IMG/VR virus record: IMGVR_UViG_3300025117_001212 | Source of the DNA: a virus | DNA length: 64,000 nt | Strand: one strand, 5' to 3' | Shown here: positions 1-64,000 of the stretch, piece after piece | Layout of the letters: the number at the start of each line of letters is the position of its first letter | Numbering within the stretch: position 1 is the stretch's first letter | Made by a program: the position numbers and the translations under genes | The notes under the pieces: model-generated | What the model saw: the letters and a program-made list of their open reading frames with translations, nothing else | The model's database searches: none | What the model was told of the DNA's origin: nothing

Positions 1-388
1 AATCTTTTTCAATATCACTATCAGGAAAGAATTTGTAGAATGCCTTGTACAAATCCATAGCCGGATAATGAGATGTATCCCCGAATTGAACCTTCCATCT
101 CCAAATAGTCTGTGCAAATTCATATTCGAGATAGGCTGCATTTATAGCTATATCGAATCCAATTGATTTTATAGGCTCATATTTATTTATTTTCTTTTGT
201 CTGTTATATTCTTTCATTTTGAAGCCTATATTTGCAAGGCTATCAGCATGTCCGATATAGGTAATTCCTGCTTCACATCTCGCTTCCATCTTATAGAATT
301 CTTTTAGAATATCTTCTCTAATGTCAGCAAATGTGACACTTGCCATTGCCAAGAAAAATACCACCATACCGATCATTATTTTCTTCAT
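1..388 (-). CDS. signal-peptide protein, 3'-truncated by the window edge (not in ORF track)
   Basis: ATG at 388 behind GGAGG; MKKIMIGMVVFFLAMASVTFA-DIRED, open to position 1. Confidence 0.7.
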   Translation of the reverse strand, partial: MKKIMIGMVVFFLAMASVTFADIREDILKEFYKMEARCEAGITYIGHADSLANIGFKMKEYNRQKKINKYEPIKSIGFDIAINAAYLEYEFAQTIWRWKVQFGDTSHYPAMDLYKAFYKFFPDSDIEKD

Positions 389-390
389 TT

Positions 391-657
391 CTATTTCCTC
401 CTAAATATTGAGAAATCCTTAGACGTTCTATAGTTTCCCATGTGTTCGTTGCATTGAGTGCAGAAAAATCTACCTTTATCGTTTTTAGGTGAACCAGTTA
501 GAATCATTCTCAGTTCAGATTCACAATATATGCAGATTATTTTACCCTCCTTTGATAGTGTTATTGATTTGCCATTTGTTATGATTACGTTATCAATGAA
601 TTCCGTCTTGTGAAGTATATAAAATTTCTTACCCTTCTGGATTACTTTTGGTTTCAT
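391..657 (-). CDS. zinc-ribbon protein
   Basis: CIYC ... CTQC pairs; SD GGAGGTGAT. Confidence 0.7.
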   Translation of the reverse strand: MKPKVIQKGKKFYILHKTEFIDNVIITNGKSITLSKEGKIICIYCESELRMILTGSPKNDKGRFFCTQCNEHMGNYRTSKDFSIFRRK

Positions 658-889
658 TTATCACCTCCAGTTCTTCAGGAAAAAATTGATTATTCTCACC
701 TTCTTCTGTTTCTATATGAATGGGTATGTGTCTTACATATTTTGTATATTTTATTGTTCCAAAGTCAAGTTTAGTAATAATTCCAATTCTTCCTATCCAA
801 TCTTCATATACAAGTTTATCGTCTATCAAACATGTTACTCTAACCTTAGTTCCTATTGGGAATTTCTTTCTTATGGTGTAAGCGTTCAT
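629..889 (-). CDS. MNxY-family small SH3/KOW-like protein
   Basis: MNAYTIRKKFPIGTKVRV ... FFPEELEVI. Confidence 0.85.
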   Translation of the reverse strand: MNAYTIRKKFPIGTKVRVTCLIDDKLVYEDWIGRIGIITKLDFGTIKYTKYVRHIPIHIETEEGENNQFFPEELEVINETKSNPEG

Positions 890-1092
890 TTTACAACCTC
901 TACTTCTGAATCATAAAAGTAAGTAATATCGTTTTGAACAAAAATTCTAACAATGAAAGTTCCCCCATCAGTTGTAAAATAATCAATATCTGAAATTTCA
1001 AAAATTTTATTATGATAACCATCAAGTCTTTCAGTAGTTACTTTTATTTTAGCGCCTTTTCTATATTTCTTTTTTGCGAGGTAAGCGTTCAT
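886..1092 (-). CDS. MNxY-family small SH3/KOW-like protein
   Basis: MNAYLAKKKYRKGAKIKV ... FYDSEVEVVK. Confidence 0.85.
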   Translation of the reverse strand: MNAYLAKKKYRKGAKIKVTTERLDGYHNKIFEISDIDYFTTDGGTFIVRIFVQNDITYFYDSEVEVVK

Positions 1093-1252
1093 TTTCTAAT
1101 TCCTTAAATCGCTCCAGCCACTCACTGTGTTCCTCTTCCGATAGATTTTTGCAGAATTTACCGAACGGTTTAATCATAGATCTCTTTCCACTTATATGAG
1201 ATCTATGAGATTTTATACCATGATTTTTACAGTTCTTGGATCTTTTTGGCAT
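1061..1252 (-). CDS. hypothetical basic protein
   Basis: ORF in minus-strand run; no recognised motif. Confidence 0.55.
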   Translation of the reverse strand: MPKRSKNCKNHGIKSHRSHISGKRSMIKPFGKFCKNLSEEEHSEWLERFKELENERLPRKKEI

Positions 1253-1255
1253 TAG

Positions 1256-1678
1256 TTAGTCCTTTAAAGGTTTGACAATGAATGCTTTACATATAGCAAT
1301 TTTGAATTCCTTAAGACCACTGATAATCCTATTTTCAGTGAACTCGCCAATCCCGTCTAGATATTGAATTTCAAAGATAAAACTATTATCACGTGGAAAG
1401 TCAATTTTCCACTCACGTAGACATTTCTCAGCTTCTTCATGGGTCATAAACATGCAAAATCCAAATCTTCCTGTTTTTATGGGTTCATACCTATCCATTT
1501 GATATCTATAATCCCATTGTGCCAGAAGATGACTGTTACTATTTGTTAATTTAACAAAATCATATTTATCATTACACATCCCTATCAAATCACCAGTTTC
1601 TTTATCTTTATTAAAAATTTTGTAAGCAGTTCCGTTAACTGGAATTTCATGGAAACCTTTATGCAGTTCATTACACAT
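1256..1678 (-). CDS. hypothetical protein
   Basis: SD GGAGG and own promoter upstream. Confidence 0.75.
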   Translation of the reverse strand: MCNELHKGFHEIPVNGTAYKIFNKDKETGDLIGMCNDKYDFVKLTNSNSHLLAQWDYRYQMDRYEPIKTGRFGFCMFMTHEEAEKCLREWKIDFPRDNSFIFEIQYLDGIGEFTENRIISGLKEFKIAICKAFIVKPLKD

Positions 1679-1703
1679 CTCTTTTGCCTCCTCTTTTTTA
1701 TTT

Positions 1704-1732
1704 ATTATACCATACTAACATTTCAAAAACAA
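1704..1732 (-). promoter_or_regulatory. sigma70-type promoter
   Basis: TTGTTT-N17-TATAAT with extended -10 TG. Confidence 0.65.
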
Positions 1733-1780
1733 GGGTAAATTTACACACTTCAACAATATTATTTAATTTTTCTTTTAGGT

Positions 1781-2008
1781 CTACTCCTCAATATTGATCT
1801 TCTTTTCATTTATCACCTCCAAAATCTCTTCTAAGAAGACTATTCCATTTTTTCCAAGTCTATCACGAACAGTAACTACATATTTATTCCAAAATTTATG
1901 ATATCTTATTCCTTCTCTAACTTCTTTTATCTTTTGTTCTTCATCATGACCCTTAAATCTTATAAAGATTCCTGGTTTCAATTCTTTCATTGCTGTATAT
2001 AAATTCAT
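1781..2008 (-). CDS. MNxY-family small SH3/KOW-like protein
   Basis: MNLYTAMKELKPGIFIRF ... LEEILEVI. Confidence 0.85.
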   Translation of the reverse strand: MNLYTAMKELKPGIFIRFKGHDEEQKIKEVREGIRYHKFWNKYVVTVRDRLGKNGIVFLEEILEVINEKKINIEE

Positions 2009-2035
2009 TTTTTAATCTTCTTTAAAACTTCTACA

Positions 2036-2278
2036 TTATCTGGATGAAACCACCACACCCATCCCCCAAGTTTCTTTATCATCGGGAATTATTAAGAAAT
2101 TACTATATTTTATGCCTTCAATAGGACCATCTTCACCTGTAAAGAATGCCCATCTTTCTATTGATTTCACTGTAAATATATTTCCATGTCGCCTTATAAT
2201 TCTTTCATCTTCAATGTTATTAATCACTCTTATTTTGCTTCCTATTGGGAATTTCTTCCTTATTGTATACTCATTCAT
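2036..2278 (-). CDS. MNxY-family small SH3/KOW-like protein
   Basis: MNEYTIRKKFPIGSKIRV; SD GGAGGTGA. Confidence 0.85.
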   Translation of the reverse strand: MNEYTIRKKFPIGSKIRVINNIEDERIIRRHGNIFTVKSIERWAFFTGEDGPIEGIKYSNFLIIPDDKETWGMGVVVSSR

Positions 2279-2391
2279 CTTTTGTCACCTCCTTTTGAGT
2301 TTCTATGATTTCAAATTCATCCCTATCAATCGCAACATAGCATTTATTGTGATTCTGGTTTGGCTTTCTTTCCTATTGTATATAGATTCAT
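2271..2391 (-). pseudogene. internally deleted MNxY-family remnant
   Basis: MNLYTIGKKAKPESQ* then, in another frame, the family-type tail IDRDEFEII. Confidence 0.6.
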
Positions 2392-2603
2392 AGGACCTCA
2401 ACTTCATAATCATAGAAAAAGTTATTTGATGGAAAATTACGGTTTTCAACAAAGATATAGACTGCTTCTCTTCTCAAATATATTGAATGACCAACGTCAA
2501 TTTCCCTAATTATAAAAGGTTCACTGAAAAAACTCGATTCGTGGCTCTTTACTCTAATTCTACTTCCTTTTCTATAGATTTTATTAGCTGTGTATAGATT
2601 CAT
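2388..2603 (-). CDS. MNxY-family small SH3/KOW-like protein
   Basis: MNLYTANKIYRKGSRIRV ... FYDYEVEVL. Confidence 0.85.
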   Translation of the reverse strand: MNLYTANKIYRKGSRIRVKSHESSFFSEPFIIREIDVGHSIYLRREAVYIFVENRNFPSNNFFYDYEVEVL

Positions 2604-2808
2604 TTTCGTTTTCCTTAAGAGTTCTTAATTCACTTGGGGTCCACCAGATTTTTTCGTATCCTTCTAATATGATTAGAAATCCAGGAACGAATTTAACAAG
2701 ATTTCTTCCAGATTTAAGAATCGTATATGGTTCTACCCATAGATCGTAACCGATAACTTCAACTTTAGTTCCTGGTCTGTATATTTTCTTTAATGTATAG
2801 TCATTTAA
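2584..2808 (-). CDS. MNxY-family member with TTA at the start position (not in ORF track)
   Basis: GGAGGTGATAACAG-TTA AAT GAC TAT ACA; (L)NDYTLKKIYRPGTKVEV ... WWTPSELRTL. Confidence 0.65.
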   Translation of the reverse strand, partial: LNDYTLKKIYRPGTKVEVIGYDLWVEPYTILKSGRNLVKFVPGFLIILEGYEKIWWTPSELRTLKENENESIHS

Positions 2809-2832
2809 CTGTTATCACCTCCTTATAGTCTT

Positions 2833-3045
2833 CTAAATTAGAATAATTTCATCTGGAAACCACGATACATTATCCCAGTTACTATCATAATCAAAGCCTT
2901 TTAGAAAAATTTTGATATTTCTATCTATTTCAACTCTTTTGATTGTAAATATCTTATCATCATAATATGGGTCTTTATAAATTTTTTTGTTGATAATAAC
3001 TTTAGTTCCTACCTTGTACTTCTTTCTAATCAGGTATTGGTTCAT
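2833..3045 (-). CDS. MNxY-family small SH3/KOW-like protein
   Basis: MNQYLIRKKYKVGTKV ... WFPDEIILI. Confidence 0.85.
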   Translation of the reverse strand: MNQYLIRKKYKVGTKVIINKKIYKDPYYDDKIFTIKRVEIDRNIKIFLKGFDYDSNWDNVSWFPDEIILI

Positions 3046-3088
3046 TAGAAGAAGACCTCAAACATTAAAGAACAAGAATATAAAGTTA

Positions 3089-3280
3089 TTATATTTTTCT
3101 TTTAATATCTATAGCTGTTAACCACCATTCCTCTTCTGTGTAGAGATAGTTATCGTTACCATTGCTGAATTCTTTAACAGTCTGAATCTTTGGTGGACTT
3201 TTGTGATAGAAAATGGTAAATTCATCACTGGCCTCTACTTTATCTCCTGGTTTGAGTCTTTTGAAACAGTAGATGTTCAT
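3089..3280 (-). CDS. MNxY-family small SH3/KOW-like protein
   Basis: MNIYCFKRLKPGDKVEASDEF; recent duplicate of 3570-3767. Confidence 0.85.
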   Translation of the reverse strand: MNIYCFKRLKPGDKVEASDEFTIFYHKSPPKIQTVKEFSNGNDNYLYTEEEWWLTAIDIKRKI

Positions 3281-3531
3281 TCTATAATCTCTATTGCTTC
3301 ATCTGTATTTTTATCTAAAAATACAAAACATGAAGAAACTTCATTTTTTATAGTGTCTTTCATGATGAAGTCTATTGTTTTAGATTCATAATCAATTTTA
3401 TAGATTTCAACTACTTTGCTACATATTGGAGCACAATCACATTTACTTATTCTAGTAGATTCACCTCTGCATTTAGTGATTCTAATCTTAGTTCCTATTT
3501 TATAGGTTTTTCTAAGTGTATAGAGATTCAT
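3277..3531 (-). CDS. MNxY-family protein, Cys-insert subfamily
   Basis: MNLYTLRKTYKIGTKIRITKC ... CDCAPIC ... EAIEIIE. Confidence 0.85.
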   Translation of the reverse strand: MNLYTLRKTYKIGTKIRITKCRGESTRISKCDCAPICSKVVEIYKIDYESKTIDFIMKDTIKNEVSSCFVFLDKNTDEAIEIIE

Positions 3532-3569
3532 AAGAATGATCTCAAATATTAAAGAACAAGAATATAAAG

Positions 3570-3767
3570 TTATAGTTTTTTATCAATTTCACAATGGCTC
3601 AACCACCAACCTTCAATTGTACGGGCATAGATAGAATTATATCTCCGTTCTCTAATCTTTTTAATAGTCTGAATTTTTGGTGGATTGTTATTGTAGTTAG
3701 ATATAAATTCATCACTGGCCTCTACTTTATCTCCTGGTTTGAGTCTTTTGAAACAGTAGAGATTCAT
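3570..3767 (-). CDS. MNxY-family small SH3/KOW-like protein
   Basis: MNLYCFKRLKPGDKVEASDEF ... WWLSHCEI. Confidence 0.85.
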   Translation of the reverse strand: MNLYCFKRLKPGDKVEASDEFISNYNNNPPKIQTIKKIRERRYNSIYARTIEGWWLSHCEIDKKL

Positions 3768-4018
3768 TATTAAAGACCTCAGTGTGGTATAGATTGGTAA
3801 TAGATTAAAGGGTTGATAAATGAAATGAGTCGATAGGTTAACGATAGAAAAGATACAAGGGGTCTGACCGTCATTTCTAAGTCATTTTTTAAGTAATTTC
3901 TTATATCTTTATAGCCCATTCTCAAACCCTTCAACCTTCATGCTTCTCACAATCTAACAACTAATCTAACACCCTCCACTACTGGTATTATACACTACTA
4001 TGGCTGTTACTATTACAA

Positions 4019-4246
4019 TTATTTCTTATCTTGCTTATCTTCAAGTGTTCCGAATTTTATTGTTATGGTTGAAGGCACAGGTTTATCTTTTGAAAGATAG
4101 GCATGATCCCTAGAAAGAAGGATATCTTTCAGGTCAACATTGAGTGAGTATTTGTGGTAACTCTTTGTATCTTGAAGGAAGGTTGCCGTTACAGTAACAT
4201 TAAGGTGTTCACTTGTGCTCTGAGATGATCTTGATTTTTTAGACAT
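4019..4246 (-). CDS. hypothetical small beta-strand protein
   Basis: SD AAGGAG; not an MNxY member. Confidence 0.7.
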   Translation of the reverse strand: MSKKSRSSQSTSEHLNVTVTATFLQDTKSYHKYSLNVDLKDILLSRDHAYLSKDKPVPSTITIKFGTLEDKQDKK

Positions 4247-4388
4247 GGTATTCTCCTTTGCTTGTTAGTGTGTGTAAATTATTACCACATTTACTCGGTT
4301 CGATTGAGAATATTGAAAGAAAAGTCTTGAAAAAAGTCGATGAACGTAATTGTTACAAAGATAAGGAATGATAGGTGTTATCTATTAA

Positions 4389-4586
4389 TTATTTCTTTGT
4401 AGGGTAAGGAATTTTTCTGAGTATTTCATCAGGGTGAATACACCATCCTTGACGTGTTAGGATACCACTACGCCAGAACTTTTTTACTATCTGTTCTCTG
4501 TGATGGATATTCCATTCTCTCATAGTTTCATCAGTGAGTTCTATGATATCTCCTGGCTTAAGTCTTCTGAAGCAATAGAAATTCAT
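4389..4586 (-). CDS. MNxY-family small SH3/KOW-like protein
   Basis: MNFYCFRRLKPGDIIEL ... IHPDEILRKI. Confidence 0.85.
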   Translation of the reverse strand: MNFYCFRRLKPGDIIELTDETMREWNIHHREQIVKKFWRSGILTRQGWCIHPDEILRKIPYPTKK

Positions 4587-4798
4587 TTGATTCTCTTATA
4601 GTGTTTAAGATTTGAATAAGGAACGCCAATTAAATAATTACTATTATCACTTCTTAATAGAATTAAATGTTTACGACTGGTATTATATCCATCAACAATC
4701 CAAACATTATAGTGTTTCTTATATCCCTTATGATTGTTGAAATTTCTAATTAACTTAGTTCCTATTGGATATTTTTTCTTCAGTGTATACAAGTTCAC
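4583..4798 (-). CDS. MNxY-family small SH3/KOW-like protein
   Basis: MNLYTLKKKYPIGTKL. Confidence 0.85.
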   Translation of the reverse strand: MNLYTLKKKYPIGTKLIRNFNNHKGYKKHYNVWIVDGYNTSRKHLILLRSDNSNYLIGVPYSNLKHYKRIK

Positions 4799-4911
4799 TA
4801 GTATCTCCTAAATCGTGGTGATTAACAAAAGTTTCCCCTGGGGTAAAACACCTTTTTTAATCATTGCAACTACAATAGTGTGAAACCTTATAAACTATAT
4901 AGCTAAGATAT

Positions 4912-4941
4912 AATATATCATGCTTTTCTACTACACTTCAA
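4912..4941 (-). promoter_or_regulatory. putative sigma70 promoter flanked by two palindromic operator-like sites
   Basis: TTGAAG-N18-TATATT; palindromes at 4831-4849 and 4956-4973. Confidence 0.45.
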
Positions 4942-5058
4942 AAACTTTAAAGGTGGTTTACCCCAAGGTAAACTTAGGACTTTTTTAAGTGTGACTAATT
5001 TAGAGTATGCTATATTGAGTATAAAAATATGAATCCTGTATTTTGTAGTGTCTCTTAA

Positions 5059-5274
5059 TTATGTGATTTGCTTTTTGATATATTTGAGATGAACATGTAT
5101 TTCATTTTCAGTGTATACACCCCTCCAAAATTCTTCAATCATCACAGATTTCACAATCATTGTTCTTTTAGATTTTGAAACAGGATCTTTAACTTTATGA
5201 ACCTCTGAGAAATATGATTTATTAACAAGAATTCTATTTCCTTTCTTAAGTTTTTTTAATTCTGAAAATTTCAT
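5059..5274 (-). CDS. SH3/KOW-like protein related to the MNxY family (variant N-terminus)
   Basis: MKFSELKKLKKGNRILV ... VHLKYIKKQI. Confidence 0.75.
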   Translation of the reverse strand: MKFSELKKLKKGNRILVNKSYFSEVHKVKDPVSKSKRTMIVKSVMIEEFWRGVYTENEIHVHLKYIKKQIT

Positions 5275-5477
5275 GATTCTTCTATTTTACATTCAACATT
5301 AGATATATGAGTGAGTTTTGGATTTCTAGTTTCGCTATCACTTGTTACTATCCATAATTTACTATTACCCCAACGCTTCTTCACAACTTGGATTGTAGAA
5401 CAATCTCTATGATCCATTCCTTCGCGAAGTCTAATTCTATCTCCTGGTTTCAATTTATTGAAAGTATATAGATTCAT
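5271..5477 (-). CDS. MNxY-family small SH3/KOW-like protein
   Basis: MNLYTFNKLKPGDRIRL. Confidence 0.85.
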   Translation of the reverse strand: MNLYTFNKLKPGDRIRLREGMDHRDCSTIQVVKKRWGNSKLWIVTSDSETRNPKLTHISNVECKIEES

Positions 5478-5483
5478 GTCAAT

Positions 5484-5577
5484 TTAACTACTACCATTAG
5501 CCCTTTGAAAGCAATATATATTCATCTCAATAACCCATTTAACCCTCGCTATTAGCCCTTTGAAAACATATATTCAT
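5484..5577 (-). pseudogene. two tandem N-terminus-only MNxY remnants (mini-ORFs)
   Basis: MNICFQRANSEG* (5539-5577) and MNIYCFQRANGSS* (5484-5525); direct repeat ATTAGCCCTTTGAAA. Confidence 0.6.
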
Positions 5578-5777
5578 TTTTCTATCTTACAGATTATTGC
5601 TACTCTTGGGACATTCAAAGGTTCTTTATTTCTTGAATTAACAATAAATGTTTTTATCCAATCACTGTCTGTGGTTACTGCTTCTACTACTTCACATTCC
5701 ATTGGAGTTTTTCTCATTGGAAAATCAATAAGAATTCTATCACCTACTTTCAATTTTTTGAATGTATATAGATTCAT
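5574..5777 (-). CDS. MNxY-family small SH3/KOW-like protein
   Basis: MNLYTFKKLKVGDRILI. Confidence 0.85.
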   Translation of the reverse strand: MNLYTFKKLKVGDRILIDFPMRKTPMECEVVEAVTTDSDWIKTFIVNSRNKEPLNVPRVAIICKIEK

Positions 5778-6009
5778 TCTACAAACTCAAATTCATCTTC
5801 ATATCTAGCTTGGCAAACCCTCGAAGTGCAACTGTTAATAAAATTAATTTCATATTCATTTCTATTACTATTAAATTTTAGTTCTACAATTTCATGTGTT
5901 TCGCTAAGACAACGGTTATGACAAGGAGAATCTGCCTTACATGCTTACATGCGATCATCTTTAGTTTCTTACAGGTTACAGCTCCTTTTTTGAAAGTATA
6001 TAAATTCAT
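5774..6009 (-). pseudogene. frameshifted MNxY-family member, Cys-insert subfamily
   Basis: MNLYTFKK... switches frame near TGTAAGCATGTAAGGCA into ADSPCHNRCLSETHEIVE...EDEFEFVE*; span 236 nt, not a multiple of 3. Confidence 0.65.
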
Positions 6010-6203
6010 TTTTCTATCTTTCTAACGATTTGATAAGGTAAAACATATAGCCCATAATCAATATCCGCACAATCGTTCCCAGATGAATCTTTTCGTAATT
6101 TTATTATGGTAATTCTTTCAGGAAGAAATAATCCTTTAAATAAATTGTCGGCTATTTCTATTTCATCACCTACTTTCAATTTACGAAAACAGTATAAATT
6201 CAT
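6006..6203 (-). CDS. MNxY-family small SH3/KOW-like protein
   Basis: MNLYCFRKLKVGDEIEI. Confidence 0.85.
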   Translation of the reverse strand: MNLYCFRKLKVGDEIEIADNLFKGLFLPERITIIKLRKDSSGNDCADIDYGLYVLPYQIVRKIEK

Positions 6204-6256
6204 GATATTTCAGATCCTCTTACGACTAGTCTTGGAATAGTAGTAAGGGCAAACTA

Positions 6257-6445
6257 TTACCGGAAATATTTTGAATTACCATCTAAGAGATCTAGAATTT
6301 CTTTTGAAAAAACCTGTTCATGTTCCTCTTCATCTAATAAATCAAAAACAGTTTCTACTATCACCATAATTTCTTCTGGTGAAAGTTTTTCTTTTAGAGT
6401 TTTTGCAAGTTCATTACGACCTTTTTCCCAACTGTATTTATTCAT
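6257..6445 (-). CDS. MNxY-start protein with a helical, non-SH3 body
   Basis: MNKYSWEKGRNELAKTLKE. Confidence 0.7.
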   Translation of the reverse strand: MNKYSWEKGRNELAKTLKEKLSPEEIMVIVETVFDLLDEEEHEQVFSKEILDLLDGNSKYFR

Positions 6446-6511
6446 CTCACACCCACATAAAACTCTGACTAAAGGAAATAAAAAACTTTGATATCCTGAT
6501 GGAATAAAGTC

Positions 6512-6542
6512 AAAAAAAGGGAGGGTCTTGGTGACCCTCCCT
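6512..6542 (-). terminator. intrinsic terminator
   Basis: 10-bp stem AGGGAGGGTC/GACCCTCCCT then T-run on minus strand, right after the stop at 6551. Confidence 0.85.
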
Positions 6543-6550
6543 GAAGTTGG

Positions 6551-7162
6551 TTACGCTGAGGCTTCTGCTGCGACCTGAGCGAGAGCCTTGCGGACCGGTG
6601 TCCTCTTCAGTTCGGTGGCCTTCCTCTTAGCAACGATCTTTTCCACTGTCTTCTTGGAGACCTTTCCCTTGGCTTCCTTGACAACCTCACCGACCCTCTT
6701 GGCGGCGGCGGCTTTCCTCATGTTCCAGCCAGCCTCAGCCTCACGCCCCTTGTAGATCTCAGCGTAGTAGTCCTTCGTGGACTTCGGGTCCTTCACGCGG
6801 TCCTCGAGCATCGCCAGGGTCACCTTGTTGAGTGGAACCGAGGAGAGGTAATCGTAGTGATTGCCCGGATGCTTGAACAGGCGCTCACGATTCTTTCCGG
6901 TGCCGGTGAACATTGGACGGCTGATGATCATGTCGCCGCCACGCCTGGCCGAGAACAGGACGTCCCCGTTTCGCTTCACCTGAAGGGCTCCCCACGAGTT
7001 CTCCACGAGGCTCAGATCCGAATGCTTCTTCAGGATGGCCGAGAACATATTCCGAATGGTTTTATTCTCGTGCTGGTTGTCGCCTCTCTTGATCTTGGCG
7101 GCACATCCGACTTTCACGACTTCCTTCTTGACATCTTTTTTCGTAGACTTTTTCTTAGACAT
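6551..7162 (-). CDS. basic Lys/Ala-rich putative nucleic-acid-binding protein
   Basis: SD GGAGG before MSKKKSTKK (7162); histone-H1-like K/A-rich tail; GC-richer codons; own terminator. Confidence 0.75.
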   Translation of the reverse strand: MSKKKSTKKDVKKEVVKVGCAAKIKRGDNQHENKTIRNMFSAILKKHSDLSLVENSWGALQVKRNGDVLFSARRGGDMIISRPMFTGTGKNRERLFKHPGNHYDYLSSVPLNKVTLAMLEDRVKDPKSTKDYYAEIYKGREAEAGWNMRKAAAAKRVGEVVKEAKGKVSKKTVEKIVAKRKATELKRTPVRKALAQVAAEASA

Positions 7163-7524
7163 GATATATCCTCCCGCTTGGACTTCTGAATGGTTCGCAT
7201 TTCTTTGATGACTTTTACCGAATCGGGTTTCCATCCGTTCTTAAGGAGAGCGCGAACCATCCTCTCCCTTAGTTCGGCCTTCGGCATTTTCCTGCCATAG
7301 GCTTTCACAAATTCTTGGCAGGCCTCCTCTACATCTACATCCAACTGTTCGGCCATCTTGACCTTGGACCATTCAACCCAGAATCCCACTTCACCTTCCC
7401 GATATGTGATATCCTGGATATCTACTGTTCCAGATGACCTCCCGAACATCCTGAACCATCCGCCGAATTGCTTCAGTGCCATTTCAACGGCTAGTGTGGG
7501 ACTCGGGAAATCTGACACTCTCAT
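7114..7524 (-). CDS. hypothetical protein
   Basis: SD GAGGAGG; promoter at 7552-7580. Confidence 0.65.
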   Translation of the reverse strand: MRVSDFPSPTLAVEMALKQFGGWFRMFGRSSGTVDIQDITYREGEVGFWVEWSKVKMAEQLDVDVEEACQEFVKAYGRKMPKAELRERMVRALLKNGWKPDSVKVIKEMRTIQKSKREDISCLRKSLRKKMSRRKS

Positions 7525-7551
7525 CACCTCCTCTACTGTATTATTATTCCC

Positions 7552-7580
7552 ACTATAACACGTCGAGCTTGCCGATGCAA
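7552..7580 (-). promoter_or_regulatory. sigma70-type promoter
   Basis: TTGCAT-N17-TATAGT, extended -10 TG. Confidence 0.75.
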
Positions 7581-7588
7581 GTAAATAA

Positions 7589-7771
7589 TTAGGCTTTCTT
7601 GCGACCCCTTTTTACTGAGGGTACTGACCTGAACGGATACTGATTTCTGAACATTTCCCTTTCTAGGTTCTCAACTTCATCCATCCGAATCTGATGGCCT
7701 TCCTGGCCAAGTCCAGTTTTGAGCATCCGGTTGACCAGTGTATTCCACTTCTTTGTGCTCTTTGAAATCAT
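7589..7771 (-). CDS. hypothetical small basic protein
   Basis: SD AAGGAGG; promoter 7817-7845. Confidence 0.7.
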   Translation of the reverse strand: MISKSTKKWNTLVNRMLKTGLGQEGHQIRMDEVENLEREMFRNQYPFRSVPSVKRGRKKA

Positions 7772-7816
7772 GAGACCTCCTTATGTCCTAAGTCCCTGTT
7801 ATATTGTTACGGGTAC

Positions 7817-7845
7817 AGTATAACATGGCGAGGGCTCCGATGCAA
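7817..7845 (-). promoter_or_regulatory. sigma70-type promoter (sister of 7552-7580)
   Basis: TTGCAT-N17-TATACT; both share TTGCATCGG...TGTTATA. Confidence 0.75.
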
Positions 7846-8063
7846 GCAAAAAATGCAATGTTTCGTTTTTGGTGATTGTTGTGAATGGCGTGATTAGATT
7901 CATGGACTTCGGTAGGTTCAGCGAGTTCGCAAATCCGCGCGTGAAATGGAAGATCATGAAATCGCGAGTATAGAGCGAGAGCAGTCTACACCGTGTCGGA
8001 ATGTTAAAGCATATTCTAATTTAGACTAAAGATTAGTAATTAGAGTTGACTGGTTTATGATGG

Positions 8064-8288
8064 TTACAGAAACTCTACAAATTTAAGTTTTATAATATAT
8101 TCCTCATTATCACTTGAATCTATGAATTCTATTACATTACACATCCTTCTATTACTGTAATAAGCATCTTTTACAATATAGATTCCGGGCCAAATATTTG
8201 AATAAGTACCTATAGTCCCTGGTCTATTAGCTAAATTTTTCATTTTGAATTGTTTACCTATGTATCTCCTGAGTTGATATAGATTCAT
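8064..8288 (-). CDS. MNxY-family small protein
   Basis: MNLYQLRRYIGKQFKM. Confidence 0.8.
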   Translation of the reverse strand: MNLYQLRRYIGKQFKMKNLANRPGTIGTYSNIWPGIYIVKDAYYSNRRMCNVIEFIDSSDNEEYIIKLKFVEFL

Positions 8289-8300
8289 TTTATAATCTCT

Positions 8301-8522
8301 TTAAGGTTTCTTAATAATTGTTACGTCTTTAGGGAATGCATAAAAGTCTGGAGTTTCGCTAGGATCATTTTCGTATGTTAGCCCAAGATCAAGTTCCCCA
8401 GGGCTATTGTCTAGATTATGTTCAATAATAATCCATCGATCAATCTCTTCGCCTTCGTCGGCAAAATCAACAATGGTGCCAATTGGATACTCAAGCATTA
8501 ATTTCTTTATTTCTTCCTTCAT
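8301..8522 (-). CDS. SH3/KOW-like protein related to the MNxY family
   Basis: EYPIGTIVDF ... FPKDVTII, lacks MNxY. Confidence 0.75.
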   Translation of the reverse strand: MKEEIKKLMLEYPIGTIVDFADEGEEIDRWIIIEHNLDNSPGELDLGLTYENDPSETPDFYAFPKDVTIIKKP

Positions 8523-8737
8523 TTTATTACCTCCAAATCTTCAAAGTCACATGTTACTTCACACTCTGCATATTCACCCTCAATCCAAAAACTCGGTCCA
8601 TTTCGAGTTGAAATATCACCGATTTCTACAATAGACCCAACACAGTCATTTCGTAGACCACAGTTTTTGTTATCACATCTAAGTAGTTTAACTTTCATTC
8701 CATCTTTAAATGTCTTTTTAAATGTGTATAGATTCAT
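8519..8737 (-). CDS. MNxY-family protein, Cys-insert subfamily
   Basis: true start MNLYTFKKTFKDGMKV at 8737; CDNKNC...C; FEDLEVIK. Confidence 0.85.
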   Translation of the reverse strand: MNLYTFKKTFKDGMKVKLLRCDNKNCGLRNDCVGSIVEIGDISTRNGPSFWIEGEYAECEVTCDFEDLEVIK

Positions 8738-8943
8738 TTTACTTTTACTATCACCCCGTCTTTCATTGTTACTTGAGCATACCATGTGTGAGGTTTAGGA
8801 TAGTGTGGACCTTCAACGAATTCAATTCCATTGTCTTTGGTTGGAAATATTCCTGAGTGGTTATAGATAGAAATCTTCCTACCTTGAACCACAGCTTCTT
8901 TCAACGCTTTCTTTGTTTTGAAATCAACACTCGTGTATGCCAT
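8734..8943 (-). CDS. conserved phage hypothetical protein
   Basis: FKTKKALKEAV ... EGPHYPKPHTWYA ... GVIVKVK; SD GAGGAGG. Confidence 0.75.
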   Translation of the reverse strand: MAYTSVDFKTKKALKEAVVQGRKISIYNHSGIFPTKDNGIEFVEGPHYPKPHTWYAQVTMKDGVIVKVK

Positions 8944-8945
8944 AA

Positions 8946-9242
8946 TCATTCCTCCTCTATAAGATATGAAACACCATTGTTATATAGCCATTTGTAACTA
9001 ATCCTTCTACGCTCTATTTCTTCTTTGATTTTCTTACGAGTCCATTTAGTAAATCTTTTTAGATCTAGTTTAAGAATTTCAATGTTCTTATTTCGGATAT
9101 GACTAGGAGAAGTATATCCATAATAATGTGAAATTGCATCACCCCATCCATCATTAGCTTCGTTTTCAATTTTTAGAAAAAGACCTACTACTTCGCCCAA
9201 TTGCATTTTATGAAATCTTTTTGTCTGGTTATACTTATCCAT
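8946..9242 (-). CDS. hypothetical protein (MDKY variant start)
   Basis: coupled to upstream stop, SD GAGGAGGTGAT. Confidence 0.7.
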   Translation of the reverse strand: MDKYNQTKRFHKMQLGEVVGLFLKIENEANDGWGDAISHYYGYTSPSHIRNKNIEILKLDLKRFTKWTRKKIKEEIERRRISYKWLYNNGVSYLIEEE

Positions 9243-9471
9243 TTATCACCTCCTCAATTTCTTCTAATTTAAATGAGTAATTAAGTTCATCAAGGTCATT
9301 TATATTTCCTTTAATCAATGATATGAATACCTTATTATCTTCCGAAACTAAAACCTCTGTTATGGTTAACACTTCTTTAGATGTTATTTCTTCATAAATT
9401 ATTCCGGCTTCTTTTTTGATTCTTACTTTAACTCCTGGTTTCAATATTTTTCTTGCAATATAATTATTCAT
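9235..9471 (-). CDS. MNxY-family small SH3/KOW-like protein
   Basis: MNNYIARKILKPGVKVRI ... LEEIEEVI. Confidence 0.85.
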   Translation of the reverse strand: MNNYIARKILKPGVKVRIKKEAGIIYEEITSKEVLTITEVLVSEDNKVFISLIKGNINDLDELNYSFKLEEIEEVING

Positions 9472-9673
9472 TTACTACCTCCAAATGATCTATATGCCAT
9501 CGTTCTTCATCATATTTTCCACCACATAAAATTACATGATCAACTTCTTTTAAGAATGATTTAACTACATATACATCTGATAGATCCATTTTGTTATAAA
9601 GACCTCTGAATTTTTTTGTCGGTGTTACTTTAGTTCCTGGTCTAAACAATTTTATCTTAACATATTCATTCAT
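9464..9673 (-). CDS. MNxY-family small SH3/KOW-like protein
   Basis: true start MNEYVKIKLFRPGTKV at 9673; HIDHLEVV. Confidence 0.8.
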   Translation of the reverse strand: MNEYVKIKLFRPGTKVTPTKKFRGLYNKMDLSDVYVVKSFLKEVDHVILCGGKYDEERWHIDHLEVVNE

Positions 9674-9714
9674 AGTTTGTATTGGGGAGTTTGTTGTCCT
9701 CCCCAATCTCCTTT

Positions 9715-10440
9715 TTAGACGGTTTGTGGTTTCAGTTTCTTTAGCATGACTTCTTTTTTCTTCATGCTCTTTTCTGTTTCCTTGAGCGCTTTGAGTTCAG
9801 CCTCAAGCCTTACCCTTCTCTGTTCAATTGTTTCAAGTGTTTTCGTCCTACGAGTTGCCTTCAGTTCAGCAGCCCACTGAGCGTTGGACTTTTTGTCCTT
9901 CAACGCTCTTCTTAGTGCTACTTCCATTTCAGGTTCACTGTGCCTGAGTATGGTTACGTGTGGATAACCACCAACCTCAGGACGCCCAACCTTGATCACA
10001 CTGTAAGGGCTGTAGATACACACATCACCAGCTCTTACTGCTACCTTGAGGCCATCAGCCCTGACTGCTTGAAGTGCTCCGGGCTTGTGCTGAATGTCTC
10101 TCTTAGGTTGAATCCTCTGGACACGAATGCCCATCTCCTTACATACTCTCATAAGGAGAGCCTCTGCCTTCTGCCTTGGAGACAGATCCTTGTTCATGAT
10201 GTCACCTCCCTTCGATTTTTCATTGCTCTTTTTTGGCCCAACTTTCCTCTTTTTTGGACCAACTTTGGACGTTTTTGACTCAACTTTCGCTGTTTTTGAA
10301 TCAGTTTCATCAATTTCTTGCACCAATTGGTCCACCATAGACTGTTTCTCCATCATTTCACCCTCCATTTCGGTTGCTAAAGAGTTAACTGCACTTGAAA
10401 TCACACCATTGCCAACACTCTTTTTCATAATCTCTACCAT
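9715..10440 (-). CDS. basic putative nucleic-acid-binding protein, distant paralog of 6551-7162
   Basis: shares GALQ..R....R.GD..I..P and KDxKS...AE; start uncertain (internal SD before ATG 10197); C-terminal coiled coil. Confidence 0.7.
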   Translation of the reverse strand: MVEIMKKSVGNGVISSAVNSLATEMEGEMMEKQSMVDQLVQEIDETDSKTAKVESKTSKVGPKKRKVGPKKSNEKSKGGDIMNKDLSPRQKAEALLMRVCKEMGIRVQRIQPKRDIQHKPGALQAVRADGLKVAVRAGDVCIYSPYSVIKVGRPEVGGYPHVTILRHSEPEMEVALRRALKDKKSNAQWAAELKATRRTKTLETIEQRRVRLEAELKALKETEKSMKKKEVMLKKLKPQTV

Positions 10441-10655
10441 TTTCTTTCTCCTTTATCCCATATTTTACCAATATTATGAAGAAAGTGATTAAGTTCATAA
10501 TGCCCATAACGTTCACCATTATCTAAAGATATGTGGACTAAAATGGTTTTTAATTGGTCACTATAGGTGTAATTAGTTATGGTTAATTTGTTAAAAAGAT
10601 GTGAGCTAAATATGGTTCCAATCGGATATTCTTTTTTCAGTGTATACATGTTCAT
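10434..10655 (-). CDS. MNxY-family small SH3/KOW-like protein
   Basis: MNMYTLKKEYPIGTIF. Confidence 0.85.
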   Translation of the reverse strand: MNMYTLKKEYPIGTIFSSHLFNKLTITNYTYSDQLKTILVHISLDNGERYGHYELNHFLHNIGKIWDKGERKW

Positions 10656-10873
10656 AATTTATAGAAATCCCCATTGTTATATTCTTCTGAAAATTTTCTA
10701 AGAGTCCTTAACATTACTCGTTTACCATTTATTAGGCTATTTAACTTTAGCCCAAATACTATGTTATTGTTAAAGTGTGAATATAGGATTTCAGATATAA
10801 AAACTTCTCCATGATTTTGATGATAGATTCTAGTTCCTACTTTAAATTCTTTGTTAAAGGTATACTGGTTCAA
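10652..10873 (-). CDS. MNxY-family small SH3/KOW-like protein (TTG start)
   Basis: GGAGGTGATAAAT-TTG AAC CAG TAT; NQYTFNKEFKVGTRI. Confidence 0.8.
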   Translation of the reverse strand: MNQYTFNKEFKVGTRIYHQNHGEVFISEILYSHFNNNIVFGLKLNSLINGKRVMLRTLRKFSEEYNNGDFYKL

Positions 10874-10920
10874 ATTTATCACCTCCAATCTTGAGGGGGT
10901 GAAAGCCCCTCGGTTATATG

Positions 10921-11928
10921 TTAATAATCTGATTGTTTTTCCATGAACTCTTTCAAAGCAGCATTGCTGTCATGCCATCCATACACCATGTCCCTTTCTT
11001 CCTCATCTGTTTTCTGTTCCACAATTAACTTAACAACCTGATATCTGATCTCTTCAGACAGGTCCATGATGAATGCCAGATAGTTTGTTTTGTACGTTTT
11101 CTCCAACCTCTTGGCTGCAATTTCAGAACCAAGAGCCAGTTGAAGCTGCTTATCCTTAATTACTTCATCCCTTACCCCGGCGTACCTCTTTAACACATCA
11201 TCGACTGTTATCACCTTCCTCTCCATGAGGTGTTCGATAAAATGCCGTGCTGCTATGCCCAAACAACCATTAGCAACCATCCTAACACCCTCAATTCCAT
11301 CAATCTTTAAGACGTTACTCATCTTAACCCATTGTCTTGGGCACGCTTGCCCGTACACCAACATCACTTCGTTTTTCCTTATGAATCTGATTACTTGTTC
11401 ATGTACCTTGTTTTCAACTGCCCAATCAAGCCAGTCCTGTGCCTTGTGAATGACACTGAATATCGAGTATCTCCGTGTGGTTGCTAGATCCACAAACGGA
11501 TCATCAGTGTCACCATAGTCCTGAGTTGGAGGGTTCATTGCAACAACATTCTGGATTTTGCCACTGAGCTTTGTACCATAAATCATGTTCTCGTTTATGG
11601 CACTCATTAATGCGTTACGTAAATCCCCACGGGCTCTGCTGAATTCATCATAGAACACCACAGTTGGCCTCTTGATATCAAAGATAGCATTCAGCCTGAA
11701 CTTTACAAAGTTGCCATCATCTCTGATTGCGCCAAAATCTTCCACAAATAGAGTTGCACAATTCAACTCAACCAGATCCATCTTTCGATCATTAGCATAA
11801 GCCCTGATCTGTTGAGTCTTACCAATGCCTGACTCTCCCTCAAATACTGGAGTCATACCAGCATTGGCACACATGTCCATTGCCTTCACCATTTCCTTTA
11901 CCGTAACCAAACTCTTGTAAAGTTCCAT
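10921..11928 (-). CDS. MoxR-type AAA+ ATPase
   Basis: Walker A GESGIGKT, Walker B VVFYDEFSR, VVAMNP sensor, RRY arginine finger. Confidence 0.9.
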   Translation of the reverse strand: MELYKSLVTVKEMVKAMDMCANAGMTPVFEGESGIGKTQQIRAYANDRKMDLVELNCATLFVEDFGAIRDDGNFVKFRLNAIFDIKRPTVVFYDEFSRARGDLRNALMSAINENMIYGTKLSGKIQNVVAMNPPTQDYGDTDDPFVDLATTRRYSIFSVIHKAQDWLDWAVENKVHEQVIRFIRKNEVMLVYGQACPRQWVKMSNVLKIDGIEGVRMVANGCLGIAARHFIEHLMERKVITVDDVLKRYAGVRDEVIKDKQLQLALGSEIAAKRLEKTYKTNYLAFIMDLSEEIRYQVVKLIVEQKTDEEERDMVYGWHDSNAALKEFMEKQSDY

Positions 11929-11946
11929 AATCATTTCCTCCCTTTC

Positions 11947-13083
11947 TTATTTAAGGTGAATGACATTGCCGAACTTCGGCTTGAATTCTTTGTTCTCAAT
12001 AATGCCCCACAAGACCTGCTTTGCCGTGGTCTTGTCCGGGTAGTCGCAATACCCGTCTGTTAGAATTGCAATGTTAGTAAACCTCATTTCCTCTGCTAAT
12101 TTGAATGCGTCGTGAAATACCGTGCCACCTCCTCCCGTCACCTTAGACAAGTGACCTTTGAACCAGAATTTTTCATGCACCTGAGCATCCGTTACTGCCA
12201 CAAATATTTTGCAGTATTCAGACAGACTGTGCAAAGTTCCAGCAAATACGTTGAGTTGTTGCTGTGTAATTGATCCTGATGAATCCAGGATAAGGAAGAT
12301 CCTGGCCATCATTCTCCTTACTTTGCCTCTAAATGTTGGATTTCTACGATTAGCATACGCCCATGTTTTCTTGATCCCTTTGTTGCCATCAGGATCAACC
12401 ATGTTACGCATCATCTTTTCCATCATTTGGAAGTTGATACCACGTTCACGATTCAATGCCCTCAATAAATCACCAGGCATTGCTCCTGCCAACTGGCCGA
12501 TCCTATTCATCACCTCTTGCATTTCGTGTTCTTCAAGAGGTTTGCCTTTGATGGTATCAATGAATTTAAAGTTTACTTTTTCGCCATTTTTAATCATTTG
12601 CATTAGTTCTTCTAATGTTATTTCTTTAAGATTAGGAAGTTTTGTATTTCCTTCTAGTGCATGATAGTAGAACTCTGTTGTTTTATCTGGATCTACTTTC
12701 CATACTTCTGCTGTTTGTCTTTCCTTTGCTATTTTATCTGGAATTTGAATACAACAATTCAGGGCTATGTCTTGTGCAACATTTGCCCTTTCACTATCAG
12801 CAAACAGAACAGAATGGAATCTGTTAGTTAGATGCCCCAACAGTACATGCCATAGTTCATGTTTGACTTCATACTGGAGGACATCTAGTGGTTCATCTAC
12901 CATGTCCTCATTGACAAAGATTTGAAATCTACCATTTCCTTTATGATAGACACAAGCATAGGCTCCTGAAAGCCTTGCCCAATCTACATCACACGCCGAA
13001 CCTAAAGCGCATGTGTAGAATGGCTCCCATTGATCAGCAATAGATGCCCTCAGAGCAATCATTGCCTTTGTTTTCTTGTCCAT
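11947..13083 (-). CDS. putative metallopeptidase + vWA domain protein (DUF2201-like MoxR partner)
   Basis: HELWH zincin motif; MIDAS LILDSSGSI, GGGGT, ILTDG. Confidence 0.9.
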   Translation of the reverse strand: MDKKTKAMIALRASIADQWEPFYTCALGSACDVDWARLSGAYACVYHKGNGRFQIFVNEDMVDEPLDVLQYEVKHELWHVLLGHLTNRFHSVLFADSERANVAQDIALNCCIQIPDKIAKERQTAEVWKVDPDKTTEFYYHALEGNTKLPNLKEITLEELMQMIKNGEKVNFKFIDTIKGKPLEEHEMQEVMNRIGQLAGAMPGDLLRALNRERGINFQMMEKMMRNMVDPDGNKGIKKTWAYANRRNPTFRGKVRRMMARIFLILDSSGSITQQQLNVFAGTLHSLSEYCKIFVAVTDAQVHEKFWFKGHLSKVTGGGGTVFHDAFKLAEEMRFTNIAILTDGYCDYPDKTTAKQVLWGIIENKEFKPKFGNVIHLK

Positions 13084-13107
13084 AATACCCTCCTAAGTTA
13101 ATGGTTT

Positions 13108-13137
13108 ACTATACCATAGGCTAAATGTTAATTGCAA
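13108..13137 (-). promoter_or_regulatory. sigma70-type promoter of the vWA/MoxR operon
   Basis: TTGCAA-N18-TATAGT, extended -10 TG. Confidence 0.7.
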
Positions 13138-13203
13138 GGTTAAAAATACAGTTATCTGGCACTAAAAGGCGGGCCTCTAATGCATTGCATGGTTGTCATC
13201 TCC

Positions 13204-13551
13204 TTACCAGCCTCTAAGTTTTTTCATAAATTTTTCTAATAGTTTTTCATATTTATAAATATCAAAGTGAAATACATGATTGCAGTTTGGACATTTGATT
13301 TTAGGTGCATCCATTACAATCTCTACATCATTAATATTAACTTCCTCATCGTAAAAACCACCATCAATTGGATCTATTTGAAGTAACTTAGAATCAACAC
13401 CCCTGTGTGATCTAGATTCATATACTTTTTTAACATCTAATAAATCATCTTTGGATAATCGCCCATACGTTTGGGTCAGCCTCACAATTGTTCCAAATCT
13501 AAGTTTACCTTTTAATTCTTTCATTAACTCCTTGCTTGTATATTTATTCAT
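13204..13551 (-). CDS. MNxY-family protein with C-terminal CPNC extension
   Basis: MNKYTSKELMKELKGKLRFGTIVRL ... INDVEIV ... CPNC. Confidence 0.8.
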   Translation of the reverse strand: MNKYTSKELMKELKGKLRFGTIVRLTQTYGRLSKDDLLDVKKVYESRSHRGVDSKLLQIDPIDGGFYDEEVNINDVEIVMDAPKIKCPNCNHVFHFDIYKYEKLLEKFMKKLRGW

Positions 13552-13561
13552 TTGTCACCTC

Positions 13562-13804
13562 CTAGTTAGTAAGTTTAGTAAGTGTGGTTTTAGGATAGTT
13601 AGTGAATATTTTATAATCAAATGTTGTTCTTGTCTCTTTATCGTAAATATTAGTAGCTAATGTTATATTTTTATTTTTAGGATCATTATTTACAACTACA
13701 TACACAATTGAGTGAGTATATGGATCTCCATTGAAATCATTAAGTTCATCAGTTACCTTTACGATGTTTGCTTTCTTAAGTTTTTGTAGTGAATAGAGGT
13801 TCAT
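13562..13804 (-). CDS. MNxY-family small SH3/KOW-like protein
   Basis: MNLYSLQKLKKANIVKV; SD GGAGGTGA. Confidence 0.8.
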   Translation of the reverse strand: MNLYSLQKLKKANIVKVTDELNDFNGDPYTHSIVYVVVNNDPKNKNITLATNIYDKETRTTFDYKIFTNYPKTTLTKLTN

Positions 13805-13807
13805 CTG

Positions 13808-13990
13808 TCACCTCCTAGAAGTCATATATCTTAGTTTACCAATTACCATATGAAATGAACTCTTCCTATCTAAGATTGTGCTGTGAATTGCAAGTGTCCA
13901 GCGTTTCCCATTCTTATAAATCACATTCGGGTATTTTATGATTTTAGTTAACTTGGTTACATTGTCATACTCGAAGAACTTAATGTTCAA
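13808..13990 (-). CDS. hypothetical protein
   Basis: TTG start overlapping upstream stop. Confidence 0.55.
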   Translation of the reverse strand: MNIKFFEYDNVTKLTKIIKYPNVIYKNGKRWTLAIHSTILDRKSSFHMVIGKLRYMTSRR

Positions 13991-14274
13991 GCTCTTGCGC
14001 CATTGAATTTGCTAACCAGTTCGTTTACCTTCAATTCCATGGCTTTCTTTTCAGCCATCGGCCTGAATCCTCTCTTGTCGATCCGAATGATGGTTCCGGT
14101 CTTGACGATCTTCACCGTCACCATAGTTCCGACGATTCTCATCACCTCTACCTTAACAGCACCCCTTCCAGTACGAAGGGCTTCCTCATCCACTCTGTGG
14201 CTAAGATGTGCCATGCGAATCTGACCAACGCGAAGGTCACTACCATCCGAACGACCAAACGTCAAATTTCCCAT
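13987..14274 (-). CDS. basic SH3-like hypothetical protein
   Basis: LRVGQI ... VKVEVMRIVGTMVTVKIV; SD AAGGAG; GC-richer codons. Confidence 0.7.
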   Translation of the reverse strand: MGNLTFGRSDGSDLRVGQIRMAHLSHRVDEEALRTGRGAVKVEVMRIVGTMVTVKIVKTGTIIRIDKRGFRPMAEKKAMELKVNELVSKFNGARA

Positions 14275-14286
14275 TGTATTTCTCCT

Positions 14287-14421
14287 TTATGAAAGATTTA
14301 TACCAGAATTAACCATCCACATTAAGATTGTTTGGTTATCAATTAATTGAGTTACAGGATAATAGAATACTCCGTTCCGCATGGGTGGACCTCGAATAGT
14401 TACTTGCTGATTATTCCACAT
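14287..14421 (-). CDS. small hypothetical protein, 44 aa (not in ORF track)
   Basis: SD AAGGAGGTGAT; MWNNQQVTIRGPPMRNG. Confidence 0.55.
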   Translation of the reverse strand: MWNNQQVTIRGPPMRNGVFYYPVTQLIDNQTILMWMVNSGINLS

Positions 14422-14437
14422 ATATCACCTCCTTCAA

Positions 14438-14653
14438 CTAGATCTTGTTTGACTTCCAAGCATCAAAGATATTGGAAGCGATTCCTTTGTCATAAGTCCT
14501 GAACAATGACCATCTATGATTGCAGAGGTTTTCCAACTTTGTAGGATCAATGTCTGAGTAGAATACGGCAAATCCTACCGTGATCTGAGCAAAGTAGACA
14601 CGCCCAGAATCCCCTCTCAGTTCTGTTGAATCAATAACTTTCACAACCTTCAT
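14438..14653 (-). CDS. hypothetical protein
   Basis: SD GAGGTGA. Confidence 0.7.
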   Translation of the reverse strand: MKVVKVIDSTELRGDSGRVYFAQITVGFAVFYSDIDPTKLENLCNHRWSLFRTYDKGIASNIFDAWKSNKI

Positions 14654-14661
14654 TTGTCACC

Positions 14662-14877
14662 TCACCTTTTGATAATAAATTCTTTTCTAAGTGAATTATA
14701 TTTATACCTCACCACCAGGCTCTTAGTTTCAAATGAAATGAACTTTTTTACAAAATCATTTGAAAGAACCTTTGCCACTTCTGGCGCTTGATAGTCAGGT
14801 GATTCTTTTTGTTCAATTAAATCTGTTAATTGAACAAAATCTCCTCTTTTTAATCGGCTTAATGTATACAAGTTCAT
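14662..14877 (-). CDS. MNxY-family small SH3/KOW-like protein
   Basis: MNLYTLSRLKRGDFVQL. Confidence 0.85.
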   Translation of the reverse strand: MNLYTLSRLKRGDFVQLTDLIEQKESPDYQAPEVAKVLSNDFVKKFISFETKSLVVRYKYNSLRKEFIIKR

Positions 14878-14886
14878 TTCACCCTC

Positions 14887-15030
14887 CTAATAATCAAGGT
14901 TGGCATCTTTCAAAAAAGCCTTGACAGTGAAGTACACAGCCACAGGGAAAATCTTAATCATTCTGTAAATAATCCTGCAAAGAATGAAAACACACCCGCA
15001 AACACAAAAGAACACTGCCATACTCTTCAT
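14887..15030 (-). CDS. small membrane protein, 47 aa
   Basis: SD AGGAG before MKSMAVFFCVCGCVFILC; hydrophobic. Confidence 0.55.
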   Translation of the reverse strand: MKSMAVFFCVCGCVFILCRIIYRMIKIFPVAVYFTVKAFLKDANLDY

Positions 15031-15103
15031 ATCATATCTCCTATCTTTCAAAAGGGTTATGATGATCTGGTTAATTGAGCATCTATATTGTTTATCATGT
15101 TTG

Positions 15104-15277
15104 TCACCTCCCTTCGGCTCTTTGCCAGTCCTCATAAGAACGGAACCCGAAATGCACAACTTCCCCTTCAATCCTCACAACCACTGGCACTCCAAAGGCC
15201 GTCCTCTGTGGCCCTTCACCTGAGCATCCAAACCAGCCTAACGTATCACGCCATACCCAAAATAATCTCTTTTTCAT
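15104..15277 (-). CDS. small hypothetical protein, 57 aa (not in ORF track)
   Basis: SD AGGAG; MKKRLFWVWRDTLGWFGC. Confidence 0.6.
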   Translation of the reverse strand: MKKRLFWVWRDTLGWFGCSGEGPQRTAFGVPVVVRIEGEVVHFGFRSYEDWQRAEGR

Positions 15278-15350
15278 AATATTCTCCTATTCTTTGTTAA
15301 AGGTTATGATTATCTAGTTAATAGTGCATCTACAAGTTAGTAATAGTTAA

Positions 15351-15542
15351 TTAAATGATTCCAAGAATCTTAGCAATTTTGATTACTTGAACATTAGTTG
15401 CTCTAGTTCCAATAGCATGTTCACAGGTGACCCGAATACCATAAAGTGTATGACTGTTAATTGACTTAGCAACTTTAGCAAGCCGTTCATCAACAAGCTG
15501 ACTTGCTTTCTCAAAAATAGCCAATGTTTCTTTCTTAGTCAT
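15351..15542 (-). CDS. hypothetical protein
   Basis: SD GGAGGTGA. Confidence 0.65.
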   Translation of the reverse strand: MTKKETLAIFEKASQLVDERLAKVAKSINSHTLYGIRVTCEHAIGTRATNVQVIKIAKILGII

Positions 15543-15799
15543 TACTCTGTCACCTCCTTCCTGCGCCTTCTCCTGATCACATCACCAATGCGTGTGATGT
15601 CGCACTTGAGCGACCTTTCCTTGCGCTCCAACTCCAACACCAACTCCAGGCTCTCAGTGAGCCCTTTGTCAATATTGTTGATATTGGGTTTCTTCTGTCC
15701 AACGGACCTGGACACAGCACCCTTGTTGTTAACATCACCGGCTTTCATTCTGCCGGTGAATCCGAAATAGACACTTCTCAAACCTTCGTTTCCTATCAT
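15542..15799 (-). CDS. hypothetical basic protein
   Basis: coupled ORF, GC-richer codons. Confidence 0.6.
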   Translation of the reverse strand: MIGNEGLRSVYFGFTGRMKAGDVNNKGAVSRSVGQKKPNINNIDKGLTESLELVLELERKERSLKCDITRIGDVIRRRRRKEVTE

Positions 15800-15957
15800 G
15801 TTAATTTTCTCCCATAGATTAAAAGATTAGACAAGTAGGTTAGAATTGAGGCTAGACGTTTGGCTGTGAGTTTACTGAAACCAAGGTCAATAATTCTACA
15901 ATAGATGTGAAGTGGATTGACACGGTGCATTATACTTCCAATCACCGGTCGTCCCAT
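15796..15957 (-). CDS. small hypothetical protein, 53 aa (not in ORF track)
   Basis: SD GGAGGTGA; stop overlaps next ATG. Confidence 0.55.
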   Translation of the reverse strand: MGRPVIGSIMHRVNPLHIYCRIIDLGFSKLTAKRLASILTYLSNLLIYGRKLT

Positions 15958-15974
15958 ACATGTCACCTCCCTCC

Positions 15975-16130
15975 CTATGCGGTCAGGCGCAACCCCTCCA
16001 GTATAGCCGGAGTAACCCTATCCCAAGGGCCTCTGACCTGAATGTGACCCAAATAGAGAGCCACTACAAAGTAGCCCTCAAGCGTTTGGTATATATTGAA
16101 TCCCCTATCACACTCAAACATTGGTCTCAT
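15975..16130 (-). CDS. small hypothetical protein, 51 aa (not in ORF track)
   Basis: SD AGGA; MRPMFECDRGFNIYQT. Confidence 0.55.
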   Translation of the reverse strand: MRPMFECDRGFNIYQTLEGYFVVALYLGHIQVRGPWDRVTPAILEGLRLTA

Positions 16131-16213
16131 AATTATTCCTTTCTTTTGTTAAATTGTTATGTTGATAAGTTAACACTAAGGCATCTACATTGTTGAGTTG
16201 TTAATCATTTTTA

Positions 16214-16390
16214 TCACCTCCCTAGTACGAACATTATGATTGCCCACATATGAGCAACCGCACCAAAGGTTGAAAAGAACAACACAATTCCTCCTATTAC
16301 CCTGCTTCCTCTGATGATGTCATGCAAACCCCACACCATAGCAAATAGAAACATCACTAACGACACGAACGGTAATACATCCCACCACAT
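16214..16390 (-). CDS. small two-TM membrane protein, 58 aa (not in ORF track)
   Basis: SD GGAGGTGAT; MWWDVLPFVSLVMFLFAMVWG...VIGGIVLFFSTFGAVAH. Confidence 0.65.
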   Translation of the reverse strand: MWWDVLPFVSLVMFLFAMVWGLHDIIRGSRVIGGIVLFFSTFGAVAHMWAIIMFVLGR

Positions 16391-16544
16391 GTTATCACCT
16401 CCATTGTTAGATTGTCACACATTAGGTTATCACCACAGTTAGATTGTTATGTTGTTATTTGACTTCACTAATCACCCCCTACCCCATGTTATTTTGGGCG
16501 TAAGGCACTATTACTTGTTATGACCACCCGATGAATTAGTCGAT

Positions 16545-16632
16545 AAAAATGATTTCTTAGTAACTTACGAACTACCATACTACCTATTGACCCCTCGTTG
16601 ATTCGTTCGAAAAATGATTTCTTAGTAACTTA
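16545..16632. repeat. 23-bp direct repeat x2 (plus a degenerate third) in non-coding DNA
   Basis: AAAAATGATTTCTTAGTAACTTA at 16545 and 16610. Confidence 0.8.
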
Positions 16633-16859
16633 GAAGTATTAACCTCTTGATGATTCAATCGAAGAAATGATTTAATCGAAATTTTTGAAACTTAAGAAAC
16701 CTTATGAGATAATATAGGCTTTACATTAACTGTATAACTACAAGCAGGGTATACCCGCTATAACCAACCTTATACTTTTGTTTCTTAAATTTTTGAATTC
16801 ATTTTTAATCTAGAAATGAAGATAAGAAAGGATCATGTTGTAGAAAAAATTCGAAAAAT

Positions 16860-17195
16860 TTATCTGATTTTAGAACTATAACTACTTGAAACAGAATCAT
16901 AAACATTATATCCTATACTCACGTGGTAGGATTTTATGAAGGGTTCTAGATCATCGGGGGTTTCAAAATAGTAACATAGAAGATTTATGAGGTAGTCTGC
17001 ATTAAATGGCTCTGAAGAGTCATCGTGCGTGGGTAGACTCCTTGTGATTGCAGTCACGAATGGGATAGTTATTATGTAGAAGTCTACAATCATCACAGAA
17101 TGATTGATAGAGAATTTTATATGTCTTCTTGGATGCAGAATTGTTCCGATTGGAAGTATTTCACGAAGTCTCTTCATTAGAGTGTAGATATTCAT
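16860..17195 (-). CDS. MNxY-family protein
   Basis: MNIYTLMKRLREILPIGTIL. Confidence 0.8.
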   Translation of the reverse strand: MNIYTLMKRLREILPIGTILHPRRHIKFSINHSVMIVDFYIITIPFVTAITRSLPTHDDSSEPFNADYLINLLCYYFETPDDLEPFIKSYHVSIGYNVYDSVSSSYSSKIR

Positions 17196-17209
17196 ATTCT
17201 ACCTCAGCA

Positions 17210-17425
17210 TCAACATGTTAAACTGAATGCTTTTCTAAATAGATCTATAGATAACCTATGTTCTGAGCCATCACTTAGATTACTCAAAATTTTAAAATGT
17301 ATTTTCACTACATTTTCATTTTCGAAACCCTCTCTTATTGAATGCCCGATTACTTTGATATAACCATTAACACTTCCCATGGGAAATTCTTTTCTAGCTT
17401 CTTTAAGAATGGTGTAGCTATTCAT
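17210..17425 (-). CDS. MNxY-family small protein
   Basis: MNSYTILKEARKEFPMGS. Confidence 0.85.
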   Translation of the reverse strand: MNSYTILKEARKEFPMGSVNGYIKVIGHSIREGFENENVVKIHFKILSNLSDGSEHRLSIDLFRKAFSLTC

Positions 17426-17518
17426 TTTTCTACCAACTTATTTTCAATTTTGATTGATATGGAGTCATTTTTATTGATTTTACATGCATGATTCTCATAG
17501 AGAACATCTAGGTACATT

Positions 17519-17701
17519 TCAGAAGCTGCATACTCTAATCCCATGTAGTTTTACTAGTGCAAGGCAGGTGTAGTCATTAGAGTGATCAGGAGCAATATGA
17601 GAAAGAATAGTTAGGGTATCTCCAATATTATTGTACCGAACAAGTTTCGTTCCTATTGGATAGGTTTTTCTAAAGTTTTTGAATTTAGTGTAGAGGTTCA
17701 T
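17519..17701 (-). CDS. MNxY-family small protein (possibly 3' frameshifted)
   Basis: MNLYTKFKNFRKTYPIGTKL; another frame stays open to the next ATG. Confidence 0.75.
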   Translation of the reverse strand: MNLYTKFKNFRKTYPIGTKLVRYNNIGDTLTILSHIAPDHSNDYTCLALVKLHGIRVCSF

Positions 17702-17910
17702 AATGGCTCTAACTCTTCAGGATAGAATAGATAAGGTGTATTGATTTCACTACAATTAGTTTCTGGCTCTGCCTGTATGACAATTCTACGAAATACCGTG
17801 CTATATCTTACTAAAGTGATGTAGCATATCTTATTTGTTCTAAGACTCTTAAACCTTGAACCAACAGGATACTTTGATCTAACTTCTTTAAGTAGAGTAT
17901 AGTTATTCAT
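17698..17910 (-). CDS. MNxY-family small SH3/KOW-like protein
   Basis: MNNYTLLKEVRSKYPVGSRF ... FYPEELEPL. Confidence 0.85.
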   Translation of the reverse strand: MNNYTLLKEVRSKYPVGSRFKSLRTNKICYITLVRYSTVFRRIVIQAEPETNCSEINTPYLFYPEELEPL

Positions 17911-18124
17911 TAGTAAACCAACTTCTAAATATCTCAATAGGTTGAGAATATTTTGCTCCAGATTTATCTTCAAAGTGTATTATTGCAATTTTAGTTCCAG
18001 CAATACTATGCCCAATACTATGACCTATTATTTCTATAGACGCTGAAGAAGTTATTTTAGAAATATATCTACTACCTATGGGGAATTCTTTTCTAGCTTC
18101 TTTTAGTTTTGTATAATTATTCAT
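17903..18124 (-). CDS. MNxY-family small SH3/KOW-like protein
   Basis: MNNYTKLKEARKEFPIGSRY. Confidence 0.85.
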   Translation of the reverse strand: MNNYTKLKEARKEFPIGSRYISKITSSASIEIIGHSIGHSIAGTKIAIIHFEDKSGAKYSQPIEIFRSWFTNE

Positions 18125-18323
18125 AAGCCGTCCTTGTTTCTTCATCTAACATCTGTACTAAATATTTTCCTTTTTCAAGACCATCTAGAATAAGAAATGT
18201 TATCCATATCCCGTAATTACTTATTTCCCATTTAATTACTTTTAATATTCGTCCATCTTCTGTAATAATTTTATCTATTGGATATTTCTTCCTCAAAAAT
18301 TTCATTAAGGTATAATTATTCAT
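18117..18323 (-). CDS. MNxY-family small SH3/KOW-like protein
   Basis: MNNYTLMKFLRKKYPIDKI. Confidence 0.85.
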   Translation of the reverse strand: MNNYTLMKFLRKKYPIDKIITEDGRILKVIKWEISNYGIWITFLILDGLEKGKYLVQMLDEETRTAYE

Positions 18324-18525
18324 TTTTATCTTCTTCAATTAATCTTTCAATATCTACCGTTATACTTCCTTCCAGATTATTGCCTTCAACAAATATCGTT
18401 AGATATTGATCTTTTAATATGAATTTTGATATCTTTCCCATATGTTTTTCATCAAAAGTCTGAGTAATAGTTGACCCTATAGGAAAATGCTTGTTAGCAT
18501 ATTTTAACTTGGTATAATAATTCAT
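18316..18525 (-). CDS. MNxY-family small SH3/KOW-like protein
   Basis: MNYYTKLKYANKHFPIGSTI. Confidence 0.85.
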   Translation of the reverse strand: MNYYTKLKYANKHFPIGSTITQTFDEKHMGKISKFILKDQYLTIFVEGNNLEGSITVDIERLIEEDKNE

Positions 18526-18797
18526 TTGATTATATCATAATATTTTTCTAAATCATTAATTGATATGAAATCGTGTTCATAAGTTGAAGCTTTTATGTAA
18601 CCGTTAACGGTTTTAGTCATACTAATTGATGATACTTCAACTTCAAGGATAGGTAATACATAATCAATTATGGAACAATCTTCTGGAAATAGTGATATTT
18701 TTCTATAATCAGAAAAATCAAGATCTTCTTTTAATCTTAGCTTAGCTCCAATAGGGTATTTTTGAATTAGTAATTTTTTTGCAGTGTATCTATTCAT
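18522..18797 (-). CDS. MNxY-family small SH3/KOW-like protein
   Basis: MNRYTAKKLLIQKYPIGAKL. Confidence 0.85.
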   Translation of the reverse strand: MNRYTAKKLLIQKYPIGAKLRLKEDLDFSDYRKISLFPEDCSIIDYVLPILEVEVSSISMTKTVNGYIKASTYEHDFISINDLEKYYDIIK

Positions 18798-18997
18798 TTT
18801 TCTATTTCATCTGCTGAAAATACTAATTGAATATTGTTATATTTATTCATTTCAATAGTTCTAACGTATGGGCCTATTTTATCTACTGCTCTAATATCAA
18901 CTGTAAATATTTTTCCTTCAAACCCTCGTGTTTGTGCCATCTCTTTAACCCTAAATCTATCACCATGTTTTAATTTATTAAATGTATATATATTCAT
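18794..18997 (-). CDS. MNxY-family small SH3/KOW-like protein
   Basis: MNIYTFNKLKHGDRFRV ... FSADEIEK. Confidence 0.85.
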   Translation of the reverse strand: MNIYTFNKLKHGDRFRVKEMAQTRGFEGKIFTVDIRAVDKIGPYVRTIEMNKYNNIQLVFSADEIEK

Positions 18998-19209
18998 ATT
19001 CTTAACCATTTATTTTTTTGTTTCAAATCTAACCAATGGATTACTTCATTATTACTTTCTTTAATAACCTTACCTTTAGCAAACCATTTATCTGCTAATA
19101 TTTCATAACCTATAATGCAGATATGCTCCCATCGATTGTATTTATTTCTAAAAAATTTACCTTTGGGAAATATTCTTCTAAGTTCTTTAAATTCTGTATA
19201 TATGTTCAT
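18994..19209 (-). CDS. MNxY-family small SH3/KOW-like protein
   Basis: MNIYTEFKELRRIFPKGKFF. Confidence 0.85.
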   Translation of the reverse strand: MNIYTEFKELRRIFPKGKFFRNKYNRWEHICIIGYEILADKWFAKGKVIKESNNEVIHWLDLKQKNKWLRI

Positions 19210-19445
19210 ATTATTTCAACATGATCAGGATTAATAATAACACCAAACTCTAAATTAACTGGATTATTGTTACTATCTATTGCAGATACCCTTGCATTAA
19301 TGAATAATTCATTTCGTGTTGTTCTGAAATAACCAATAACATGTCCGTGATATTCTATTTCAGATTCATGGTCATTATATGGTTCTTCAAAATATCTAAT
19401 TTTAGTCCCTATTGGAAATTTCTTTTTTATCGTATATTCATTCAT
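19206..19445 (-). CDS. MNxY-family small SH3/KOW-like protein
   Basis: MNEYTIKKKFPIGTKIRY ... NPDHVEII. Confidence 0.85.
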   Translation of the reverse strand: MNEYTIKKKFPIGTKIRYFEEPYNDHESEIEYHGHVIGYFRTTRNELFINARVSAIDSNNNPVNLEFGVIINPDHVEII

Positions 19446-19636
19446 GGCGACTTTTTAAACGTAAAGGTCCTAGTTCCACTAAATGTAGGTCTATCTAATT
19501 TTAGAACAATTTCATCATGTGTTATTTCTATTCCCTCTAAATAGAAGGATTCTTTAAAACCAGCAAATTCAATAGTTATTTTTCTTCTTCCCGTCATTAA
19601 TTCTCTTATTGCCTTATTTATTGTATATTCATTCAT
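19442..19636 (-). CDS. MNxY-start small protein
   Basis: MNEYTINKAIRELMTG. Confidence 0.8.
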   Translation of the reverse strand: MNEYTINKAIRELMTGRRKITIEFAGFKESFYLEGIEITHDEIVLKLDRPTFSGTRTFTFKKSP

Positions 19637-19827
19637 ATTACTATCTCAATTTCATCTTTATACCAGGGGAATGGATTATCCTTAAGCCATATCGTTAGAT
19701 ATGAATTATTAAATCTATCTACTTTTGATATTATATGAATTCTATCTAATTTTGGCATTATTTTATCAGATTTTATTCTTACTTTTTGTCCAGGTTTAAG
19801 ATATTTATTAAACACATAATCATTCAT
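19633..19827 (-). CDS. MNxY-family small SH3/KOW-like protein
   Basis: MNDYVFNKYLKPGQKVRI ... WYKDEIEIV. Confidence 0.85.
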   Translation of the reverse strand: MNDYVFNKYLKPGQKVRIKSDKIMPKLDRIHIISKVDRFNNSYLTIWLKDNPFPWYKDEIEIVI

Positions 19828-20002
19828 TGATTATCACCAAATCTTCTGGGCTAAATAAATCATCATCATATTCAACCAATTCTATTAGCCATACTTTCTT
19901 CCAAAACTCTACAATTCCTTTAACAGTTCCAACGCAATCATCTAAAGGACAACTAACTTTAGTTCCTGGTTTAAATGTTTTCCTAAGTGTGTACAGATTC
20001 AT
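19820..20002 (-). CDS. MNxY-family small SH3/KOW-like protein
   Basis: MNLYTLRKTFKPGTKV ... FSPEDLVII. Confidence 0.85.
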   Translation of the reverse strand: MNLYTLRKTFKPGTKVSCPLDDCVGTVKGIVEFWKKVWLIELVEYDDDLFSPEDLVIINE

Positions 20003-20175
20003 TTTATTATCTCTATTTCATCAATAGGAAGTAATACGTATATTCCCTCAACCACAACTCCCAATATTTTATTTTCGTGTTTATATATTCCCATTATACG
20101 CCTAATGGTTTTATCTTTTATGAGTATAACTGATTTTCCTAACTGAATATATTTATCTAATGTGTACTTATTCAT
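19999..20175 (-). CDS. MNxY-family protein, 58 aa (not in ORF track)
   Basis: MNKYTLDKYIQLGKSV ... LPIDEIEIIK. Confidence 0.8.
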   Translation of the reverse strand: MNKYTLDKYIQLGKSVILIKDKTIRRIMGIYKHENKILGVVVEGIYVLLPIDEIEIIK

Positions 20176-20191
20176 AATAAATCCTTAATAG

Positions 20192-20326
20192 TCAAAAAAG
20201 AGGCTCTTTGCAAGAATGCTCATCAAGCAGGAGGTGGTAGTGATGAGTTCTATGTCAAAGAGCCTCTTAGGGTCGCAACTGAGAGAAAGGAGGTGAAACC
20301 TCTAGTTGCTACATGTGTACCTTTAC
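20192..20326 (-). ncRNA. candidate small RNA with two anti-Shine-Dalgarno loops
   Basis: promoter 20333-20361; loops UUUCACCUCCUUU and CUACCACCUCCUGCU; 13-bp terminal stem plus U-run. Confidence 0.6.
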
Positions 20327-20332
20327 ACCAAT

Positions 20333-20361
20333 ATTATACAATAAGCAATAAGCAATTGCAA
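20333..20361 (-). promoter_or_regulatory. sigma70-type promoter heading the sRNA and MNxY array
   Basis: TTGCAA-N17-TATAAT. Confidence 0.8.
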
Positions 20362-20387
20362 GCAAATAATAGGTTTTTCTGCATAAA

Positions 20388-20771
20388 TTATTTTCTTCTT
20401 TTCCTATAGATTTCTCCTCTATACTTTGATCCAAAATGTTTATGAAAATAATTAGCTAACAATACTCTATGGCAAAACTTGTCTGCACCACAATAACAAG
20501 TAAAAACAACTCTTGGCATCTGTATAACATATCTCCAAATTTCTCTATTCTTTCTATAGGATTCATCCATCATTTGATTATATTTTTCAATATATCTAGG
20601 AATATAAGTTTTCGGGTCATTGGCTTTCTTTAAAGCCATAACCATTTCCCAAGTAGGTGCAAAAATTCTTCCTATTTCATGCTTCCCTCTAATTGTGATA
20701 TCAAGTCTATCAAGATCATCAATAAAGTAGTTGGCTGTCCATATCTCTCCACTATATCTTTTCTTTTTCAT
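20388..20771 (-). CDS. DUF488-like protein
   Basis: FAPTWEMV ... YIEKYNQMM ... FTCYC....CHR.LLA. Confidence 0.7.
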   Translation of the reverse strand: MKKKRYSGEIWTANYFIDDLDRLDITIRGKHEIGRIFAPTWEMVMALKKANDPKTYIPRYIEKYNQMMDESYRKNREIWRYVIQMPRVVFTCYCGADKFCHRVLLANYFHKHFGSKYRGEIYRKRRK

Positions 20772-20901
20772 AATCAATTCCTGCTATTTAATTGTTAAAA
20801 ACTTAACTTACTTAGTGATTGTTAAGATTTCAATGATTTTAAGATTCATGTGACAGAAAAAAACAAAGTGTTAGTACCGAATAAAAGAAAGGTTTTTAAT
20901 T

Positions 20902-20956
20902 GCAATGAGCCTCCGGCTCATTGCCTCATGATGCGATCTGAGATCGCATCATGAGG
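20902..20956. repeat. two abutting perfect inverted repeats
   Basis: GCAATGAGCC-TCC-GGCTCATTGC and CCTCATGATGCGATCT-G-AGATCGCATCATGAGG. Confidence 0.9.
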
Positions 20957-21549
20957 ATAGAAAAGACTTCAGATTTAGATACTTTAATTTTAGAAGTGAT
21001 TTAAATTATAGAAAAAAGATCAGAGAGAAGCTTTCTTTGTACTTCCAACCTGCCTCGACCCGAGGTCTCGGCAGACCCCCCCTTCCCCCCACGCCCGAAC
21101 CGCTATGGTTTTTCTTTAGTTCCCTGTAACCGGACTTGGCTTCAATTTGCACGTCCACCGAAGTGCTTTACAGGGTTCTCCGCAGATATCTAAAGAAAAT
21201 TTAAAAGACGATATTAATTTTCGTTTCTAGCACTCTTAAAGAGCTGTCAGCGACATTGATAAGAAACGGTTTAAAAAATATCGTACACAGTCGCTATTTA
21301 ACACGGCCCGAGAAATCGTCTGAATTAACGGACGCCTTCTTAAGTTAGGGAGAAGAGGAGGAATCTATGCACCCCCCTTGGTTTTTCTGATTTAATACTT
21401 CACTAAGAAGCTGTTTTTTCAAGACACTAATCAGAAAACATATGGCTGCATAGAGAGCATCAAGGCTCTAATGTAACCCTTTGATGCTAAACACTAGGTG
21501 GCGTGTTACTTGATATAGAGACGCATTGCTAGTGCTACCCCATACTTTT

Positions 21550-21578
21550 ATTATACAATTAAATTTGTCAAATTGCAT
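21550..21578 (-). promoter_or_regulatory. putative promoter firing into the non-coding structured region
   Basis: ATGCAA-N17-TATAAT. Confidence 0.55.
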
Positions 21579-21587
21579 TATAAAAAT

Positions 21588-21869
21588 TTAAACTTCCATA
21601 TCCTTGTACTGTTTTAGTTGTAAAATGAGCTTATCATAAACACGAGCCTTTAACCAGTCAGGAACTGTAATTTTATCAATAACAATATCGCCATCAATAG
21701 TGATGTCAATATCAAAAGCATCTAAATCTAGTTTAATTTCAGGTATATTATTACCTCTTATATCTATAGATAAATTTGTAATTCCTAAGTCTTTTGTAAG
21801 ATCTTTTCCATTTACCTCAAATTTAAATTCAAGATCTTTTTGCTTATTAATAATTCTAATAGATTCCAT
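21588..21869 (-). CDS. hypothetical protein
   Basis: SD GGAGGT before MESIRII. Confidence 0.7.
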   Translation of the reverse strand: MESIRIINKQKDLEFKFEVNGKDLTKDLGITNLSIDIRGNNIPEIKLDLDAFDIDITIDGDIVIDKITVPDWLKARVYDKLILQLKQYKDMEV

Positions 21870-21871
21870 AA

Positions 21872-22363
21872 TTACCTCCATGGCACGGTAGGGCCTAGTT
21901 GATTTTGATAATGACCAGTTTTTGAATAGTCAACTCCAGCTTCTTCTGCATCAGCTAACACTAGTTGTATTAATCTTAAACCTGGAACTAAGAATCTGGG
22001 AAAAGGCCAATGATTGATGATTTCAAGAGTCCATTGCCCATGAAATCCAGGATCACCATAGCCTGCATGTAGATGTTCTAGCCCTTGTCTTCCGACTGTT
22101 GATTTTAAAAACAACATTGCAATAGCATTAGTAGGTATTTTTGTAAATTCTAGGGTATGCAAGAGTACAATTTCACCGCATTTTATAGTCCATGGCGTAA
22201 TGTTCATATCTATAGGATCTGACCACGTATTGTCTTCTATTGGGACGCGAATGAAACTTCCAATTTTTAGATCTATTGATGCCGGATTAATTAGTTTAGG
22301 ATCAAAAGGTTCAACTCCACCATTTTCTGCCCATTGCGTTAGTCTTTTGTCATTCCAAATCAT
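21872..22363 (-). CDS. dcd: dCTP deaminase (trimeric dUTPase-like superfamily)
   Basis: INPASIDL, KSTVGRQGL, AGYGDPGFHGQWTLEI, RLIQLV. Confidence 0.85.
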   Translation of the reverse strand: MIWNDKRLTQWAENGGVEPFDPKLINPASIDLKIGSFIRVPIEDNTWSDPIDMNITPWTIKCGEIVLLHTLEFTKIPTNAIAMLFLKSTVGRQGLEHLHAGYGDPGFHGQWTLEIINHWPFPRFLVPGLRLIQLVLADAEEAGVDYSKTGHYQNQLGPTVPWR

Positions 22364-22375
22364 AGTTGCCTCCTG

Positions 22376-22558
22376 TTAGTTGATGATTGATAATTTCCAT
22401 TGTTTTTGTTTGCAATAGATAGCTATTTCGAATAAGCTCCAATTTTTCATATATTTTAAAATAGGAGCTGTTTTTGTTAATTTGTTATTGATGTTATTTT
22501 TACAAATTCCTGCAACAAAATGAGGTGCTACAATTCTAATAACTGTAATTTTCTTCAT
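22376..22558 (-). CDS. conserved phage hypothetical protein
   Basis: probable start MKKITV at 22558; IVAPHFVAG ... APILKYM ... YCKQKQW. Confidence 0.7.
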   Translation of the reverse strand: MKKITVIRIVAPHFVAGICKNNINNKLTKTAPILKYMKNWSLFEIAIYCKQKQWKLSIIN

Positions 22559-22571
22559 CTGATTACCCAAT

Positions 22572-22663
22572 AAATGGAAAGAGCCCCAAGAGGTGGGGAG
22601 TCTCTTGGGGCTCTTAAGGAGGAGAGAAGCATGGCGTCGAAGGAAAACGAAACAACCATCTCT
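22572..22663 (-). ncRNA. candidate small RNA with anti-SD tract and C-rich loop
   Basis: promoter 22670-22698; CUUCUCUCCUCCUU then 14-bp stem with loop ACUCCCCAC. Confidence 0.45.
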
Positions 22664-22669
22664 ACTGAT

Positions 22670-22698
22670 ATTATACAACTGATTATTTAACTTTGCAA
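22670..22698 (-). promoter_or_regulatory. sigma70-type promoter
   Basis: TTGCAA-N17-TATAAT overlapping the exonuclease stop. Confidence 0.75.
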
Positions 22699-23613
22699 TA
22701 ACTTTTTTTCTAGTTTATCAAACATTTTAGCTTGTTGTTTTGCCAATTTAGGAAGTAGCAATAGAAACCTTGGTTTTAGAAGAGATTCTGCTTCTATAAA
22801 TTCTAGCATATTTTCTGCAGATACTTCATTATCACTTTTATGCAGTTTTAGTTTTTTAGGATTAAGTATTTTAATCAGATAGGCTGTTTTTTCTAAAGTA
22901 TCATATCCTCCTTTCTCTAATTTAGATGATATATTTTCTGGGAGTTCACTTTTATTATTAAATACAGCTTCTGCTGATCCAAATGTTCTTATAAGATCAA
23001 CTGCTGTTTTAAATCCTATACCTTTAAATCCTTTGACTTTGTCAGTTGTACACCCTGACAGTTTTTTGGCTTCAGTAAATGTTTTACTGTCTATACCATC
23101 AAGTTTAAGATCATCATGGGTAAATTTGATCAAACCTTCTCTACCATTTTTTAGAATAGATATTTTGTCACTTAGTAATGAATTATAATCGTTATCGTTT
23201 GCAAGAATTGTTATTTCATCAAACTTTTTGCCAATTCTTTTAATAACTGATCTGCAAACATCTTCAGCCTCATATCCTTTAGAATAAAAGCATGGTATAT
23301 TTAGAGAATTCGCTAAGATTTTAATCATGTCCATTTCTCTAAATAAGTTTTCGGAATCTTTTTTATCTCTTTTCCTACCTTCTTTATAATCTGGAAATTT
23401 TAATTTCTTTTTATATGGTGGAGTATCCCAAGTCGTAATATAGAAAGAATACTCATTACGTTCTGCCATATAAATAATGGCTTTTGCAAAGCTGAAAACA
23501 GCACTTGTGGTAAGTTCGGTACCATTTTCTAAAGTAATGGTAAGTGGCCTTTTTTTAAAGGCGAAAAATTCGCGATATGTTATGCTAGATCCGTCGATAA
23601 TTAGTAAATTCAT
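22687..23613 (-). CDS. 5'-3' exonuclease (Pol I N-terminal/FEN/T4 RNase H-like)
   Basis: LLIIDGSS, YKEGRK, GYEAEDV, DNDY, H3TH GCTTDKVKGFKGIGFKTA. Confidence 0.9.
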   Translation of the reverse strand: MNLLIIDGSSITYREFFAFKKRPLTITLENGTELTTSAVFSFAKAIIYMAERNEYSFYITTWDTPPYKKKLKFPDYKEGRKRDKKDSENLFREMDMIKILANSLNIPCFYSKGYEAEDVCRSVIKRIGKKFDEITILANDNDYNSLLSDKISILKNGREGLIKFTHDDLKLDGIDSKTFTEAKKLSGCTTDKVKGFKGIGFKTAVDLIRTFGSAEAVFNNKSELPENISSKLEKGGYDTLEKTAYLIKILNPKKLKLHKSDNEVSAENMLEFIEAESLLKPRFLLLLPKLAKQQAKMFDKLEKKLLQS

Positions 23614-23647
23614 TTAATTGCCCTCGCTAAGTTTTGTTACTACCAAC

Positions 23648-23733
23648 ATTATACAATAAAATTACAAGTGATGCAAGGGTAAAAACACATTTTTCATTTT
23701 CTTGTTGTAAAGTTTGGAGGCGTGTTGTATAAT
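23648..23733. promoter_or_regulatory. divergent sigma70 promoter pair separating the two arms
   Basis: minus TTGCAT-N17-TATAAT (23648-23676); plus TTGTAA-N17-TATAAT (23705-23733). Confidence 0.8.
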
Positions 23734-23783
23734 ACCAGTAGGAAGCTGGTTAAAAATTTTTAACTTTCAATTGGAGCATCATC

Positions 23784-24344
23784 ATGCCAAGATTCGAAGG
23801 TGAGATAGAACTTGATGGGTTGACATTGCAACAATATAAAGCTGCAATGATGATAGCTGGTGGTAAATACATAAAGGATGATCAAATTGCTGAAAAATTA
23901 GGCGTAAAAAGAACAGAGTTTAAGAAATGGAAGAATATGCCTAATTTTAGATTTAAGGTACTTCAGCTTTTTGATGAAATTACTAAAGACGAGGTCACAT
24001 ATAGAACTAGGCGAATGAACAAGATTCTTTCTCCTCTATATAAGGAGATAAAAAAACGACTTAAGAATGGCGAACACAAAGATATGAGGTTTGTTGATCT
24101 CCTTAGAGTAATGTCTCAAGTACATAATGAAATAAGATGTGATTATAGATTGATTGCTAAAGTTGTACCTGCTGGACAACTTGGAACTAAAGTGGCAGAT
24201 GATGATGGGTATGAAGGTGATAGTGATATTGATGGAGAAGATGTACTTGCACTTGCAAGAACAAGCTATGGTCAATCTAGACTAAAAGCAATAGAAGAAA
24301 ATTCTAGTAAAGTGGTTTCTATTAATAGAAAGTCTAGGTCATAA
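23784..24344 (+). CDS. terS: terminase small subunit (HTH)
   Basis: HTH DQIAEKLGVKRTEFKKWKNMPNF; directly upstream of TerL. Confidence 0.7.
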   Translation: MPRFEGEIELDGLTLQQYKAAMMIAGGKYIKDDQIAEKLGVKRTEFKKWKNMPNFRFKVLQLFDEITKDEVTYRTRRMNKILSPLYKEIKKRLKNGEHKDMRFVDLLRVMSQVHNEIRCDYRLIAKVVPAGQLGTKVADDDGYEGDSDIDGEDVLALARTSYGQSRLKAIEENSSKVVSINRKSRS

Positions 24345-24346
24345 AT

Positions 24347-26200
24347 TTGAAGATTAAAAGAACCCCGGTGAAATATCTTAAAACAGAGCGGACTCCAGTC
24401 AGAGGTCCGCTCATTTTGTCTAGGAAAGATCCACGTGATGATATTGAAGATTTTAACAAAACGATGGATGAGACAAATACTAGGGCTCAAAAAATATTAG
24501 GTGTGGCTGGTAAAATATCTAATGAAGTTGGCTATATTGAAAATTTAACAGAGACAAACCTTTCGCCTACCCGCCTTTATCATTACCAGAAAAAATTCAT
24601 GTTGGACCGTAATAAATACCGCCACTGTGATAAGAGTAGGCAGGTAGGCATGTCTTATTCTTTTAGTTGCGAAGGGTATGCTAAATCGCAGTTAATGGAT
24701 ATTTATACTGGAGTTTTTGTTTCTTATAATCAGTCTGAAGCCAATGATAAGATTAATTATGCAAGAACTCTCTATGAAAGTACTCCGCATAAATATCGTA
24801 AGAAGGCTACAATAGATAGAATAACGGCAATGGAGTTCGAGGGCAGGACTAGTAATGGAAGGAAAACAAGAACTAGAATAATTAGTCATCCCCAACGAGA
24901 ACCTCGTGGGAAGGGTTTTAATACAGATGTGTTTCTCGATGAGTTTGCCCATTACCAATGGCAACAGAAAGTATATGTGGCGAGTGTTCCTATTATTACT
25001 CGTGGTTTGGGGCAACTCAGTATGGCCAGTTCTCCATTAGGAAGAACTGGTATACATTATGAAGTAGGAGCTAATGAAAAAGATTTTAGTATGTATTCTC
25101 GCCATAAAATATATTGGTGGGATAATCCAGACTTTCTTAAAGAGAAGTATATACCTAGAATTGCTGAAGTCCAAGAAGATGCTCCTACCTTAACAACCGA
25201 AGAACGAGTATTTAAATATGGTAATGACAGTATTATTCAAGCATATTTAAACACTCTTGAAGAATATTTTTGTCAAGAATACGAACTAAGGCCATTAGAT
25301 GAAGAGACTTCTTATTATCCAATGTCACTAATTAGGCAATGTACTTTTGAGGTACTTGCTGGATTTGAGATTATAGATGAAGAAGATATCTATGGTGATA
25401 ATCCTGAGCACACTGATTCTGTGTATCCTGGATATAATTTTAAGGTTTATGAAAGTCTTGAATCATTATCTAGAGCCGTTGCTAAAGGAGAAGTAGGTAA
25501 AAGATTATTTGCTGGATTTGATATTGGTCGCAATGAAGATAGTTCTGAGGTAATTATTGTAGAAGAAGTTCCTGAAATGAATTATTTTCAATCAATCAGA
25601 TTGATTGCTTCAATGCGTAAAATGGAGTTTAGAAAACAATTTCAGTTTATATGTAAATTGTTTAAACATCTCCCAATAAGGTTGATGAAAATAGATTCAA
25701 CCGGCATGGGTAAACAATTAGCTGAAGATTTGAAAAAGAAGTTTCATAGTCGTATTGATCCTGTCCACTTTACTAATGAGATAAAAAATGATATTGCTAC
25801 TAACTTTAAATTTAGGTTAGAAGATCAAACATTGGGAATTCCCAATGATCGTGATCTTATAATGCAGATTTATAGCATCAAACGTAAAGTTACTGAAGGT
25901 AATAACACTGTACGTTATGAGGCTGAAAAATCAAAGAAACACCACGGAGATAAATTTTGGTCTTTAGCATTAGCTTCTTTTAGCGGTGAACCTGCACAGA
26001 TGCATAGAGTTAAATTTGTTTCTGCGGGTATTCTTCAACCAGAACATAAAAGTTTCAATAGATTATTGAAACCTGAAAAACATCGTAATTTTATAGGAAT
26101 GCCAATGGCGGTAGGATCTGTTGATTATAAAAAATTACCAATGCCTCCATTTCATGCTGGTGAATTTGCTATTTTATCTAGAAATTTAGATCAGATTTAG
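24347..26200 (+). CDS. terL: terminase large subunit
   Basis: DKSRQVGMS Walker A variant, VFLDEFAH Walker B, FAGFDIG RuvC-like, HGDKFWSLALA. Confidence 0.95.
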   Translation: MKIKRTPVKYLKTERTPVRGPLILSRKDPRDDIEDFNKTMDETNTRAQKILGVAGKISNEVGYIENLTETNLSPTRLYHYQKKFMLDRNKYRHCDKSRQVGMSYSFSCEGYAKSQLMDIYTGVFVSYNQSEANDKINYARTLYESTPHKYRKKATIDRITAMEFEGRTSNGRKTRTRIISHPQREPRGKGFNTDVFLDEFAHYQWQQKVYVASVPIITRGLGQLSMASSPLGRTGIHYEVGANEKDFSMYSRHKIYWWDNPDFLKEKYIPRIAEVQEDAPTLTTEERVFKYGNDSIIQAYLNTLEEYFCQEYELRPLDEETSYYPMSLIRQCTFEVLAGFEIIDEEDIYGDNPEHTDSVYPGYNFKVYESLESLSRAVAKGEVGKRLFAGFDIGRNEDSSEVIIVEEVPEMNYFQSIRLIASMRKMEFRKQFQFICKLFKHLPIRLMKIDSTGMGKQLAEDLKKKFHSRIDPVHFTNEIKNDIATNFKFRLEDQTLGIPNDRDLIMQIYSIKRKVTEGNNTVRYEAEKSKKHHGDKFWSLALASFSGEPAQMHRVKFVSAGILQPEHKSFNRLLKPEKHRNFIGMPMAVGSVDYKKLPMPPFHAGEFAILSRNLDQI

Positions 26201-26208
26201 GAACGATT

Positions 26209-27840
26209 ATGAGACAAACTGTTCGCATCATAGATCCTAATTATTCGCCTAATCGTGAGAAGGAATTTTCTGAAGGTGGAAAACGCCTCCTCACTGTTAT
26301 GAAGAAGCACGGCATTGATAGAGAAGTTCGCGATGAGATGAGATATTACCTTGCCACTAGGGAATCAAAGTCTACTGCTTACCGTAAGACACCTAGTATG
26401 CATAATGAATTGACAAGGTATGGTTCTCCGTATGTGAGTAGTGCATATGCTAGTGATGTTTTGGGTGTATATAATCCTGATATTATTCCTGTAGATACTT
26501 ATATTCGCATGAGGTCAGATCCACAAGTAGCTATCGGTCTTGCTGTCATTAAAATGCCTTTGTATTCGCTTGGATGGGTTGTTGAATGTGAAGATATTGA
26601 TATTAGAGAGTTCATAAAAGCTACATTGGCTCCTATTTGGAAGAAACTCCTTAGAAGCATGTTAACTGCTATTGATTTTGGATTTGCTAGTCATGAAAAA
26701 GTTTGGCAATTGGTTCAGATGAATGTTGCTTCTACTCTTCCAAATGGTAGGAAGAAAACTCATTATAATGGTAAGGCTGAAACCTACCTTAAAATTAAAC
26801 CTCACTATCCATCAACTATCAAGATTAGAACCGATCAAACGACTGATGAATTTTTAGGTATTATTCAAGCAACTGGAGGTGGCGGGCAATCTGTTTCTGT
26901 TGATGCTGATAAATGTTTTCTGTTTGCATTGAATGATGAATTTGGTAATTTTTATGGGCAATCGAGATTGAAACCAGCTTACAAGAGTTGGTATTGGAAG
27001 GAAGTTCTCACCCAATTTATGTTAAGATATTTTGAAAGGAGAGGAAGTCCATCTTCTTTAGTTACTCATCCAACAGGTATTAGTGTTGATGATCAAGGTA
27101 ATGAATATGACAATTCTACAGTAGCTCTAAGGATAGGTCAAAATATTATTGAAAATAGTGTAATTACTCTTCCATACGAACCAAATAAAGAAGGTAAGAA
27201 TCAGTGGGGTGTTGAATTTTTACAAGATGAAAAACGTGGAGAAATGTTTGTGAATGCTCTTAATTATCTAGGTGCTCAGATATTAAGAGGTATGTTGACG
27301 CCTGAGAGAGTTATGACTCAAGATTTGAGTACTGGAAGTTATAGCATGGCTAGCAGTCATGCAGACGTCTTTCTTTTAGCTCAAGAAGGTTTGGCTGCAT
27401 CTATGGAAGATGCTATTAATGAACATATAATCCCACCTCTTGTTAATTATAATTTTCAGCCTAATAAAATTATTCCAACTAGAATAAGGATTGAAAAGAT
27501 TCAATATGATCGTAAGAGAATATTGAAAGAAATATTAATTGAAATTATTAGAAATATGAATACTTTAATTAAGGCTGGAAGTGCCCCACATTTGGTTCCG
27601 TCAATTGTTGAAATGGGAAATGTACTTGGTGTTCCATTGCGTAACTTTGAAGAAGAGTACATGAAAATCGAATCTAGTGAAGATGATGAAGTATTTGACT
27701 CAGACGGTAATCCTATAGATATAGAAGAAGTTGTCAATAAAAGAAATAAGGGCAATACTGCAAATATTCAAAAGAATGACAAAATTAAAAAGGCACCAAA
27801 AGGAGTTCCTGTTAAAGGTAAGAAGAAACCTGTTGAATAA
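26209..27840 (+). CDS. portal protein (Mu gp29/DUF935-like)
   Basis: follows TerL; AIDFGFASHEKVW, YGQSRLKPAY, GSYSMASSH. Confidence 0.85.
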   Translation: MRQTVRIIDPNYSPNREKEFSEGGKRLLTVMKKHGIDREVRDEMRYYLATRESKSTAYRKTPSMHNELTRYGSPYVSSAYASDVLGVYNPDIIPVDTYIRMRSDPQVAIGLAVIKMPLYSLGWVVECEDIDIREFIKATLAPIWKKLLRSMLTAIDFGFASHEKVWQLVQMNVASTLPNGRKKTHYNGKAETYLKIKPHYPSTIKIRTDQTTDEFLGIIQATGGGGQSVSVDADKCFLFALNDEFGNFYGQSRLKPAYKSWYWKEVLTQFMLRYFERRGSPSSLVTHPTGISVDDQGNEYDNSTVALRIGQNIIENSVITLPYEPNKEGKNQWGVEFLQDEKRGEMFVNALNYLGAQILRGMLTPERVMTQDLSTGSYSMASSHADVFLLAQEGLAASMEDAINEHIIPPLVNYNFQPNKIIPTRIRIEKIQYDRKRILKEILIEIIRNMNTLIKAGSAPHLVPSIVEMGNVLGVPLRNFEEEYMKIESSEDDEVFDSDGNPIDIEEVVNKRNKGNTANIQKNDKIKKAPKGVPVKGKKKPVE

Positions 27841-27863
27841 TTTTTTCACGAAGGAGAATAATT

Positions 27864-28187
27864 ATGGCTCTTGATGTTTCTATTAATCCACCTCTTGTAA
27901 ATGAGTTGAAAGCACTCGGCATGTTAGATGGTAGTTCTGACACTTCCAAAGTTGGTGTTCCTGGAAGGCTTATTGTTCAAGCGTTTACTGGCAAGGCAAG
28001 TGGAACGCAAGCTCTTACACAAGCCCCTGTTGCTGTCGTAGCTGTTCTTTCAGTTCCTACTGCCTCTGGGAGTAATTTTGCCATTACAACTAAGGCAGTA
28101 ACAACCAACTATACAATATCTGGATCGACACTTACTTATGTGACTAATGAATCAGCAAATGAATGGATTATCATATATTTCTATTAA
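27864..28187 (+). CDS. small head-associated protein (beta-rich)
   Basis: SD AAGGAG; position in head operon. Confidence 0.6.
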   Translation: MALDVSINPPLVNELKALGMLDGSSDTSKVGVPGRLIVQAFTGKASGTQALTQAPVAVVAVLSVPTASGSNFAITTKAVTTNYTISGSTLTYVTNESANEWIIIYFY

Positions 28188-28198
28188 AAGAGGTTATT

Positions 28199-28876
28199 AT
28201 GGGAAAGAGAAAACTCTTTTCTTTTGCGGCTAAAGACAAGAAATTAGAAACCCTGGTTACTATAGATTCATCTAAAGTAAGCCACAAAGATCATAGTGAT
28301 GTTCACTATTTGTATAAGCAAAGGAAGGCACTTTCACTTCTTGTTGGTGAAGAAGGTTTGAAAGGATATACAGTTGAAGATATAAGATCCATTCATGAGG
28401 CCATTGTACGGGCTCTTATTGATAATGATAAGACTCATTATTATGATACATGGGATTCTGAATTGGATGATTATTTGCCACAAGATTTGAAAGATTCAAG
28501 TGATGGGTATTATAAAAAAGAAGGTGGAATGTTTGATCTAGAAGATGAAAAAGCCTTTGCTGAAGATGAGCACTATGAGTCTGAGTATAAGATATTTCTA
28601 GAAGAAGCTGGTGCTATTGAATTATGGGAAGCTCCAAAGAAACGTAGTGAGGTTCCTGCAGGCCATTTTCTTGATTCTAAGAACAAACGGTATCCGTTCA
28701 AAAATAAAGATGGATCAATTAACTGTACAGGTCTTAAAACTGCTATGGCTTATGCCAATGGAGCTCGTGGAGCCCCTAAGAGACCAGAAATAGCCGCAAA
28801 AGCAAAACGTATTTATTCTAAGAATTGTGCCAAGAAGAAGGCGCAAGAATCTTTTGGTAAAATGACAAAAATTTAG
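28199..28876 (+). CDS. head-morphogenesis-associated protein (C-terminus DUF6582-like)
   Basis: FLDSKNKRYPF ... A.AY..G motif; start MGKRK behind AAGAGG. Confidence 0.55.
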   Translation: MGKRKLFSFAAKDKKLETLVTIDSSKVSHKDHSDVHYLYKQRKALSLLVGEEGLKGYTVEDIRSIHEAIVRALIDNDKTHYYDTWDSELDDYLPQDLKDSSDGYYKKEGGMFDLEDEKAFAEDEHYESEYKIFLEEAGAIELWEAPKKRSEVPAGHFLDSKNKRYPFKNKDGSINCTGLKTAMAYANGARGAPKRPEIAAKAKRIYSKNCAKKKAQESFGKMTKI

Positions 28877-28889
28877 ATGCGAGGTTATT

Positions 28890-29969
28890 ATGAACAAGGA
28901 GAAATTTTTTAGTGTAGTATCTCTTAGTGATATCGATCTTTCTGATGCTACCGACATCGATATCGAAATGTTGAGAGTTGGGAAGTTTAATCATAAAAAG
29001 TATGGAAAGCTCGATATTGATGTTGCAACTCTCAATACTATGGTTCAAAATTTTGATAATAATGTTGTAGGCAGAGACATTTCTTTTGATTGGAATCATA
29101 AGAGTGAAGATGCTTCTGCATGGTTGAAGTCTGTTCGTGTTGAAGATGATAAGTTGATTGGTACTGTTGATTTTACCGATAAAGGAGCTGATTCTGTTAA
29201 GAATAAGAGATATGGTTATTTTTCTATTGAGTATAGTGATGATCATGAGGATTCTGAATCAGGAGATACTTTTGGCCCTACGATTCTTGGTGGTGCATTA
29301 ACAAACAGACCGTTTATTACTAAGCTTCAAAAAATTGAGTTTTCTTTGGATGGAAATAAGGATGTTTCATTGTATAGATTGGAGGATAATTCAATGCTAG
29401 TTGATAAGGATGGAAATAAAATTGTTCGTCAGCCTGTCAAGACTATTGTGAAAGAAAAGGAATTTGTTACAGATGATGATACCAAAAAGCAATTGGCCGA
29501 GTTTTCCGATTTTATTGTGGCTCAGAAGAAGCAAATGGAAGAAATGAACGGTGTGATTAAGACCCTTCAAGAGGAAAATAAATCTCTGAAGGACGCAAAC
29601 AACAATATTCAGTCTAGGGCTAAGAAAGTCGATGTTGATCGCCTTTGTGATACCCTGCTTAGGGATGAACACCATCATCCCGCCATTGTCGCCATTGCTA
29701 AAGAGATTATGCTGAATGATAATGGCGCTAAGATTATTAAAATGTCTGAGACCATTAAAGATGGCGATAATGAGAAGACTGTAGAACTTGAGCTTACAGT
29801 GAAAGATGCGGTTCTTAGACTTCTTCAAGCAATTCCAAAGAATCAGAGAGCTGATTATAAGGAAGAAACTCATTCGCATGAGCTTAGTGAAGAGGAAAAT
29901 AGCAAGTTGATGGATAAGGCCATGGCAAATGTTTTTGCTCGCAAGGGTCTTAAGGTTGTGAAAAAGTAA
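28890..29969 (+). CDS. Mu gpI-like prohead protease/scaffold
   Basis: DWNH, ASAWL, YGYFSIEY, GGALTNRPFI; coiled-coil C-terminal half. Confidence 0.85.
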   Translation: MNKEKFFSVVSLSDIDLSDATDIDIEMLRVGKFNHKKYGKLDIDVATLNTMVQNFDNNVVGRDISFDWNHKSEDASAWLKSVRVEDDKLIGTVDFTDKGADSVKNKRYGYFSIEYSDDHEDSESGDTFGPTILGGALTNRPFITKLQKIEFSLDGNKDVSLYRLEDNSMLVDKDGNKIVRQPVKTIVKEKEFVTDDDTKKQLAEFSDFIVAQKKQMEEMNGVIKTLQEENKSLKDANNNIQSRAKKVDVDRLCDTLLRDEHHHPAIVAIAKEIMLNDNGAKIIKMSETIKDGDNEKTVELELTVKDAVLRLLQAIPKNQRADYKEETHSHELSEEENSKLMDKAMANVFARKGLKVVKK

Positions 29970-30112
29970 TGGCTGCTGATAAGATTAGGATTGAGGTTAG
30001 CAGCTTGAAATCAAAAAGGTTGGGACGCAACCATGTGGAGGACTCATTGAGTCTGATGAAGCTAGAAAGTTCTAACTTAGATGTTAGATGCCTCTTAGAG
30101 GAAACGTCATAA
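29969..30112 (+). CDS. small 47-aa ORF coupled TAATG at both ends (not in ORF track)
   Basis: MAADKIRIEVSSLKSKRLG. Confidence 0.4.
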   Translation: MAADKIRIEVSSLKSKRLGRNHVEDSLSLMKLESSNLDVRCLLEETS

Positions 30113-30672
30113 TGGCGAATTATCAGGATATAAACTTCCCGGCTTCAGGATATGGTGAGCAATCACCTTATTATGATGAAGAATTGTTGTTTGATGGAAG
30201 TTATCAAGTAACATCGGTGACAATAAGTTCAGCATGTTTAGATGAAGAAAATCCTGAAGATGAGAATATCCTTAGAGCTGGTTTGTTGTTGACACTTGCA
30301 GTTGGCGGTGGTTCTGTTTATGGCGTTGCTAATACAGCCAATGGATATTTGAATGGGGATTTGCCATTACAAACATTTCACAACATAGTAGTATTGGCTA
30401 AGAAAACATACATGAACAAGGTTTTTATCATGGGAGGAACTAGAGTAAGAACGGTTACTCCTGTTAATCAGATTGTTCCTGCATATTTGTCGTGTAATAT
30501 ATATGAAAATAAGGTTTACTATAACAATAAATCAAACCAAGAAATTTTGCAGTATCAGTGGGATGATGTACAAAGAATACGATTAGTTCCTCGAGGATCT
30601 AATCGTTCTTTTAATGATAAACTAAGAGCTCTATTATGGAATAGAGTTGAAGAAACAGTCGGTACACTTTAA
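30112..30672 (+). CDS. head decoration protein (paralog 1)
   Basis: between protease and major capsid; LRAGLLL, IVVLA, QWDDVQRI. Confidence 0.6.
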   Translation: MANYQDINFPASGYGEQSPYYDEELLFDGSYQVTSVTISSACLDEENPEDENILRAGLLLTLAVGGGSVYGVANTANGYLNGDLPLQTFHNIVVLAKKTYMNKVFIMGGTRVRTVTPVNQIVPAYLSCNIYENKVYYNNKSNQEILQYQWDDVQRIRLVPRGSNRSFNDKLRALLWNRVEETVGTL

Positions 30673-30693
30673 TTTTTATAAGGAGAAATAACT

Positions 30694-31131
30694 ATGCGAC
30701 CTGGAAATTCGTATGTTACTGCTGAATTCGATTCTGAAATTCTTAGGAGCGGTGATTTTCAACTGATTAGCATTACAGTTGATTCTACTGCAACTTATGA
30801 TCCTACTGGAGCTTCTCCATCTACTAAGCTCCCTAAGGGGCTTCTTTTGGTTCTTGATGATGATCTGTCGGATAATACATATATAGATCTTGATACCGTT
30901 GCAGGTAATAATAACCTTAATGGCACTCCTACTCAATTTATGAAGGACGTGGTTGTTCTTGCCGAAACAATCCTTGATGCTTCTCTTGGTGATCAACCTG
31001 TTAAGGCATATTGGAAAGGAACATTTGATCTTGCAAAACTGAAATATACTGGTAGTGGTGTTACTGCCATTACCCTTGCTCAATGGCTGGATCTGCAAAG
31101 GATTACGGTTGTTGGGTTGCCTGATGCGTAA
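30694..31131 (+). CDS. head decoration protein (paralog 2, lambda gpD-like position)
   Basis: LPKGLLL, VVVLAE, KAYWKG, QWLDLQRI. Confidence 0.65.
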   Translation: MRPGNSYVTAEFDSEILRSGDFQLISITVDSTATYDPTGASPSTKLPKGLLLVLDDDLSDNTYIDLDTVAGNNNLNGTPTQFMKDVVVLAETILDASLGDQPVKAYWKGTFDLAKLKYTGSGVTAITLAQWLDLQRITVVGLPDA

Positions 31132-31151
31132 TTCTTAAAGGGATGTTCTAA

Positions 31152-32090
31152 ATGAAATTTACTAAAGAACATAGAAGAAATATATCAGAATCGAAAAAGT
31201 GTTTTTATGCTGAAAATCCAGATTCTCATCCTAATCTTGGATTGAAGATGTCAAATGAACAAAAGAAGAAAATTTCTGAAAGTTTAAAAAGATACTTTGC
31301 CGAAAATCCAAGCAAGAAACCTTGGGGCAATAGTTATACTAAAGGTAGGAAACATTCTACAGAATCTAAAGAGAAAATGTCAAAGGCTATTAGAAAATAT
31401 ATTGATGGAAACAGAGAAGAAGCGTTTAGGGTGAGATCAAAGGCCCATAAGGGGCAAATTCCATGGACTGCTGGCAAACATTTGCCAGAAGAAATTAAGA
31501 AAAAAATTTCTGAAGGTAACAAAAGATATATGAAAGAACATCCCGAAGATAAAAGATGGATTGGAAGACATTATAAACATACTCCTGAGTCTTTAAACAG
31601 AATAAGAAAGGGAGTTGCAACGGCAATTTTAGAAGGAAGAATGGATAATGCTAGTCCAAGAAGATTTATTAAGGGTAATTACTATTCTAAGAAGAATGGT
31701 AAAACTTATCATTATCGTTCTTCTTATGAATTATGTGCATTCAAGTTATTAGAATCTATGCACATGGTTTGCGGTTATGAATATGAACCATTCCATATAA
31801 GATATGTTGATGAAAATGGTGAGCTTAGAAGATATATTCCTGATATTATGGTTAGACTTAAAAATGGAGATAAAGAATTAATTGAAGTAAGACCTAACAG
31901 ATATTTAAATGATGTAAGAACAAGAAAGAAATTCAAAGCTGCAAACAGGTTTTGTAAGAAACATGACATGACCTTTAGGGTTTGGACTGAAGATCAAGTT
32001 TTTAAACACAAGATACGAGAACCTGTAAGAGAACTGTCGATTGTGAGAACCCCTGTTAGGTTCTTGAGAACACCGATTAGGTTAAGCTAA
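31152..32090 (+). CDS. NUMOD3-repeat endonuclease with TnsA/T4 gp4-like PD-(D/E)XK domain (free-standing homing endonuclease-like)
   Basis: about five NUMOD3 repeats (e.g. KGRKHSTESKEKMS); YRSSYE, YEYEPF.I.Y, RRYIPD, LIEVRP. Confidence 0.8.
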   Translation: MKFTKEHRRNISESKKCFYAENPDSHPNLGLKMSNEQKKKISESLKRYFAENPSKKPWGNSYTKGRKHSTESKEKMSKAIRKYIDGNREEAFRVRSKAHKGQIPWTAGKHLPEEIKKKISEGNKRYMKEHPEDKRWIGRHYKHTPESLNRIRKGVATAILEGRMDNASPRRFIKGNYYSKKNGKTYHYRSSYELCAFKLLESMHMVCGYEYEPFHIRYVDENGELRRYIPDIMVRLKNGDKELIEVRPNRYLNDVRTRKKFKAANRFCKKHDMTFRVWTEDQVFKHKIREPVRELSIVRTPVRFLRTPIRLS

Positions 32091-32115
32091 TTTTATTATT
32101 CTAAGGAGATAAACT

Positions 32116-33354
32116 ATGGACGCATTGGTTTCAAGCCAACTTTTGACTCCGAGAGCTTTAATTCGTGTTATCGACGATATTCCACGTCAACCTGAGACGT
32201 TTAGAGGCATGGATGTAATGCCTCTAATTACTCAACCCGGACCTAGAGTTGAATGGGATATTCGTAGGCCTCTTGGTGGAATGACCCAGGCTGTCGCACG
32301 TGGCGCTGAGTCTCCGATCATCCATCGTAGGGGTGTTGGGCAAGCATCTTTTGAGCCTGCTCATTTCCGTGAAAAAGTAATTCTTGGTGAGTCAGATGTT
32401 ACGACTCTTAGGAAACTCGGTACATGGGAACAAAGATCTACTGCTGCTGAACTCATTGCCGAGATCATGATTGACCTTAATGATCGTCTGGAAAATCGTA
32501 TTGAATGGATGAGATGGCAGCCGATTGTGAATAATACCCTTACGATTAATGAAAATAAGGTGCAATTCACAGTTACCTATAACATGCCTACTCGTCAAAG
32601 ACCTACTGCTTCTCCTCTCTGGAGTACAGTAGCGACTGCTGATCCTATTTCTAATATTCAAACATGGGTTCGTCTTTTTAGAGGTTCTGGTTGTAAACCT
32701 AAGAAGTTTTGGTTTAACACTCAAGTTCTTCAATATCTTTTTCAAAATCAAAGGATTTTGAGTCTTCTAGATCGTGTTTTCAATGGTGGCGTTCCCGCTT
32801 CTATGGGTGAGGAAGTTCTTAAATCTATCATGAAAACCTATATTGGCAATTACGAATATGAGGTTTATGATAGCGGTTATAATTTGATTACTTATACTAT
32901 CGGTGCTGTTTCGGCTGGTGGTGGTCCTCATACTATTTCGGTTGATGATGGAACTGGATATGCAACTGGTGATATTGTCCAGATTGCTGCTGCTGATGAA
33001 AGTGCTGAAGAGAACCTTACACTCTCCGGTGTTTCTGGTAATACTTTGACCGGTACAGGAACTCTTGCTGGAACATATCCTGCGGCGAGTATGATTCGCT
33101 GTTATAAAACCTTCATTCCTGATGATGTGTTTATTATTGAAGGTGATTTTCCTCCTGGTTCTGGATCGAAGGGGGAGGTCATCAGTGTTGACGCTGTCTA
33201 TGGAACTGGTAATCTTATGTCGCCTAAACCTGGGAAATTTGCCGAAACAATTTTCATGAACAAAGATCCTAAACAAATTGAAATTATTGCTGGAATCAAT
33301 GCGCTTCCGGTTCTTTATCGCAAAAGAGGCTTTGTGGTGGCGACTGTAGCGTAA
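32116..33354 (+). CDS. major capsid protein (lambda gpE-like, HK97 fold)
   Basis: RLENRIEWMRWQ, WSTVATADPISNI, KDP...EIIA...ALPV; SD AAGGAG. Confidence 0.9.
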   Translation: MDALVSSQLLTPRALIRVIDDIPRQPETFRGMDVMPLITQPGPRVEWDIRRPLGGMTQAVARGAESPIIHRRGVGQASFEPAHFREKVILGESDVTTLRKLGTWEQRSTAAELIAEIMIDLNDRLENRIEWMRWQPIVNNTLTINENKVQFTVTYNMPTRQRPTASPLWSTVATADPISNIQTWVRLFRGSGCKPKKFWFNTQVLQYLFQNQRILSLLDRVFNGGVPASMGEEVLKSIMKTYIGNYEYEVYDSGYNLITYTIGAVSAGGGPHTISVDDGTGYATGDIVQIAAADESAEENLTLSGVSGNTLTGTGTLAGTYPAASMIRCYKTFIPDDVFIIEGDFPPGSGSKGEVISVDAVYGTGNLMSPKPGKFAETIFMNKDPKQIEIIAGINALPVLYRKRGFVVATVA

Positions 33355-33427
33355 TTGAAGTTATCATAACCATAGTGATTGCGACTCACTAAGTGTTCTA
33401 AATACTAAATGCTGGAGGGCATTTCAG

Positions 33428-33832
33428 ATGAAACAAGCAGTTCAAATTCTTTTTCCAGGGTTTACAATTGGTGACAAGATTTATGATAGGGGTGATATTG
33501 AATTAGTCCCTACCAAGTATCTTGTCGAACTTGCTGAAAAGAAAGTTAAACAATTTCACAGGGATTCAAATAAGAAAATAAGAATAGCTAGAATTGTAGA
33601 TGCTGATGATTTGGAAAAAAGCAGAGAAGATATGGATTTTGGTGATGAACTTGATTATGATATGAAAAGTACCCCAAAGTCAACAGAACCAGAAATTGAT
33701 GATGATTTGAAAGAAAAGAAAAATAAAGAATTACGATTAATGGCTATTGATCTTGGTTGCAAAGATAACTATGTTAAAAGTATTAAAGGCAATAAACTGA
33801 GACAACTTATCACCTTTCTAAGGAAACTCTAA
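33428..33832 (+). CDS. hypothetical virion protein (possible C-terminal Rho-N/HeH-like motif)
   Basis: post-capsid position; KNKELRLMAIDLG ... LRQLI. Confidence 0.6.
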   Translation: MKQAVQILFPGFTIGDKIYDRGDIELVPTKYLVELAEKKVKQFHRDSNKKIRIARIVDADDLEKSREDMDFGDELDYDMKSTPKSTEPEIDDDLKEKKNKELRLMAIDLGCKDNYVKSIKGNKLRQLITFLRKL

Positions 33833-33833
33833 A

Positions 33834-34637
33834 ATGGCTTATTGCGATCTTGATGATGTTAAGAGACTTTTAAGTGTTCTCAGTAATGCATCTGGGAATA
33901 ACCAGTATAAGGTTAGATTTTCCGATGCATATGAGATACCGAAAGCCTATTCTACTAATCAAGGTAGCGGTATTCTTAAGGGAATAACTAGTATTGTGAC
34001 AAGCTATGCCGGAAGTGAACATTGGTGGATAGAATTCACTTCCGGCACTGCTTTTACTCTTTATCGTGGAGAGGATGAAAGTTCTCCTGATGGAAATGGT
34101 GACACATCTGCTAGTTTCACTTCTACTAGTGGTATTGTAACCATTGGCACTGCAATGTGGACTGGAACTCCACAATCTGGTGATAAATTCAAATTTAGAA
34201 CTGATTCAAATATAGCAACAGATGATGGCGATGAATTTATAAATGATGCCGATGCTATAATTACCGGGAAATTACATGAATTGATCGATAGCGATGAATT
34301 GGAGTTTACAGAAGTTCCAGCACTAATAGCTAGGGCATCCATGTACCAGTCAGCTAATCTAATATTTTCTTCAGTATTTTCGAATCTTAATACCGAAGAT
34401 GTTCCTCCTGCTATCAAAAGATATTCTAATCTATCGAGTGAAATGATCAGGACTTATTTAGCTTCACTTTCAGGCGTAAGGTTAAGAAAGGCTACTAAAC
34501 ATGCCAGATTCGTATCTAGGGAGCCTTTGTTTGAGAAAGTTGGCATAACTGAGGCCGAAGGTGTTGAAGGCATGAAGGGTGAAATCGATGCCGTTGATGT
34601 TGAGTATGACGAAGATTTCAATGAACAGGAATCGTAA
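33834..34637 (+). CDS. head-tail adaptor
   Basis: MAYCDLDDVKRLL start typical of gp6/gp36 adaptors; central beta insertion. Confidence 0.75.
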   Translation: MAYCDLDDVKRLLSVLSNASGNNQYKVRFSDAYEIPKAYSTNQGSGILKGITSIVTSYAGSEHWWIEFTSGTAFTLYRGEDESSPDGNGDTSASFTSTSGIVTIGTAMWTGTPQSGDKFKFRTDSNIATDDGDEFINDADAIITGKLHELIDSDELEFTEVPALIARASMYQSANLIFSSVFSNLNTEDVPPAIKRYSNLSSEMIRTYLASLSGVRLRKATKHARFVSREPLFEKVGITEAEGVEGMKGEIDAVDVEYDEDFNEQES

Positions 34638-36016
34638 TGGCTAAGAAACCAGGATTTGTATCGTGGAAAGAATATTTTTCATCTAGTAGTGAAGAACGTT
34701 CTTCCTATGGATTTACAATATACGGTCCTGGTGGTGAACCTGAAGGCAAGGCTGGATATGACTATATTGGGCAACAAATATATGAACAAGAAATGTATAA
34801 AGAAGGAGATCTAGAAGATAAAGCTCAGTTATACGATATTGAAAATTGGATTAAAAATAATCCTGATCTAACAAGAGAACAAGCTGATGAAGTCATAAGA
34901 AGTATGTTAGATTCAATGGCTTTCGAGGAAAGAGCTTGGAGATTAACATCAATTGGTCAAGTTGCAAAACTCAAAGGTGTTAAGGCTATTCAAAAACGTG
35001 AGCCAATAATCAGAGGAGGAAAGTCTGGAGCTTCTATTGATCTTAGTCCTCTTGAAGATTTTTTAAGTAATGTTGGTGAACTCGCTTTAGTTGGACAAGA
35101 GGATACTAGAAAATTGGCTGAGTTGATATATGATGATGTTGCAATATCTTCAGCAAGAAGCGTTTTAGCAGATGCTCTTGAAGATTATTTTTTATCCCAT
35201 CAAGATGAAATAATGGCCGGAGAGAATATTCTTAATTTAGCTAGAAAATTATTGTCATATTCGTTGACTATGCTAAATAATGTATCAGGAAATATAAATT
35301 CAATCATAGAAGCAATAGGCAAAAATGAAATATTGAGCAAATCAAGAGCATTTAAATTTTTCAGAGATATTACTGATAGTCAATTTAAGGAAATTGTCCT
35401 GTTTATATCTGGAATGATTGTAAAGATAGAATCAAATCTTAATTCAACTATTGAGCTTTTAAGCAAAAGAGATTTCAAAAATATTGTTGGTTTAATTTCA
35501 ATGCTTGATGAAATATATATGGTTGATTTAGAGTTTCTAACTAATAAACTTCAAACAATAAGAGATAATATCTCAAGTATGGATTTGGTTGAGGATCCTG
35601 TGCTAAGTAGAATTGTAGAATCTATGGGACAAACACTTAATGTGTCAAGTGAAATTGATGTTCTTGAACATTTAAATAATTTCTATATTAATGATTGCAA
35701 GAATATGATAATGGATGCCTATCCAAGATATGAATCATTTGAAAGATTTGAATTCATTGATGAGTTTAAAAACAGGGCTGGTAAAATAGATGTTTTTGAT
35801 ACAAAAATAGAAGAACATAAGTATAGGATGAAATATATATTTAGCCTTTCTGATGATATTACTCGATCATTATCTAGAATTGGAGTGTCTCAAGATTTAA
35901 TATTTAACATAAGGTCAATTATCAGCAATGAAATGTTTGGCAGAAATGATATTTATGAATCTGTGTTTAACCATTTCAGAAATTCTATAATAATGAAGGT
36001 TGAGGGCATAGAATGA
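34637..36016 (+). CDS. large hypothetical protein in the connector region
   Basis: 459-aa helical ORF coupled at both ends. Confidence 0.7.
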   Translation: MAKKPGFVSWKEYFSSSSEERSSYGFTIYGPGGEPEGKAGYDYIGQQIYEQEMYKEGDLEDKAQLYDIENWIKNNPDLTREQADEVIRSMLDSMAFEERAWRLTSIGQVAKLKGVKAIQKREPIIRGGKSGASIDLSPLEDFLSNVGELALVGQEDTRKLAELIYDDVAISSARSVLADALEDYFLSHQDEIMAGENILNLARKLLSYSLTMLNNVSGNINSIIEAIGKNEILSKSRAFKFFRDITDSQFKEIVLFISGMIVKIESNLNSTIELLSKRDFKNIVGLISMLDEIYMVDLEFLTNKLQTIRDNISSMDLVEDPVLSRIVESMGQTLNVSSEIDVLEHLNNFYINDCKNMIMDAYPRYESFERFEFIDEFKNRAGKIDVFDTKIEEHKYRMKYIFSLSDDITRSLSRIGVSQDLIFNIRSIISNEMFGRNDIYESVFNHFRNSIIMKVEGIE

Positions 36017-36474
36017 CAATTAACACAGATGACATGGTTAGAGATTTTGTGTTGAATACCAAGGTTATATTTGAAGATAATATGGCTTCTTTGGGGTTGA
36101 AAGAAATCTATACAGAAGATGTTTTGATTGTTCCAAGTTATCCATCAATTGCTATTTCATGTTCTTCGATATGGGGGACACCTAGAACGTTAGGCAGCAT
36201 AAGTGTCCGATATGAATTGGTATTTGTTGGTGAAATTTGGTATTACCATTCTTCTGTTAGTCCAGATATTCGTAAAAATTTGGTTATGGAACATGCGTAT
36301 AGGGTTTCAAATAGGTTGATCCAAAAAGCGTCTCTTAATAATTGGCTGGTAAACACAAGGGCAGTTTTCAGAAATTGTGTTTATATTCCAAGGCTAAGAT
36401 CAGGAACATTGCTTGCATCTGCAAGAATAACATTCACTGCACCTTATCAGGCTACGATAGCTACGATTACTTAG
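36013..36474 (+). CDS. tail terminator/completion protein
   Basis: YPSIAI ... VFVGEIWY; upstream of tail tube. Confidence 0.65.
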   Translation: MTINTDDMVRDFVLNTKVIFEDNMASLGLKEIYTEDVLIVPSYPSIAISCSSIWGTPRTLGSISVRYELVFVGEIWYYHSSVSPDIRKNLVMEHAYRVSNRLIQKASLNNWLVNTRAVFRNCVYIPRLRSGTLLASARITFTAPYQATIATIT

Positions 36475-36539
36475 ATTAGAATGTTTAGTGAGTCGCAATC
36501 ACTGTTACTTTCACCCATTACTTTGCGAGGTATTTAATC

Positions 36540-38564
36540 ATGGTGTATACGGTCGGACCAGCGGTTGGTGGTAAGGCTCAGATCGGGATAGCCGAAGAAA
36601 CCCGATGGGGCTATCCAGTCAGCCCTCCTAATAAATTTTTTGAGTTTACTGGCGAAGGTATTGTCAGTGAATATACTAACTTGGTTAGTGCTTCACTACG
36701 TGCCGATAGAGCTATTCATAAACAACGAACAGGAACTGAACAAGCGGCTGGAGATGTTAGTTTTGAGTTGGCTCCTGCTGGATTTGGAACTCTTTTCAAA
36801 CATGCTCTTGGCCAAAAAAGAACCAAGAGGCGTGATATTTGTGCAATTCTTATTTATGTAGGCGCTGATACTGACGTAACTGTAACGATCGCTGCAAATG
36901 CCATCAGCTCTGCCGGAACTACTGCTGGGGATCATATAGATCTTACCTTGGAATATACCCAAGCAGAACTCATAGCCGCTCTTGATGCTCTTGATAGTTG
37001 GGTGTGTTATGCACCGTGGGGTGATAGTACTACTGGAGTTGGTGGTGGCTATTTTTCAGTTGCAGATAAGACTGCTGCTGTTAAGATTCCGGGTACTGCT
37101 GATTTTACCCCTAGTGGTGATCTTACAGGATTGGTAGAAACTTGTACTGCTATTGAAGTTCCTGCTTATGCGGCTGATACTACTCATATGAAGTTTTTCC
37201 CGATTTGGTATAATTACGGCATTTATGATCATGTGATTGATTGTGCTGCTGATGTTCCACAAGGGTTGACTCTTGAAGTTGGTCGTGATGTTGCAGCTTT
37301 TAATTATTATGGTGGTAGAGTTAATTCGTTGTCTTTGACTGTTAATCCTGGAGAGATTGTTACTGGAACAACTAACCTGATGTTTAAGGGAGCAAGTACA
37401 TGTGGCGATCCTGCTGTTGTTGGAAGTAATACGGGATGGATTGCTCCATTGTGTGCTGTTAGGGATGCATCTGGAAATGCCAGTTCTATTCTTGATATAA
37501 ATACGGCTCTTGATGTTTGTACTTATAAGACTGGAGCGGGTGCAAGTGAAGTTTGGAAATTTGGATTTTCCCTAAAACGTGGGCATCATACGCATGATGG
37601 TTATTACTATGATGTCTCTACTGTACAAGGATTTCTTGAATTTCTAGAGTATTATACTGGTTATTTTAATGTAATCAGGTATGGTGGAGTTGATGGATCG
37701 GTAGCCACAACGGGTCTTGCTGATGATACTTATGAACCTGTAACTACTTCTGACCAAGTTATCACAATGGCTATTAGTGCTACCATTAAACCTCTTTTCC
37801 GTGGAAATTATATTGGAACAGATGCAGGTAATAGTGGAACTGTATATGTGGATGTAAGCACTGGCGGAGCTATTGACGGGGCTCATGCTGTATTTAAGGG
37901 CTCTATTAATGGTTCTGATTGGTCTGCCACTACACTAATCACTAATAATACTTGGCATGATATTCTAAATGCTGCTGGAGTTGATACTGGATTTGATGTA
38001 ATGTTTCCAGGACTTAGCACAACTGTTCTTACAGCCAATGATACTTGGAGTATCAGTACCTTTAAAGATGAGGCAAGCGGAGCCACTTATGAAACTGAAG
38101 AATCATTTACAGGATTCCAAGGATCAGTTACTCTAGATCGTGGTGATGGTTCTGGTGCAGTAGCTCAAGGCATCATGGGTTTTAATTTCACACTTACTAA
38201 TAATCTCTATGGCGATAAATATCATATTGGTGAGCGACAAAGAGCTGCTCTGGTTCCTCAACAAAGAACTGTTGAAGGAAGCATGTCTCTAGAGTTTGAC
38301 GATCTTGATATTTATCGTATGTTCGTTAATCAGGTTGCTGGTGACTTGACAGTTAATCTTATATCTGACGAATATATTGGTTCAAGTTCTGTTCATTATG
38401 GATTGGTCTTGAGATTTCCTAATATCAAATATTCAGGAACAACTCCAGTTGCTGGAGGTCCTGACATCATTACAACTGATTATCCTTTTAACGCATTGTA
38501 TGATGATGATGCTTCAATTCCTGAACTTAGAATGACCTTGACAAACAACACCGCTCACATCTAA
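36540..38564 (+). CDS. major tail tube protein with large insertion
   Basis: IGIAEETRWG, G.V..L.L ... RTVEGSMSLEF, YSGTTP ... LTN. Confidence 0.85.
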   Translation: MVYTVGPAVGGKAQIGIAEETRWGYPVSPPNKFFEFTGEGIVSEYTNLVSASLRADRAIHKQRTGTEQAAGDVSFELAPAGFGTLFKHALGQKRTKRRDICAILIYVGADTDVTVTIAANAISSAGTTAGDHIDLTLEYTQAELIAALDALDSWVCYAPWGDSTTGVGGGYFSVADKTAAVKIPGTADFTPSGDLTGLVETCTAIEVPAYAADTTHMKFFPIWYNYGIYDHVIDCAADVPQGLTLEVGRDVAAFNYYGGRVNSLSLTVNPGEIVTGTTNLMFKGASTCGDPAVVGSNTGWIAPLCAVRDASGNASSILDINTALDVCTYKTGAGASEVWKFGFSLKRGHHTHDGYYYDVSTVQGFLEFLEYYTGYFNVIRYGGVDGSVATTGLADDTYEPVTTSDQVITMAISATIKPLFRGNYIGTDAGNSGTVYVDVSTGGAIDGAHAVFKGSINGSDWSATTLITNNTWHDILNAAGVDTGFDVMFPGLSTTVLTANDTWSISTFKDEASGATYETEESFTGFQGSVTLDRGDGSGAVAQGIMGFNFTLTNNLYGDKYHIGERQRAALVPQQRTVEGSMSLEFDDLDIYRMFVNQVAGDLTVNLISDEYIGSSSVHYGLVLRFPNIKYSGTTPVAGGPDIITTDYPFNALYDDDASIPELRMTLTNNTAHI

Positions 38565-38571
38565 CTTTAAC

Positions 38572-38603
38572 TGCTGGGATTAGTGTCATAGCTAATCCCA
38601 GCA
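38572..38603 (+). terminator. hairpin after the tail tube gene
   Basis: TGCTGGGATTAG-N8-CTAATCCCAGCA, 12-bp stem, weak U-tract. Confidence 0.55.
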
Positions 38604-38873
38604 TTGTTAATCATGAAATTATTACCTATCATATTTTTTATTTTGACATTTTCGTTAATGGCAGCTAATTGGAGGCTATGCAGATTAGCAGAGATATATT
38701 CGGATTTTATCGGTAGGGTTGTTGTGCTATGTATTTACCTTGGCAAGTTAGAATTGATAAAAAGGGTGATCAAAATAGCACAATCAAAAGTAGATACATT
38801 TGAATTTGGGTATATCTTTAAGATCTGCTTAAAAATATTAAAACTTAATTTCATTACGGAGGCTATGGATTCT

Positions 38874-39224
38874 ATGAAAGGTGTACGTTTTAATACCCCA
38901 CATGATTATGTTTGTAAGGATGACAGAGATTTGCCTATTGGCGAACAAACGATTTTTAAGGTCCAGTATTTGGATTCAAAACAACAAGCCCAGATTAAAG
39001 ATGCTTTGTATGACGTTTCAGGAGTAGGTGCTACTAGGTCTGAAAAGTTCTTGACTGGAACTACAGCGCTCAAGGCTCTTGAAATGGGACTTAAAGGATG
39101 GGATAACTTTGTTTACGCCGATACCGGAGAAGAGATTCCTTATAGTGTAGAAAATTTCTCTTGTATTCCGCCAGCACAGAGGGATGAAATAGCTAATCAT
39201 ATTAGAGGTACTGAAGAAGCGTAA
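38874..39224 (+). CDS. tail assembly chaperone (G-like); frame open from 38604
   Basis: between tube and tape measure; GLKGWDNF; SD GGAGG at 38858. Confidence 0.7.
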   Translation: MKGVRFNTPHDYVCKDDRDLPIGEQTIFKVQYLDSKQQAQIKDALYDVSGVGATRSEKFLTGTTALKALEMGLKGWDNFVYADTGEEIPYSVENFSCIPPAQRDEIANHIRGTEEA

Positions 39225-39240
39225 TTTATGGGGTGGTTCT

Positions 39241-40092
39241 TTGAAATTTCCTATTTTAAAAAGATTAGATCCAAGAACCATCTTTGATTATGTTTGTAAG
39301 GATGATGACGATGATACTCCAACTATTTTTAAAATAAAACCTCTAACTGTTTTTGAATTTAAGTCTTGCGAGGAGGGTTCTCCTGATAGGGAAAACAATC
39401 AGCAACAATTAGGAGAATTCACCTTGAAGATTTTGCAAGCTGGCCTTGTTGGATGGGATAACTTCGTTTATGAAAATGGCGAAGTTATCCCATTTTCTTT
39501 TTCTAACATAGGTGCAATTAAGTATGATAATCAGGTTGAAATATTTGAAAACATAATGGATATTTCTGATGTTAGTGAAGAAGTTGCTAATGAAGTAAAA
39601 TTTGTCACAAGATGGTCTGATTTTGTTAGCAAATCAGATAAACAAGATTTGTGGAGTTGTGATACTTGTATTGAAAGAAAATTGTTCGTAGCTAGGAATT
39701 GTAATGGAGATATGCCCAATAGATGTCTTAATTGCAATATAGAAACAGATAATAGCAAGTGTCCCAAGTGTGGGAAGATTACTAAACCTCATTTCAAATT
39801 TATTTTTCCTGGAGATAATCCAAAGAATAGTTCTATTACAAGATGTCCTGTTTCGATGCTATCATCAAGGGCTGTTAAGTTAACTAATCTTATTAATTAT
39901 ATAGAATCATCTAAGTCTCTTCCTTTCGGAGGAGGAGCTTTAGACCAGACTAATTATTTCTATACTGCTAGGATGATAGTGCTATCAGAACAAAGTGATA
40001 TAATGAAACAAGAGTTGAAGCAAAAGTCACAACAGAAAAGCCCTTCAGTAACAAGAACAAGACCGCCTAGTCGTAGGATTGGTAGGAGATGA
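39241..40092 (+). CDS. tail assembly chaperone GT-like, paralog of the preceding gene, with zinc ribbon
   Basis: DYVCKDD, GLVGWDNFVY; C-terminal LPFGGGALDQ; CLNC...CPKC. Confidence 0.7.
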   Translation: MKFPILKRLDPRTIFDYVCKDDDDDTPTIFKIKPLTVFEFKSCEEGSPDRENNQQQLGEFTLKILQAGLVGWDNFVYENGEVIPFSFSNIGAIKYDNQVEIFENIMDISDVSEEVANEVKFVTRWSDFVSKSDKQDLWSCDTCIERKLFVARNCNGDMPNRCLNCNIETDNSKCPKCGKITKPHFKFIFPGDNPKNSSITRCPVSMLSSRAVKLTNLINYIESSKSLPFGGGALDQTNYFYTARMIVLSEQSDIMKQELKQKSQQKSPSVTRTRPPSRRIGRR

Positions 40093-40095
40093 TTC

Positions 40096-43000
40096 ATGGG
40101 AAAAGTAGAATCAAGAGAAATTAAATTCCTTGTTACTCTTAGAAATGAGATGCAATCAGGAGTGGCAGGATTTAAGAAAGATATAAAAGAAATAAATGAT
40201 GCTGTTGCTTCTGTTAGGGGAGCAATGGAAGATCTACAGTCCATGACTGAGATGAGCGGTAAGGGAGGGGCTACTGCTTTTGGAACAGCTACGACTATGT
40301 TGAAAGAATTTATAACAACTCTTGGAGAGTTTGGTAAAAAAGGTAAAGAAAAAAGTACCCTAGAAGCATTTAAATCCATATCTACATCATTCGAAAAAAT
40401 ATCCAAGGGCATAACAGTGGCTGAAAATTCTATGACTGTTATTACTAGAGTTGTAGAACAGTTAAACAAAGCTGCTGGATCGATAAAAGATCCTGCCGGC
40501 ATTTCAAGAGTAACAGAAGTTTTTAAAGAGATGGCAGGGATAGTTAAGGCTCTTTCTGCTGGAGGGGATACTGAAAAAGCATCTACATTTTTTAAGTCCT
40601 TGTCTGAAGCTGCTGCAAGATTCGGGCAGGGCGGAACAATGGTCACAGCAATCAAAGATATAGCTAATACTAAAGATGAATTAACTTCAGTGGCTTCTCT
40701 TTTAGAAAAAATTGTTACATTGATGTCATCTCCTGGGTTGGAAAGTGGGGCTTCTGCAATGGCTAGAGCTCTAACTGGAATTGGTGTGGGTGGAGGAGGT
40801 GGTGCTCCATCATCGTATATTAATTGGTCTGGAATGTCTGGAGGGATGATAGAAAGATTATCCAAAGATGTAGAAAAAAGAGGTATTGATAAAGAAACCA
40901 TTAATGCATTTGATAAATATATAAATAAAGTTAGATTTGTTTCACAAGAAATGGATGCTTTTGTGAAGCAAATGGTTGATAAGAAATCAGGAGATATATC
41001 AGGATTAGTTTCTCAAATGGAAAAAGGTTTATCAGGAGTTTTTTCAGCATCAGAACTTTCCAGCATTGCCACTAAATCAACATATGCCGAAGCAATTCCT
41101 GGTGAAATACAGTCTTTGGGATTGTTCAGAGGTACTGTTACTCATAAGGCCATTGAAGAAACTCTTAAACATTTAGGGGTTGGAAAAGGTGGCATAATTG
41201 GCGAAAGTTTTATTGAAATGATAACAAGTCAAGCATATAAGACTGAACAATTTGCTATCAATATGGCTAATGAAGCCAAGTCAGCTTCAGCAGCATTTAA
41301 GGCAATGGTTTCAGAAGGATTAAGCAAAGGAGGTGTTAATCCAGAAGCTCCTAAGATTAAAGAACAAATAGAAAGAGCTGCCGGAAATCTAGAAAGAGAA
41401 TTTATTACGTGGAGTAGGAATTTCTTTCCAATGCTAAGAGAAAGAGCTGTTAAAGCATTTGGAGGTGACATAGATGCCATAGCCAAAGGGTTACAATCAA
41501 CAAGAATTGAACTTGAGAAACCAATTCAAGCCTTAACTATGATTAAGCCCGGTGGCGGATTAGATATACAAGGAGAACTGAAAGAATCAGCCCAGAGATA
41601 TTTGAGAACAACTATTAAGCAAATGCGAACAGTTATAGGAGATAAAAGTCAATTTAAAGAATTCATGACTACTTTGAAACAAAGAGGATTAGCCATAACA
41701 GGAACCTTAGATTTGCTGGTTGATTTTGGCAAGCAATTTGAAAAATTAATTATTGATTGGAAAACAGGATATGCCGATCCAAAAGGCATGTACACTGTTT
41801 TACAACAGATGATCTACCAAATAGGAACTGCGAGACAATTAGGTGTTCCTATTGGCAAGGTAAAATCATTAATAGGAGCAACTAGAACTGGAACTTTCTC
41901 CCCTAGTGGGATGGATGTGTCTGCCACTGAGGTTAAAGGAGTTGCTGAAAGTTTTCAAAAAGAAAATGAACTTGCTAAAGAAAATAGTAAACTTACAGAA
42001 GAACAAGTTAAGTTAATGGATCAACTCATAGCTAGAAATAAAGAATTAGAAGCTATTAAACAGAGATTGAATTCTCTTGAAAAAAGTAGTAGAGCTTCTG
42101 CTCAAACTAAAGTAGCTTCAGTTGCGGCAATTGGAGGAGGAGCTGCTGGTGGAGCTGGAGGAGGTGGCCCAATAAGTGAAGACCCTGAACGATTAAATAG
42201 AATTGTTGTTATATATGATAATATGTCAACTGTAATTGAAAGATTACAGATGGTTAAAAGAGATGCTGCACTTGCAACATCAAAATTTACAGAAGCATTG
42301 ACCTCGGCATATTACAGACAAGAGATGTTAGGTGAAAAGACTGATATTACTTCAGCTAGGATGACTCAATATTCAAATATCATATCTAGCATAGCAACAA
42401 CTTTTGGTAAATTTTTCATTGTACAAGAGGGTGGAGCTTCTGTTCAAGATAGAGTATTTGCACAATTTGAAAGATTTAATAATATAGGTGGAGCTGTCGC
42501 TAAGAATTATGAGAAAATAAATACTCTAATTGAGAAGAGAAATAATCTGTTGTCTAGAGCAAAATATGAATTAGGAGAATCTACAAATAGAAATGCTTCA
42601 GGAGTTAAAACTGGAACCGTAGAAGATTTTTATGCCACAATGTCTAAGGTTGGAGCTGGAGATACTAGTAAAAAGTTAAAAGTTCTTGCTTTGAAAATGA
42701 GAGAATTTGATGTGCAAATAGGCATAGCTGAAAAAGATTATAAGGAATTTACCCATGCTCTTATTGCCGGAGCTAATGGTAGTGATGAATTTAAATTATC
42801 TACAGAAAAATCAACAGAAGAATTGAAAGAATTTTTTAAAATATTGAGAGAAGTAGATGAAGAATTTGCTAGGGCACCTTCTAAGATAGGAACTGCTGAA
42901 CAAGCAATACAAAGAATTACTCAAGCCATTGAGAGGCAGAGAACTGTTGCCCTTAAATCGCAACTTCCTGGTGGTGGTAGTTTTCAAACTATGATAAAAG

Positions 43001-46000
43001 ATACTAGTGGGTTTGTTAATGAAATTAATCAGAAATGGGGAGGTATAACTTCTAAATTTGGATTTACAGATCCGTCAAAAGCATTTGGCCTTGAACCTGG
43101 AAGGATGGCTACAACAATTAGAGCTGTTACTGATTATATTAATGAATTAAATGCCAAAAGGAAAGTACAAGAAGAATTGATGTCTAGATATGAGCTTAAA
43201 CTTAAAAAGATAGAAATAGAAGAAGGTAAATCATCTGCAATATATATGAAAAAAGCTAAGGAACTTGATATTCTTTCGAGAAGTTATAACGCAATATATA
43301 ATTCATTAAGTGGATATGAGGATAAATTAAGGAAGTTACAACAAGTTCAAAGACTTGAATCTGAAAGAACTGCTGAGCACTTCAGAGGAGATATTCGTAC
43401 TACCTTAAAGGGATTCCAAGACATGATGCGATCGCAAGCAGCATGGGTTCTTGGATATGGTGTAATGTTTGGAGCAATTCGTGGTTTTAAAGATGCTTTA
43501 ATGTCAGTAGTTACAGTACAGCATGAATTGGCTCGGGCAATGAGGACTGCTAGGCAAGAAGGCATGGCTCAAGCTGAAATATTTAATATGTTTAGTGGCG
43601 CTTCAACAACTGCTATGCTGAAATATGGGCAGGGTATTGAAAATATAAGCGAGGCTCTTTATCAGTTAGGAAGTGCAGGGTTAAATGCAAAAGAAAGTGT
43701 TGCAGCGTTAAATTCTACAATGGATGCTATTGTAGCTTCAGAAGATGAAGCTCAATCTATGACTAAATTAACAGCTTCTGTGTATAATAATTTCGCAGAA
43801 AGTATTAAAGGAGCTACCACTCTTGAAGAAAAATTTAAATATATAAATGACATCTTAATTGCAACATTTGATATTCATCAGGTTGAATTAAATGAATTAA
43901 GAGATGGTTATCAACATTTAATGGCTATGGGTAAGGCTAGTAACCTAACATTTCTAGAAATGTCATCAATTCTTGGTGTATTAAATGATCATTTAATTAG
44001 ATCTGGTATGGCTGGCCGTTCCGTGCAAAGGATGTTAGCTAAAATTTCAGATAGTCCAGTTGCGTTTGCAAAGGCTTTTGGCGTAGCTATGGATCCAGAA
44101 GCTCCTCTTAATTTAATAGAAATACTTAGAGAAATTGGTACAAGAATGGATAAAGGAGCCCTGAGTATAAGTCAGGTTGGTGATGTTTTTGATAGAATGG
44201 GAATAATAGGAGCTAAGGGATTTATTTCATTAGTTAGAAATATTAATAAAGTTGATGAAGATATTCAAAGGCTTAAAGATACTTCTGTAGATTCTGCTGA
44301 AAGAATGGCGCAAGTTATGTTGGATAAGCCTGATGTAGCTTTTGGTAGGATGAAACAAACCTTAGCGGCATTAATTAGAGAAGGTTTTGAACCTCTAGTG
44401 AAAATTATGCAGATTACCGCCACTGGAGTGTCATTAGTTGGATATGAGTTCAGTTCAATGAAGGCAGAATGGCCTAAAGCAATTGGTGGAGTTGCACTAA
44501 ATGTTGTTGGATTATCTTCTGCATTTCTTGTTTTAACTTCTATTATTGGTGGTCTTAGGAATAGATTTGCAAGAGGCACTAGGGATTGGCAAACCTATTA
44601 TGATGTGGTTGGCAAATTCAATGAAAGAATAATTAACCTAAAAAGTGGGTTTTCTGCACTTGGGTCTCCATTTCAAATTGCTGGAGTCTCTAAGATGACG
44701 ACGAATATATCCAAATTAAGATATGCTTATGATTCATTAGCCATTGCTGTTATGGGTTCCGTTGGGGCTTTTACTATATTTTTGTCATTGTTAGGAGCTT
44801 ATGTTATCTACAAATTTATTGATTGGTTAATTGTAACTAATAAAGAATATACTGAATCAATAAATAAAATGACGCAAGCAATAGATGTTCATAAACAAGA
44901 AATAGATGCTCTTCAGAATAAAATTAACTCCGTCAAAGGATTAGATGAAGCTTCGAAGGCTTATAAGAAAACTCTTGAGGATACATTAAAATTAAGAAAA
45001 GAAAATATGTTGTATGATATTGAAGAAGATATGAAAAGCATGTTTAAAGATATGCCAAAAAAGATAAAAGAAACTGGTGATGAATTAGATAAGGTTAGGA
45101 AACAAATTGAAATGTCGTCAAAATTAGGTTTTAAAGATTCAGGAGCTTTATTTGGGATAGGTCAAGCTCCGGACATTAAGAAAACAGCTAAGGCTAGTAG
45201 AGAATTTGCTACTCAAATGCTATCAGCCCTTACTATTATGAAAGAAAAATTAAAGTCAATGCGTGAAGATCCTGCTTTTAGAGAACTGGCTGACAAATTA
45301 TTAAGTGATTTTAATATGAAGTTTACCTTCATAATTCAAAATCTTAAGAAACTAGCTGCCGAGGCCGGAAAAGATTTAGGTGGTAAGGTTTTCGAAGAAG
45401 CACAAAAATCGTCAAAAGGTATTATAGATTTGTTGAATACTGCAAGAAATTGGGCTAAGGAGTCAGGAAAAGAATTTGGATCTCTAATTGCTGAAGAAAT
45501 AGCTATTGGAGAAACAGGTCCTATAACTAGATTGAAAAGAGATATTAAAGAGCTCAAAAGAAAAATTGGCAAGGAAACAGAAGGGTGGGGAATTAGTGTT
45601 AGCACTGATGATATTGGTAATTTAGCAGAATATTTAAGAGAACAAGGCAAGACTGAAGGTGTTTATAAAGATTTAATTGGTTTAATAGAAAAATATAAAG
45701 ATGCTATGGTTAAATTGGGAGTTACAACTAAAGAAGTTGAAAATTCATCTCGTACACTAAATAAATCTTTTGAAGATTTAATTTATACTACTGAAAGAAA
45801 TATTGATAAGACCATATCTGGTTTCGTTCAAGATAATCTTGTTAAAATACTTTTTTCCGCAGATGCTGAAGCTATTGAGAAACAAAGACAAGCTAAGAAA
45901 ATGGTTGAAGATTTTGTTCTTGATTGGGTTAAAGCCACTGATGATATTAAACAAAAGACATTTGAAATGTTTGGTGAATCTGTAGGTGCTAAATCAGTGG

Positions 46001-47535
46001 GGGATTATTTTGATAAAAGAATGGTTCAAATTACGAGATATCAATATTTAATTGAGGAACTGGCTAATAGAGAAGCTGATCTTGCTAAAAAAGATGTAAT
46101 GCGTCAAATGTTAGATAGGGAGAATAAATCAGCATTATCACATGAAAAATCAATGCAAGATCTCCAATATAGAATGAAAGAATATCATACTGTTGAAGAA
46201 GTGGTTGCTAAAGATATGTCTGATCGTAAGAATGAAGTAACGGCCATTGTTGATAAAATAAACGAACAAAGTAGGGCTATTGAAAATTTAAAATTAGTGC
46301 TTTCTACTTTAAGTGAAGATGAAGTTAAGAGGATTGATGCTATTTCTAAGAGTATAGAATATTATGAAAAAGAAATTGATAGGTTGAAGAAAGAATTAAA
46401 ACAACGTAAAGAAACAAATCAAGTAGAAACTGAAAGACTAACAATTCAAGAAAGAATTAGGCAAGCTCAAGAAAAATTTAATATGGTAATTAAATTATCA
46501 AATGACTTGATAGAGTATGGTGATGTTCTCTATGGAAGATCATTTGCCACTCAAGGATTTATTTTACAGCAAATGGCAGAAAGATTGCAACTTGAGAAAA
46601 CTCTTCAAGATATGATTGCCCGTGGATTGATTAATGAGACTGATAAAGTAAGAATTCTAGCTGATTTCAAATCAGATATGGCTCGTCGTGAGTATGAATC
46701 AAGAGTTGATTTGGAGAATAAAATTCTTAATCTCACATTAGAAAGATTACAAAAACAGGCTGAAGCAGAATATAGAGGATTCAAAGAAACTGAAGGACAA
46801 TTTGATTGGTTCTATACGTCTCTTAAGGCTGGAACTTATGGGTCTTGGTTGGAGGTTGAAAATATTTCAAAAGCGGTTACAGATGGTACTAGATCAGCAA
46901 TAGATATGACTACTGGTATGATGACTGACATGACAATGCAATTTGTTCAAGGCAGTAAGGATGGCTTAGAAGGATATAAACAAATTCTAGCATCTACATT
47001 GCAAGAAGCTGGAAAGGAATTAACAGCTTATGGCATGAAATTGTTGTTCATCTATGTATTAAAAAAGGCTATGGGAATGGTTGCTGGAAGTGCTGGAGGT
47101 TCCGAATATGGTGCTAATTTTAATTATTCTTTTGGAGGGGGTGGTACTCCTGTTGAAATGGCCGGAGGTGGTATTCTTAGAGGAGGAATAAAAGGTAGGG
47201 ATTCTATTTTAATTCTCGGTTCTGATGGTGAGTACATGATGCCTAAAGATTCAGTAGATTACTACGGAGCTGATCTAATGGAGCGGCTTCGTAGAAAAGA
47301 TATCAAAAAAATGCAAGATGGTGGTTCTGTTGGCGGAATTAGCAAAACTACCGTTTCAACTTCTGATGGTGAAGAATCACAACCAACAACTATAATTGAA
47401 AATCATTTTCATATTCAAGCAATGGATGCGGCCTCATTTAGTTCATTTGCTAAAAAACATTCTGGTATATTTGGAGCGGCTGTTGTTCATGATTATCGCA
47501 ATGATGGTATTTCTCGAAAGGGTTTGAAAGGATAA
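40096..47535 (+). CDS. tape measure protein with embedded PD-(D/E)XK nuclease domain
   Basis: TP901-type core near 43.5-44.4 kb (EALYQLGSAGL); C-terminal MAGGG...GRDSILILGSDGEY; nuclease motifs at 41.1-41.8 kb. Confidence 0.9.
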   Translation: MGKVESREIKFLVTLRNEMQSGVAGFKKDIKEINDAVASVRGAMEDLQSMTEMSGKGGATAFGTATTMLKEFITTLGEFGKKGKEKSTLEAFKSISTSFEKISKGITVAENSMTVITRVVEQLNKAAGSIKDPAGISRVTEVFKEMAGIVKALSAGGDTEKASTFFKSLSEAAARFGQGGTMVTAIKDIANTKDELTSVASLLEKIVTLMSSPGLESGASAMARALTGIGVGGGGGAPSSYINWSGMSGGMIERLSKDVEKRGIDKETINAFDKYINKVRFVSQEMDAFVKQMVDKKSGDISGLVSQMEKGLSGVFSASELSSIATKSTYAEAIPGEIQSLGLFRGTVTHKAIEETLKHLGVGKGGIIGESFIEMITSQAYKTEQFAINMANEAKSASAAFKAMVSEGLSKGGVNPEAPKIKEQIERAAGNLEREFITWSRNFFPMLRERAVKAFGGDIDAIAKGLQSTRIELEKPIQALTMIKPGGGLDIQGELKESAQRYLRTTIKQMRTVIGDKSQFKEFMTTLKQRGLAITGTLDLLVDFGKQFEKLIIDWKTGYADPKGMYTVLQQMIYQIGTARQLGVPIGKVKSLIGATRTGTFSPSGMDVSATEVKGVAESFQKENELAKENSKLTEEQVKLMDQLIARNKELEAIKQRLNSLEKSSRASAQTKVASVAAIGGGAAGGAGGGGPISEDPERLNRIVVIYDNMSTVIERLQMVKRDAALATSKFTEALTSAYYRQEMLGEKTDITSARMTQYSNIISSIATTFGKFFIVQEGGASVQDRVFAQFERFNNIGGAVAKNYEKINTLIEKRNNLLSRAKYELGESTNRNASGVKTGTVEDFYATMSKVGAGDTSKKLKVLALKMREFDVQIGIAEKDYKEFTHALIAGANGSDEFKLSTEKSTEELKEFFKILREVDEEFARAPSKIGTAEQAIQRITQAIERQRTVALKSQLPGGGSFQTMIKDTSGFVNEINQKWGGITSKFGFTDPSKAFGLEPGRMATTIRAVTDYINELNAKRKVQEELMSRYELKLKKIEIEEGKSSAIYMKKAKELDILSRSYNAIYNSLSGYEDKLRKLQQVQRLESERTAEHFRGDIRTTLKGFQDMMRSQAAWVLGYGVMFGAIRGFKDALMSVVTVQHELARAMRTARQEGMAQAEIFNMFSGASTTAMLKYGQGIENISEALYQLGSAGLNAKESVAALNSTMDAIVASEDEAQSMTKLTASVYNNFAESIKGATTLEEKFKYINDILIATFDIHQVELNELRDGYQHLMAMGKASNLTFLEMSSILGVLNDHLIRSGMAGRSVQRMLAKISDSPVAFAKAFGVAMDPEAPLNLIEILREIGTRMDKGALSISQVGDVFDRMGIIGAKGFISLVRNINKVDEDIQRLKDTSVDSAERMAQVMLDKPDVAFGRMKQTLAALIREGFEPLVKIMQITATGVSLVGYEFSSMKAEWPKAIGGVALNVVGLSSAFLVLTSIIGGLRNRFARGTRDWQTYYDVVGKFNERIINLKSGFSALGSPFQIAGVSKMTTNISKLRYAYDSLAIAVMGSVGAFTIFLSLLGAYVIYKFIDWLIVTNKEYTESINKMTQAIDVHKQEIDALQNKINSVKGLDEASKAYKKTLEDTLKLRKENMLYDIEEDMKSMFKDMPKKIKETGDELDKVRKQIEMSSKLGFKDSGALFGIGQAPDIKKTAKASREFATQMLSALTIMKEKLKSMREDPAFRELADKLLSDFNMKFTFIIQNLKKLAAEAGKDLGGKVFEEAQKSSKGIIDLLNTARNWAKESGKEFGSLIAEEIAIGETGPITRLKRDIKELKRKIGKETEGWGISVSTDDIGNLAEYLREQGKTEGVYKDLIGLIEKYKDAMVKLGVTTKEVENSSRTLNKSFEDLIYTTERNIDKTISGFVQDNLVKILFSADAEAIEKQRQAKKMVEDFVLDWVKATDDIKQKTFEMFGESVGAKSVGDYFDKRMVQITRYQYLIEELANREADLAKKDVMRQMLDRENKSALSHEKSMQDLQYRMKEYHTVEEVVAKDMSDRKNEVTAIVDKINEQSRAIENLKLVLSTLSEDEVKRIDAISKSIEYYEKEIDRLKKELKQRKETNQVETERLTIQERIRQAQEKFNMVIKLSNDLIEYGDVLYGRSFATQGFILQQMAERLQLEKTLQDMIARGLINETDKVRILADFKSDMARREYESRVDLENKILNLTLERLQKQAEAEYRGFKETEGQFDWFYTSLKAGTYGSWLEVENISKAVTDGTRSAIDMTTGMMTDMTMQFVQGSKDGLEGYKQILASTLQEAGKELTAYGMKLLFIYVLKKAMGMVAGSAGGSEYGANFNYSFGGGGTPVEMAGGGILRGGIKGRDSILILGSDGEYMMPKDSVDYYGADLMERLRRKDIKKMQDGGSVGGISKTTVSTSDGEESQPTTIIENHFHIQAMDAASFSSFAKKHSGIFGAAVVHDYRNDGISRKGLKG

Positions 47536-47538
47536 GTC

Positions 47539-47895
47539 ATGGCTGATTTTCCATCAGATCCTCAACCTGTTTCTATCCTAGGAGAAGGTCGGGTATTTAA
47601 GACTAGAATCAATGAAGCTGGATATGGTTCAGAACAAAGATTGCAACAATGGGCATATTCTAAGCGAAAATTTAAATTAAGATATATTTATGAAGATTTC
47701 AGGTCTACAATTTGGGCATTTGCTAAAAGTAAAAATGGATCTGCAAATTCATTTACTTTTAATCCGCATGACTTTCTCCCAAATCTGTATAATTCTGAAG
47801 ATATAACAATGAGATTTGCGTCAGATGAAATAGGTCGAGAAGTGAGCCTATATGGTTTTTATGGAATAGAAGTAGAACTCATCGAGGTAATGTAG
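47539..47895 (+). CDS. distal tail protein (lambda gpM/DUF2460-like)
   Basis: GYGSEQR ... SFTFNP ... MRF; follows tape measure. Confidence 0.75.
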   Translation: MADFPSDPQPVSILGEGRVFKTRINEAGYGSEQRLQQWAYSKRKFKLRYIYEDFRSTIWAFAKSKNGSANSFTFNPHDFLPNLYNSEDITMRFASDEIGREVSLYGFYGIEVELIEVM

Positions 47896-47897
47896 CC

Positions 47898-48524
47898 GTG
47901 CCTAGAGCCCCGTCAGCCGGATTTATTGAAGAAAAGAATAAAGCTGAAGTTGCAAGTATAAATCTTTATACTTTTAAGTATGATCCTGGAAGTATTGGTA
48001 CTTGGGAATATTTAGCAGAACATGATATTAATGTTTCTTTTGGTGGAATAACTTATGTTAAATCTTCAATACGTCGTGAAGATATAGAAAGTAAAAAAGA
48101 AGGGGCTATAGCTACGACATCCATAGTGGTTCCTGATCTAACTGGAAGTATTTGGGGATCAGTGCTAAATAACTCTGCTACTCTAAAAAAGATGACTATA
48201 AATATAAAGATGGCCTGGCTTGATAGATTAGATGATGCTAGTGCTTATATTGAAGATGAATTCGAAGTAGATTCTGCTGAAACTAATGAACTGAATGTAG
48301 TATTTTCATTGAAGAACCCTTTGATTTTTGATGACTTCATGCCTCGGTTCATGTATATGCATAACAAGTGTAGGTACATTATATTTAAATTATCTGAAGG
48401 TGGAACTAGATGCAAATATGTTGGAGTTGAAACTGAATGTGATAGATCTTGGCGTAGATGTAATGAATTAGATAACTTACCTAATTTTGGTGGCTTTCCT
48501 CAAATTAAAAAGAAATGGTATTGA
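47898..48524 (+). CDS. minor tail protein L-like
   Basis: four Cys (CRY, CKY, CDRSWRRC) and NFGGFP, as in Fe-S-binding lambda gpL. Confidence 0.8.
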   Translation: MPRAPSAGFIEEKNKAEVASINLYTFKYDPGSIGTWEYLAEHDINVSFGGITYVKSSIRREDIESKKEGAIATTSIVVPDLTGSIWGSVLNNSATLKKMTINIKMAWLDRLDDASAYIEDEFEVDSAETNELNVVFSLKNPLIFDDFMPRFMYMHNKCRYIIFKLSEGGTRCKYVGVETECDRSWRRCNELDNLPNFGGFPQIKKKWY

Positions 48525-48884
48525 TTGGTTTTAATTATGCTAGATTTAGAAAAATATAAGGGAATTCCACATAGTCAACTTTGTTGTTTTGGATTGGTTC
48601 ATAAAATATTCCAAGACAATGGAATTGATATAGGTAATCATACAGATAGGAATTTCTTTGAGAATTGGGAAATAATTGATGAAATGAATATTAGATTATT
48701 TGACATTATATATATGGAACCACCAGATGGATTGACCAAACATATTGGATTATATATTGGCGATGGAATGATGCTTCATTCTATGAATAAGCATGGATCA
48801 AAATTAATTAAAGTTTCACTTTATAAAAAATGGATCAAAAGAATTTATCGCTGGAAAGGTAGTCATGGCAAAGATCATATTTAA
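48525..48884 (+). CDS. NlpC/P60 tail protein (lambda gpK-like)
   Basis: CCFGLV ... HIGLYIGDGMMLH. Confidence 0.85.
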   Translation: MVLIMLDLEKYKGIPHSQLCCFGLVHKIFQDNGIDIGNHTDRNFFENWEIIDEMNIRLFDIIYMEPPDGLTKHIGLYIGDGMMLHSMNKHGSKLIKVSLYKKWIKRIYRWKGSHGKDHI

Positions 48885-51800
48885 ACCAAATCCTTTTGAA
48901 AAAGATGAGATTTATTTTAATGCAAGAGGTAAGACAATTACTGACTGTGTTAATGATTTTTTATTCATTAGAAGAGATTTAGTTCCTCATTTTTTTAAAG
49001 GTAGATTTGATGTCGTTTTAAATGATATATCTCTTCCTAACGATTTATCTTTTATGAATTTGTTAGTTTATGATGAAGATGAAATATATATAACCCCTTC
49101 GGTTGGTACTGAAGCGATGGCTATATATGCGATTGTAACTCTCATTGTAAGTATGATTCTTTCGTATATATCTTATAGGATGATGGCTGAAGATTTAGAT
49201 GAGATGCAAAATGAGAAATCAAAAACATATGGTTTTGATAAAAATGTAATAATGGAAGAAGGGGATCCTATTCAGTTAAATTTTGGCACAATCCAAGTAG
49301 TTCCTGCTGTTATTGGCTCATATATCGAAACCCCTATGGTCCATGACCGTAAATATATGAAAGCTGGTGCCGATACATTTACAATTTCACTCACTTCTGA
49401 AGTTGATTTTACTAATACATTTACTGTTACTCCAGCTATCCCTGCTGACCCTTTGGCTCCAAAAGGAATTATTTCTATTGATATACCATTTATAATGCCC
49501 GGAAATGGAAAGATGGTAGATACAGGATATGGAGATGAAGTTTGGGGTGGTCCTACATTAAAGTTTGAATACAATTATAAACCAGAAGGTGGAGATTGGG
49601 TTGGCAAACAATCTTGGTACAATGGTGAACATCTTCAAATCCATAGATTAGATCCTGATGTTGCTTCATATGAAATAGAAATTAAAGTAAAGGGCCTTAT
49701 GGCTTATATGGAACATTCTAATACTTATGATGAATTTGGTAATATTACAGGATACCAAGATGATTACCAAGATTTTCAATTTGTAGATTATGATAATATA
49801 AGTTGTGATGTCTATTATAATTCTTTTAGTATTGCGTCAACAACTCAACATCTTAATCTTTTGTTGGCATGGGGTGAAGGTGTAATAGAAGGTGTTAGAG
49901 AGATTTATATAAATGATTTGCCTCTAAGTGATTATCAGGATGATGAAGAACCGACTATTGTTAGGCTAGAACATAGATATGGTACTGACGACCAAACTGC
50001 TGTTGAGGACTTTTCAAGTGCTGTTGAAGCAGTATCTACAGAAACATTTCCAATAGAATTAACAGAAGCTAATCCAGTATCTCCATCAATATCTATGACT
50101 GCTACTGATTGCAGTAGCATAACTATAGGATTTAAATCTAGAATTTTTGAAGTAACTAATAGCGGAGTTAAAGATAGAAGTGTTTCGGTTAAAATTGAAG
50201 TATCAGTATATGGCTCAGGAGTATGGACTATTCTTGACAATTCTTTTGAAATGACAAGTAAAGATACTAATTTTTTATATTATTCAAGAAAATATTCTTT
50301 AGAAACTCCTGGCAGATATACTATGAGAATTACTAGATTAAGCCCAGATGCTGGTGGGGATGATGGTGATTCAGCGACTGTTTATTGGCAATATTTTAAT
50401 GCCTATTCTTTAGTTGGATATACCTATCCTGGAACGGCATTGACTTCTGTTAAATTTATTGCTACTGAAAAAATATCTGGAGGGATGCCTACTCTACGCG
50501 GTGTTGTTTTAGGTATCATAATGACGGTTCCTAGAATTCAGGTCTCTAGTGAAACTGTAGATTTTTGCCACTGTTATTATGACCCATATAGTGCAATATA
50601 TCGTATTTATGATGATACTGATTACACATTTGATGTGGCTTGTGACGGATTAACATCTAATACTGAAACTCAATGGACTTCAAATCCTTTCTGGATTTAT
50701 TATAATTGCTTAATTAATGAAGAATGGGGTTATGGAGATAGAGTGGGTGTTGATAAAGTAAGTTTCAGTGATATTATGACTGCTGGAAAGTGGGCTGATG
50801 AATTAGTTATCGTAGATGAGGGGGGAACTGGAAAAGAAATAACATCAGCTTTGACAACATTCACATCAACTACTGTTACTGTGACAGGTGCAAGTTGGGA
50901 AGTTGATGAACATAAGAATAAATATGTTAGAGTAGCAATGGTTAGTTCTCCAGTATATAGTAGTGATTATCAAATTAGAAAAATCGTTAGTAATACTTCA
51001 GATCAAATTACTGTCTTGCAATGGTCGACTACTCCAACTAATGGATTTACTATAGATATAGTTAAGCAAATGAAAAAGAGGTTTTCATTTGATGGAACAT
51101 TAGATAAATTTGTAAAGGTTGTTGATTGGTTCAAATCGTTACTCTTTATAGCCAGGGCGAATCCTGTATTGATTGGAACTACATATTCAGTAGCTTGCGA
51201 TAAACAGAAATTACTTTCTGATACTATTATGTTAACTGCTGGAAATGTTTTAGATGGTTCATTTTCTGAACAAATGCAATTCAAAAAACCAACTCATTAT
51301 ACTTGTTCATATCTAAACGCTGCTGATTTCTATAAAAGAGCATATCATGGCGTAACAGCTCCAGATTGGACTATTTTAGATAAAAGATATGATGTGAATT
51401 ATGATTTCTTTGGCATAACTGATACCGCTCATGCGATGAAAATGCTTGAGTATTTGAGGAATAAGGATGCTTATTGCAGTCGCACTGCTGTTTCAAAAGG
51501 AATGCTTGATAGCATACTTGCCCTCCCTAGTGAAAGAGTTAAATTTAGTCATCCTAGGCCCGAGTGGGGATGGAGCGGAAGAGTTGTTGATGCAGGAACA
51601 GATGCTAATGGTGATTATTTAACATTAGATGCCCCGGTTACGATAGAAGCTGCTACTGTATATTTGCTATATGTGAGAGTAAATGAATTAATTACTGAAT
51701 ATGAAGTTGACGAATCATTGACAGGGATTGGTGAGGTTACTACTTTATATATTACGACAACATGGTCATCAGTTCCAACTGCATTTGAAGATTTATGGAT

Positions 51801-53466
51801 TCTTGTTAATGACACTGATAACATTGAAGCTAAGGATTTTACGATAGAAGGTCTTAAAAGATCTAATGAAAATGTTCCTGAATTCTTTTTGTTAGAATAT
51901 AATGATTCTGTTTATAGCGATGAAGAAGTGGTGCCTACTGAAATTGTTAGCGGGCTTGTACATAAGAAACTTCCTGCCCTAGCTGGCTTAGATGTTCATC
52001 TAGATTGGGTTTTAGATCTATCAACGCATACTTGGGCTCCGCACATATTTTTAAGTTTTGAGCTTGATCAGACTGCTGCTTATAGATCTAAAATAGTTAA
52101 GGGTAGAGTATTTGGTAGTTTTAGGGATGGAAATGTTGCATCTAGGGGAGTAACTGATAAAGGATATGACTTTTCTTTTGATGTAGATCAACTAATAATT
52201 AATTATCCAGCCAAAACACTTCATGATAAGACATTATTTGTTAATGCTGCATTGATAAACGAAAGCGGTGGTGTTGGATATTTAATGTCTGAAGATGTTG
52301 TATTTTATATAGATACTTCGTGGGCTCCACCTATAGGGGTTAATACTGTTACTATAGATTGGACAAATACTGATTTTTATAAAGATTTTTATTCAATTGT
52401 TGTTTATTGGGATCCTGCTGGTTGGCGTTTAAATGATTCTTTGAAGTATGAACCAATAGTACATTGGAATAATGGTGATAATTATTACAACTATAAAAAA
52501 TATGTCATTGCATGGGCGATAGTTTCAGATAATGGCATTTATCCTGATCTTGATAAGGTTAATATATTTGAAAGAGATGTTGGTAATATTTTAAAATTAG
52601 ATGGTACACCTGAAACCGATGAGGATATTTTGAATGATATTTGCTTGAAGTCATCTAGCATTAGAGTTGATAATATGCCTTATGGCACTCATTGGATATG
52701 TTTCACAGTGGCTGCAATTTTAGCTGATGGAAGATTAGCTATTGATGCCAGTAATTCTCCGACATACGGACTTGATTGGGATTGGCTTCAGGTTAAGGCT
52801 CCTGGTGGTCCTGGGAATACAGTAGAGGATATAGAAGTTACTAATTTCGAAGTATATTATAATGCTCAGCCTGGATTAGTTGATGTAACTGAAATTCATT
52901 GGGATTACATGTTAGAAGCTCCAGATATAGATGGTTTTGCATTTTTTGTTAGATATCAACCATTTTTTTGGGGATGGGAACTTAGTACAACTTTGCCAAG
53001 TAATGCCACTAGTTTTATTCCTAACACTTATCTTGATTTGACTCTCGAAAATAAAGAAAATGCTTTTAATCATCTAATTACAATAATGTCGGTGTGGAAA
53101 GCAGAAGGAAGGCCATATTGCTTTTTTATGATATCAGATGGAGTCAAATATGAAGTCATTAGATGTAATCTAGCATTAACAAATCCAGTAATCAGCCCTC
53201 CCGGTACATGGGTTGTAGAAAGAGGAATGGAAGGAACTACTGCTGGTGAATTCTTAACAGGAGCAAGTTTCTTTTTTAGTCCAAGTGAATATACCGACAA
53301 TACAGCATTGTATGATATTCCGTCGGCTAGGAGCTTTCCATTGCCGCAGCCAGTTAGAATTACTTGGGCTGTTCATTTAACTATGTGTGCTTACAAGTTA
53401 ATTTCAGAAGCTCCAGGATATTTAAGAAGTTATTATGCCTATCCAGAGGCAATTAATCAGGGATAG
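48865..53466 (+). CDS. tail tip/host-specificity protein (gpI-like N-terminus fused to gpJ-like)
   Basis: PIQLNFG, WGEGVIEGV.EIYIND, YPGTAL, WTSNPFW, RFSFDG. Confidence 0.85.
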   Translation: MAKIIFKPNPFEKDEIYFNARGKTITDCVNDFLFIRRDLVPHFFKGRFDVVLNDISLPNDLSFMNLLVYDEDEIYITPSVGTEAMAIYAIVTLIVSMILSYISYRMMAEDLDEMQNEKSKTYGFDKNVIMEEGDPIQLNFGTIQVVPAVIGSYIETPMVHDRKYMKAGADTFTISLTSEVDFTNTFTVTPAIPADPLAPKGIISIDIPFIMPGNGKMVDTGYGDEVWGGPTLKFEYNYKPEGGDWVGKQSWYNGEHLQIHRLDPDVASYEIEIKVKGLMAYMEHSNTYDEFGNITGYQDDYQDFQFVDYDNISCDVYYNSFSIASTTQHLNLLLAWGEGVIEGVREIYINDLPLSDYQDDEEPTIVRLEHRYGTDDQTAVEDFSSAVEAVSTETFPIELTEANPVSPSISMTATDCSSITIGFKSRIFEVTNSGVKDRSVSVKIEVSVYGSGVWTILDNSFEMTSKDTNFLYYSRKYSLETPGRYTMRITRLSPDAGGDDGDSATVYWQYFNAYSLVGYTYPGTALTSVKFIATEKISGGMPTLRGVVLGIIMTVPRIQVSSETVDFCHCYYDPYSAIYRIYDDTDYTFDVACDGLTSNTETQWTSNPFWIYYNCLINEEWGYGDRVGVDKVSFSDIMTAGKWADELVIVDEGGTGKEITSALTTFTSTTVTVTGASWEVDEHKNKYVRVAMVSSPVYSSDYQIRKIVSNTSDQITVLQWSTTPTNGFTIDIVKQMKKRFSFDGTLDKFVKVVDWFKSLLFIARANPVLIGTTYSVACDKQKLLSDTIMLTAGNVLDGSFSEQMQFKKPTHYTCSYLNAADFYKRAYHGVTAPDWTILDKRYDVNYDFFGITDTAHAMKMLEYLRNKDAYCSRTAVSKGMLDSILALPSERVKFSHPRPEWGWSGRVVDAGTDANGDYLTLDAPVTIEAATVYLLYVRVNELITEYEVDESLTGIGEVTTLYITTTWSSVPTAFEDLWILVNDTDNIEAKDFTIEGLKRSNENVPEFFLLEYNDSVYSDEEVVPTEIVSGLVHKKLPALAGLDVHLDWVLDLSTHTWAPHIFLSFELDQTAAYRSKIVKGRVFGSFRDGNVASRGVTDKGYDFSFDVDQLIINYPAKTLHDKTLFVNAALINESGGVGYLMSEDVVFYIDTSWAPPIGVNTVTIDWTNTDFYKDFYSIVVYWDPAGWRLNDSLKYEPIVHWNNGDNYYNYKKYVIAWAIVSDNGIYPDLDKVNIFERDVGNILKLDGTPETDEDILNDICLKSSSIRVDNMPYGTHWICFTVAAILADGRLAIDASNSPTYGLDWDWLQVKAPGGPGNTVEDIEVTNFEVYYNAQPGLVDVTEIHWDYMLEAPDIDGFAFFVRYQPFFWGWELSTTLPSNATSFIPNTYLDLTLENKENAFNHLITIMSVWKAEGRPYCFFMISDGVKYEVIRCNLALTNPVISPPGTWVVERGMEGTTAGEFLTGASFFFSPSEYTDNTALYDIPSARSFPLPQPVRITWAVHLTMCAYKLISEAPGYLRSYYAYPEAINQG

Positions 53467-53478
53467 TGGAGATATAAT

Positions 53479-55506
53479 ATGCCAATTCGTTATGGTGGAT
53501 TTGAAGTTCCAGTTCAAAATGCAAGTGATATCATCGTAGGTGGTGCTGCTTATTTCGTTTCAGGAGATATTAATACTATGACTCCTGAAACATTTAGTGG
53601 AATAGTAATAGATCCAGATGGGAAAATAGCAGATTATTTGCCTGGAGATCCTGGAATTAACAATGGCATTACTGGTTGGCAAAGTGGAACTAAGATATTT
53701 CAGTTAGATACAAGTGGTTTATTTTTTCTTAATTTAATTGATGACAGTTCTCCTGGGATATTAGTTGGTAATGCCCCTACTGTTACGGGGTTTGCTATTA
53801 AAACTTCAGGTTTTTTCATGCTAAAAGGAGCAGGTCAATTATCTGCCCAAATTTTACAGGATAATGTTCTTTGGCAGGGTGATTACAGAGATACTGGTGA
53901 TCAATTTATTGGCAATTATCAAGGAGGTGCTGGAATATTTTTTGATGAAGATGGTGGTGATGGAGGAACTGGATTATTAGATATTAAAGGCGATATCAAT
54001 ATGGCAAATTGGTATCTACAACCACCCGATGATTATCTTATATGGTCATTTACTTTTGATGAAAATGGTGGTAATAGAGTTCTTGATAGTTCAAGGTCAG
54101 GATATAATGCTGAATTTTATGGAATTGCGACTACATATCATCCTTCGTGGGCGGGAGGAGTTGTAGGTAGTTGTTTATATTTCAATAGAGATGGAAGTAA
54201 TAATGGAGATCTTATAAATTTTGCTATTGATAAAAATCCTACTTCTCTTAATTTTACTTCTCAGAATTTCACCATAAGTTTTTGGGTTTATCTCTTAGAA
54301 GCCAACATAGGTTATATATTTAGATGTGGAACTGCAAATTCTAATGGATGGTCTATAACTGTTGGAACTACTAGCTTGTCATTTAATACATATAATGGAT
54401 CGGCTAATACCCATGCTGTTAATCCAGGAATGAGTACAGGTACTTTTTACCATTGTTCTTTTGTTAGAAATGGTTCAAGTTGGACTTGGTATGTAGGTGG
54501 GGTTTCTAAAGGTACTGGATCTTATACTAATGCGACTACGATAAGTTCATATTCTGGAACTTGTTTAATAGGAGGGTATGCTACAGTTCATGCCCAAAAT
54601 TTTAAAGGGTATATAGATCAACTAAGAGTTTACTCAATGGCTCTTAATGAGAGATCTGTTAAAAGTCATTATTTGTATCCTGCTGGAAGTGGTGGTGGTA
54701 GGATAGTTGCTGGAGCTATTGTCGTTGGTGATGTTCCAACTGTAACTGGAACTCTTTTAGATTCACTTGGATTAAGAACATATGTAACCTCTGGTGCTGA
54801 TTTATTTCAATTACATGCATATTCAATTAGTGCTACTTCAATTCCATGGCAAAGAAATACAAATTCAATGGTTTATCCAGAAGATATTAATTTTGCCTTA
54901 ACAGTTGGAGATTATGTTATTGGTGGATATAATTATAGATTTGTCCTAGGTGGTGATTATGCCGGTGGTGTTCGTTGGAGCCAAGTATATAGAACACTTA
55001 CTGTTAGAGGAGCTGCTGTTATACGTGGTTATTCATATGAACAAGAAGTATTAGCTGGAATTCTTCCTGCCGGGTATGAATTTGAAGTAATAGGTGATTT
55101 AGCGGTAACTGGCAATATAGATATTTATTCTGGTGGTGATATAAATTTCTATAATGCTTCATTGCAATTAATCGGTTCAATTCTTACAGACCCATCAATG
55201 GCGGTTAATAGTGTTGTAGTGACTTGTAGTGCTTCTTTTGGAGCAGGGGCATATTTGTATGCGTCTAACGGAGAAGCAGCAATTAGGGGTCTTATTACTT
55301 CGGCTATATACGGATCTGGCGGATCATTCACGGCGGGCATGTATGGGGGAGCGATTAATTTAACTGTCAGTTCAACTGGAGTATCTTGTGGAACTGGATT
55401 ATCTTGCACGTTGAATAATATTTATCTCGGAGCTGATGGATCTAGATTTGTATTGCATCTCCCAACTCTTGGAGTTAGTTATCCGGCTTTTATAGCACCA
55501 ACTTAG
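53479..55506 (+). CDS. tail fibre with LamG/concanavalin-A-like domain
   Basis: WSFTFDENGG ... FTISFWV ... FYHCSFVRNG ... FKGYIDQLRVYSMAL. Confidence 0.8.
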   Translation: MPIRYGGFEVPVQNASDIIVGGAAYFVSGDINTMTPETFSGIVIDPDGKIADYLPGDPGINNGITGWQSGTKIFQLDTSGLFFLNLIDDSSPGILVGNAPTVTGFAIKTSGFFMLKGAGQLSAQILQDNVLWQGDYRDTGDQFIGNYQGGAGIFFDEDGGDGGTGLLDIKGDINMANWYLQPPDDYLIWSFTFDENGGNRVLDSSRSGYNAEFYGIATTYHPSWAGGVVGSCLYFNRDGSNNGDLINFAIDKNPTSLNFTSQNFTISFWVYLLEANIGYIFRCGTANSNGWSITVGTTSLSFNTYNGSANTHAVNPGMSTGTFYHCSFVRNGSSWTWYVGGVSKGTGSYTNATTISSYSGTCLIGGYATVHAQNFKGYIDQLRVYSMALNERSVKSHYLYPAGSGGGRIVAGAIVVGDVPTVTGTLLDSLGLRTYVTSGADLFQLHAYSISATSIPWQRNTNSMVYPEDINFALTVGDYVIGGYNYRFVLGGDYAGGVRWSQVYRTLTVRGAAVIRGYSYEQEVLAGILPAGYEFEVIGDLAVTGNIDIYSGGDINFYNASLQLIGSILTDPSMAVNSVVVTCSASFGAGAYLYASNGEAAIRGLITSAIYGSGGSFTAGMYGGAINLTVSSTGVSCGTGLSCTLNNIYLGADGSRFVLHLPTLGVSYPAFIAPT

Positions 55507-55522
55507 GATTAGGAGGGTTATC

Positions 55523-55849
55523 ATGACATGGTCAAAAGGAACAGTTGAATTAACTAGAGTTCTATTTGATTTCAAATTGAAACGCATTATTATAGAAGCA
55601 GAACAGGCTCTATATGAAGATGGTATTAAAACAGATGTTATTAAATATAGGATTCCAACTAAGAATGAAAAATTTAATAATGTATTAGGTGAAATGTTAC
55701 CTAACAAAATTGTGAACATTGCGCCTAGACAAATAATTAAAGACAAAATAATAGAAATGGTTCAAACTGAAATTCAATCAAGAAAAGATCAACAGACATC
55801 AGTTGCACAGTCAATATCTTCATCATCATCTTCATCTCAAATTGGATAA
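55523..55849 (+). CDS. hypothetical protein
   Basis: SD AGGAGG. Confidence 0.7.
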   Translation: MTWSKGTVELTRVLFDFKLKRIIIEAEQALYEDGIKTDVIKYRIPTKNEKFNNVLGEMLPNKIVNIAPRQIIKDKIIEMVQTEIQSRKDQQTSVAQSISSSSSSSQIG

Positions 55850-55855
55850 TTAGTG

Positions 55856-56443
55856 GAGGCAATTATGTCGGCAGCAGAAAAAAGAGAAAGTCTTAAGTTA
55901 AACAATTACCAAATAGAAAGATTGTTGTCTTTTGAAATTGATGAAATAACTGGAAATGTTTTGCTCGATGAAACTAATCAGCCTTATCACGCATTGAGTC
56001 ATATGATAAAAAGAAAAGGCATAAATTGGGTTCCTGGCAATGTAGGCTATTGGCTTCGTAGATTCCTTATAAAAATGCAGCAAGAATTCAGAGTTTATGT
56101 TGAAGATAAAAATGATTTGTTTGAAGAGTATGGTGTAAAAGATGAAAAAGATGGAGTTCCACTAATCAAGAAACTTAAAGGTGGGACTTCTTATAATGAT
56201 CCCAAGTATTTTATTAATCATGAAGAATTTCTATCCAAATATAAGGTTGTAGCAGAAGAACTTGTTGATTTGGGATATTATCCTATTCCAATAGATTGGA
56301 TTAAACTACCACAAGAATTAGATCCGCAAGAGGTCAATGTATTAATGATGCTTTGTGAACCTGATCATAGTTTAGAAGCTGAAGTTACCAATGAGAATGA
56401 TAAAACAGGTTCAGAAGAAAAAATCGAGTTGGGTGGTTTATAA
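55856..56443 (+). CDS. hypothetical protein
   Basis: SD GGAGG near MSAAEK. Confidence 0.65.
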   Translation, partial: EAIMSAAEKRESLKLNNYQIERLLSFEIDEITGNVLLDETNQPYHALSHMIKRKGINWVPGNVGYWLRRFLIKMQQEFRVYVEDKNDLFEEYGVKDEKDGVPLIKKLKGGTSYNDPKYFINHEEFLSKYKVVAEELVDLGYYPIPIDWIKLPQELDPQEVNVLMMLCEPDHSLEAEVTNENDKTGSEEKIELGGL

Positions 56444-56505
56444 TTTTATCATGAAATTATTTAACAGATTATTGTATAATATAAGTGTGGGGATAAAATT
56501 CAACA

Positions 56506-57168
56506 TTGGCGGTAAATATTATGGAAGATAAAAGTAAAAATGTTCTATGTGAGGAATTTTGTGATGAACATAAATTACAAGCAGTATGTCTAAACAGAAT
56601 GAAAGAGGACCTTAAAACTGAGTTTGTTAAAGTGGAAAATTTAACAGAAGAACTTCGTAGAGTTGAGCGGGATGCCCATAGGCGTATGGATAATATCGGC
56701 AAAGAGGTGACTCTTGAATTAAAAGAAACCATGCATGACTTGAAAACTATGGTGGCTGACTTGAAAAAAGAATTGGGTGGAAAGCTGAACGGAACTACTA
56801 GTAAATTTGAAGATGTAGAAATAAGATTACAAGAAAATTTTAAAAAAGAAATGAACAAGAAAGTGCCGTTTTGGGCATTCTATGTTCTCCTTGTTGTATT
56901 TTTAGGTTCCATAGGTGGATTATATACTTGGCAATGGGATATGAGTAGAGATAACACTGATTGGCAAAAATGTGTTATTAAAGATTTTAATAATAATATG
57001 GAAAAAATAGCAAGATCTGTAGAAAACATAAGTAATACTGTTATTAGAAACACGGTCATAATAGACAGAAGTGCTAGTGACATTAGGAAACATGAAGAAG
57101 AAGTCAGTAAATGGAGAGAAGAAGTAGATAAAAGACTTTTGCGTTTAGATAAAAGTCAAAATTTCTAA
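56506..57168 (+). CDS. coiled-coil single-TM protein (lysis-region, hemolysin/holin-like)
   Basis: TM VPFWAFYVLLVVFLGSIGGLYTW between coiled coils. Confidence 0.6.
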   Translation: MAVNIMEDKSKNVLCEEFCDEHKLQAVCLNRMKEDLKTEFVKVENLTEELRRVERDAHRRMDNIGKEVTLELKETMHDLKTMVADLKKELGGKLNGTTSKFEDVEIRLQENFKKEMNKKVPFWAFYVLLVVFLGSIGGLYTWQWDMSRDNTDWQKCVIKDFNNNMEKIARSVENISNTVIRNTVIIDRSASDIRKHEEEVSKWREEVDKRLLRLDKSQNF

Positions 57169-57284
57169 GTTAAACCATAAGAAGTTGTAGTTTATTTTAC
57201 TGATTTATTTAGTGCATAGAAGTAAATTGAGGCGAAAATAGATATGGATGAGAGGTTAGAATTCATTGTCTTGATCATAGTGGA

Positions 57285-57644
57285 ATGAAAACATGTCAAA
57301 AAGCATTGACAGATAAAATGGATGAACGTGAAAAGCAAATCGCTATGAGGTTTGATTCCATTGATAAAGCACTAATAATATCAAAAAGAGAAATGGAACG
57401 TCGATTAGAAGGCATGAATGAGTTTCGAGCACAACTTGAACGTCAGTCGAGGCAATTTCTTTCTAGGACTGATTTAGATTATGCCGCATCAAAGTTAGAA
57501 AATCGCTTAAATTCGAATGATAATGCCATTAAGGATCTTAAACAAGAGATTGATCGTCAAATGGGATCTAGGAGATGGTCAGATTATTTAATTATGATTG
57601 CATTATCATTGATTGTTGCATTGATTACTAAATACTTTACATGA
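57285..57644 (+). CDS. coiled-coil protein with C-terminal TM
   Basis: YLIMIALSLIVALITKYF. Confidence 0.6.
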   Translation: MKTCQKALTDKMDEREKQIAMRFDSIDKALIISKREMERRLEGMNEFRAQLERQSRQFLSRTDLDYAASKLENRLNSNDNAIKDLKQEIDRQMGSRRWSDYLIMIALSLIVALITKYFT

Positions 57645-57690
57645 AATATCGAATATTCTTTAATGCGGAGAAATCGAGGAGGAATAGGTT

Positions 57691-58113
57691 ATGTTTTATA
57701 TCGTAGTTTTGGCATTTGTGTTTTTCTGGACGCCCGCCTTCGGGCAGACGGACGTGTCTGCGGCTAAGGAATTTTCATTTGGTCAGTATTCCCTGCCAGC
57801 GCTCCTGACCATATTCACAATGGGTCTTTTCAGTTTCTGGCAGGTGAGCGACAGGCTCAAGCCGCCCATTACACTTACGTTAGGAATCGGCCTGGGGGTT
57901 CTATGGATTTTCTACGCGGGCGCTACTTGCACGGTCCCCACCGTCGTCGATTCGGTTTTCTACGGTGCGATCCAGGGATTCGCGGCCATCGGAATTTATG
58001 AGACGCAGGACAAGGCCCGGTCTCCGACCACCAAGGAACGAAAGGCGGAGAAGGCAGCTGCCAAACGAACCATCAACGAGATTGTTGACGAAAGGGAGGA
58101 TGCACAGCAATGA
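57691..58113 (+). CDS. holin-like membrane protein with signal peptide
   Basis: signal peptide then three hydrophobic segments, charged C-tail. Confidence 0.6.
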   Translation: MFYIVVLAFVFFWTPAFGQTDVSAAKEFSFGQYSLPALLTIFTMGLFSFWQVSDRLKPPITLTLGIGLGVLWIFYAGATCTVPTVVDSVFYGAIQGFAAIGIYETQDKARSPTTKERKAEKAAAKRTINEIVDEREDAQQ

Positions 58114-58562
58114 GAATGGGCATAAGCAACGTTCGCTACTTCGACTGGAAGGAGATAACCGTCTGGTTTTGCCGGGTGGTCATGGTCGCCGTGTTCATTG
58201 CTGTCATAGCCATGACGTTCGGTTGTTCAACCATCCGGACCGGTGCCATATATCTTTCCGAGGAGGAATATCGTAACTACGAAACCTCCAAAGAAGTAGC
58301 CCAGACCTGGCTCCTGTATTGGGAATTCCAGTCTGGTATGATCAAGCAGGCGCTCGGTAATAAGGTCCCGATGGATGTTGCCAAGATGATGGATGAACTG
58401 GACAAATGGGCCAAATTGCCTACAGTACAGCAGACAGATGAGATTCTAGGAAGGGTGTTAGTGGCTAGGCTGAAGGTGCTGAGTGACGTGATGAAACTGC
58501 TCTATGATATTTATGCACCTGGATTGTTTGAAATACTTGTGAATATAGGAGGGAAATTATGA
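58110..58562 (+). CDS. putative lipoprotein (spanin-like position)
   Basis: hydrophobic stretch ending in lipobox-like MTFG-C. Confidence 0.55.
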   Translation: MRMGISNVRYFDWKEITVWFCRVVMVAVFIAVIAMTFGCSTIRTGAIYLSEEEYRNYETSKEVAQTWLLYWEFQSGMIKQALGNKVPMDVAKMMDELDKWAKLPTVQQTDEILGRVLVARLKVLSDVMKLLYDIYAPGLFEILVNIGGKL

Positions 58563-58927
58563 AGTATGTAATGAGTTTTCTTTTGTTGGTTTTTAGTTGT
58601 TCGTTTGTTTTTGCCTCTCCTTTCCTTGTTGCTGATCCTCAACAGGACGTTACCTATTATGAGGTGCAGCGAGATGTGAAGGATATGACCGGCACTGTAA
58701 TTTCAACAGTAATTGAACCGTCTTATCCTCTGGTGGTAACAGGAGGTGTTCAATTTCATCATGATTTATTTGGCCTCCCTATAGGGCAACATTCCATGCG
58801 AGTGATTGCTGTAAGGGTAGAAAACAGGGAGGGCGGAGCGACGTATGCACGTAGCGATCCGGTCCCTTTCGTTTACGAGTTAACATCAGGTCCTGGGCCG
58901 TCAGGTCTAAAGCTATTGATGGAATAA
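58559..58927 (+). CDS. secreted small Ig/Fn3-like protein
   Basis: signal peptide MKYVMSFLLLVFSCSFVFA; SPFLVADP ... GLPIGQHSMRVIAV. Confidence 0.6.
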   Translation: MKYVMSFLLLVFSCSFVFASPFLVADPQQDVTYYEVQRDVKDMTGTVISTVIEPSYPLVVTGGVQFHHDLFGLPIGQHSMRVIAVRVENREGGATYARSDPVPFVYELTSGPGPSGLKLLME

Positions 58928-58965
58928 TTAGGTGGAAATTAATAGTTGATTGAAGGAGAATAATT

Positions 58966-59190
58966 ATGAAAGCAATATTGGTCACATTAAATGATGATAT
59001 GACAGATGAACAAGTACAGGCACTTTGTGGAGCCTTACCTTTTGTCATTAAGGGTATTGTGTCTGCGGCCGTTTATAGTCAAGATAATCAAGCTGATGCT
59101 AGGAAGGCTGCATACATCAATTTATTGAGATCTATTTTTGGTGACGATTTTGTTAAAAAGATGATTGAATCAGGGAAGTTAGAGGTATGA
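58966..59190 (+). CDS. hypothetical protein
   Basis: SD AAGGAG. Confidence 0.65.
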   Translation: MKAILVTLNDDMTDEQVQALCGALPFVIKGIVSAAVYSQDNQADARKAAYINLLRSIFGDDFVKKMIESGKLEV

Positions 59191-59224
59191 TTATTTTGCT
59201 TATTTGTTATATTGGGAGATAGTT

Positions 59225-59368
59225 ATGTTTAAATCGTTACCTGCCAAAGAAATTCTACTTGTTATTTTAGGTGGATTATTTGGTTGGATGCTTGGGAAAC
59301 TTCCGATTAATGTTGTCTATGGAGTAATGGCTATAGCTATTATTTTAATCATTATTGTTATGAAATGA
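59225..59368 (+). CDS. small two-TM protein, 47 aa (not in ORF track)
   Basis: SD GGGAG; ILLVILGGLFGWMLG ... VYGVMAIAIILIIIVM. Confidence 0.55.
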   Translation: MFKSLPAKEILLVILGGLFGWMLGKLPINVVYGVMAIAIILIIIVMK

Positions 59369-59394
59369 ATCATTTAAAACATAGAGGTAATAAA

Positions 59395-60207
59395 ATGAGA
59401 ATTATAGGTATCCCGCACAGGATAGGTTTTGCCATAGTCCTCTTGGTCGGCATCCTCCAGCTTGTCCTGTACGGGTTTTCTTTTGGCCAGACTATTACAC
59501 CACCACCAGTGAGCCAGACTACTTATACTCCAGTTCCATCCAGCCTGCTCGTATCGGTCAAATACTCCGACCACCTCGGGTTATACAAAATCCAGTGGTA
59601 TCAGGGAGAGTGGAACAATCCAAGCTCAAGCGTCCCCGTGCCCGATTTCTGGCGGATCTACGTTCCGCCTGGAACCATTCATCTGGGGATCACGGTTCTG
59701 AACCCTACGAGCGGGGCGGGTTTGCTCGCGAGATATGGGCAGTCTCCGGGTCCAATTACATTGCCGGAGAATTGGGATCATTATCCGTGGAAGCCCCCTG
59801 CTCTATTGGACCAGCTCAAGGCTCAGAATTGGGCGGTAAGGATTCCGGCGCCTACGGGATGCGCGACGGCCCTGACCTGCATCGACCGATGGATCTACCC
59901 ACCCGTTGAGTTTGGCGGATGGATATTCGGGGCAACACTCGGATCGGCAAAGGCGATGCGGGTTGAGATAATGATAGACAGGGCGACGTTCGACGAGTGG
60001 CAGTCCAGGACCTCCTTTGATTTCATGGGTAACCCGCCGCTCGCTACTGAAACGGAAGACCCGGAGCTCAAAGTCATAATGCACCTGTACCCGGAGCATG
60101 ATCCGGACCTGAAAAAGGGCGTCATCAATTTCCACCGGCCCGGGACCAAGCTGATTTACAAGATACCGCGCAATGCCGGGCGTGCGGTATTCAAGATTGA
60201 AAGGTGA
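59395..60207 (+). CDS. secreted protein with PPC-like beta domain
   Basis: signal/TM N-terminus; DFWRIYVPPGTIHLGITV ... LLARYGQSP. Confidence 0.6.
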   Translation: MRIIGIPHRIGFAIVLLVGILQLVLYGFSFGQTITPPPVSQTTYTPVPSSLLVSVKYSDHLGLYKIQWYQGEWNNPSSSVPVPDFWRIYVPPGTIHLGITVLNPTSGAGLLARYGQSPGPITLPENWDHYPWKPPALLDQLKAQNWAVRIPAPTGCATALTCIDRWIYPPVEFGGWIFGATLGSAKAMRVEIMIDRATFDEWQSRTSFDFMGNPPLATETEDPELKVIMHLYPEHDPDLKKGVINFHRPGTKLIYKIPRNAGRAVFKIER

Positions 60208-60443
60208 CGAAAATGACCCTCGAAGAAGAAATCGGGAAGAAGATCGGGCGCCTTCACGCTGAAGTCGCGCTCCTGTCCTTGACCGTTGAAGCCCTTACCG
60301 GGATGGTATCGGCAGCCTTCGCGGTCCTGTCTGAGAACTTCCCGGCCGAAAAGGTTGACCCGCATATTGCAAAATTCAGGAAAGAGAAAGAAGTGAAGGA
60401 CGATGACCTGTTCAGAAAGTATTGCACCTTTAACGACGGGTGA
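60204..60443 (+). CDS. hypothetical protein
   Basis: coupled ORF. Confidence 0.55.
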   Translation: MTKMTLEEEIGKKIGRLHAEVALLSLTVEALTGMVSAAFAVLSENFPAEKVDPHIAKFRKEKEVKDDDLFRKYCTFNDG

Positions 60444-60447
60444 CGAA

Positions 60448-60651
60448 ATGAAAGACGATTGGCACAAGGCTTACGATTGGAATCCGGAGAAGCAGAACTT
60501 TTGCATGAGCAAATATGGCGTATCGATCAGGCGGGCAATGGCTGAAGGGTTGGTTATGTCTCACGAGTCCATGTTTTTCTACAGGACTCAGGACCAGCGC
60601 CAGCGGGCGGAGATTGAGCAGATCCCCATTGAGCGGTGCGGAAATGCGTAA
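60448..60651 (+). CDS. hypothetical protein
   Basis: MKDDWHKAYDW ... RCGNA*. Confidence 0.55.
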   Translation: MKDDWHKAYDWNPEKQNFCMSKYGVSIRRAMAEGLVMSHESMFFYRTQDQRQRAEIEQIPIERCGNA

Positions 60652-60835
60652 ATGTAAATGCAACTGCCATGATCCTAACTTCCGGCGCGACACCGATACT
60701 CTTGAGCACGCCAACTGCGATGAGTGTCGTAAAGCCCTGGAAGGGGAAGGTGCACGGTTCGTGAAATATGAGGATTGGCTAGGTAAATTTATGTCAAGCG
60801 GTGGTCAGCGCCCATTTAGGTGCGGGAATGCGTAA
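60644..60835 (+). CDS. small Cys-rich protein
   Basis: MRKCKCNCH ... CDEC ... RCGNA*. Confidence 0.55.
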   Translation: MRKCKCNCHDPNFRRDTDTLEHANCDECRKALEGEGARFVKYEDWLGKFMSSGGQRPFRCGNA

Positions 60836-60944
60836 GCTCGACCTGGGCCTTCTCGGCATCGTCGTGTGGTTCACCCTGCTTCTCATGGCGGCGCTTCTCG
60901 GAATTGGATACGGGAGACTTTTGACATGGCTAGACTCGCTCTAA
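60828..60944 (+). CDS. small TM peptide, 38 aa (not in ORF track)
   Basis: MRKLDLGLLGIVVWFTLLLMAALLGIGYG. Confidence 0.45.
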   Translation: MRKLDLGLLGIVVWFTLLLMAALLGIGYGRLLTWLDSL

Positions 60945-63900
60945 AATTCATATTTGCCCTTGCCCTCCTCTCCCTGCCCTCGTTGGCTTTCGCCACCGAC
61001 TATTATCTATCCAACGCCGGAAACGACACGACAGGCGACGGGTCGAGCGGCAACCCCTATGCCACGCTCACCAAGATGCGGAGCATCAGCCCTGGCGCCG
61101 GGACGCACAACATCTATCTGCGGCCAGGCGATACTTTCACAGGATACCTGGATAGTGATAATTGGACGGTTGGGTCTATCATTACGATTCGCGAAGCTGA
61201 TTTTGGTGGCAAATCACTTGCGGTTGACGGGAAATGGACAATATCTGGTGGGGAAGGGTCAACCCCCTCAGGCTCAGGTACGGCCTACGGATCTCATATC
61301 GTAGTCGGGATAGCCGTAAATATCACCATTCAAAATGGTCAATTTATCAGCCAGGATTGGTTTCCTAATTCTAAAGTTTTTGCAGTGCGGTTGAACCGAG
61401 TTGTCAACTACGCAATTATCGACTGTATTTTTGACGGGATGCTCGGGACTACTATTGATAGCGAAACACATTACTACAACGGGGCATTGATAGTTGCTTA
61501 TGCAACTGCTCCGGGTTCCATTACAGGCAACTTCATACAATATTGGGGGCCGCCGTGTTTATGGGCTACTCCTGAGATTCCAGCAGGGGCGACAGACTAC
61601 GAGAGTATAGATGCCAGTGGTATTGCTCTTGTTGGAATTAAGACGGCGGGTGCTTCAGTTACTATTTCTGGAAACATTGTTTACAACGTAAATGGTGACT
61701 CTGTAGTTGAAGAAAATGTGACCGTTCCAGTAACCATCACGAACAACATTTTTAAGAACTTTGGTGAAAATGCTATCGATCTTAAAGGGGGTCAGAACAA
61801 TCATATTTACGCAAACTGGATGTATCGTGATCCAGCCTTTGTTGGTATGGGCGGCTACCCCATAGCGAGTAACCCGCGTAATAATGGTGTTGTTCAGTTT
61901 CTGTACAAAGCCCCGGACTTTGCTCAGAACAACCTCGTAGAAGAGAATCTGATCGGTCCGACTGACACAAGCGCTTTTGCCTACAAAGATAATGTTTCCA
62001 ATAATACAGTCCGAAATAATGAGATCATAGACGCGAAAACAGGCGTCTACTTCTGCTGTTCGTCTGAGGCTTCGACCGGGAGCGGCGTGGGCAATGCCTC
62101 ATACAACAACCGCTACATAGGGTCAACCGGAAACTTTGTCTATTCATTGGGGTACAGGGGTGAAATAACATTTGAAAATGAGACGTTCTACTCCGATGAC
62201 GCGATGGGAGTAGGACTTTACCTAACTTGGTTCGACGGTACGTTCCGAAATAGTATCTTCAGGATGAACGATGCCGATAGTGAAATGATGAACCTGGATG
62301 CCAATTCCGCACCCACATTTGAGTATAACATCTGGAGAAATGAGTATGCAGGTGATCAGAACGTTGTGGTCTGGGCAGGGCACACGACCAGAGACGAAGC
62401 GGCACAGGCCGGGTGGAACGGAGAGAGTATCGCGGACAACGAAATATTCGGAGATCCCGGCATTGATTCAAGCGGGTATGCGACCGAGGTGGGATCAGCG
62501 GTGGTCAACTCTGGTAAAGCGCCTACCTTTGCCGTACAAGGTCTCCGCAACACATCGGTCTGGACCTATGGAGCTGTCTCGGTTGTGAAAATAGGTAGAG
62601 CTGATAACGGTGGGGCGGATAGGGGTGCCGGGGAATTCCCGGAAGATGAACCACCTCCACCTGTAGGGGGAGCCGACGTTCCAGTGGGGACCTACGCCTT
62701 CGCCTATAATGCGGATTATACCGATGACACCGACGAGGCGTGGACCGCAGATGGAGCTACCCACACGTCTGGCACGGTTGCGGCCGGCGTGGAAATAGCC
62801 GGGGCCTACGGGACTGCCGGGAATGGGGTGCGGTTCAGCGTTGCGAACGAATTTATCAAATGGACGATCAGCGTTACGCCAGACGAATTGACCGTTTGGG
62901 GAAAAATAACGCCTGAATCCCTCAATTCAGGCAATTCAACAATTTGGCATTTGTGGCAAGACGGATCAAATCAGATCTATGCCTATTACAGGTCAACAGG
63001 CGTCATAACCCTGCGATATGAAGGGCAGGGCAATGTCGTTTCTATGAACTCTACGCATACGATTTCTGCGGGAACTGAGGTAACTCTCGGTTTCAGGATA
63101 TCGTCAACCACCCATTGCAATGAAGATGCCACCGGGTGCCTCTCAATAAAAGTTGGCGCGAACGATTGGGAGAACGACGCCAATGCTGTGGCCGTCACCG
63201 CTTTTGCGGCCGGTACACGATACTTCTATCTTGGGGAATCTGACCAGACAACGGTTGGGCTCACCAACCCATGGCACGGCGATGAATGGAGCATCATTGA
63301 TTCCTACAACGCGGCAGAGCCCGACTGGACTCCCGCCGATGTCACCGCCCCCACCATGGACGCTCGTGGCGTGTGTTCTGACGCCTCCTGTACGGCCTGC
63401 ACGGAGGATCTTACGACTTCTTACGTATTAGGTGATAGTTTCAGGGTTTGCGGAGAGCTGTCAGAGGATTCAATCGTAACCGAGAGCCCGACGTGGGCTT
63501 TTACTTGTGGAACAGTAACAATTTATTTAGACTATTTTGAGAAAAAAGATATTGGAGGTATTAAGTATTTAACAGCTAGAGCTACAGTGTCTGCAAAATC
63601 TCGATGTTCAAATCCTGTGCTGGCTGAGATGGTTGGTGGAGAGATTAAAGATGGGTCTGGCAATGAACTAGACAGGGCAGGAACTGCTGGAATATTTACG
63701 ACAGGCACTATTACAATAGGTGGTAAAGGAGAATGGAGTGTAGGAACATTCGTAGATTATGATGGAGATGAATATCAAGGTGAATATCCAAATTTTACAA
63801 CTCTTAGAGCATCCATTACTAAGGTTGACGGTGATCAATATGGTCTTGGTATTGTTACTGAACCAGGAGCTCTGAATCTTGGTAACGATGACTGTACAGA

Positions 63901-64000
63901 GGCCGATCCCTGTATTATTACAGGTATTGGGGAAACATGGACTGGAGATATTACTTTTGGCGATTGGTGGGTAATATCTAAAATTAAACATGCTTCTGAT
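60926..64000 (+). CDS. large secreted right-handed beta-helix (pectate-lyase-like) protein with extra beta-sandwich domains; 3'-truncated (not in ORF track)
   Basis: open for 1025 codons to the window end; signal peptide MARLALKFIFALALLSLPSLAFA-TDYYLS; GNDTTGDGSSGNPYAT; many I..N.. repeats. Confidence 0.85.
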   Translation, partial: MARLALKFIFALALLSLPSLAFATDYYLSNAGNDTTGDGSSGNPYATLTKMRSISPGAGTHNIYLRPGDTFTGYLDSDNWTVGSIITIREADFGGKSLAVDGKWTISGGEGSTPSGSGTAYGSHIVVGIAVNITIQNGQFISQDWFPNSKVFAVRLNRVVNYAIIDCIFDGMLGTTIDSETHYYNGALIVAYATAPGSITGNFIQYWGPPCLWATPEIPAGATDYESIDASGIALVGIKTAGASVTISGNIVYNVNGDSVVEENVTVPVTITNNIFKNFGENAIDLKGGQNNHIYANWMYRDPAFVGMGGYPIASNPRNNGVVQFLYKAPDFAQNNLVEENLIGPTDTSAFAYKDNVSNNTVRNNEIIDAKTGVYFCCSSEASTGSGVGNASYNNRYIGSTGNFVYSLGYRGEITFENETFYSDDAMGVGLYLTWFDGTFRNSIFRMNDADSEMMNLDANSAPTFEYNIWRNEYAGDQNVVVWAGHTTRDEAAQAGWNGESIADNEIFGDPGIDSSGYATEVGSAVVNSGKAPTFAVQGLRNTSVWTYGAVSVVKIGRADNGGADRGAGEFPEDEPPPPVGGADVPVGTYAFAYNADYTDDTDEAWTADGATHTSGTVAAGVEIAGAYGTAGNGVRFSVANEFIKWTISVTPDELTVWGKITPESLNSGNSTIWHLWQDGSNQIYAYYRSTGVITLRYEGQGNVVSMNSTHTISAGTEVTLGFRISSTTHCNEDATGCLSIKVGANDWENDANAVAVTAFAAGTRYFYLGESDQTTVGLTNPWHGDEWSIIDSYNAAEPDWTPADVTAPTMDARGVCSDASCTACTEDLTTSYVLGDSFRVCGELSEDSIVTESPTWAFTCGTVTIYLDYFEKKDIGGIKYLTARATVSAKSRCSNPVLAEMVGGEIKDGSGNELDRAGTAGIFTTGTITIGGKGEWSVGTFVDYDGDEYQGEYPNFTTLRASITKVDGDQYGLGIVTEPGALNLGNDDCTEADPCIITGIGETWTGDITFGDWWVISKIKHASD

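Follow-up and report, generated by a model that had tools for sequence, protein, structure and literature searches.

The MNxY array and its genome context

We analysed a window of 64,000 nucleotides from the 114,591-bp contig of an uncultured, siphovirus-like phage from groundwater, whose genome spans 114 kb or more. Both strands of positions 629-20175 were scanned with a regular expression, which gave 38 ATG-started MNxY ORFs of at least 40 aa, all on the minus strand. A GTG-started ORF (4583-4798) and a TTG-started ORF (10652-10873) complete the set. The 40 ORFs starting (M/V/L)-N-x-Y comprise 39 intact genes (58-115 aa) and one truncated copy (41 aa, 5884-6009), and a both-strand scan found no such start on ORFs longer than 40 aa in the rest of the window. 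Over the whole contig we counted 59 MNxY-type ORFs of at least 50 aa, all on one strand between genome positions 49000 and 114167, with a combined length of about 12.8 kb (11% of the contig). The expansion of about 41 members proposed in the initial annotation is real and was understated; the phage carries about 52 recognisable family copies and about seven tag-only relatives. The longest-ORF track mis-starts several members, as had been suspected (8519-8785, 9464-9706, 17698-17973, 17903-18145, 18117-18338 and 18794-19009).

All 59 ORFs lie on the non-structural strand, which they share with helicases, primase, GyrA and thymidylate synthase, and they make up a large share of this arm, in agreement with the early-arm dominance claimed for them. 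A MoxR-like ATPase gene and a VWA (DUF2201) gene are embedded in the array, both here and in a second, syntenic phage lineage (L024) whose conserved DNA is 67% identical. Many of the genes are closely spaced: the start codon overlaps the preceding stop codon in 35 of the 59 ORFs, and a recognisable SD-like sequence is found upstream of 24. Since none of 43 structural-arm genes and only 2 of 721 internal Met residues (0.28%) head an MNxY sequence, these starts are far above chance expectation.

The first array gene, on the minus strand like all those listed here, encodes 58 aa (19999-20175; full HMM 2.6e-10). It is followed by class A members at 19820-20002 (60 aa, KPGTK; HMM 2.4e-15), 19633-19827 (64 aa; HMM 9.7e-19) and 19206-19445 (79 aa, FPIGTK; HMM 9.9e-14). 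Class C members, with a longer N-terminal helix, fall in the BLASTP component at 18994-19209 (71 aa), 18316-18525 (69 aa), 18117-18323 (68 aa, class C-like) and 17519-17701 (60 aa). BLASTP likewise links to the family the class C members 17903-18124 (73 aa; aligned by hhalign over residues 1-23, with 4 residues inserted in the helix), 17210-17425 (71 aa, 40% identical to 17903-18124) and 16860-17195 (111 aa, with a long C-terminal extension; HMM 9.4e-05). The class C copy at 17698-17910 (70 aa; HMM 4.3e-09, barrel 2.7e-07) has the typical C-terminus FYPEELE, and that at 18522-18797 (91 aa; HMM 1.4e-08) matches the barrel HMM (1.1e-04), which ties the class to the remaining family. Class B is represented at 18794-18997 (67 aa, LKxGD; HMM 9.2e-14) and 14662-14877 (71 aa; HMM 2.9e-09). 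Further members lie at 13562-13804 (80 aa; HMM 1.6e-08) and at 13204-13551, where a 115-aa HMM-matching protein carries a CxxC zinc-ribbon-like tail C-terminal to the barrel; alone among the copies, it is as well conserved as a normal gene, with 58% identity to its orthologue in L024.

The TTG-started member at 10652-10873 (73 aa, HMM match) reads MNQY, with an upstream TTG at 10888 as a possible alternative start. Its neighbour at 10434-10655 (73 aa, HMM match) is 37% identical to its positional L024 orthologue, whereas the flanking anchor genes reach 63-67%. The HMM-matching members at 9464-9673 (69 aa) and 9235-9471 (78 aa) form a two-gene block duplicated at genome 70552-71184. A 98-aa non-family protein at 8946-9242 starts MDKY, and its L024 orthologue starts MNLY. 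Cys-rich loops mark a subset of copies, among them the HMM-matching members at 8519-8737 (72 aa, 5 Cys) and 3277-3531 (84 aa). Two proteins resemble the family without carrying the tag, at 8301-8522 (73 aa, MKEEIKKLMLEYPIGTIV...; weak HMM match, E 0.09) and 5059-5274 (71 aa, MKFSELKKLKKGN...; full HMM E 0.015), and an MNxY-headed 74-aa protein at 8064-8288 matches weakly (full HMM 3.8e-04, barrel 0.71).

Class B continues at 6006-6203 (65 aa; HMM 7.6e-11), 5574-5777 (67 aa; 9e-14), 5271-5477 (68 aa; 1.8e-15) and 4389-4586 (65 aa; 2.2e-13), the last next to the GTG-started member (71 aa; 8.6e-14). Its copies at 3570-3767 (65 aa) and 3089-3280 (63 aa, HMM match) are the youngest duplicate pair, with 57% aa and 73% nt identity. 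Class A members are found at 2833-3045 (70 aa; HMM 1.1e-17), 2388-2603 (71 aa; 4.9e-15), 2036-2278 (80 aa; 2.4e-16), 1781-2008 (75 aa; 5.4e-12) and 886-1092 (68 aa; 4.1e-17), followed by the 86-aa copy that was modelled (629-889). Three-frame translation revealed three decayed or remnant copies. At 5778-6009 the 41-aa ORF (MNLYTFKK) is continued in another frame by a barrel body and a DEFEFVE end. At 5484-5525, also seen in the ORF scan, 13 codons of a class B copy remain (MNIYCFQR...), and at 2279-2391 an internal deletion separates an MNLYTIGKK head from a DEFEIIE end in another frame.

Homology beyond the tag and the predicted fold

BLASTP placed 36 of the 40 window copies in one component, with full-length pairs 30-57% identical. 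We also cut the first 8 residues from window copies and trained a cross-validated HMM on the barrel part alone. Of 14 held-out copies it recovered 10, and in L024 it found 12 copies; neither the structural arm nor the wrong strand gave a match. Judged by sequence, the MNxY ORFs are a true protein family, homologous beyond the tag, and the concern that no HMM would be shared past four residues is removed.

In the alignment (A1), M1, N2 and Y4 never vary, and 41 of the 42 sequences have G13. The consensus near the start, K/R-K-(F/Y/L)-x-x-G-x-K/R-V, and the C-terminal (F/W)-x-x-(D/E)-E-(I/L)-E-(I/V)-(I/V) hold as initially described. Core columns are 92-100% hydrophobic and most other columns exceed 3 bits of entropy; conservation is limited to M1, N2, Y4, K8, G13 and the core positions, the remainder being hypervariable. 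The alignment entropy bears out the picture of a constant core with variable surface and loops.

The AF2 model of 629-889 (pLDDT 83.6) consists of a helix at residues 3-9 and five strands. Its Foldseek matches were PetP (2n5u, TM 0.65), the eS4 KOW domain, YorP (2heq, TM 0.57) and PsaE, and AlphaFold DB clusters of DUF2158, KOW, DUF1918, NifZ, CarS and DUF4314, in alignments beginning at residue 9-12. The predicted family fold is an N-terminal helix followed by a five-stranded SH3-like barrel; the barrel had been anticipated by likeness to YorP and CarS, now seen among the closest solved structures and the cluster matches, respectively. YorP, from the B. subtilis prophage SPbeta, is like the family a stand-alone phage barrel of about 70-85 aa, but it is a single gene without the MNxY head and has no match at the sequence level. 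The best fold matches, PetP of cytochrome b6f and PsaE of photosystem I, are cellular photosynthetic subunits that are not expanded and lack the N-terminal helix. PsaE was the only solved protein picked up when the sequence profile was run against PDB sequences, with a match short of significance (E 0.02) that spans the stretch between xGxKVRI and the terminal F..(D/E)E(V/I).

No member matched Pfam above threshold, and one weakly matched phrog_16588 (E 5e-4). Run against 1.84 billion proteins, the family profile detected phage and bacterial proteins built of tandem SH3-like repeats (E 1e-9 to 1e-18, with 3-8 repeats contributing to the match), which share a K-x-G-D-x-V-R ... E-L-E-K pattern. 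These proteins show sub-threshold matches to Pfam SH3_12, SH3_13, SH3_15 'Mind bomb', DUF1918 and DUF4926. They keep their barrels in one polypeptide and align to profile positions 8-68 only, whereas the MNxY family has one gene per barrel, each with its own tagged helix. One such repeat gene adjoins a phage portal gene. A free-standing SH3 domain gene is also known from the lysis module of Drexlerviridae (Eremina et al. 2026, PMC13164509), but as a single lysis-cassette gene for a proposed cell-wall binder, not as an early-arm expansion.

The fold neighbours include KOW domains of eS4, L24 and Spt5, and one tandem-repeat relative is labelled NusG by its source. The copies might be small barrels that bind nucleic acids, like Sso7d/Cren7, KOW or Sm-like proteins, and that coat or remodel DNA or RNA of the phage or the host with help from a basic N-terminal helix. 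The median pI is 8.9, 34 of 57 copies of up to 120 aa are basic, and the first 14 residues have a mean net charge of +2.3; these values are compatible with nucleic-acid binding no less than with protein binding. Yet the 57 also include 12 acidic and 11 nearly neutral copies, the alignment shows hypervariable exposed faces that lack a conserved basic patch, and generic coating needs no fifty-plus diverged copies; we consider such a role unlikely.

A peptide-level tag at the N-terminus

Every tagged copy is headed by the octapeptide MNxY(T)xx(K/R). Asn2 is encoded by AAT in 43 cases and AAC in 16, Tyr4 by TAT in 42 and TAC in 17, and codon 3 by 26 different codons. Because synonymous codons vary at both fixed positions, the tag is a peptide-level signal under selection; a codon-level comparison had been proposed to separate peptide from RNA motif, and an RNA motif is rejected as the cause. 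An artefact of ATGA overlaps is rejected as well, given the rarity of MNxY at internal Met residues and its absence from structural-arm genes; the tag is also present at the 24 starts free of overlap with a gene upstream.

The tag also heads about seven proteins without a barrel-profile match, where 0.27 would be expected. One, of 195 aa, has an orthologue in the other lineage that is tagged as well. Another is the acidic 62-aa protein at 6257-6445, in which an MNKYSWEK head stands on a body modelled as all-alpha (AF2, four helices, pLDDT 75.8) and hhalign against the family profile covers residues 1-8 only. The claim that the tag is retained on non-SH3 bodies is supported for this gene; for the 64-aa protein at 19442-19636, headed by MNxYTxxK and aligned with the family profile over residues 1-10 only (hhalign; barrel HMM E 0.7), such a body is no more than possible.

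These proteins raise the question of whether the octapeptide is a portable address that brings varied small proteins to one machine. Phage T4 offers a precedent in its internal proteins IPI, IPII, IPIII and Alt: these diverse small proteins have in common only a short peptide conserved at the N-terminus, the capsid targeting sequence of 10 residues, with residues 4 and 7 decisive, a format interpreted as the product of an arms race with host defences (PMC3012670, PMC9026906). By analogy, the MNxY proteins could be packaged in the prohead and delivered along with the injected DNA, as a counter-defence kit ready for use. Alternatively, the MoxR-type ATPase and VWA pair within the array could recognise the tag, or a protease could take it as a signal for degradation. 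N2, Y4 and K8 are conserved above every barrel residue except G13, and the shared barrel begins only at residue 9-12 in fold comparisons, as if the head were an add-on. The MNxY set differs from T4 in that its genes lie in the non-structural arm and most bodies have one fold. Moreover, the array lies with the replication genes in the arm whose transcription runs against that of the head genes. The tag is followed by no conserved motif for protease cleavage, and in the model the head forms a confident helix that runs on into the fold (pLDDT 86 for the first 10 residues). The tag-only proteins may also be members with diverged or replaced bodies. An address function seems to us rather improbable.

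Divergence between lineages and a proposed repertoire of binders

Between L024 and the present genome, median best-match identity is 21.8% for family genes and 42.0% for anchor genes (Mann-Whitney p = 1.9e-5), suggesting that the family diverges about twice as fast as its neighbours; gene turnover or relaxed constraint may also account for this. An array of similar density is kept in L024. Within the array, best matches lie nearer than in permutations (distance 12.2 vs 19.3 +/- 1.9), and the copies appear to have arisen by tandem and block duplication with occasional decay. There is no sign of ongoing within-population diversification, since all public contigs of the phage are 100% identical.

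The decayed copies would also be expected if the array had no diversified function and consisted of tolerated tandem duplicates that drift. The conserved start would then be the ancestral N-terminus, retained for the benefit that Asn and Tyr close to the start bring to early elongation and protein yield. In E. coli reporters, (K/N)-(Y/I) residues at codons 3-5 gave the top yield, partly through the amino acids themselves (PMC6920384), and the many starts coupled to an upstream gene, with few SD-like sequences, agree with such a role. However, N and Y stand side by side in the reporter motif but at positions 2 and 4 here, and Lys, the commonest second residue in the phage's other genes (32 vs 19 for Asn), never occurs there in the family. 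With 39 of 40 window frames intact although the copies have at most 35% identity to one another, clear purifying selection on core residues and the array's persistence in L024, we regard drift as quite unlikely.

The explanation we favour, at roughly even odds, is that one small protein underwent a lineage-specific birth-and-death expansion and that its copies act as a repertoire of small binders. In each copy the M-N-x-Y-(T)-x-x-(K/R) helix precedes the predicted five-stranded barrel. Three elements stay constant, namely a Gly hairpin, the core of hydrophobic residues and the strand (F/W)xx(D/E)E(I/L)E(I/V) at the C-terminus, while exposed positions and loop lengths can differ. Produced from the non-structural (early/replication) arm, these single-domain binders would each offer a different surface to a separate host or defence target. 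The octapeptide may serve as their common functional handle, either as a fold cap that also aids efficient early translation or as a recognition element, and would be retained when the body is replaced. We infer such a binder, decoy or anti-defence role from small size, position, copy number and fast divergence relative to the neighbours; no member matches a known anti-defence or defence family, and the phage was not found in RNA runs. Some 55-60 fast-diverging genes for this small SH3-like barrel protein take up about one tenth of the phage genome.

The phage and its MNxY gene family

The window corresponds to positions 5175-69174, read on the reverse strand, of one contig of 114,591 bp (34% G+C). 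The source is a tailed phage. Its genes for terminase, portal, prohead protease, HK97-type capsid protein and a tape measure protein of 2479 aa all lie on the plus strand of the window; the strand opposite to these structural genes carries a 5'-3' exonuclease, a MoxR-type ATPase with its VWA partner, GyrA, helicases, primase and thymidylate synthase. The same DNA is found, at 100% identity, in more than 20 public contigs (the longest 139,835 bp) that come from several studies of groundwater and soil-labelled metagenomes. The last 328 bases of our contig resemble part of a TnpB gene in related contigs (85-90% identity), and the contig is therefore probably incomplete. TnpB (IS605 OrfB) is present in two copies, at genome positions 97741-98904 (8567-9727 of contig L002) and at the contig end (114264-114591). 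The related contigs L006-L009 are 98.6% identical to the genome up to the first of these copies, then diverge and continue with a block encoding RecA, HU and AAA_23 that includes one further tagged gene (P0043). Because of the two TnpB copies and this divergence, the phage is probably about 140 kb long, the 114.6-kb contig being a partial or variant assembly of it. Over window positions 58000-64000 the G+C content climbs from about 35% to 50%, and a frame of more than 1045 aa there runs past the window end; the stretch is probably of different origin and concerned with tail fibres or host recognition.

The 'phages' collection contained no near DNA match to this genome, and the capsid protein matched only siphoviruses there, at 25-28% identity. 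Scans of IMG/VR and JGI metagenomes with the ATPase, an ATPase alignment, an alignment of a 241-aa anchor protein (anchor genes being the non-family neighbours) and a degenerate DNA pattern of class-A copies returned no relatives, and a word-indexed protein search returned the phage's own proteins alone. For host identification, no relative of TnpB was found in the 185,000 genomes scanned, and the phage was present in none of the RNA runs.

The initial annotation described about 41 ORFs starting with MNxY between positions 629 and 20175. By scanning for ATG-AAY-NNN-TAY in ORFs of at least 40 aa we observed nearly the same number: 38 ATG-started ORFs on the minus strand, one with a GTG and one with a TTG start, 40 in total. 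They comprise 39 intact genes, 58-115 aa long, and a truncated copy of 41 aa; no comparable ORF was found in the remaining 44 kb. Past the window start the family goes on, so that the whole contig contains 59 tagged ORFs of at least 50 aa, all on a single strand, which together take up 11% of the DNA (about 12.8 kb). Simple ORF tiling gives 141 genes on that strand beyond 48.5 kb, and roughly four in ten belong to the MNxY set. This abundance cannot be due to chance, since MNxY follows only 2 of 721 internal methionines and begins none of the 43 structural-arm genes. Multigene families of such size are typical of giant eukaryotic viruses. To our knowledge, no published phage has 40% of its non-structural-arm genes, and 11% of its DNA, made of copies of one 70-residue domain.

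BLASTP placed 36 of the 40 window ORFs in a single component, in which many pairs align over their full length at 30-57% identity. To avoid circularity, we cut the first eight residues from the 42-sequence family alignment and trained a barrel-only profile on window copies alone. It recovered 10 of 14 held-out genome copies and 12 copies in a different phage (E <1e-3), with neither wrong-strand nor structural-arm matches, and the reverse training experiment recovered 11 window copies. Since copies among those held out, in the second phage and, in reverse, in the window are found without the head, the possibility raised initially that members share no HMM beyond four residues does not hold. Three sub-types can be distinguished: class A, with K/F-P-I-G-T-K; class B, with L-K-P-G-D; and class C, clustered at 16860-19209, in which the helix is four residues longer and precedes F-P-I-G-S. 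The cross-validated barrel-only HMM joins class A and class B copies and two of class C, the remaining class C copies being joined by BLASTP and the FPIGS hairpin only. No copy reached Pfam or PHROG thresholds, and neither the members nor the anchor genes among them fell into a consistent family in PHROGs, Pfam or PADLOC. The MNxY array belongs to an unclassified sequence family and is the largest expansion of SH3-like paralogues that we have met.

An SH3-like barrel carrying a conserved N-terminal head

In the family alignment M1, N2 and Y4 are invariant, position 8 is always K or R, and 41 of 42 sequences have G13. Some twelve columns of the core are 92-100% hydrophobic; among the remaining columns the majority exceed 3 bits of entropy, and loop lengths differ, which bears out the constant scaffold and variable surface proposed initially. 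In a subset of copies, the loop that follows the first strand has four to six cysteines, and such Cys-rich loops are possibly metal-binding.

An AF2 model of one family copy, the 86-aa protein encoded at 629-889, built with the 42-sequence alignment, consists of a helix at residues 3-9 followed by five strands (pLDDT 83.6), a predicted five-stranded, partly open barrel of about 60 residues. The structural matches listed from PDB, BFVD and AlphaFold DB clusters were mostly SH3, KOW and Tudor-type barrels together with uncharacterised small phage proteins. Against PDB, Foldseek returned PetP (TM 0.65), the KOW domain of eS4 (TM 0.53-0.56), YorP of SPbeta (TM 0.57), PsaE and the variable subunit of ferredoxin-thioredoxin reductase; the AlphaFold DB clusters matched were DUF2158, KOW, DUF1918, NifZ, CarS (rank 9) and DUF4314, and dozens of uncharacterised small phage proteins matched in the viral library. 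Stand-alone SH3-like proteins are indeed common in phages (PMC13164509). Independently of the model, the family profile aligns to PsaE from the G-x-K-V-R-I hairpin through the F-x-x-D-E-V end (E 0.02). When searched against 1.84 billion representative proteins, the profile matched 322, among which the long ones contain three to eight tandem barrel repeats aligned to profile positions 8-68 only. These tandem-repeat proteins have sub-threshold Pfam matches to SH3_12, SH3_13, SH3_15, DUF1918 and PsaE, and one of them adjoins a phage portal gene. Taken together, the structural matches, the PsaE alignment and the tandem repeats indicate that the barrel belongs to the SH3-like class, as predicted from model and profile, and is kin to a widespread phage repeat.

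The likeness to YorP and CarS suggested in the initial annotation, and that to KOW, was thus recovered at the level of the fold, but not at that of known families. There was no significant Pfam match to the YorP family, which is absent among the 25 of 29 sub-threshold families listed. For the CarS SH3 domain (PF18354, SH3_18; threshold 25 bits) one member reached 12.1 bits (E 0.2), and for DUF4314 (PF14192; threshold 27 bits) 3 of 42 members matched below threshold (best E 0.0017). KOW proteins of the NusG/Spt5/L24 type were reached by profile only as L24 and Spt5 chains at E 0.4-7, the likeness to eS4 being structural.

In the structural alignments the common part starts only at residue 9-12, so the tagged helix is an addition to the barrel. 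We examined the codons of this head, the octapeptide MNxY(T)xx(K/R). Both codons are used at N2 (AAT 43, AAC 16) and at Y4 (TAT 42, TAC 17), C-ending codons being if anything commoner than in gene bodies; 26 different codons occur at position 3, and T5 is written with all four codons. As synonymous sites vary and codon 3 is free, we rejected an RNA motif; the tag is a peptide signal. Upstream of the starts there is a weak purine-rich signal only. Nor is the tag an artefact of ATGA overlaps, the other explanation put forward initially: starts overlap the upstream stop by 4 nt in 26 cases and by 8 nt in 9, but the 24 non-overlapping starts are equally tagged, and an overlap constrains one base only.

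A purely translational or ancestral head, without diversified function in the array, is a less probable alternative. In E. coli, early-elongation yield is higher when asparagine or lysine and tyrosine lie close to the start (PMC6920384), which is the best mundane explanation of the head. However, in that motif N/K and Y are adjacent and Lys is accepted, whereas Lys, the commonest second residue in the phage's other genes, is never found at position 2 of the family.

About seven proteins without a match to the barrel profile also start with MNxY(T/S/N)xx(K/R), against 0.27 expected. They are encoded at 6257-6445 and 19442-19636 in the window and at genome positions 74215 (195 aa), 87865, 88278, 89076 and 111336. 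Profile-profile alignment of three of these tag-only proteins confined the likeness to residues 1-8, 1-10 and 1-15. The claim that the tag is retained on non-SH3 bodies stood for 6257-6445, modelled as four helices (pLDDT 75.8); 19442-19636 shares the head only and could be a diverged barrel. In a second phage lineage, a 185-aa orthologue of the 195-aa protein retains the tag, and the gene at 8946-9242, which starts with MDKY here, has an orthologue starting with MNLY. The octapeptide is under stricter conservation than the fold and is also carried by unrelated proteins.

Divergence, duplication and decay of the array

This second lineage (L024, a contig of 18.3 kb, and L010-L013, from other samples) is about 67% identical in conserved DNA, is syntenic with genome 50-70 kb and contains about 27 tagged genes in 18 kb. 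Anchor genes having a match show a median identity of 42% between lineages (maximum 67%), whereas family genes show a median of 22% to their best match. Identity of at least 40% was reached by 1 of 28 family genes versus 10 of 26 anchors (Mann-Whitney p = 1.9e-5, Fisher p = 0.002), the exception being a 115-aa protein with barrel and zinc-ribbon (13204-13551), 58% identical between lineages. Within the genome, best matches lie nearer than chance (mean rank distance 12.2 vs 19.3 +/- 1.9). Duplication has also involved a block of two genes (9235-9673 and genome 70552-71184). Identity is 57% in the youngest pair, 3089-3280 and 3570-3767, and decayed copies are found at 2279-2391, 5484-5525 and 5778-6009, the last being frameshifted. 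The array has thus evolved by birth and death over long times. The sampled population is clonal, all public contigs being 100% identical to the genome; nothing therefore suggests ongoing hypermutation, and within-population diversification, for instance by a retroelement, is unsupported. A scan of the array for promoters and terminators gave counts not above those of shuffled sequence.

Two further observations concern the public contigs. In a 14.5-kb public contig from one run, position 3216 is joined to 3704 via a 57-nt stretch common to the two youngest paralogues, with loss of 487 bp including the gene at 3277-3531. The join reflects either a true deletion variant produced by recombination or a collapse during assembly; both of its end points are also sites of contig breaks in other runs. 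In four runs, the k-mer depth of public contigs is two to four times lower at 400-3700 and 16300-20300, where the array is densest, than in the central 3.7-16.3 kb, which hints at co-existing strains with different array ends; among the contigs fetched we found no alternative flanks for these stretches.

Several other genes accompany the array. Directly upstream of its start lies a gene of the DUF488-N3a family (20388-20777, Pfam E 4e-9), itself preceded by the 5'-3' exonuclease and a dCTP-deaminase-like gene. Embedded at 10921-13083 are a MoxR/AAA_5-type ATPase (337 aa) and a VWA-like DUF2201 protein (378 aa), found at the same place in the second lineage at 67% and 54% identity; the DUF2201 protein matches phrog_1314, whose HNH endonuclease annotation looks wrong here. 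The genes at 6551-7234 and 9715-10440 (G+C about 45% and 40%, against about 30% around) encode paralogous proteins of about 203 and 241 aa with a Lys-rich tail and a common GALQ...R.GD...P core. In the second lineage conservation is 63% for each, and neither could be assigned to a family; the contig L031 has a 78-bp in-frame deletion in 6551-7234. Between class B and class C copies, the array is interrupted at 13987-16400, where G+C is about 41%, by small non-family genes (47-95 aa), 46-73% identical in the second lineage.

Possible roles of the array

The array is best accounted for as a repertoire of small binding proteins that would serve host takeover or counter-defence, close to the binder or decoy library proposed initially, a reading to which we give about even credence. 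It is based on the minimal interaction fold, the free surface, the dozens of kept copies, the position in the non-structural arm and a change faster than that of neighbours. Four PADLOC models were each matched by a single member (E 2e-4 to 6e-3), with no consistent model, and no anti-CRISPR or other known inhibitor was present among the best 50 PDB Foldseek matches listed. Alternatively, though less probably, the copies may bind nucleic acids; their pI ranges from 4.6 to 10.2 (median 8.9) and the first 14 residues are basic in every copy.

In a different and improbable reading, MNxY(T)xx(K/R) would be a transferable address peptide delivering about sixty small proteins, barrels and unrelated bodies alike, to one machine, which could be the prohead, for co-injection with DNA, or the array's own MoxR/VWA pair. 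The nearest precedent in format is the capsid targeting sequence of T4 (PMC3012670, PMC9026906), as a short conserved N-terminal peptide on diverse bodies is found here as well. Unlike in T4 internal proteins, however, a prohead-protease cleavage motif after the tag is not evident. If true, this reading would mean that the phage holds a pre-loaded or centrally handled effector library. In any case, the strict conservation of the head and its unrelated carriers make a portable phage peptide signal directly testable.

With its fixed core, free surfaces, variable loops and optional Cys-rich loops, the array amounts to a naturally occurring library built on a minimal scaffold. If, as in the repertoire reading, the copies bind proteins of the host or of its defences, many new inhibitors could be drawn from the array, which would also be a model for how phages explore binding space through duplication rather than targeted mutagenesis.

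Follow-up and report, generated by a model that had tools for sequence, protein, structure and literature searches.

Candidate phage small RNA presenting the 16S rRNA 3'-tail sequence in two hairpin loops ahead of the MNxY gene array of an uncultured groundwater phage

What might a phage do with an ORF-free stretch that lies between a promoter and an intrinsic terminator, carries the anti-Shine-Dalgarno (anti-SD) sequence of the 16S rRNA 3' end in two hairpin loops, and stands directly ahead of a gene array? The question is raised by a minus-strand locus at 20.2 kb in IMG/VR virus record IMGVR_UViG_3300025117_001212, an uncultured groundwater phage with a genome of 114.6 kb, of which the 64,000 nt analysed here (the window) form a part. 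The genome revealed Mu-like portal and head genes, a terminase, a 2479-aa tape measure, gyrase A, an NAD-dependent ligase, and a UvsW-like helicase. The genes left of ~23.65 kb form a minus-strand arm of ~69 kb, with the 20.2-kb element in its first 3.5 kb. Outside the window, the same phage harbors genes for TnpB (OrfB_IS605/Cas12f-like) and for a sigma-70-region-2 protein (L447:9720-10904 and L446:13686-14486); the latter points to the use of a phage sigma factor by later genes, whereas the promoter of the element is of the host type. The following features were assigned to the element and to the gene start behind it:

20356..20361, minus strand: -35 hexamer TTGCAA
20333..20338, minus strand: -10 hexamer TATAAT, preceded by TTG as at the sister promoters
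20315..20328, minus strand: hairpin (i), GUGUA-AAGG-UACAC, with its 5' arm (20328-20324) over the expected start
20275..20309, minus strand: hairpin (ii), 10-11-bp stem interrupted by one bulged C, loop of 12-14 nt, GUUUCACCUCCUUU
20194..20268, minus strand: hairpin (iii), a compound terminator with a 15-nt loop, CUACCACCUCCUGCU, then U6
20173..20186, minus strand: weak Shine-Dalgarno sequence AAGGA and ATG of the first MNxY gene (20175-19999)

The minus-strand promoter TTGCAA-N17-TATAAT, which the sequence-only reading had put at the head of this element, was found where it had been placed, with a spacer of 17 nt between the two hexamers (20361-20333). For its shorter form, TGCAA-N17-TATAAT, the window has three copies where 0.13 are expected, each of them on the minus strand (22697, 21577, and 20360), and the 114.6-kb genome has five, all on that same strand. 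Since two of the copies directly precede ordinary genes, the class is probably functional, and we regard it as a probable working promoter class. No direct-repeat regulator site was visible upstream of the promoter. Transcription would start near 20326, 7 nt past the -10 hexamer, which is the usual distance. No ORF was found between promoter and intrinsic terminator, a short RNA is predicted from the sequence, and the unit has the appearance of a genuine minus-strand RNA bounded by promoter and terminator. A search of sequencing runs with the 20.2-kb stretch found it identical in 11 DNA runs (groundwater, soil) and in no RNA run. Upstream, the stop codon of a DUF488 gene (20388) precedes the element by ~60 nt.

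Folding with RNAfold gave -47.6 kcal/mol for the 20.2-kb RNA (z = -5.2), a stability reached by none of 200 dinucleotide shuffles, and one fold dominates the ensemble. It contains exactly the helices that had been described for hairpins (ii) and (iii), followed by the U-run. Hairpin (iii) consists of an outer stem of 13 bp (20268-20256 / 20210-20198) and an inner stem of 7 bp (20247-20241 / 20225-20219), with T6 at 20199-20194, and this terminator hairpin by itself reached -31.1 kcal/mol (z = -6.5). Hairpin (i) fared differently. Its sequence is present, yet the 5' arm overlaps the expected start at ~20326, so that it is probably truncated in the RNA, and its helix was gone when folding began at 20326; the RNA would then have a length of about 133 nt. 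The plus strand also folds, with the big stem followed there by AGGGUCG and no U-run, which makes the terminator one-directional, acting on the minus strand. Each arm of the outer stem (20198-20268) is at the same time an 11-bp palindrome, AAGAG-G-CTCTT and AAGAG-C-CTCTT, with centres 60 bp apart, and the pair could be DNA sites for a dimeric protein.

Hairpins (ii) and (iii) have unrelated stems, and their loops of 12-15 nt both read CACCUCCU, with CACCUCC at 20295-20289 in loop (ii) and at 20236-20230 in loop (iii). In the partition function, the anti-SD octamer of loop (ii) is unpaired with a probability of 0.86-1.0 and that of loop (iii) with one of 0.72-1.0. The motif as such is frequent in the window, where CACCTCC was counted 28 times against 3.6 expected; 25 of these copies lie opposite the Shine-Dalgarno sites of genes encoded on the other strand. 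This leaves only three copies in sense orientation, and two of the three are the loops of the element, 59 nt apart. The resemblance to the 16S 3' end asserted by the sequence-only reading is borne out: UCACCUCCUUUCU, which runs from loop (ii) into the 3' arm, is identical to 13 bases of GGAUCACCUCCUUUCU, the end of real 16S genes (the ends of such genes served as reference, and the end of the SSU model was confirmed by Rfam in one of them). It is the longest match to the 16S tail on both strands of the phage genome, in which the longest Shine-Dalgarno sites have 11 nt.

Two further sequences of this kind were noticed elsewhere. In rRNA operons of Dehalococcoidia (five loci, chosen by the search pattern, from which no frequency follows), the spacer repeats CCACCUCCUAGGUCG ~60-75 nt past the 16S 3' end, by its letters a second anti-SD-like sequence conserved among those genomes. 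The unrelated viral contig IMGVR_UViG_3300026519_000027 carries three tandem mini-hairpins, CGGCA-CCUCC-UGCCG, on its minus strand (~8142-8259), which is another loop display of CCUCC with a different design.

If the loops pair with ribosome-binding sites, the phage's own genes may be among the partners, and one block of them stands out:

629..16450, minus strand: proposed target block of small genes, 17 of them with a GGAGGUG site, the exact complement of both loops

Coding-strand GGAGG is continued to GGAGGUG in 17 of 38 cases at 0.5-16.45 kb and in 9 of 95 elsewhere (Fisher p = 1.3e-5), and in none of the four GGAGG sites of the RNA-bearing block at 16.45-23.65 kb. The earlier statement that the loop is complementary to the Shine-Dalgarno sequence of many early genes was thus upheld, as GGAGGUG is its exact complement and is enriched in the 0.5-16.4 kb block at this p value. 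On the basis of a rough gene call, the RNA-bearing block averages -3.1 kcal/mol in pairing to the anti-SD, with 13 of its 20 genes weak, versus -8.0 kcal/mol for the next block. On the phage site AAAGGAGGUGA, the loop forms a duplex of -16.9 kcal/mol and the 16S tail one of -17.0 kcal/mol. No single phage gene with extended loop complementarity was found; the matches end at the 10-11 nt of the generic ribosome-binding site.

In general, the 'dialects' of ribosome-binding sites differ between gene blocks (500-23650 on the minus strand, and the whole genome). The bases that follow GGAGG are most commonly UG at 0.5-16.45 kb (17/38) and AA in the replication block, which lies outside the window (10/46).

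Between the element and the left end of the window, 38 small ORFs of 41-115 aa (629-20175, minus strand) start with M-N-x-Y and have no Pfam match. The operon immediately downstream of the 20.2-kb RNA is without GGAGG sites. Directly behind the element come 13 array genes that overlap stop-to-start and lack Shine-Dalgarno sites, and these nearest genes are predicted to be translationally coupled. The ATG of the first of them (20175) lies 19 nt past the U-run of the terminator. A sequence scan found no promoter between the terminator (20194) and this gene, from which it follows that a leader role for the array must hold at least in part. The array has no visible mRNA source other than read-through of the terminator, which would make the element its leader as well. 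The earlier designation as 5' leader of the MNxY array therefore stands to this extent, and a purely cis attenuating role is taken up below as a rival.

Two more promoter-led, ORF-free stretches of the same arm carry CCUCC:

22572..22698, minus strand: sister RNA 2, with the same promoter type, a promoter-to-terminator RNA of ~100 nt without ORF
20800..21577, minus strand: sister RNA 3, with ATGCAA-N17-TATAAT followed by ~750 nt without ORFs

Sister RNA 2 (-37.9 kcal/mol, z = -4.5) displays a single-stranded CUUCUCUCCUCCUU tract and then a 14-bp terminator-like hairpin with the loop ACUCCCCAC; CAU, 8 nt, and CCUCC all lie single-stranded between two hairpins. Sister RNA 3 has a hairpin loop with UUCCUCCUCUUCUCCCU at ~21361 and GCUCUUUAAGA at 21244. 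Within the 23.65-kb arm, all four sense-strand copies of CCUCCU and all three of GCUCUUU fall into the three promoter-led ORF-free RNAs, which together cover ~1 kb; these motif statistics were chosen post hoc, after viewing the data, and are extreme nonetheless. None of the three CCUCC-bearing RNAs stands alone, as each is found at the 5' end of a transcription unit. The bases before CCUCC in the three RNAs are CA, CU, and UU, by which pairing would be extended to GGAGG plus UG, AG, and AA, respectively; among these extensions, statistical support was obtained for UG only.

Apart from that, the region of sister RNA 3 has a high GC content, is structured, contains long G-runs, and gave no Rfam match; the G-runs, GGGGGGUG, are possible pairing partners of the CACCUCCU loops at 20.2 kb. 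On its plus strand, sister RNA 2 matched Clostridiales-2 (RF02937) with 21.9 bits against a gathering threshold of 58.6, which we attribute to chance. True members, compared in 151 Clostridia genomes, have conserved GUGCUCAGG...CCGUCGAAGGGAACC hairpins that are absent from sister RNA 2.

Comparison with other genomes yielded identical copies of the element and nothing diverged. All other copies of the 20.2-kb element were 100% identical (the 11 DNA runs and one ENA contig, the latter 100% identical over 20 kb). Rfam revealed no family for the element, neither in the whole window at gathering score nor at E <= 5 for 20100-22750, and BLASTn against a phage database gave no match. Searches by neighbourhood led no further: the DUF488-N3a neighbour search reached only distant high-GC phages without such an RNA, those with dCTP deaminase and FEN found nothing, and neither the neighbouring proteins nor the MNxY family had close relatives among 5.8 billion proteins, a profile of the MNxY family matching this phage only in the same collection. 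In the nearest phages (terminase identity of 45-53%), no sense-strand CCUCC hairpins or comparable intergenic RNAs were seen in the readable parts of the early arm. Scans for the loop pattern through viral, metagenome, and genome collections (single or paired, with or without T-run, fold-screened) produced no look-alike among the matches listed, all of which proved to be complements of Shine-Dalgarno sites, coding repeats rich in Gly, or true 16S ends. BLAST of the element against three CPR genomes yielded chance matches of 14-15 nt only, and nothing resembling it was seen at their pth loci. In all, no diverged relative of the element was found in the collections searched, for the scan part among the matches listed. 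The sister RNAs amount to a replicate inside one genome and partly offset this absence of relatives.

The reading that we favour, at somewhat less than even confidence, is that of an early phage small RNA which would pair with strong ribosome-binding sites and would also serve, through terminator read-through, as leader of the MNxY array. Host sigma-70-type RNA polymerase would start at TTGCAA-N17-TATAAT and transcribe an RNA of ~133 nt. Termination would be efficient enough for the majority of transcripts to end at the compound hairpin with its U6, and the read-through remainder would become mRNA of the MNxY array, with few Shine-Dalgarno sites and with translational coupling. The free RNA would expose its two CACCUCCU loops, bearing the 16S 3'-tail sequence, and in the cell these would pair with GGAGGUG-type sites, i.e., those of ~17 small genes of the next block and probably those of host messages. 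The expected effect on translation is that such pairing would hinder binding of the 30S subunit. Both sister RNAs, having related pyrimidine tracts, would act likewise. The combination of Shine-Dalgarno-poor genes around the RNAs and a GGAGGUG-rich next block fits a timing or damping of that block, and possibly of host messages. The wider role of a "broad translational repressor or ribosome competitor", put forward by the sequence-only reading, is one that we can only infer. Against action in trans, it counts that one RNA would face dozens of sites and that the MNxY array obligatorily has the 20.2-kb element as its 5' leader. If the favoured reading is true, this phage would possess up to three anti-SD-loop RNAs at the very start of infection, and the gene blocks, which differ sharply in the strength of their ribosome-binding sites, would offer a simple and testable way of connecting RNA-level control with the time at which phage gene classes act, and possibly with host shut-off.

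The best-surviving alternative, though an unlikely one, is a pure cis leader or attenuator, in which the terminator, perhaps itself regulated, sets the entry into the MNxY array, the loops are sites for a factor on the nascent transcript, and nothing acts in trans. The short distance of 19 nt from the terminator to the first array gene, with no promoter between them, agrees with it, as does the position of all three CCUCC-bearing RNAs at the 5' ends of transcription units. No alternative antiterminator pairing is evident, however, one fold dominates the ensemble, and the three RNAs differ in how far the pyrimidine tract stands from the next gene, between ~60 and ~590 nt. That the element sequesters the ribosome-binding site downstream of it in cis was considered separately and rejected as implausible, as the pairing of -4.9 kcal/mol is too weak and the site, only AAGGA, is situated beyond the terminator.

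About half as probable is the absence of any regulatory role, the element being merely the terminator of the upstream DUF488 gene next to a promoter, with loops that arose by accident or are relics of inverted gene starts. No conservation was seen, and the element lies ~60 nt past the DUF488 stop (20388), as this explanation would have it. An accident is nevertheless very unlikely in view of the folding z-scores (-5 to -6.5), the two anti-SD loops at a distance of 59 nt, and the restriction of CCUCCU and GCUCUUU to the three promoter-led RNAs.

A bolder version of the trans reading is just as improbable. In it, a programme of three RNAs from the first promoters would blanket initiation at strong Shine-Dalgarno sites (those of the host and of the GGAGGUG block), with the array of ~15 genes escaping by coupling, or else the tail copies would be decoys that shield ribosomes from a host nuclease cutting the anti-SD. 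Either form, if true, would mean that a virus re-aims or protects the translation start machinery of its host by RNA only.

Slightly below these ranks the idea that the loops mimic the 16S 3' tail in order to titrate a protein recognising it, such as a ribosome-inactivating endoribonuclease of host defence, bS21, S1, or a processing enzyme, with no pairing to mRNA at all. Toxins cutting the anti-SD exist, MazF-mt3 cleaving at UCCUU, and some phages encode bS21; moreover, the 13-nt identity between loop (ii) and the real 16S tail is longer than any Shine-Dalgarno complement in the genome. A gene for such a protein was not found in the annotated parts of the genome, though, and in loop (iii) and the sister RNAs the likeness to the tail is limited to the CCUCC(U) core. 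In addition, the tail sequence is also the best possible generic partner of a ribosome-binding site.

We regard as very unlikely a leader for processive antitermination of the boxA type, in which NusB/NusE bound at GGCUCUUUGACAU would block the terminator and polymerase would read far into the 69-kb early arm. Located in the 5' arm of the terminator, GGCUCUUUGACAU is similar to the boxA of rrn and lambda, UGCUCUUUAACAA. The window has a single copy of GCTCTTTNACA, within the 20.2-kb element, and a copy with one mismatch in sister RNA 3; the three leaders account for every sense-strand GCUCUUU of the arm (3/3), and they are situated in the initial 3.5 kb of an early arm that is long and has few further consensus promoters. 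At +70 of the promoter, GCUCUUUGACA is likewise found once in the window, within the 5' stem arm of the terminator (the boxA consensus used, GCUCUUUAACA, may not be that of the host). This copy at 20.2 kb is maybe a by-product of the near-palindromic arm AAGAG-G-CUCUU, however, GCUCUUU of sister RNA 2 is merely the 3' arm of its terminator plus the U-tract, and the anti-SD loops are left unexplained.

Equally weak is a functional plus strand, either with strong sites driving micro-ORFs (17 codons from 20245; 19 codons in sister element 2) or with the minus-strand RNA as its dedicated antisense: both elements do have GGAGG, 8 nt, and ATG there and the strand folds well too, but no promoter-like site lies upstream, the neighbouring genes are all on the minus strand, as are the consensus promoters (5/5), the terminator works on the minus strand only, the micro-ORF peptides are neither hydrophobic nor alike, an ATG follows any GGAGG at 5-10 nt by chance in ~1/10 of cases, and the weak Clostridiales-2 match of sister element 2 is not homology.

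Anti-SD-loop small RNAs are well documented in bacteria, and a targeted literature search found no description of a phage-encoded one. The closest architecture is that of the cuckoo/alpha-r14 RNAs of Alphaproteobacteria (RSs0680a-d = CcsR, SmelC397 = NfeR1; RF02344), which consist of 2-4 adjacent hairpins with an anti-SD-like motif in loops of 9-27 nt on variable stems and a terminator at the end, and which have been proposed to pair with ribosome-binding sites and hinder 30S binding (PMC4615179). Like them, the 20.2-kb element has two adjacent hairpins with anti-SD loops of 12-15 nt on unrelated stems, a likeness of architecture only. The motif differs, as the loops read CACCUCCU (GUUUCACCUCCUUU, CUACCACCUCCUGCU) instead of CCUCCUCCC, the CCUCC core alone being common, and the RF02344 covariance model gave no match, either in the window at gathering score or at 20100-22750 with E <= 5. 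Furthermore, and unlike cuckoo/alpha-r14, the element is phage-borne, has its own sigma-70-type promoter, uses its second anti-SD hairpin as terminator, and is an operon leader.

The CiaR-dependent csRNAs of Streptococcus have 60-200 nt, with unpaired regions that complement the Shine-Dalgarno sequence and often the start codon of a generic translation initiation region, and have been proposed to block ribosome access (PMC3091779). It is sister RNA 2 that shares their layout, with CAU, 8 nt, and CCUCC single-stranded between hairpins. There is no sequence similarity to csRNAs or to their conserved stretch, however (no Rfam match), and instead of a CiaR-type promoter we found plain TTGCAA-N17-TATAAT. 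The 20.2-kb element itself departs further from this layout in that its anti-SD is located in hairpin loops and not in a linker.

RsaE/RoxS and LhrC of Firmicutes use C-rich loop seed motifs that pair with ribosome-binding sites. Hairpins 7, 13, and 14 of RNAIII, as summarised in PMC4615179, carry redundant pyrimidine seed motifs in their loops, the terminator loop included, and pair with ribosome-binding sites as well. The 20.2-kb RNA resembles these RNAs in repeating a pyrimidine motif in its loops, again including that of the terminator. While the C-rich-loop small RNAs present UCCC or CCCC and gain selectivity through flanking pairs, the 20.2-kb loop comprises the full 16S tail sequence, which would leave little selectivity beyond the strength of the site.

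Among phages, the c4 antisense RNA of P1 and P7 is located at the head of the operon that it controls and pairs by its loops with a ribosome-binding site downstream in the same transcript. The 20.2-kb element, too, is a phage RNA at an operon head. c4 is cut from its transcript and addresses specific sites in one operon, however, whereas complementarity of the 20.2-kb loops is generic and the next operon lacks GGAGG. The T4 RegB endoribonuclease shuts down a class of the phage's own early messages via GGAG Shine-Dalgarno sequences, which is the regulatory logic proposed here for the 20.2-kb RNA, RegB being a protein nuclease. Altogether, the failure of the covariance models and motif tests places the element outside every known family, and we tentatively conclude, with a little less than an even chance of being right, that it would act like the known anti-SD-loop small RNAs as a member of none of their families.

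Follow-up and report, generated by a model that had tools for sequence, protein, structure and literature searches.

A putative promoter-led RNA element with exposed anti-Shine-Dalgarno motifs in an orphan phage genome: a candidate small regulatory RNA or 5′ leader

At lambda pR′, which yields the short transcript known as 6S RNA, a promoter, a short leader, a hairpin terminator, and genes follow one another, and Q acts by antitermination. The small cis-antisense RNA sar of phage P22 is complementary to a start region for translation on the opposite strand, and both sar and lambda OOP act on functional opposite-strand genes. Sar has been listed as inhibiting antirepression (PMC5415839). LhrC of Listeria monocytogenes carries three UCCC sites, one in a loop, one in a single strand before the terminator, and one in the terminator loop, and these sites bind the G-rich region upstream of the start codon (PMC4132741). 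By pairing with G-rich Shine-Dalgarno regions, such motifs block initiation. RoxS likewise uses C-rich regions (PMC5419742).

We describe a phage locus that shares features with these systems. The putative RNA resembles LhrC1-5 and the other UCCC or C-rich small RNAs of low-GC Gram-positive bacteria (RsaE/RoxS, RNAIII, and FsrA) in being about 100 nt long and in having its own promoter, a property of C-rich anti-Shine-Dalgarno (anti-SD) small RNAs that is a predicted one here. It shares with RNAs of the LhrC type redundant C-rich motifs, both in a single strand ahead of the terminator hairpin and in its loop. However, it is phage encoded, it carries a longer copy of the 16S tail (CCUCCUU) and not UCCC alone, its terminator tail is weak, and a gene follows directly, so it may mainly be a leader; there is no sequence or covariance-model similarity between it and the LhrC type. 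Like sar and OOP, it would be a small promoter-led phage RNA, and complementarity to a start region is a likeness to sar only; unlike the genes on which sar and OOP act, the open reading frame (ORF) opposite the element gives no hint of being a gene. Promoter, short leader RNA, hairpin, and genes follow one another as at lambda pR′, from which the locus differs in its weak hairpin tail and in that neither an antiterminator nor a recognition site was identified among the neighboring genes examined. The element is a real, nonrandom element at the RNA level. We tentatively favor the reading that it is a minus-strand regulatory RNA of about 96 nt, or a 5′ leader, with C-rich motifs that occlude Shine-Dalgarno (SD) sequences.

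The window that we analyzed is a stretch of 64,000 nucleotides, the reverse strand of bases 5175 to 69174 of a 114.6-kb IMG/VR phage record that is estimated to be 82% complete. The genome has a G+C content of 34%, the proteins of the phage have only distant relatives, and a comparison with 50,697 deposited phages found no near match to the genome. From 23613 the genes on the minus strand point leftward, and from 23784 those on the plus strand point rightward. Upstream of the element is a gene for a 308-amino-acid (aa) 5′-3′ exonuclease/flap endonuclease (22687 to 23613, minus strand; Pfam PF02739 and PF01367), and on the other side is an orphan gene of 60 aa (orf60; 22376 to 22558, minus strand), which has a weak ribosome-binding site and is the first gene after the leader. 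These are followed on the minus strand by a 163-aa dCTP-deaminase-like gene with a strong ribosome-binding site (21872 to 22363; Pfam PF22769, PHROG 1663) and a 97-aa ORF (orf97).

A minus-strand promoter of the form TTGCAA-N17-TATAAT, which the first-pass annotation had pointed out, is present ahead of the element. Its −35 hexamer TTGCAA (22693 to 22698, minus strand) lies inside the last codons of the flap-endonuclease gene, and a spacer of 17 nt separates it from TATAAT (22675 to 22670), which forms part of a −10 element, TTGTATAAT (22670 to 22678, minus strand), common to a family of promoters in this phage. Transcription is predicted to start at A22663 on the minus strand, and the region around this site matches the terS promoter. 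With at most one mismatch allowed, the pattern TGCAA-N14-TTGTATAAT has 5 matches in the window versus 0.06 expected from shuffled sequences. The leftward promoters of the family (23675, 22697, 21577, and 20360) are spaced by about 1 to 1.2 kb, and the fifth promoter points rightward, before terS. The 9-mer TTGTATAAT occurs eight times in the whole genome, seven times in noncoding DNA, and the closest relative that we found, whose large terminase is 54% identical, has the same −10 9-mer upstream of its terS.

All five promoters of the family fall within 3.4 kb, between 20.3 and 23.7 kb (window positions 20333 to 23733), and this cluster looks like the main control region of the phage. A fourth exact copy of the promoter pattern was detected beyond the window (window-relative positions −45040 to −45417), upstream of an ORF whose first residues appear, by eye, to be similar to those of TnpB/IS605 OrfB; the record ends within this ORF. 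We also detected a promoter-like site inside orf60 (22453 to 22480, minus strand; 10 of 12 consensus matches), which could yield a message for the deaminase-like gene without the anti-SD leader.

The putative RNA begins with a weakly structured 5′ domain (22663 to 22630, minus strand), in which a CAU (22633 to 22631) is situated 8 nt 5′ of CCUCC. Next comes a 14-nt polypyrimidine tract (22629 to 22616, minus strand) that contains CCUCCUU, an anti-SD sequence resembling the 3′ tail of 16S rRNA (CCUCC at 22622 to 22618). The tract adjoins a hairpin (22615 to 22579, minus strand) with the perfect 14-bp stem (22615 to 22602 with 22592 to 22579) and C-rich loop that had been noted before; the loop is 9 nt long (22593 to 22601) and includes UCCCC. 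The predicted fold has a free energy of −36.9 kcal/mol (z = −4.8), and none of 200 shuffled sequences folded as well. The hairpin, at about −25 kcal/mol, ranks first for stability among simple hairpins in the whole 114.6-kb genome. The ensemble predicted for the short RNA leaves CCUCCUU and the UCCCC loop unpaired, each at a probability of about 0.99, so that at least two C-rich motifs fall in a loop or single strand, as in C-rich anti-SD small RNAs. The earlier proposal of a promoter-led, structured minus-strand RNA is very plausible.

An 80-nt window at the element has a G+C content of 55%, versus 34% for the genome, and is among the top three noncoding G+C peaks. We considered the other G+C-rich noncoding windows as further members and rejected them; they look like small genes missed by a crude gene caller.

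Behind the hairpin is an interrupted, U-rich tail (22578 to 22566, minus strand). As an intrinsic terminator, the structure combines a very stable stem with a weak tail, with only 4 U's in its first 8 nt, whereas the canonical terminators of this phage have runs of 6 to 7 T's. The hairpin starts 72 nt past the stop codon of the upstream gene, and orf60 begins 17 nt past the hairpin. The first-pass annotation overlooked both the weak U-tail and the 60-aa gene that follows. With so weak a U-tail, little of the product may be a free small RNA; because orf60 also begins so close to the hairpin, we regard the element as no less a 5′ leader than a free small RNA.

On the sense strand of the genome, GGAGG occurs at 137 sites versus 32 for CCUCC, which indicates that this phage uses strong ribosome-binding sites. 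Only 5 of the 32 CCUCC sites lie outside genes. One of these is in a terminator stem, and the other four are in three structured RNAs that follow the promoters at 20360, 21577, and 22697 (20.2 to 22.7 kb). Apart from the one terminator, the long noncoding polypyrimidine tracts with CCUCC on the sense strand are all in these three RNAs. A CAU is found 5 to 8 nt upstream of the tract in 3 of the 4 noncoding tracts versus 1 of the 28 other sites (Fisher p of about 0.003 for a comparison chosen post hoc). At a local C content of about 32%, a single CCUCC per 100 nt or so is by itself nothing unusual.

A sister element, E1 (20190 to 20361, minus strand), has the same promoter type, two anti-SD loops, and a canonical terminator, which precedes an array of mini-protein genes. 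The first-pass annotation had remarked that the terminal stems of both RNAs begin with AAGAG. This likeness holds and widens to a shared layout: the two RNAs can be aligned starting at the promoter, and they have in common the promoter type, the placement of the anti-SD tract (40 and 48 nt from the −10 element in the 20.2-kb and 22.6-kb RNAs, respectively), the beginning of the terminal hairpin (identity at 11 of 16 bases), and a C-rich terminal loop. They differ in that E1 has both anti-SD copies in hairpin loops and a run of six T's at its end, whereas in the 22.6-kb RNA the tract is single-stranded beside the hairpin and the tail is weak. The CU motif that the leaders share is permuted between them, and its order is not conserved. 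A third promoter of the same type (21578 to 21550) precedes a noncoding RNA (21347 to 21578, minus strand) with a 17-nt CU tract that contains CCUCC (21363 to 21347).

The element is most likely the second, perhaps the third, of a set of putative anti-SD RNAs in this phage. The idea that it is a second member of a set of small RNAs directed against translation initiation regions (TIRs) survives insofar as the 20.2-kb RNA is its sister; searches of the phage, IMG/VR, and about 400 Bacillota genomes turned up no matching target in trans. Downstream of the middle promoter is a stretch of about 0.8 kb devoid of ORFs (window positions 20778 to 21587), which includes a perfect 15-bp palindrome (20924 to 20956) and a second hairpin (20902 to 20924) and for which we found no Rfam match. 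In the exonuclease message, 12 nt (window positions 22907 to 22918, minus strand) form an exact complement to the CU tract of the 20.2-kb RNA, with about one such match expected by chance.

In the reading that we tentatively favor, a σ70-type phage promoter starts a minus-strand transcript near 22663. The first 96 nt or so of this transcript would fold with the CCUCCUU tract and the UCCCC loop exposed and would end in the very stable hairpin with its weak U-tail. If transcription stops at the hairpin, the product would be a free small RNA that could act in trans, as LhrC, RsaE, and RoxS do, by occluding strong ribosome-binding sites. If polymerase reads through, the tract in the 5′ leader would mask the ribosome-binding site of the deaminase-like gene, and ribosomes translating the 60-aa gene would open the masked site. 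The same hairpin may also end the upstream flap-endonuclease message or stabilize its 3′ end. The weak tail and the adjoining gene incline us toward a leader, and the sister RNA and the C-rich terminator loop toward a free RNA; termination, like transcription and all of the base pairing, is inferred here from sequence features.

The predicted cis partner of the leader CCUCCU in read-through mRNA is the ribosome-binding site of the dCTP-deaminase-like gene (22364 to 22376, minus strand). In the computed fold of a read-through transcript from 22663 to 22330, CCUCCU pairs with the AGGAGG of the deaminase-like gene at a probability of about 0.88. When the leader tract was changed or absent in silico, the probability that the deaminase SD sequence is unpaired rose from about 0.09 to 0.5 to 0.6. 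This long-range helix contributes no more than about 1.6 kcal/mol; among the other ribosome-binding sites of the phage, 15% are equally masked in silico.

We detected no outstanding duplex in trans between the RNA and the start regions of the phage; the best had an energy of −32.0 kcal/mol versus −32.1 ± 2.8 kcal/mol for shuffled queries. Averaged over all phage start regions, the duplex energy was slightly better than for shuffles (−17.0 versus −15.7 ± 0.65). The first-pass annotation had proposed a search for complementary sites in candidate host genomes and in the rest of the phage. No extended complementary stretch was found elsewhere in the phage or in IMG/VR, and there was no match with at most three mismatches in 5 named and about 400 sampled Bacillota genomes. 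We take these results as weak negative evidence.

Should the RNA exist and target ribosome-binding sites, the phage would encode a small battery of anti-SD RNAs expressed from its strongest promoters, and such action could be a cheap way to tune its own expression or to blunt host translation. A bolder hypothesis is that the three promoter-led RNAs (20.2, 21.4, and 22.6 kb), with their copies of the 16S tail, three of four of which have CAU, the initiator-tRNA anticodon, at start-codon spacing, are generic mimics of the 30S initiation site that bind many start regions. We consider this a long shot; if it were true, the phage could throttle or reprogram translation early in infection.

An alternative hypothesis, which we judge unlikely but the most serious of those considered, is that the locus is plain operon punctuation. 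The hairpin would end or stabilize the flap-endonuclease message and stabilize the following message at its 5′ end; the promoter would drive orf60, the deaminase-like gene, and orf97; and the CU tract and its mirror-image site would have no function. The spacing of the hairpin between the upstream stop codon (72 nt) and orf60 (17 nt) suits this explanation, as do the need of the downstream genes for a promoter, the local C-richness that makes a CCUCC unsurprising, and the failure to find a specific target in the phage, IMG/VR, or the sampled Bacillota. However, punctuation would not explain why the long noncoding CU tracts with CCUCC, bar one terminator stem, are all behind three promoters of the same type. 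The 9-nt C-rich loop is also unlike that of the short-looped canonical terminator at 6518 to 6542, and the promoter is upstream of the hairpin and not after it. If the element proves to be only a leader with a hairpin, what is gained is a clean map of the promoter family and early control region of an orphan phage. Another alternative is an attenuator of the lambda pR′ kind, in which initiation is constant, most RNAs end at the hairpin, and a phage factor able to recognize features shared by the leaders brings about timed read-through. Promoter, short leader, hairpin, and genes are in the right order, the leaders have motifs in common, and the arrangement recurs in a stronger form at 20.2 kb, with a canonical terminator. 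We nevertheless find this control improbable: no antiterminator gene and no nut-, put-, or qut-like element was identified among the neighboring genes examined, the U-tail at the element is weak, and the shared CU motif is permuted from leader to leader.

Other explanations invoke coding capacity at the locus. A 100-codon minus-strand ORF opens at a TTG within the −10 box and extends through the hairpin. Over the first 40 codons the score is −0.22 bits per codon, whereas the last 60, which start at ATG 22558 and constitute orf60, score +0.174, compared with a mean codon score of 0.236 ± 0.18 for small genes of this phage; only 0.7% of wrong-frame 60-codon segments (stop codons included) reach +0.174. 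These scores indicate that the hairpin region is noncoding and that a real 60-aa gene starts at 22558, and on them we rejected the 100-codon ORF as a gene. The product of orf60 was called as a 60-aa protein on four contigs, and a search for homologues found none.

On the plus strand, the strong SD sequence, ATG, and 19-aa ORF that the first-pass annotation had described as a complete TIR are present as sequence: AAGGAGG (22616 to 22622) is followed after 8 nt by ATG (22631) and a 19-codon ORF, which together span 22616 to 22690. The stop codon of this ORF (22688 to 22690) overlaps that of the 308-aa gene, and an in-frame ATG at 22574 would extend it to 38 aa. The codon score of the 19-codon ORF is 3.3 bits in all, from an ORF too short to judge. 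Most simply, the apparent initiation region is the mirror image of an anti-SD sequence plus CAU on the other strand, and the ORF is probably not a gene. The lack of any relationship among the mirror-image ORFs at the three sites, which have 17, 7, and 19 codons, speaks against peptides and in favor of a design at the RNA level. The minus strand appears to be the functional one because it has a promoter and a U-rich, interrupted tail; the plus strand has no promoter of the phage family and no U-tail, and its transcript would be antisense to the exonuclease gene.

A cis-antisense pair, in which a plus-strand message for the 19-aa (or 38-aa) peptide is repressed by the minus-strand RNA in the style of a type I toxin-antitoxin system or of P22 sar/ant, is in our estimation very unlikely. 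It would take advantage of a near-ideal start region, which the minus-strand RNA would span entirely, and the 38-aa form is listed by the IMG gene caller on four contigs. But no promoter of the phage family was found on the plus strand near the ORF, and the upstream promoter-like sites are weak, one with 9 of 12 consensus matches at 22366 to 22394 and one, read by eye, a TG-extended −10 look-alike at about 22526 to 22534. No terminator follows the ORF, which runs antisense into the exonuclease gene, and the ORFs at the two other mirror-image sites do not resemble it. The 19-aa peptide is polar, with a hydrophobic end of only six residues and no membrane-spanning stretch, and neither it nor the 38-aa form has a protein-family match. 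A type I toxin-antitoxin pair, as suggested earlier, was therefore rejected: the peptide is not hydrophobic, no toxin promoter was found, and the antisense overlap is a matter of geometry only. No Rfam family matched the element at its gathering score, and relaxed thresholds gave only chance-level matches. Among these was a full-length plus-strand match to Clostridiales-2 (RF02937) at 21.9 bits, far short of the gathering score of 58.6, with an E value of 0.005 for a 301-nt search that would become about 1 for the whole window. The match shares with the family one hairpin, UUAAGGAGG (the AAGGAGG box), and the 8-mer GUCGAAGG, which also occurs often where ordinary genes begin with Met-Ser-Lys-Glu. 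Genuine members that we retrieved from Clostridia occur in multiple copies and have three hairpins followed by a terminator, whereas here hairpins 2 and 3, after the AAGGAGG box, are absent. We rejected membership in RF02937 and rate its chances as close to nil.

In the family itself, at least 25 of the 120 RF02937 stretches fetched came from one Clostridiaceae metagenome-assembled genome (MAG), one locus carried two copies, and several copies came from Acidaminobacter MAGs.

An identical flap-endonuclease protein is encoded on 13 contigs, and a relative with 38% identity was found on a 1.9-kb contig. The exonuclease and the deaminase, each used alone to scan IMG/VR, gave no hits, patterns for the hairpin and start region were absent from IMG/VR, and a metagenome scan found only exonucleases of at most 32% identity. 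In distant relatives reached through the large terminase, the order of exonuclease, terS, and terL is kept, other genes follow the exonuclease, and no comparable CU tract was detected. Several IMG/VR contigs, some of them 110 to 148 kb long, keep the divergent arrangement of the exonuclease (minus strand) and terS plus terL (plus strand). The large terminases of these contigs are 37 to 39% identical, and some of the genes after the exonuclease appear by eye to be peptidase- or amidase-like.

Follow-up and report, generated by a model that had tools for sequence, protein, structure and literature searches.

Tape measure proteins (TMPs) are usually regarded as rulers that also form a channel and that now and then include a cell-wall hydrolase, and a single large open reading frame (ORF) in the DNA studied here raises the question of why such a protein would hold a nuclease and at which point of infection that nuclease would act. 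Our preferred reading, to which we give a probability of roughly 60%, is that the TMP of this phage carries a metal-dependent, RecB-family nuclease as an N-terminal module, which would act on DNA at entry. The window, meaning the whole stretch of 64,000 nucleotides that was analysed, comes from an uncultured groundwater phage of siphovirus type with a genome of ~115 kb, the record itself being 114.6 kb long and about 82% complete.

Pfam, PHROG and gene order together identify the 2479-aa product of this ORF (P0001) as a TMP, the identity that a preliminary description of the locus had already proposed. The protein matches Pfam PhageMin_Tail with 55.9 bits (cut-off 33.2), and its PHROG matches (28, 167, 3547, 4704 and 3779) are all annotated as 'tail length tape measure protein'. 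Upstream of the gene, positions 36540-38564 match phrog_290 (tail) and are followed by two ORFs without a match in the chaperone slot; downstream come genes of the distal tail, which match phrog_778, phrog_329 and the J-like phrog_31. The TMP_C profile (PF24165) reaches 17.3 bits on P0001, under its cut-off of 27. The gene is laid out as follows.

40096..47535, plus strand: TMP gene (P0001, 2479 aa), called from the ORF, Pfam PhageMin_Tail, PHROG TMP families and gene order
40096..40782, plus strand: N-terminal region, residues 1-229, without a Pfam or PHROG match and with 20% identity among relatives
40783..40815, plus strand: glycine-rich linker 1, residues 230-240, an equivalent run being present in P0003 and P0004, with 60% identity in the full-length alignment
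40816..42132, plus strand: linker-bounded module with the nuclease, residues 241-679, bordered by the two glycine-rich runs and collinear across all relatives
41896..42132, plus strand: charged helical (coiled-coil-like) stretch after the nuclease domain, residues 601-679, seen in the sequence, its sole match being a weak one to an SbcC-like coiled-coil PHROG
42133..42171, plus strand: glycine-rich linker 2, residues 680-692, kept in P0003, P0004 and P0005
43366..44355, plus strand: conserved TMP core, residues 1091-1420, with 52-58% identity among relatives and PhageMin_Tail at 1173-1331
44476..44562, plus strand: hydrophobic, transmembrane-like segment 1, residues 1461-1489, from a Kyte-Doolittle scan
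44731..44838, plus strand: hydrophobic, transmembrane-like segment 2, residues 1546-1581, from the same type of scan
47422..47484, plus strand: C-terminal TMP motif with a weak TMP_C match, residues 2443-2463, from Pfam PF24165 and PHROG TMP C-terminal matches

Residues 1-229 would form the neck-proximal end of the TMP, a placement that we infer from the neck structure of phage 80alpha. Independent Logan contigs from three sequencing runs, which may include the source sample, span positions 39900-42400 without a difference, so the fusion of nuclease and TMP is not an assembly chimera. The search of sequencing runs returned no RNA run among the matches listed.

Five motifs in the order expected for RecB-type nucleases had been read from this ORF in the preliminary description, and all five are present, at the coordinates given there, in the linker-bounded module, where they lie on the following elements.

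41113..41895, plus strand: PD-(D/E)XK (PDDEXK_1, RecB-like) nuclease domain, residues ~340-600, from Pfam PF12705
41131..41160, plus strand: motif I helix, G-T-x-x-H-x-x-x-E (G346, T347, H350, E354), as GTVTHKAIEE at residues 346-355, with G, T and H invariant in nine sequences
41173..41499, plus strand: insertion of helices that separates motif I from the first core strand, residues ~360-468, AlphaFold helices at model residues 61-157
41506..41526, plus strand: first core strand with the invariant E474, as IELEKPI at residues 471-477, strand at model residues 161-174
41689..41718, plus strand: motif II, G-x-x-D, with the invariant D539, as LAITGTLDLL at residues 532-541, strand at model residues 223-234
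41746..41769, plus strand: motif III, D-x-K (D554, K556) followed by T-G, as LIIDWKTG at residues 551-558, with D and K invariant
41800..41817, plus strand: Q-x-x-x-Y helix (Q570, Y574), as LQQMIY at residues 569-574, helix at model residues 256-273

Judged from its sequence, the embedded segment is a member of the RecB-like PD-(D/E)XK (PDDEXK_1) family with a predicted active site that is intact. With a Pfam gathering threshold of 22 bits, PF12705 scores 24.1 bits on the whole of P0001 and, when residues 300-640 are taken alone, 29.8 bits (E 7e-7); of the family model, just the C-terminal half is covered by the match. The same family is matched independently by seven of the nine relatives at 23-31% identity (best E 2.4e-8), and it accounts for more than three quarters of the nearest 100 clusters in an ESM Atlas feature search (top score 0.96). 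NCBIfam returns weak AddB and Cas4 matches and PHROG weak 'exonuclease' matches (69, 298); in the 114.6-kb phage record, the TMP domain is the single match to PF12705. Motif I also aligns to a bona fide (Pfam-positive) PDDEXK_1 protein of a Brevinema metagenome-assembled genome.

A long, low-complexity helical protein might resemble such motifs by chance, and several results point that way: the Pfam score is modest, phmmer and profile searches of PDB sequences gave no relevant match, and when hhalign compared the family alignment with two single PDDEXK_1 proteins from Brevinema, motif I alone was aligned, with a probability <3%. We nevertheless regard chance as very improbable, with independent PDDEXK_1 matches in most of the relatives, all five ordered motifs invariant and ESM Atlas neighbours nearly all PDDEXK_1; the profile scores, the relatives and the invariant columns together place the predicted motif set beyond chance. 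As a separate observation, a Cas4-like Brevinema protein carries IVYDWKTS, which may be compared with LIIDWKTG of motif III.

The nucleases gathered in PF12705 (the C-terminal domain of RecB, AddA/AddB, Dna2 and phage Cas4-like/DUF2800 exonucleases) share with the TMP domain the motif order GTxxHxxxE, E, GxxD, DxK(T/S)G, QxxxY, a similar size (~260 aa) and a helical region before the beta core. In contrast to them, the TMP domain is neither stand-alone nor attached to a helicase, lies inside a virion tail protein, has no Fe-S cluster and bears longer insertions, of 124 aa between H350 and E474 and of 65 aa between E474 and D539. Cas4 is defined by a four-Cys Fe-S cluster; its superfamily and core motifs (PF01930 / TIGR00372) are common to the TMP domain, and phage-encoded Cas4-like nucleases exist. 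Cysteines are absent from residues 300-640 and from the whole of P0001, as they are from P0003 and P0004, and Cas4 profiles give no match to P0001, one of the nine relatives matching TIGR00372 at E 0.0039. Since a protein devoid of cysteines cannot hold the Fe-S cluster, the domain is not a Cas4, and of the 'RecB/Cas4-family' label in the preliminary description the RecB-like half stands, with a Pfam score above the cut-off, whereas the Cas4 half is rejected. We also rejected a lambda exonuclease / YqaJ identity, as PF09588 gave no match at E <= 1 for P0001 or its relatives, and a helicase-nuclease of the RecBCD/AddAB type, for which no fused or partnered UvrD-like helicase was found: P0001 has no helicase domain, and the sole recognised helicase of the genome is UvsW-like and distant.

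The distribution of the domain ties it closely to the tape measure. An exhaustive phmmer search of 1.84 billion proteins found it in giant TMPs only. It is carried by ~9 lineages, all metagenomic, and lies at one and the same place in them, with a glycine-rich linker on either side. The IMG/VR loci L003-L010 hold the domain at the same place in the TMP, and no close TMP relative with a readable region is without it. These related loci were gathered with the TMP core alignment, and a five-sequence hmmsearch profile missed two of them (L009 and L010), in both of which BLAST and inspection show the domain. Word-indexed homologue searches returned P0001 alone for the domain region, the domain alignment, which is without a conserved stretch of 7-10 columns, led to no stand-alone relative, and tblastn against 50,697 GenBank phage records gave no match.

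At 23-31% identity, nearly all residues that remain invariant are RecB-family motif residues (G346, T347, H350, E474, D539, D554, K556, Q570 and Y574). Q570 is invariant in the domain alignment A3 and Y574 in the full-length alignment, the Tyr of Q-x-x-x-Y in A3 being one column out of register in P0005 and in L009. In the full-length alignment, identity is 26% over the domain and 16-21% over its flanks.

This fixed placement bears on the intein-like or mobile insert, removed before assembly, that the preliminary description had considered, and likewise on a selfish insert, such as an intein-associated or free-standing homing endonuclease, that is removed from the TMP or irrelevant to it. Inteins do occur in actinophage proteins (bioRxiv 10.1101/2025.01.02.630785), and the phage has several HNH homing-type genes; however, Hint, intein and LAGLIDADG profiles all gave no match at E <= 1, the protein has no cysteine, and RecB-like PDDEXK_1 does not count among the families of homing endonucleases. 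The site is the same in all ~9 lineages, none of the close TMP relatives with a readable region has an empty one, and the domain has diverged along with the protein. We therefore rejected an intein, a homing endonuclease or another mobile insert, an explanation that we find hardly credible.

Evidence from the predicted fold is weak. An alignment-based AlphaFold model of the domain (pLDDT 68, pTM 0.65) has its elements in the order helix, strand, strand, strand, helix, strand, with each motif on the expected element; the helical insertion (model residues 61-157) is its most confident part, at pLDDT 85-93, and the beta core reaches 55-70. Single-sequence AlphaFold of residues 300-640 was all-helical, with a pLDDT of 42, and of no use. 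Searches with the alignment-based model in Foldseek PDB, VIA-align (wide and second look), AFDB clusters, AFDB Swiss-Prot and ESM Atlas gave no significant fold match, in alignments that were dominated by the high-confidence helical insertion; the weak top rows over-represent PD-(D/E)XK, AddB and Dna2 entries, which we take as a hint only. A three-copy complex prediction of the domain scored 0.00, below the mark, and has no bearing either way.

These fold searches, devoid of significance as they are, would also suit a DNA-binding or structural module that was exapted from a nuclease, lost its activity and now holds or caps the genome end in the tail. Such a module would have a counterpart in TP1, a nucleocapsid protein of the archaeal virus TTV1 that derives from Cas4 and is described as binding DNA (PMC4625639), and the N-terminal region of the 80alpha TMP lies near the DNA end. 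However, D539, D554, K556 and E474, together with the Q...Y motif, are invariant in spite of 23-31% identity, and invariant catalytic and metal-binding residues point to a preserved active-site signature rather than an inactivated fold, which makes this explanation improbable to us. The preliminary description had considered the catalytic residues intact, and the invariance of D539, D554 and K556, with E474, in nine sequences bears this out.

A precedent for an enzyme at this end of a TMP comes from the Thermus phage P23-45, whose gp96 is a 5002-aa TMP with a virion RNA polymerase as its N-terminal part; the polymerase transcribes pre-early genes, its activity has been demonstrated, and it is proposed to act on phage DNA entering through the TMP pore (PMC10770324). 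Like P0001, gp96 is a giant TMP from a siphovirus that bears its nucleic-acid enzyme N-terminally, towards the head, ahead of the part that measures the tail and forms the channel. The two differ in the enzyme, which is a two-barrel RNA polymerase with shown activity in gp96 and a predicted PD-(D/E)XK nuclease in P0001. In 80alpha, the N-terminal ends of the TMP are found next to the tail completion protein and the end of the DNA, and the TMP is believed to leave along with the DNA (bioRxiv 10.1101/2024.12.10.627806).

Since a nuclease with an intact predicted active site is built into the TMP near its head-proximal end in all known relatives, delivery by the virion is probable, and an enzyme that cuts DNA would probably reach the cell together with the genome of these phages. 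That the enzyme would travel with the DNA we infer from TMP biology and from the P23-45 precedent. TMP ejection, the position of the 80alpha N-terminus, the P23-45 polymerase and the glycine-rich linkers make delivery, action at entry and proteolytic release plausible. The TMP would fill the tail tube in an extended, probably trimeric state and be driven out before the DNA, with hydrophobic segments that would help to build a membrane conduit. The N-terminal module would then leave last, beside the leading DNA end, where the nuclease would refold and act on DNA as it enters. The most likely action would be to process the ends of the linear genome as it comes in, for instance by a 5' resection leading to annealing and circularisation; alternatively, the enzyme might cut host or competing DNA. 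The phage would in this way gain a nucleic-acid enzyme before any gene expression, as P23-45 does with its TMP-fused RNA polymerase.

Three folded domains of ~260 aa each would be too big for the lumen of the tail tube, and they would have to be unfolded, cleaved off or located elsewhere. The same size constraint favours a different site of action, the producing cell, in which late cytoplasmic TMP would degrade host DNA or process replication and recombination intermediates and the part packed into tails would be inert. Because TMPs are made in bulk late in infection, the nuclease could act late; it is also the sole PDDEXK_1 nuclease of the record, and phage PDDEXK_1 proteins that stand alone usually serve as exonucleases in recombination (PHROG 69, 298 'exonuclease'). 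A role in the producing cell would, however, leave the fusion at one fixed TMP position in every relative unexplained, and the N-terminal TMP enzyme of P23-45 does act after ejection. Among the ~30 ORFs outside the window, in a record that is ~82% complete, PHROG and Pfam recognised no annealing protein and no second exonuclease, which speaks against this role and, for lack of a recognised single-strand annealing partner, also weakens the end-resection or recombination version of action at entry. On balance, we consider a nuclease working in the producing cell unlikely and retain action at DNA entry as the preferred reading.

Enzymes in tape measures and proteins that enter with invading DNA are known from several other systems. 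The TMP of mycobacteriophage TM4 has a peptidoglycan-hydrolase motif (PMC1796659), and TMPs of this type likewise use an enzymatic module at infection, with the cell wall as its target as opposed to the nucleic acid predicted here. Tme, from the contractile injection system (CIS) of Streptomyces davawensis, is a TMP-related effector with an EndA-like nuclease that is active in vitro (PMC11126660), and hence a TMP-like protein with a DNA nuclease as cargo of a tail-like tube, as proposed here; it differs in belonging to a bacterial CIS rather than a phage and in having a C-terminal, EndA-like nuclease (DRGH/H-N-N, beta-beta-alpha-Me fold). Polyvalent proteins of phages and conjugative elements, described in a paper that makes no mention of tape measures (Iyer et al. 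2017, PMC5512222), join a series of effector domains to a processing peptidase; the concept of enzymes entering with invading DNA in one large polypeptide is shared. We rejected this identity for P0001, a TMP with one enzymatic domain only and no peptidase match in Pfam or PHROG. No description of a PD-(D/E)XK nuclease within a phage TMP turned up in our literature search; a Roizmanbacteria CRISPR paper that names Cas4 and a tape measure proved irrelevant.

The P23-45 fusion showed that the N-terminal end of a TMP can bear an enzyme working on the entering genome. That a RecB-type nuclease is strictly conserved at this end in another phage clade suggests a broader use of the tail lumen for delivering nucleic-acid enzymes. 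These could handle DNA ends, help circularisation or guard against host nucleases, and they would act before gene expression, in a poorly understood phase of infection. For annotators, the locus is a caution that enzymes may hide in giant 'tail' proteins. A bolder extension, which is possible and which we would sooner doubt than accept, is that TMP-borne nucleic-acid enzymes (the RecB-like domain here, YqaJ in Chaseviridae and the P23-45 polymerase) form a general, undescribed class of 'first-strike' cargo; in the present clade, three nucleases, tethered where the TMP channel opens into the cytoplasm, would encounter the leading genome end and resect or trim it, for circularisation or to evade host nucleases that depend on DNA ends, or would cut host DNA or defence DNA ahead of any phage gene expression. 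The Chaseviridae member is the coliphage phiEcoM-GJ1, whose protein in the TMP slot (ABR68774, 1239 aa) matches Pfam YqaJ at 459-591 (43.9 bits) and SLT at 1045-1149. It has no sequence similarity to the P0001 domain and carries, mid-protein, a nuclease of the same superfamily that is lambda-exonuclease/YqaJ and not RecB-like, in a myovirus and with an extra lytic transglycosylase domain.

The gene at 40096-47535 (+) is a single unbroken ORF encoding 2479 residues, and its product is the tape measure protein (TMP), in agreement with the preliminary description. Residues 1173-1331 match Pfam PhageMin_Tail (55.9 bits), five PHROG families annotated 'tail length tape measure protein' are matched, and the C-terminus shows a weak TMP motif match. 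The gene lies within a complete late module, in which terminase (small and large), portal, protease and major head protein precede a tail protein of 674 aa; then come two ORFs in the chaperone slot, the TMP itself, the distal tail proteins and a J-like protein of 1533 aa. The same DNA is present in groundwater and soil metagenome runs from five studies. Since contigs from three runs (some of which may be the source sample) span 39900-42400 with zero differences, the architecture described below is not an assembly artefact.

All five motifs proposed earlier as marks of an embedded nuclease were found, in order and at the positions given for them, in this ORF, within a module of ~440 aa bracketed by Gly-rich runs. 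Besides the nuclease, the module has a leader of ~100 aa and a helical, charged stretch.

Features of the window's TMP (residue numbers of the 2479-aa protein)
230-240: Gly-rich run before the module
346-355 (nt 41131, + strand): GTVTHKAIEE
471-477 (+ strand): IELEKPI
532-541 (+ strand): LAITGTLDLL
551-558 (+ strand): LIIDWKTG
569-574 (+ strand): LQQMIY
680-692: Gly-rich run after the module
1461-1489: hydrophobic segment
1546-1581: hydrophobic segment

The relatives have equivalent Gly-rich runs, which may act as flexible hinges or be sites of processing. Pfam PDDEXK_1 (PF12705, cut-off 22 bits) matches the whole protein with 24.1 bits and residues 300-640 with 29.8 bits (E 7e-7), and nothing else in the phage record. 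Weak matches came from PHROG 'exonuclease' families 69 and 298 and, in a few relatives, from the NCBIfam AddB and Cas4 models, while an ESM Atlas feature search placed PDDEXK_1 on more than three-quarters of the nearest 100 clusters (top score 0.96). At the level of sequence, the assignment of the embedded segment as a RecB-like PD-(D/E)XK domain is solid. The earlier label, 'RecB/Cas4-family', thus holds for its RecB half; Cas4 in the strict sense was rejected because neither the domain nor the whole TMP contains a cysteine, and an Fe-S cluster is therefore absent. A Cas4-like protein of a Brevinema MAG has the cluster cysteines, with motifs otherwise matching. Pfam gave no YqaJ match and no helicase domain in the window's TMP.

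AlphaFold produced a useless model from the single sequence, and a model with pLDDT 68 and pTM 0.65 from a nine-sequence alignment. This model shows the motif I helix, a confident helical insertion, the E474 strand, a second helical insertion, the D539 strand and a strand just before D554-x-K556, followed by a helix bearing Q570 and Y574, then by a further two strands. This is the canonical order of the PD-(D/E)XK core, with the beta core at only pLDDT 55-70. Fold searches with the model returned no significant match; PD-(D/E)XK, AddB and Dna2 entries topped the AFDB and Atlas lists, with weak scores only, so we treat the fold as tentative.

Among 1.84 billion representative proteins, searched exhaustively with phmmer, the segment had just four real relatives. 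Three of these are giant TMPs, of 2477, 2788 and 3273 aa; the fourth, of 560 aa, stops within the domain and is probably fragmentary. A fifth match, to a repetitive, unrelated protein, was rejected. The domain match lies at the same position in all four. With the conserved TMP core (52-58% identical) as query, IMG/VR yielded eight close loci and two distant TMP loci (L011 and L012). The domain is present in all eight close loci (two were missed by the first profile search), so that the proposed search for other TMPs with PDDEXK_1 did yield them. L011, L012 and the distant TMPs L001 and L002 gave no match to the domain profile, though L001 and L012 are truncated at contig ends. L001 (JAHIVQ010000095.1), a 3.2-kb contig in a Nanoarchaeota MAG bin whose TMP core shares 35% identity with that of the window, is probably a piece of a phage genome. 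L002:3635-18136, on a Brevinema andersonii MAG contig (DYKD01000004.1), is a 4834-aa open frame related to the TMP core at 29% identity, with no RecB-like domain by profile.

In the nine-sequence alignment, at 23-31% identity, G346, T347, H350, F401, E474, G531, G536, D539, D554, K556 and Q570 are invariant, bearing out the earlier impression of intact catalytic residues (D539, D554, K556 and E474). Full-length alignment gives 21 invariant positions among the first 700 residues, nine of them RecB-family motif residues, including Y574, and identity is 26% in the domain versus 16-21% in the flanking stretches. PDDEXK_1 was matched independently by seven of nine relatives (best E 2.4e-8). Nothing else in the data speaks as strongly for a working enzyme as this active site, unchanged in sequences so far diverged. 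An inactive domain that serves in DNA binding fits poorly with these invariant catalytic residues, and we consider it improbable. The alternative of an intein-like or mobile insert, raised in the preliminary description, was rejected, as neither Hint nor homing-endonuclease families are matched, all relatives have the domain at one fixed position, and it diverges in step with the protein.

In the literature searched, no phage TMP is described as containing a PD-(D/E)XK or RecB-like nuclease, and a paper on polyvalent proteins does not mention tape measures (PMC5512222). The 1239-aa TMP-slot protein of phiEcoM-GJ1 (Chaseviridae) scores 43.9 bits against Pfam YqaJ and 48.5 bits against SLT, so the nuclease-bearing theme recurs. 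That nuclease belongs to the YqaJ family and the window's is RecB-like PDDEXK_1; the window's clade is one more case, independent and with another family of nuclease.

Enzyme-carrying tape measures are already known, and we infer the function of the RecB-like domain by analogy with other tail systems. In 80alpha, the three TMP N-termini abut, inside the neck, the tail completion protein that caps the DNA end, with the C-termini in the baseplate, and the TMP is thought to exit together with the DNA (bioRxiv 10.1101/2024.12.10.627806). The TMP of P23-45, 5002 aa long, has as its N-terminal part an RNA polymerase that transcribes pre-early genes, as the authors propose while DNA passes the TMP pore (PMC10770324). 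In Streptomyces, a TMP-related effector belonging to a contractile injection system bears an active EndA-like nuclease (PMC11126660). On these precedents, the nuclease module would ride in the tail in an extended state, leave last, adjoining the leading genome end, and then refold; action on DNA at entry is the most likely way in which it would work. End processing of the incoming genome is our first choice for its predicted role, followed by attack on host or competing DNA. The main rival, that the nuclease acts late, in the producing cell, seems unlikely, if somewhat less so than the inactive DNA-binding role.

The window belongs to an IMG/VR record of 114.6 kb from an uncultured virus, ~82% complete, the rest of which encodes a DnaE-type Pol III alpha with a PHP domain, GyrA, NAD-dependent ligase and a UvsW-like helicase. 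Also encoded outside the window are thymidylate synthase, a PfkB kinase, a radical-SAM/SPASM protein, glycosyltransferases, a sigma-70-like factor, RRXRR-HNH and NUMOD4-HNH proteins and a TnpB (IS605 OrfB / Cas12f-like).

Cysteine is also absent from the 2477-aa and 2788-aa giant relatives, and occurs once in the 3273-aa one. The C-terminal TMP motif GG-x-x-x-GG-x-x-G-x-D-S-x-P-I ... GEY-x-x-P-x-D-x-V-x-x-YG ... LR is present once in the window's TMP and three times in the C-terminal ~350 residues of the 2788-aa relative. The unusually long 674-aa tail protein (36540-38564, +) matches phrog_290 in two stretches, and is probably a tail tube protein carrying additional domains that may be Ig-like. 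In the 312-aa ORF at 31152-32090 (+), the C-terminal half matches phrog_218, a head-closure/connector family, over residues 180-287, and the N-terminal half weakly matches homing-endonuclease/endonuclease PHROGs (314, 655, 15427); the ORF may be a nuclease-connector fusion. From ~58000 to 64000, GC rises from ~0.35 to 0.46-0.50, and an ORF starting at 60866 continues past the window end, reaching 1307 aa in the full record.
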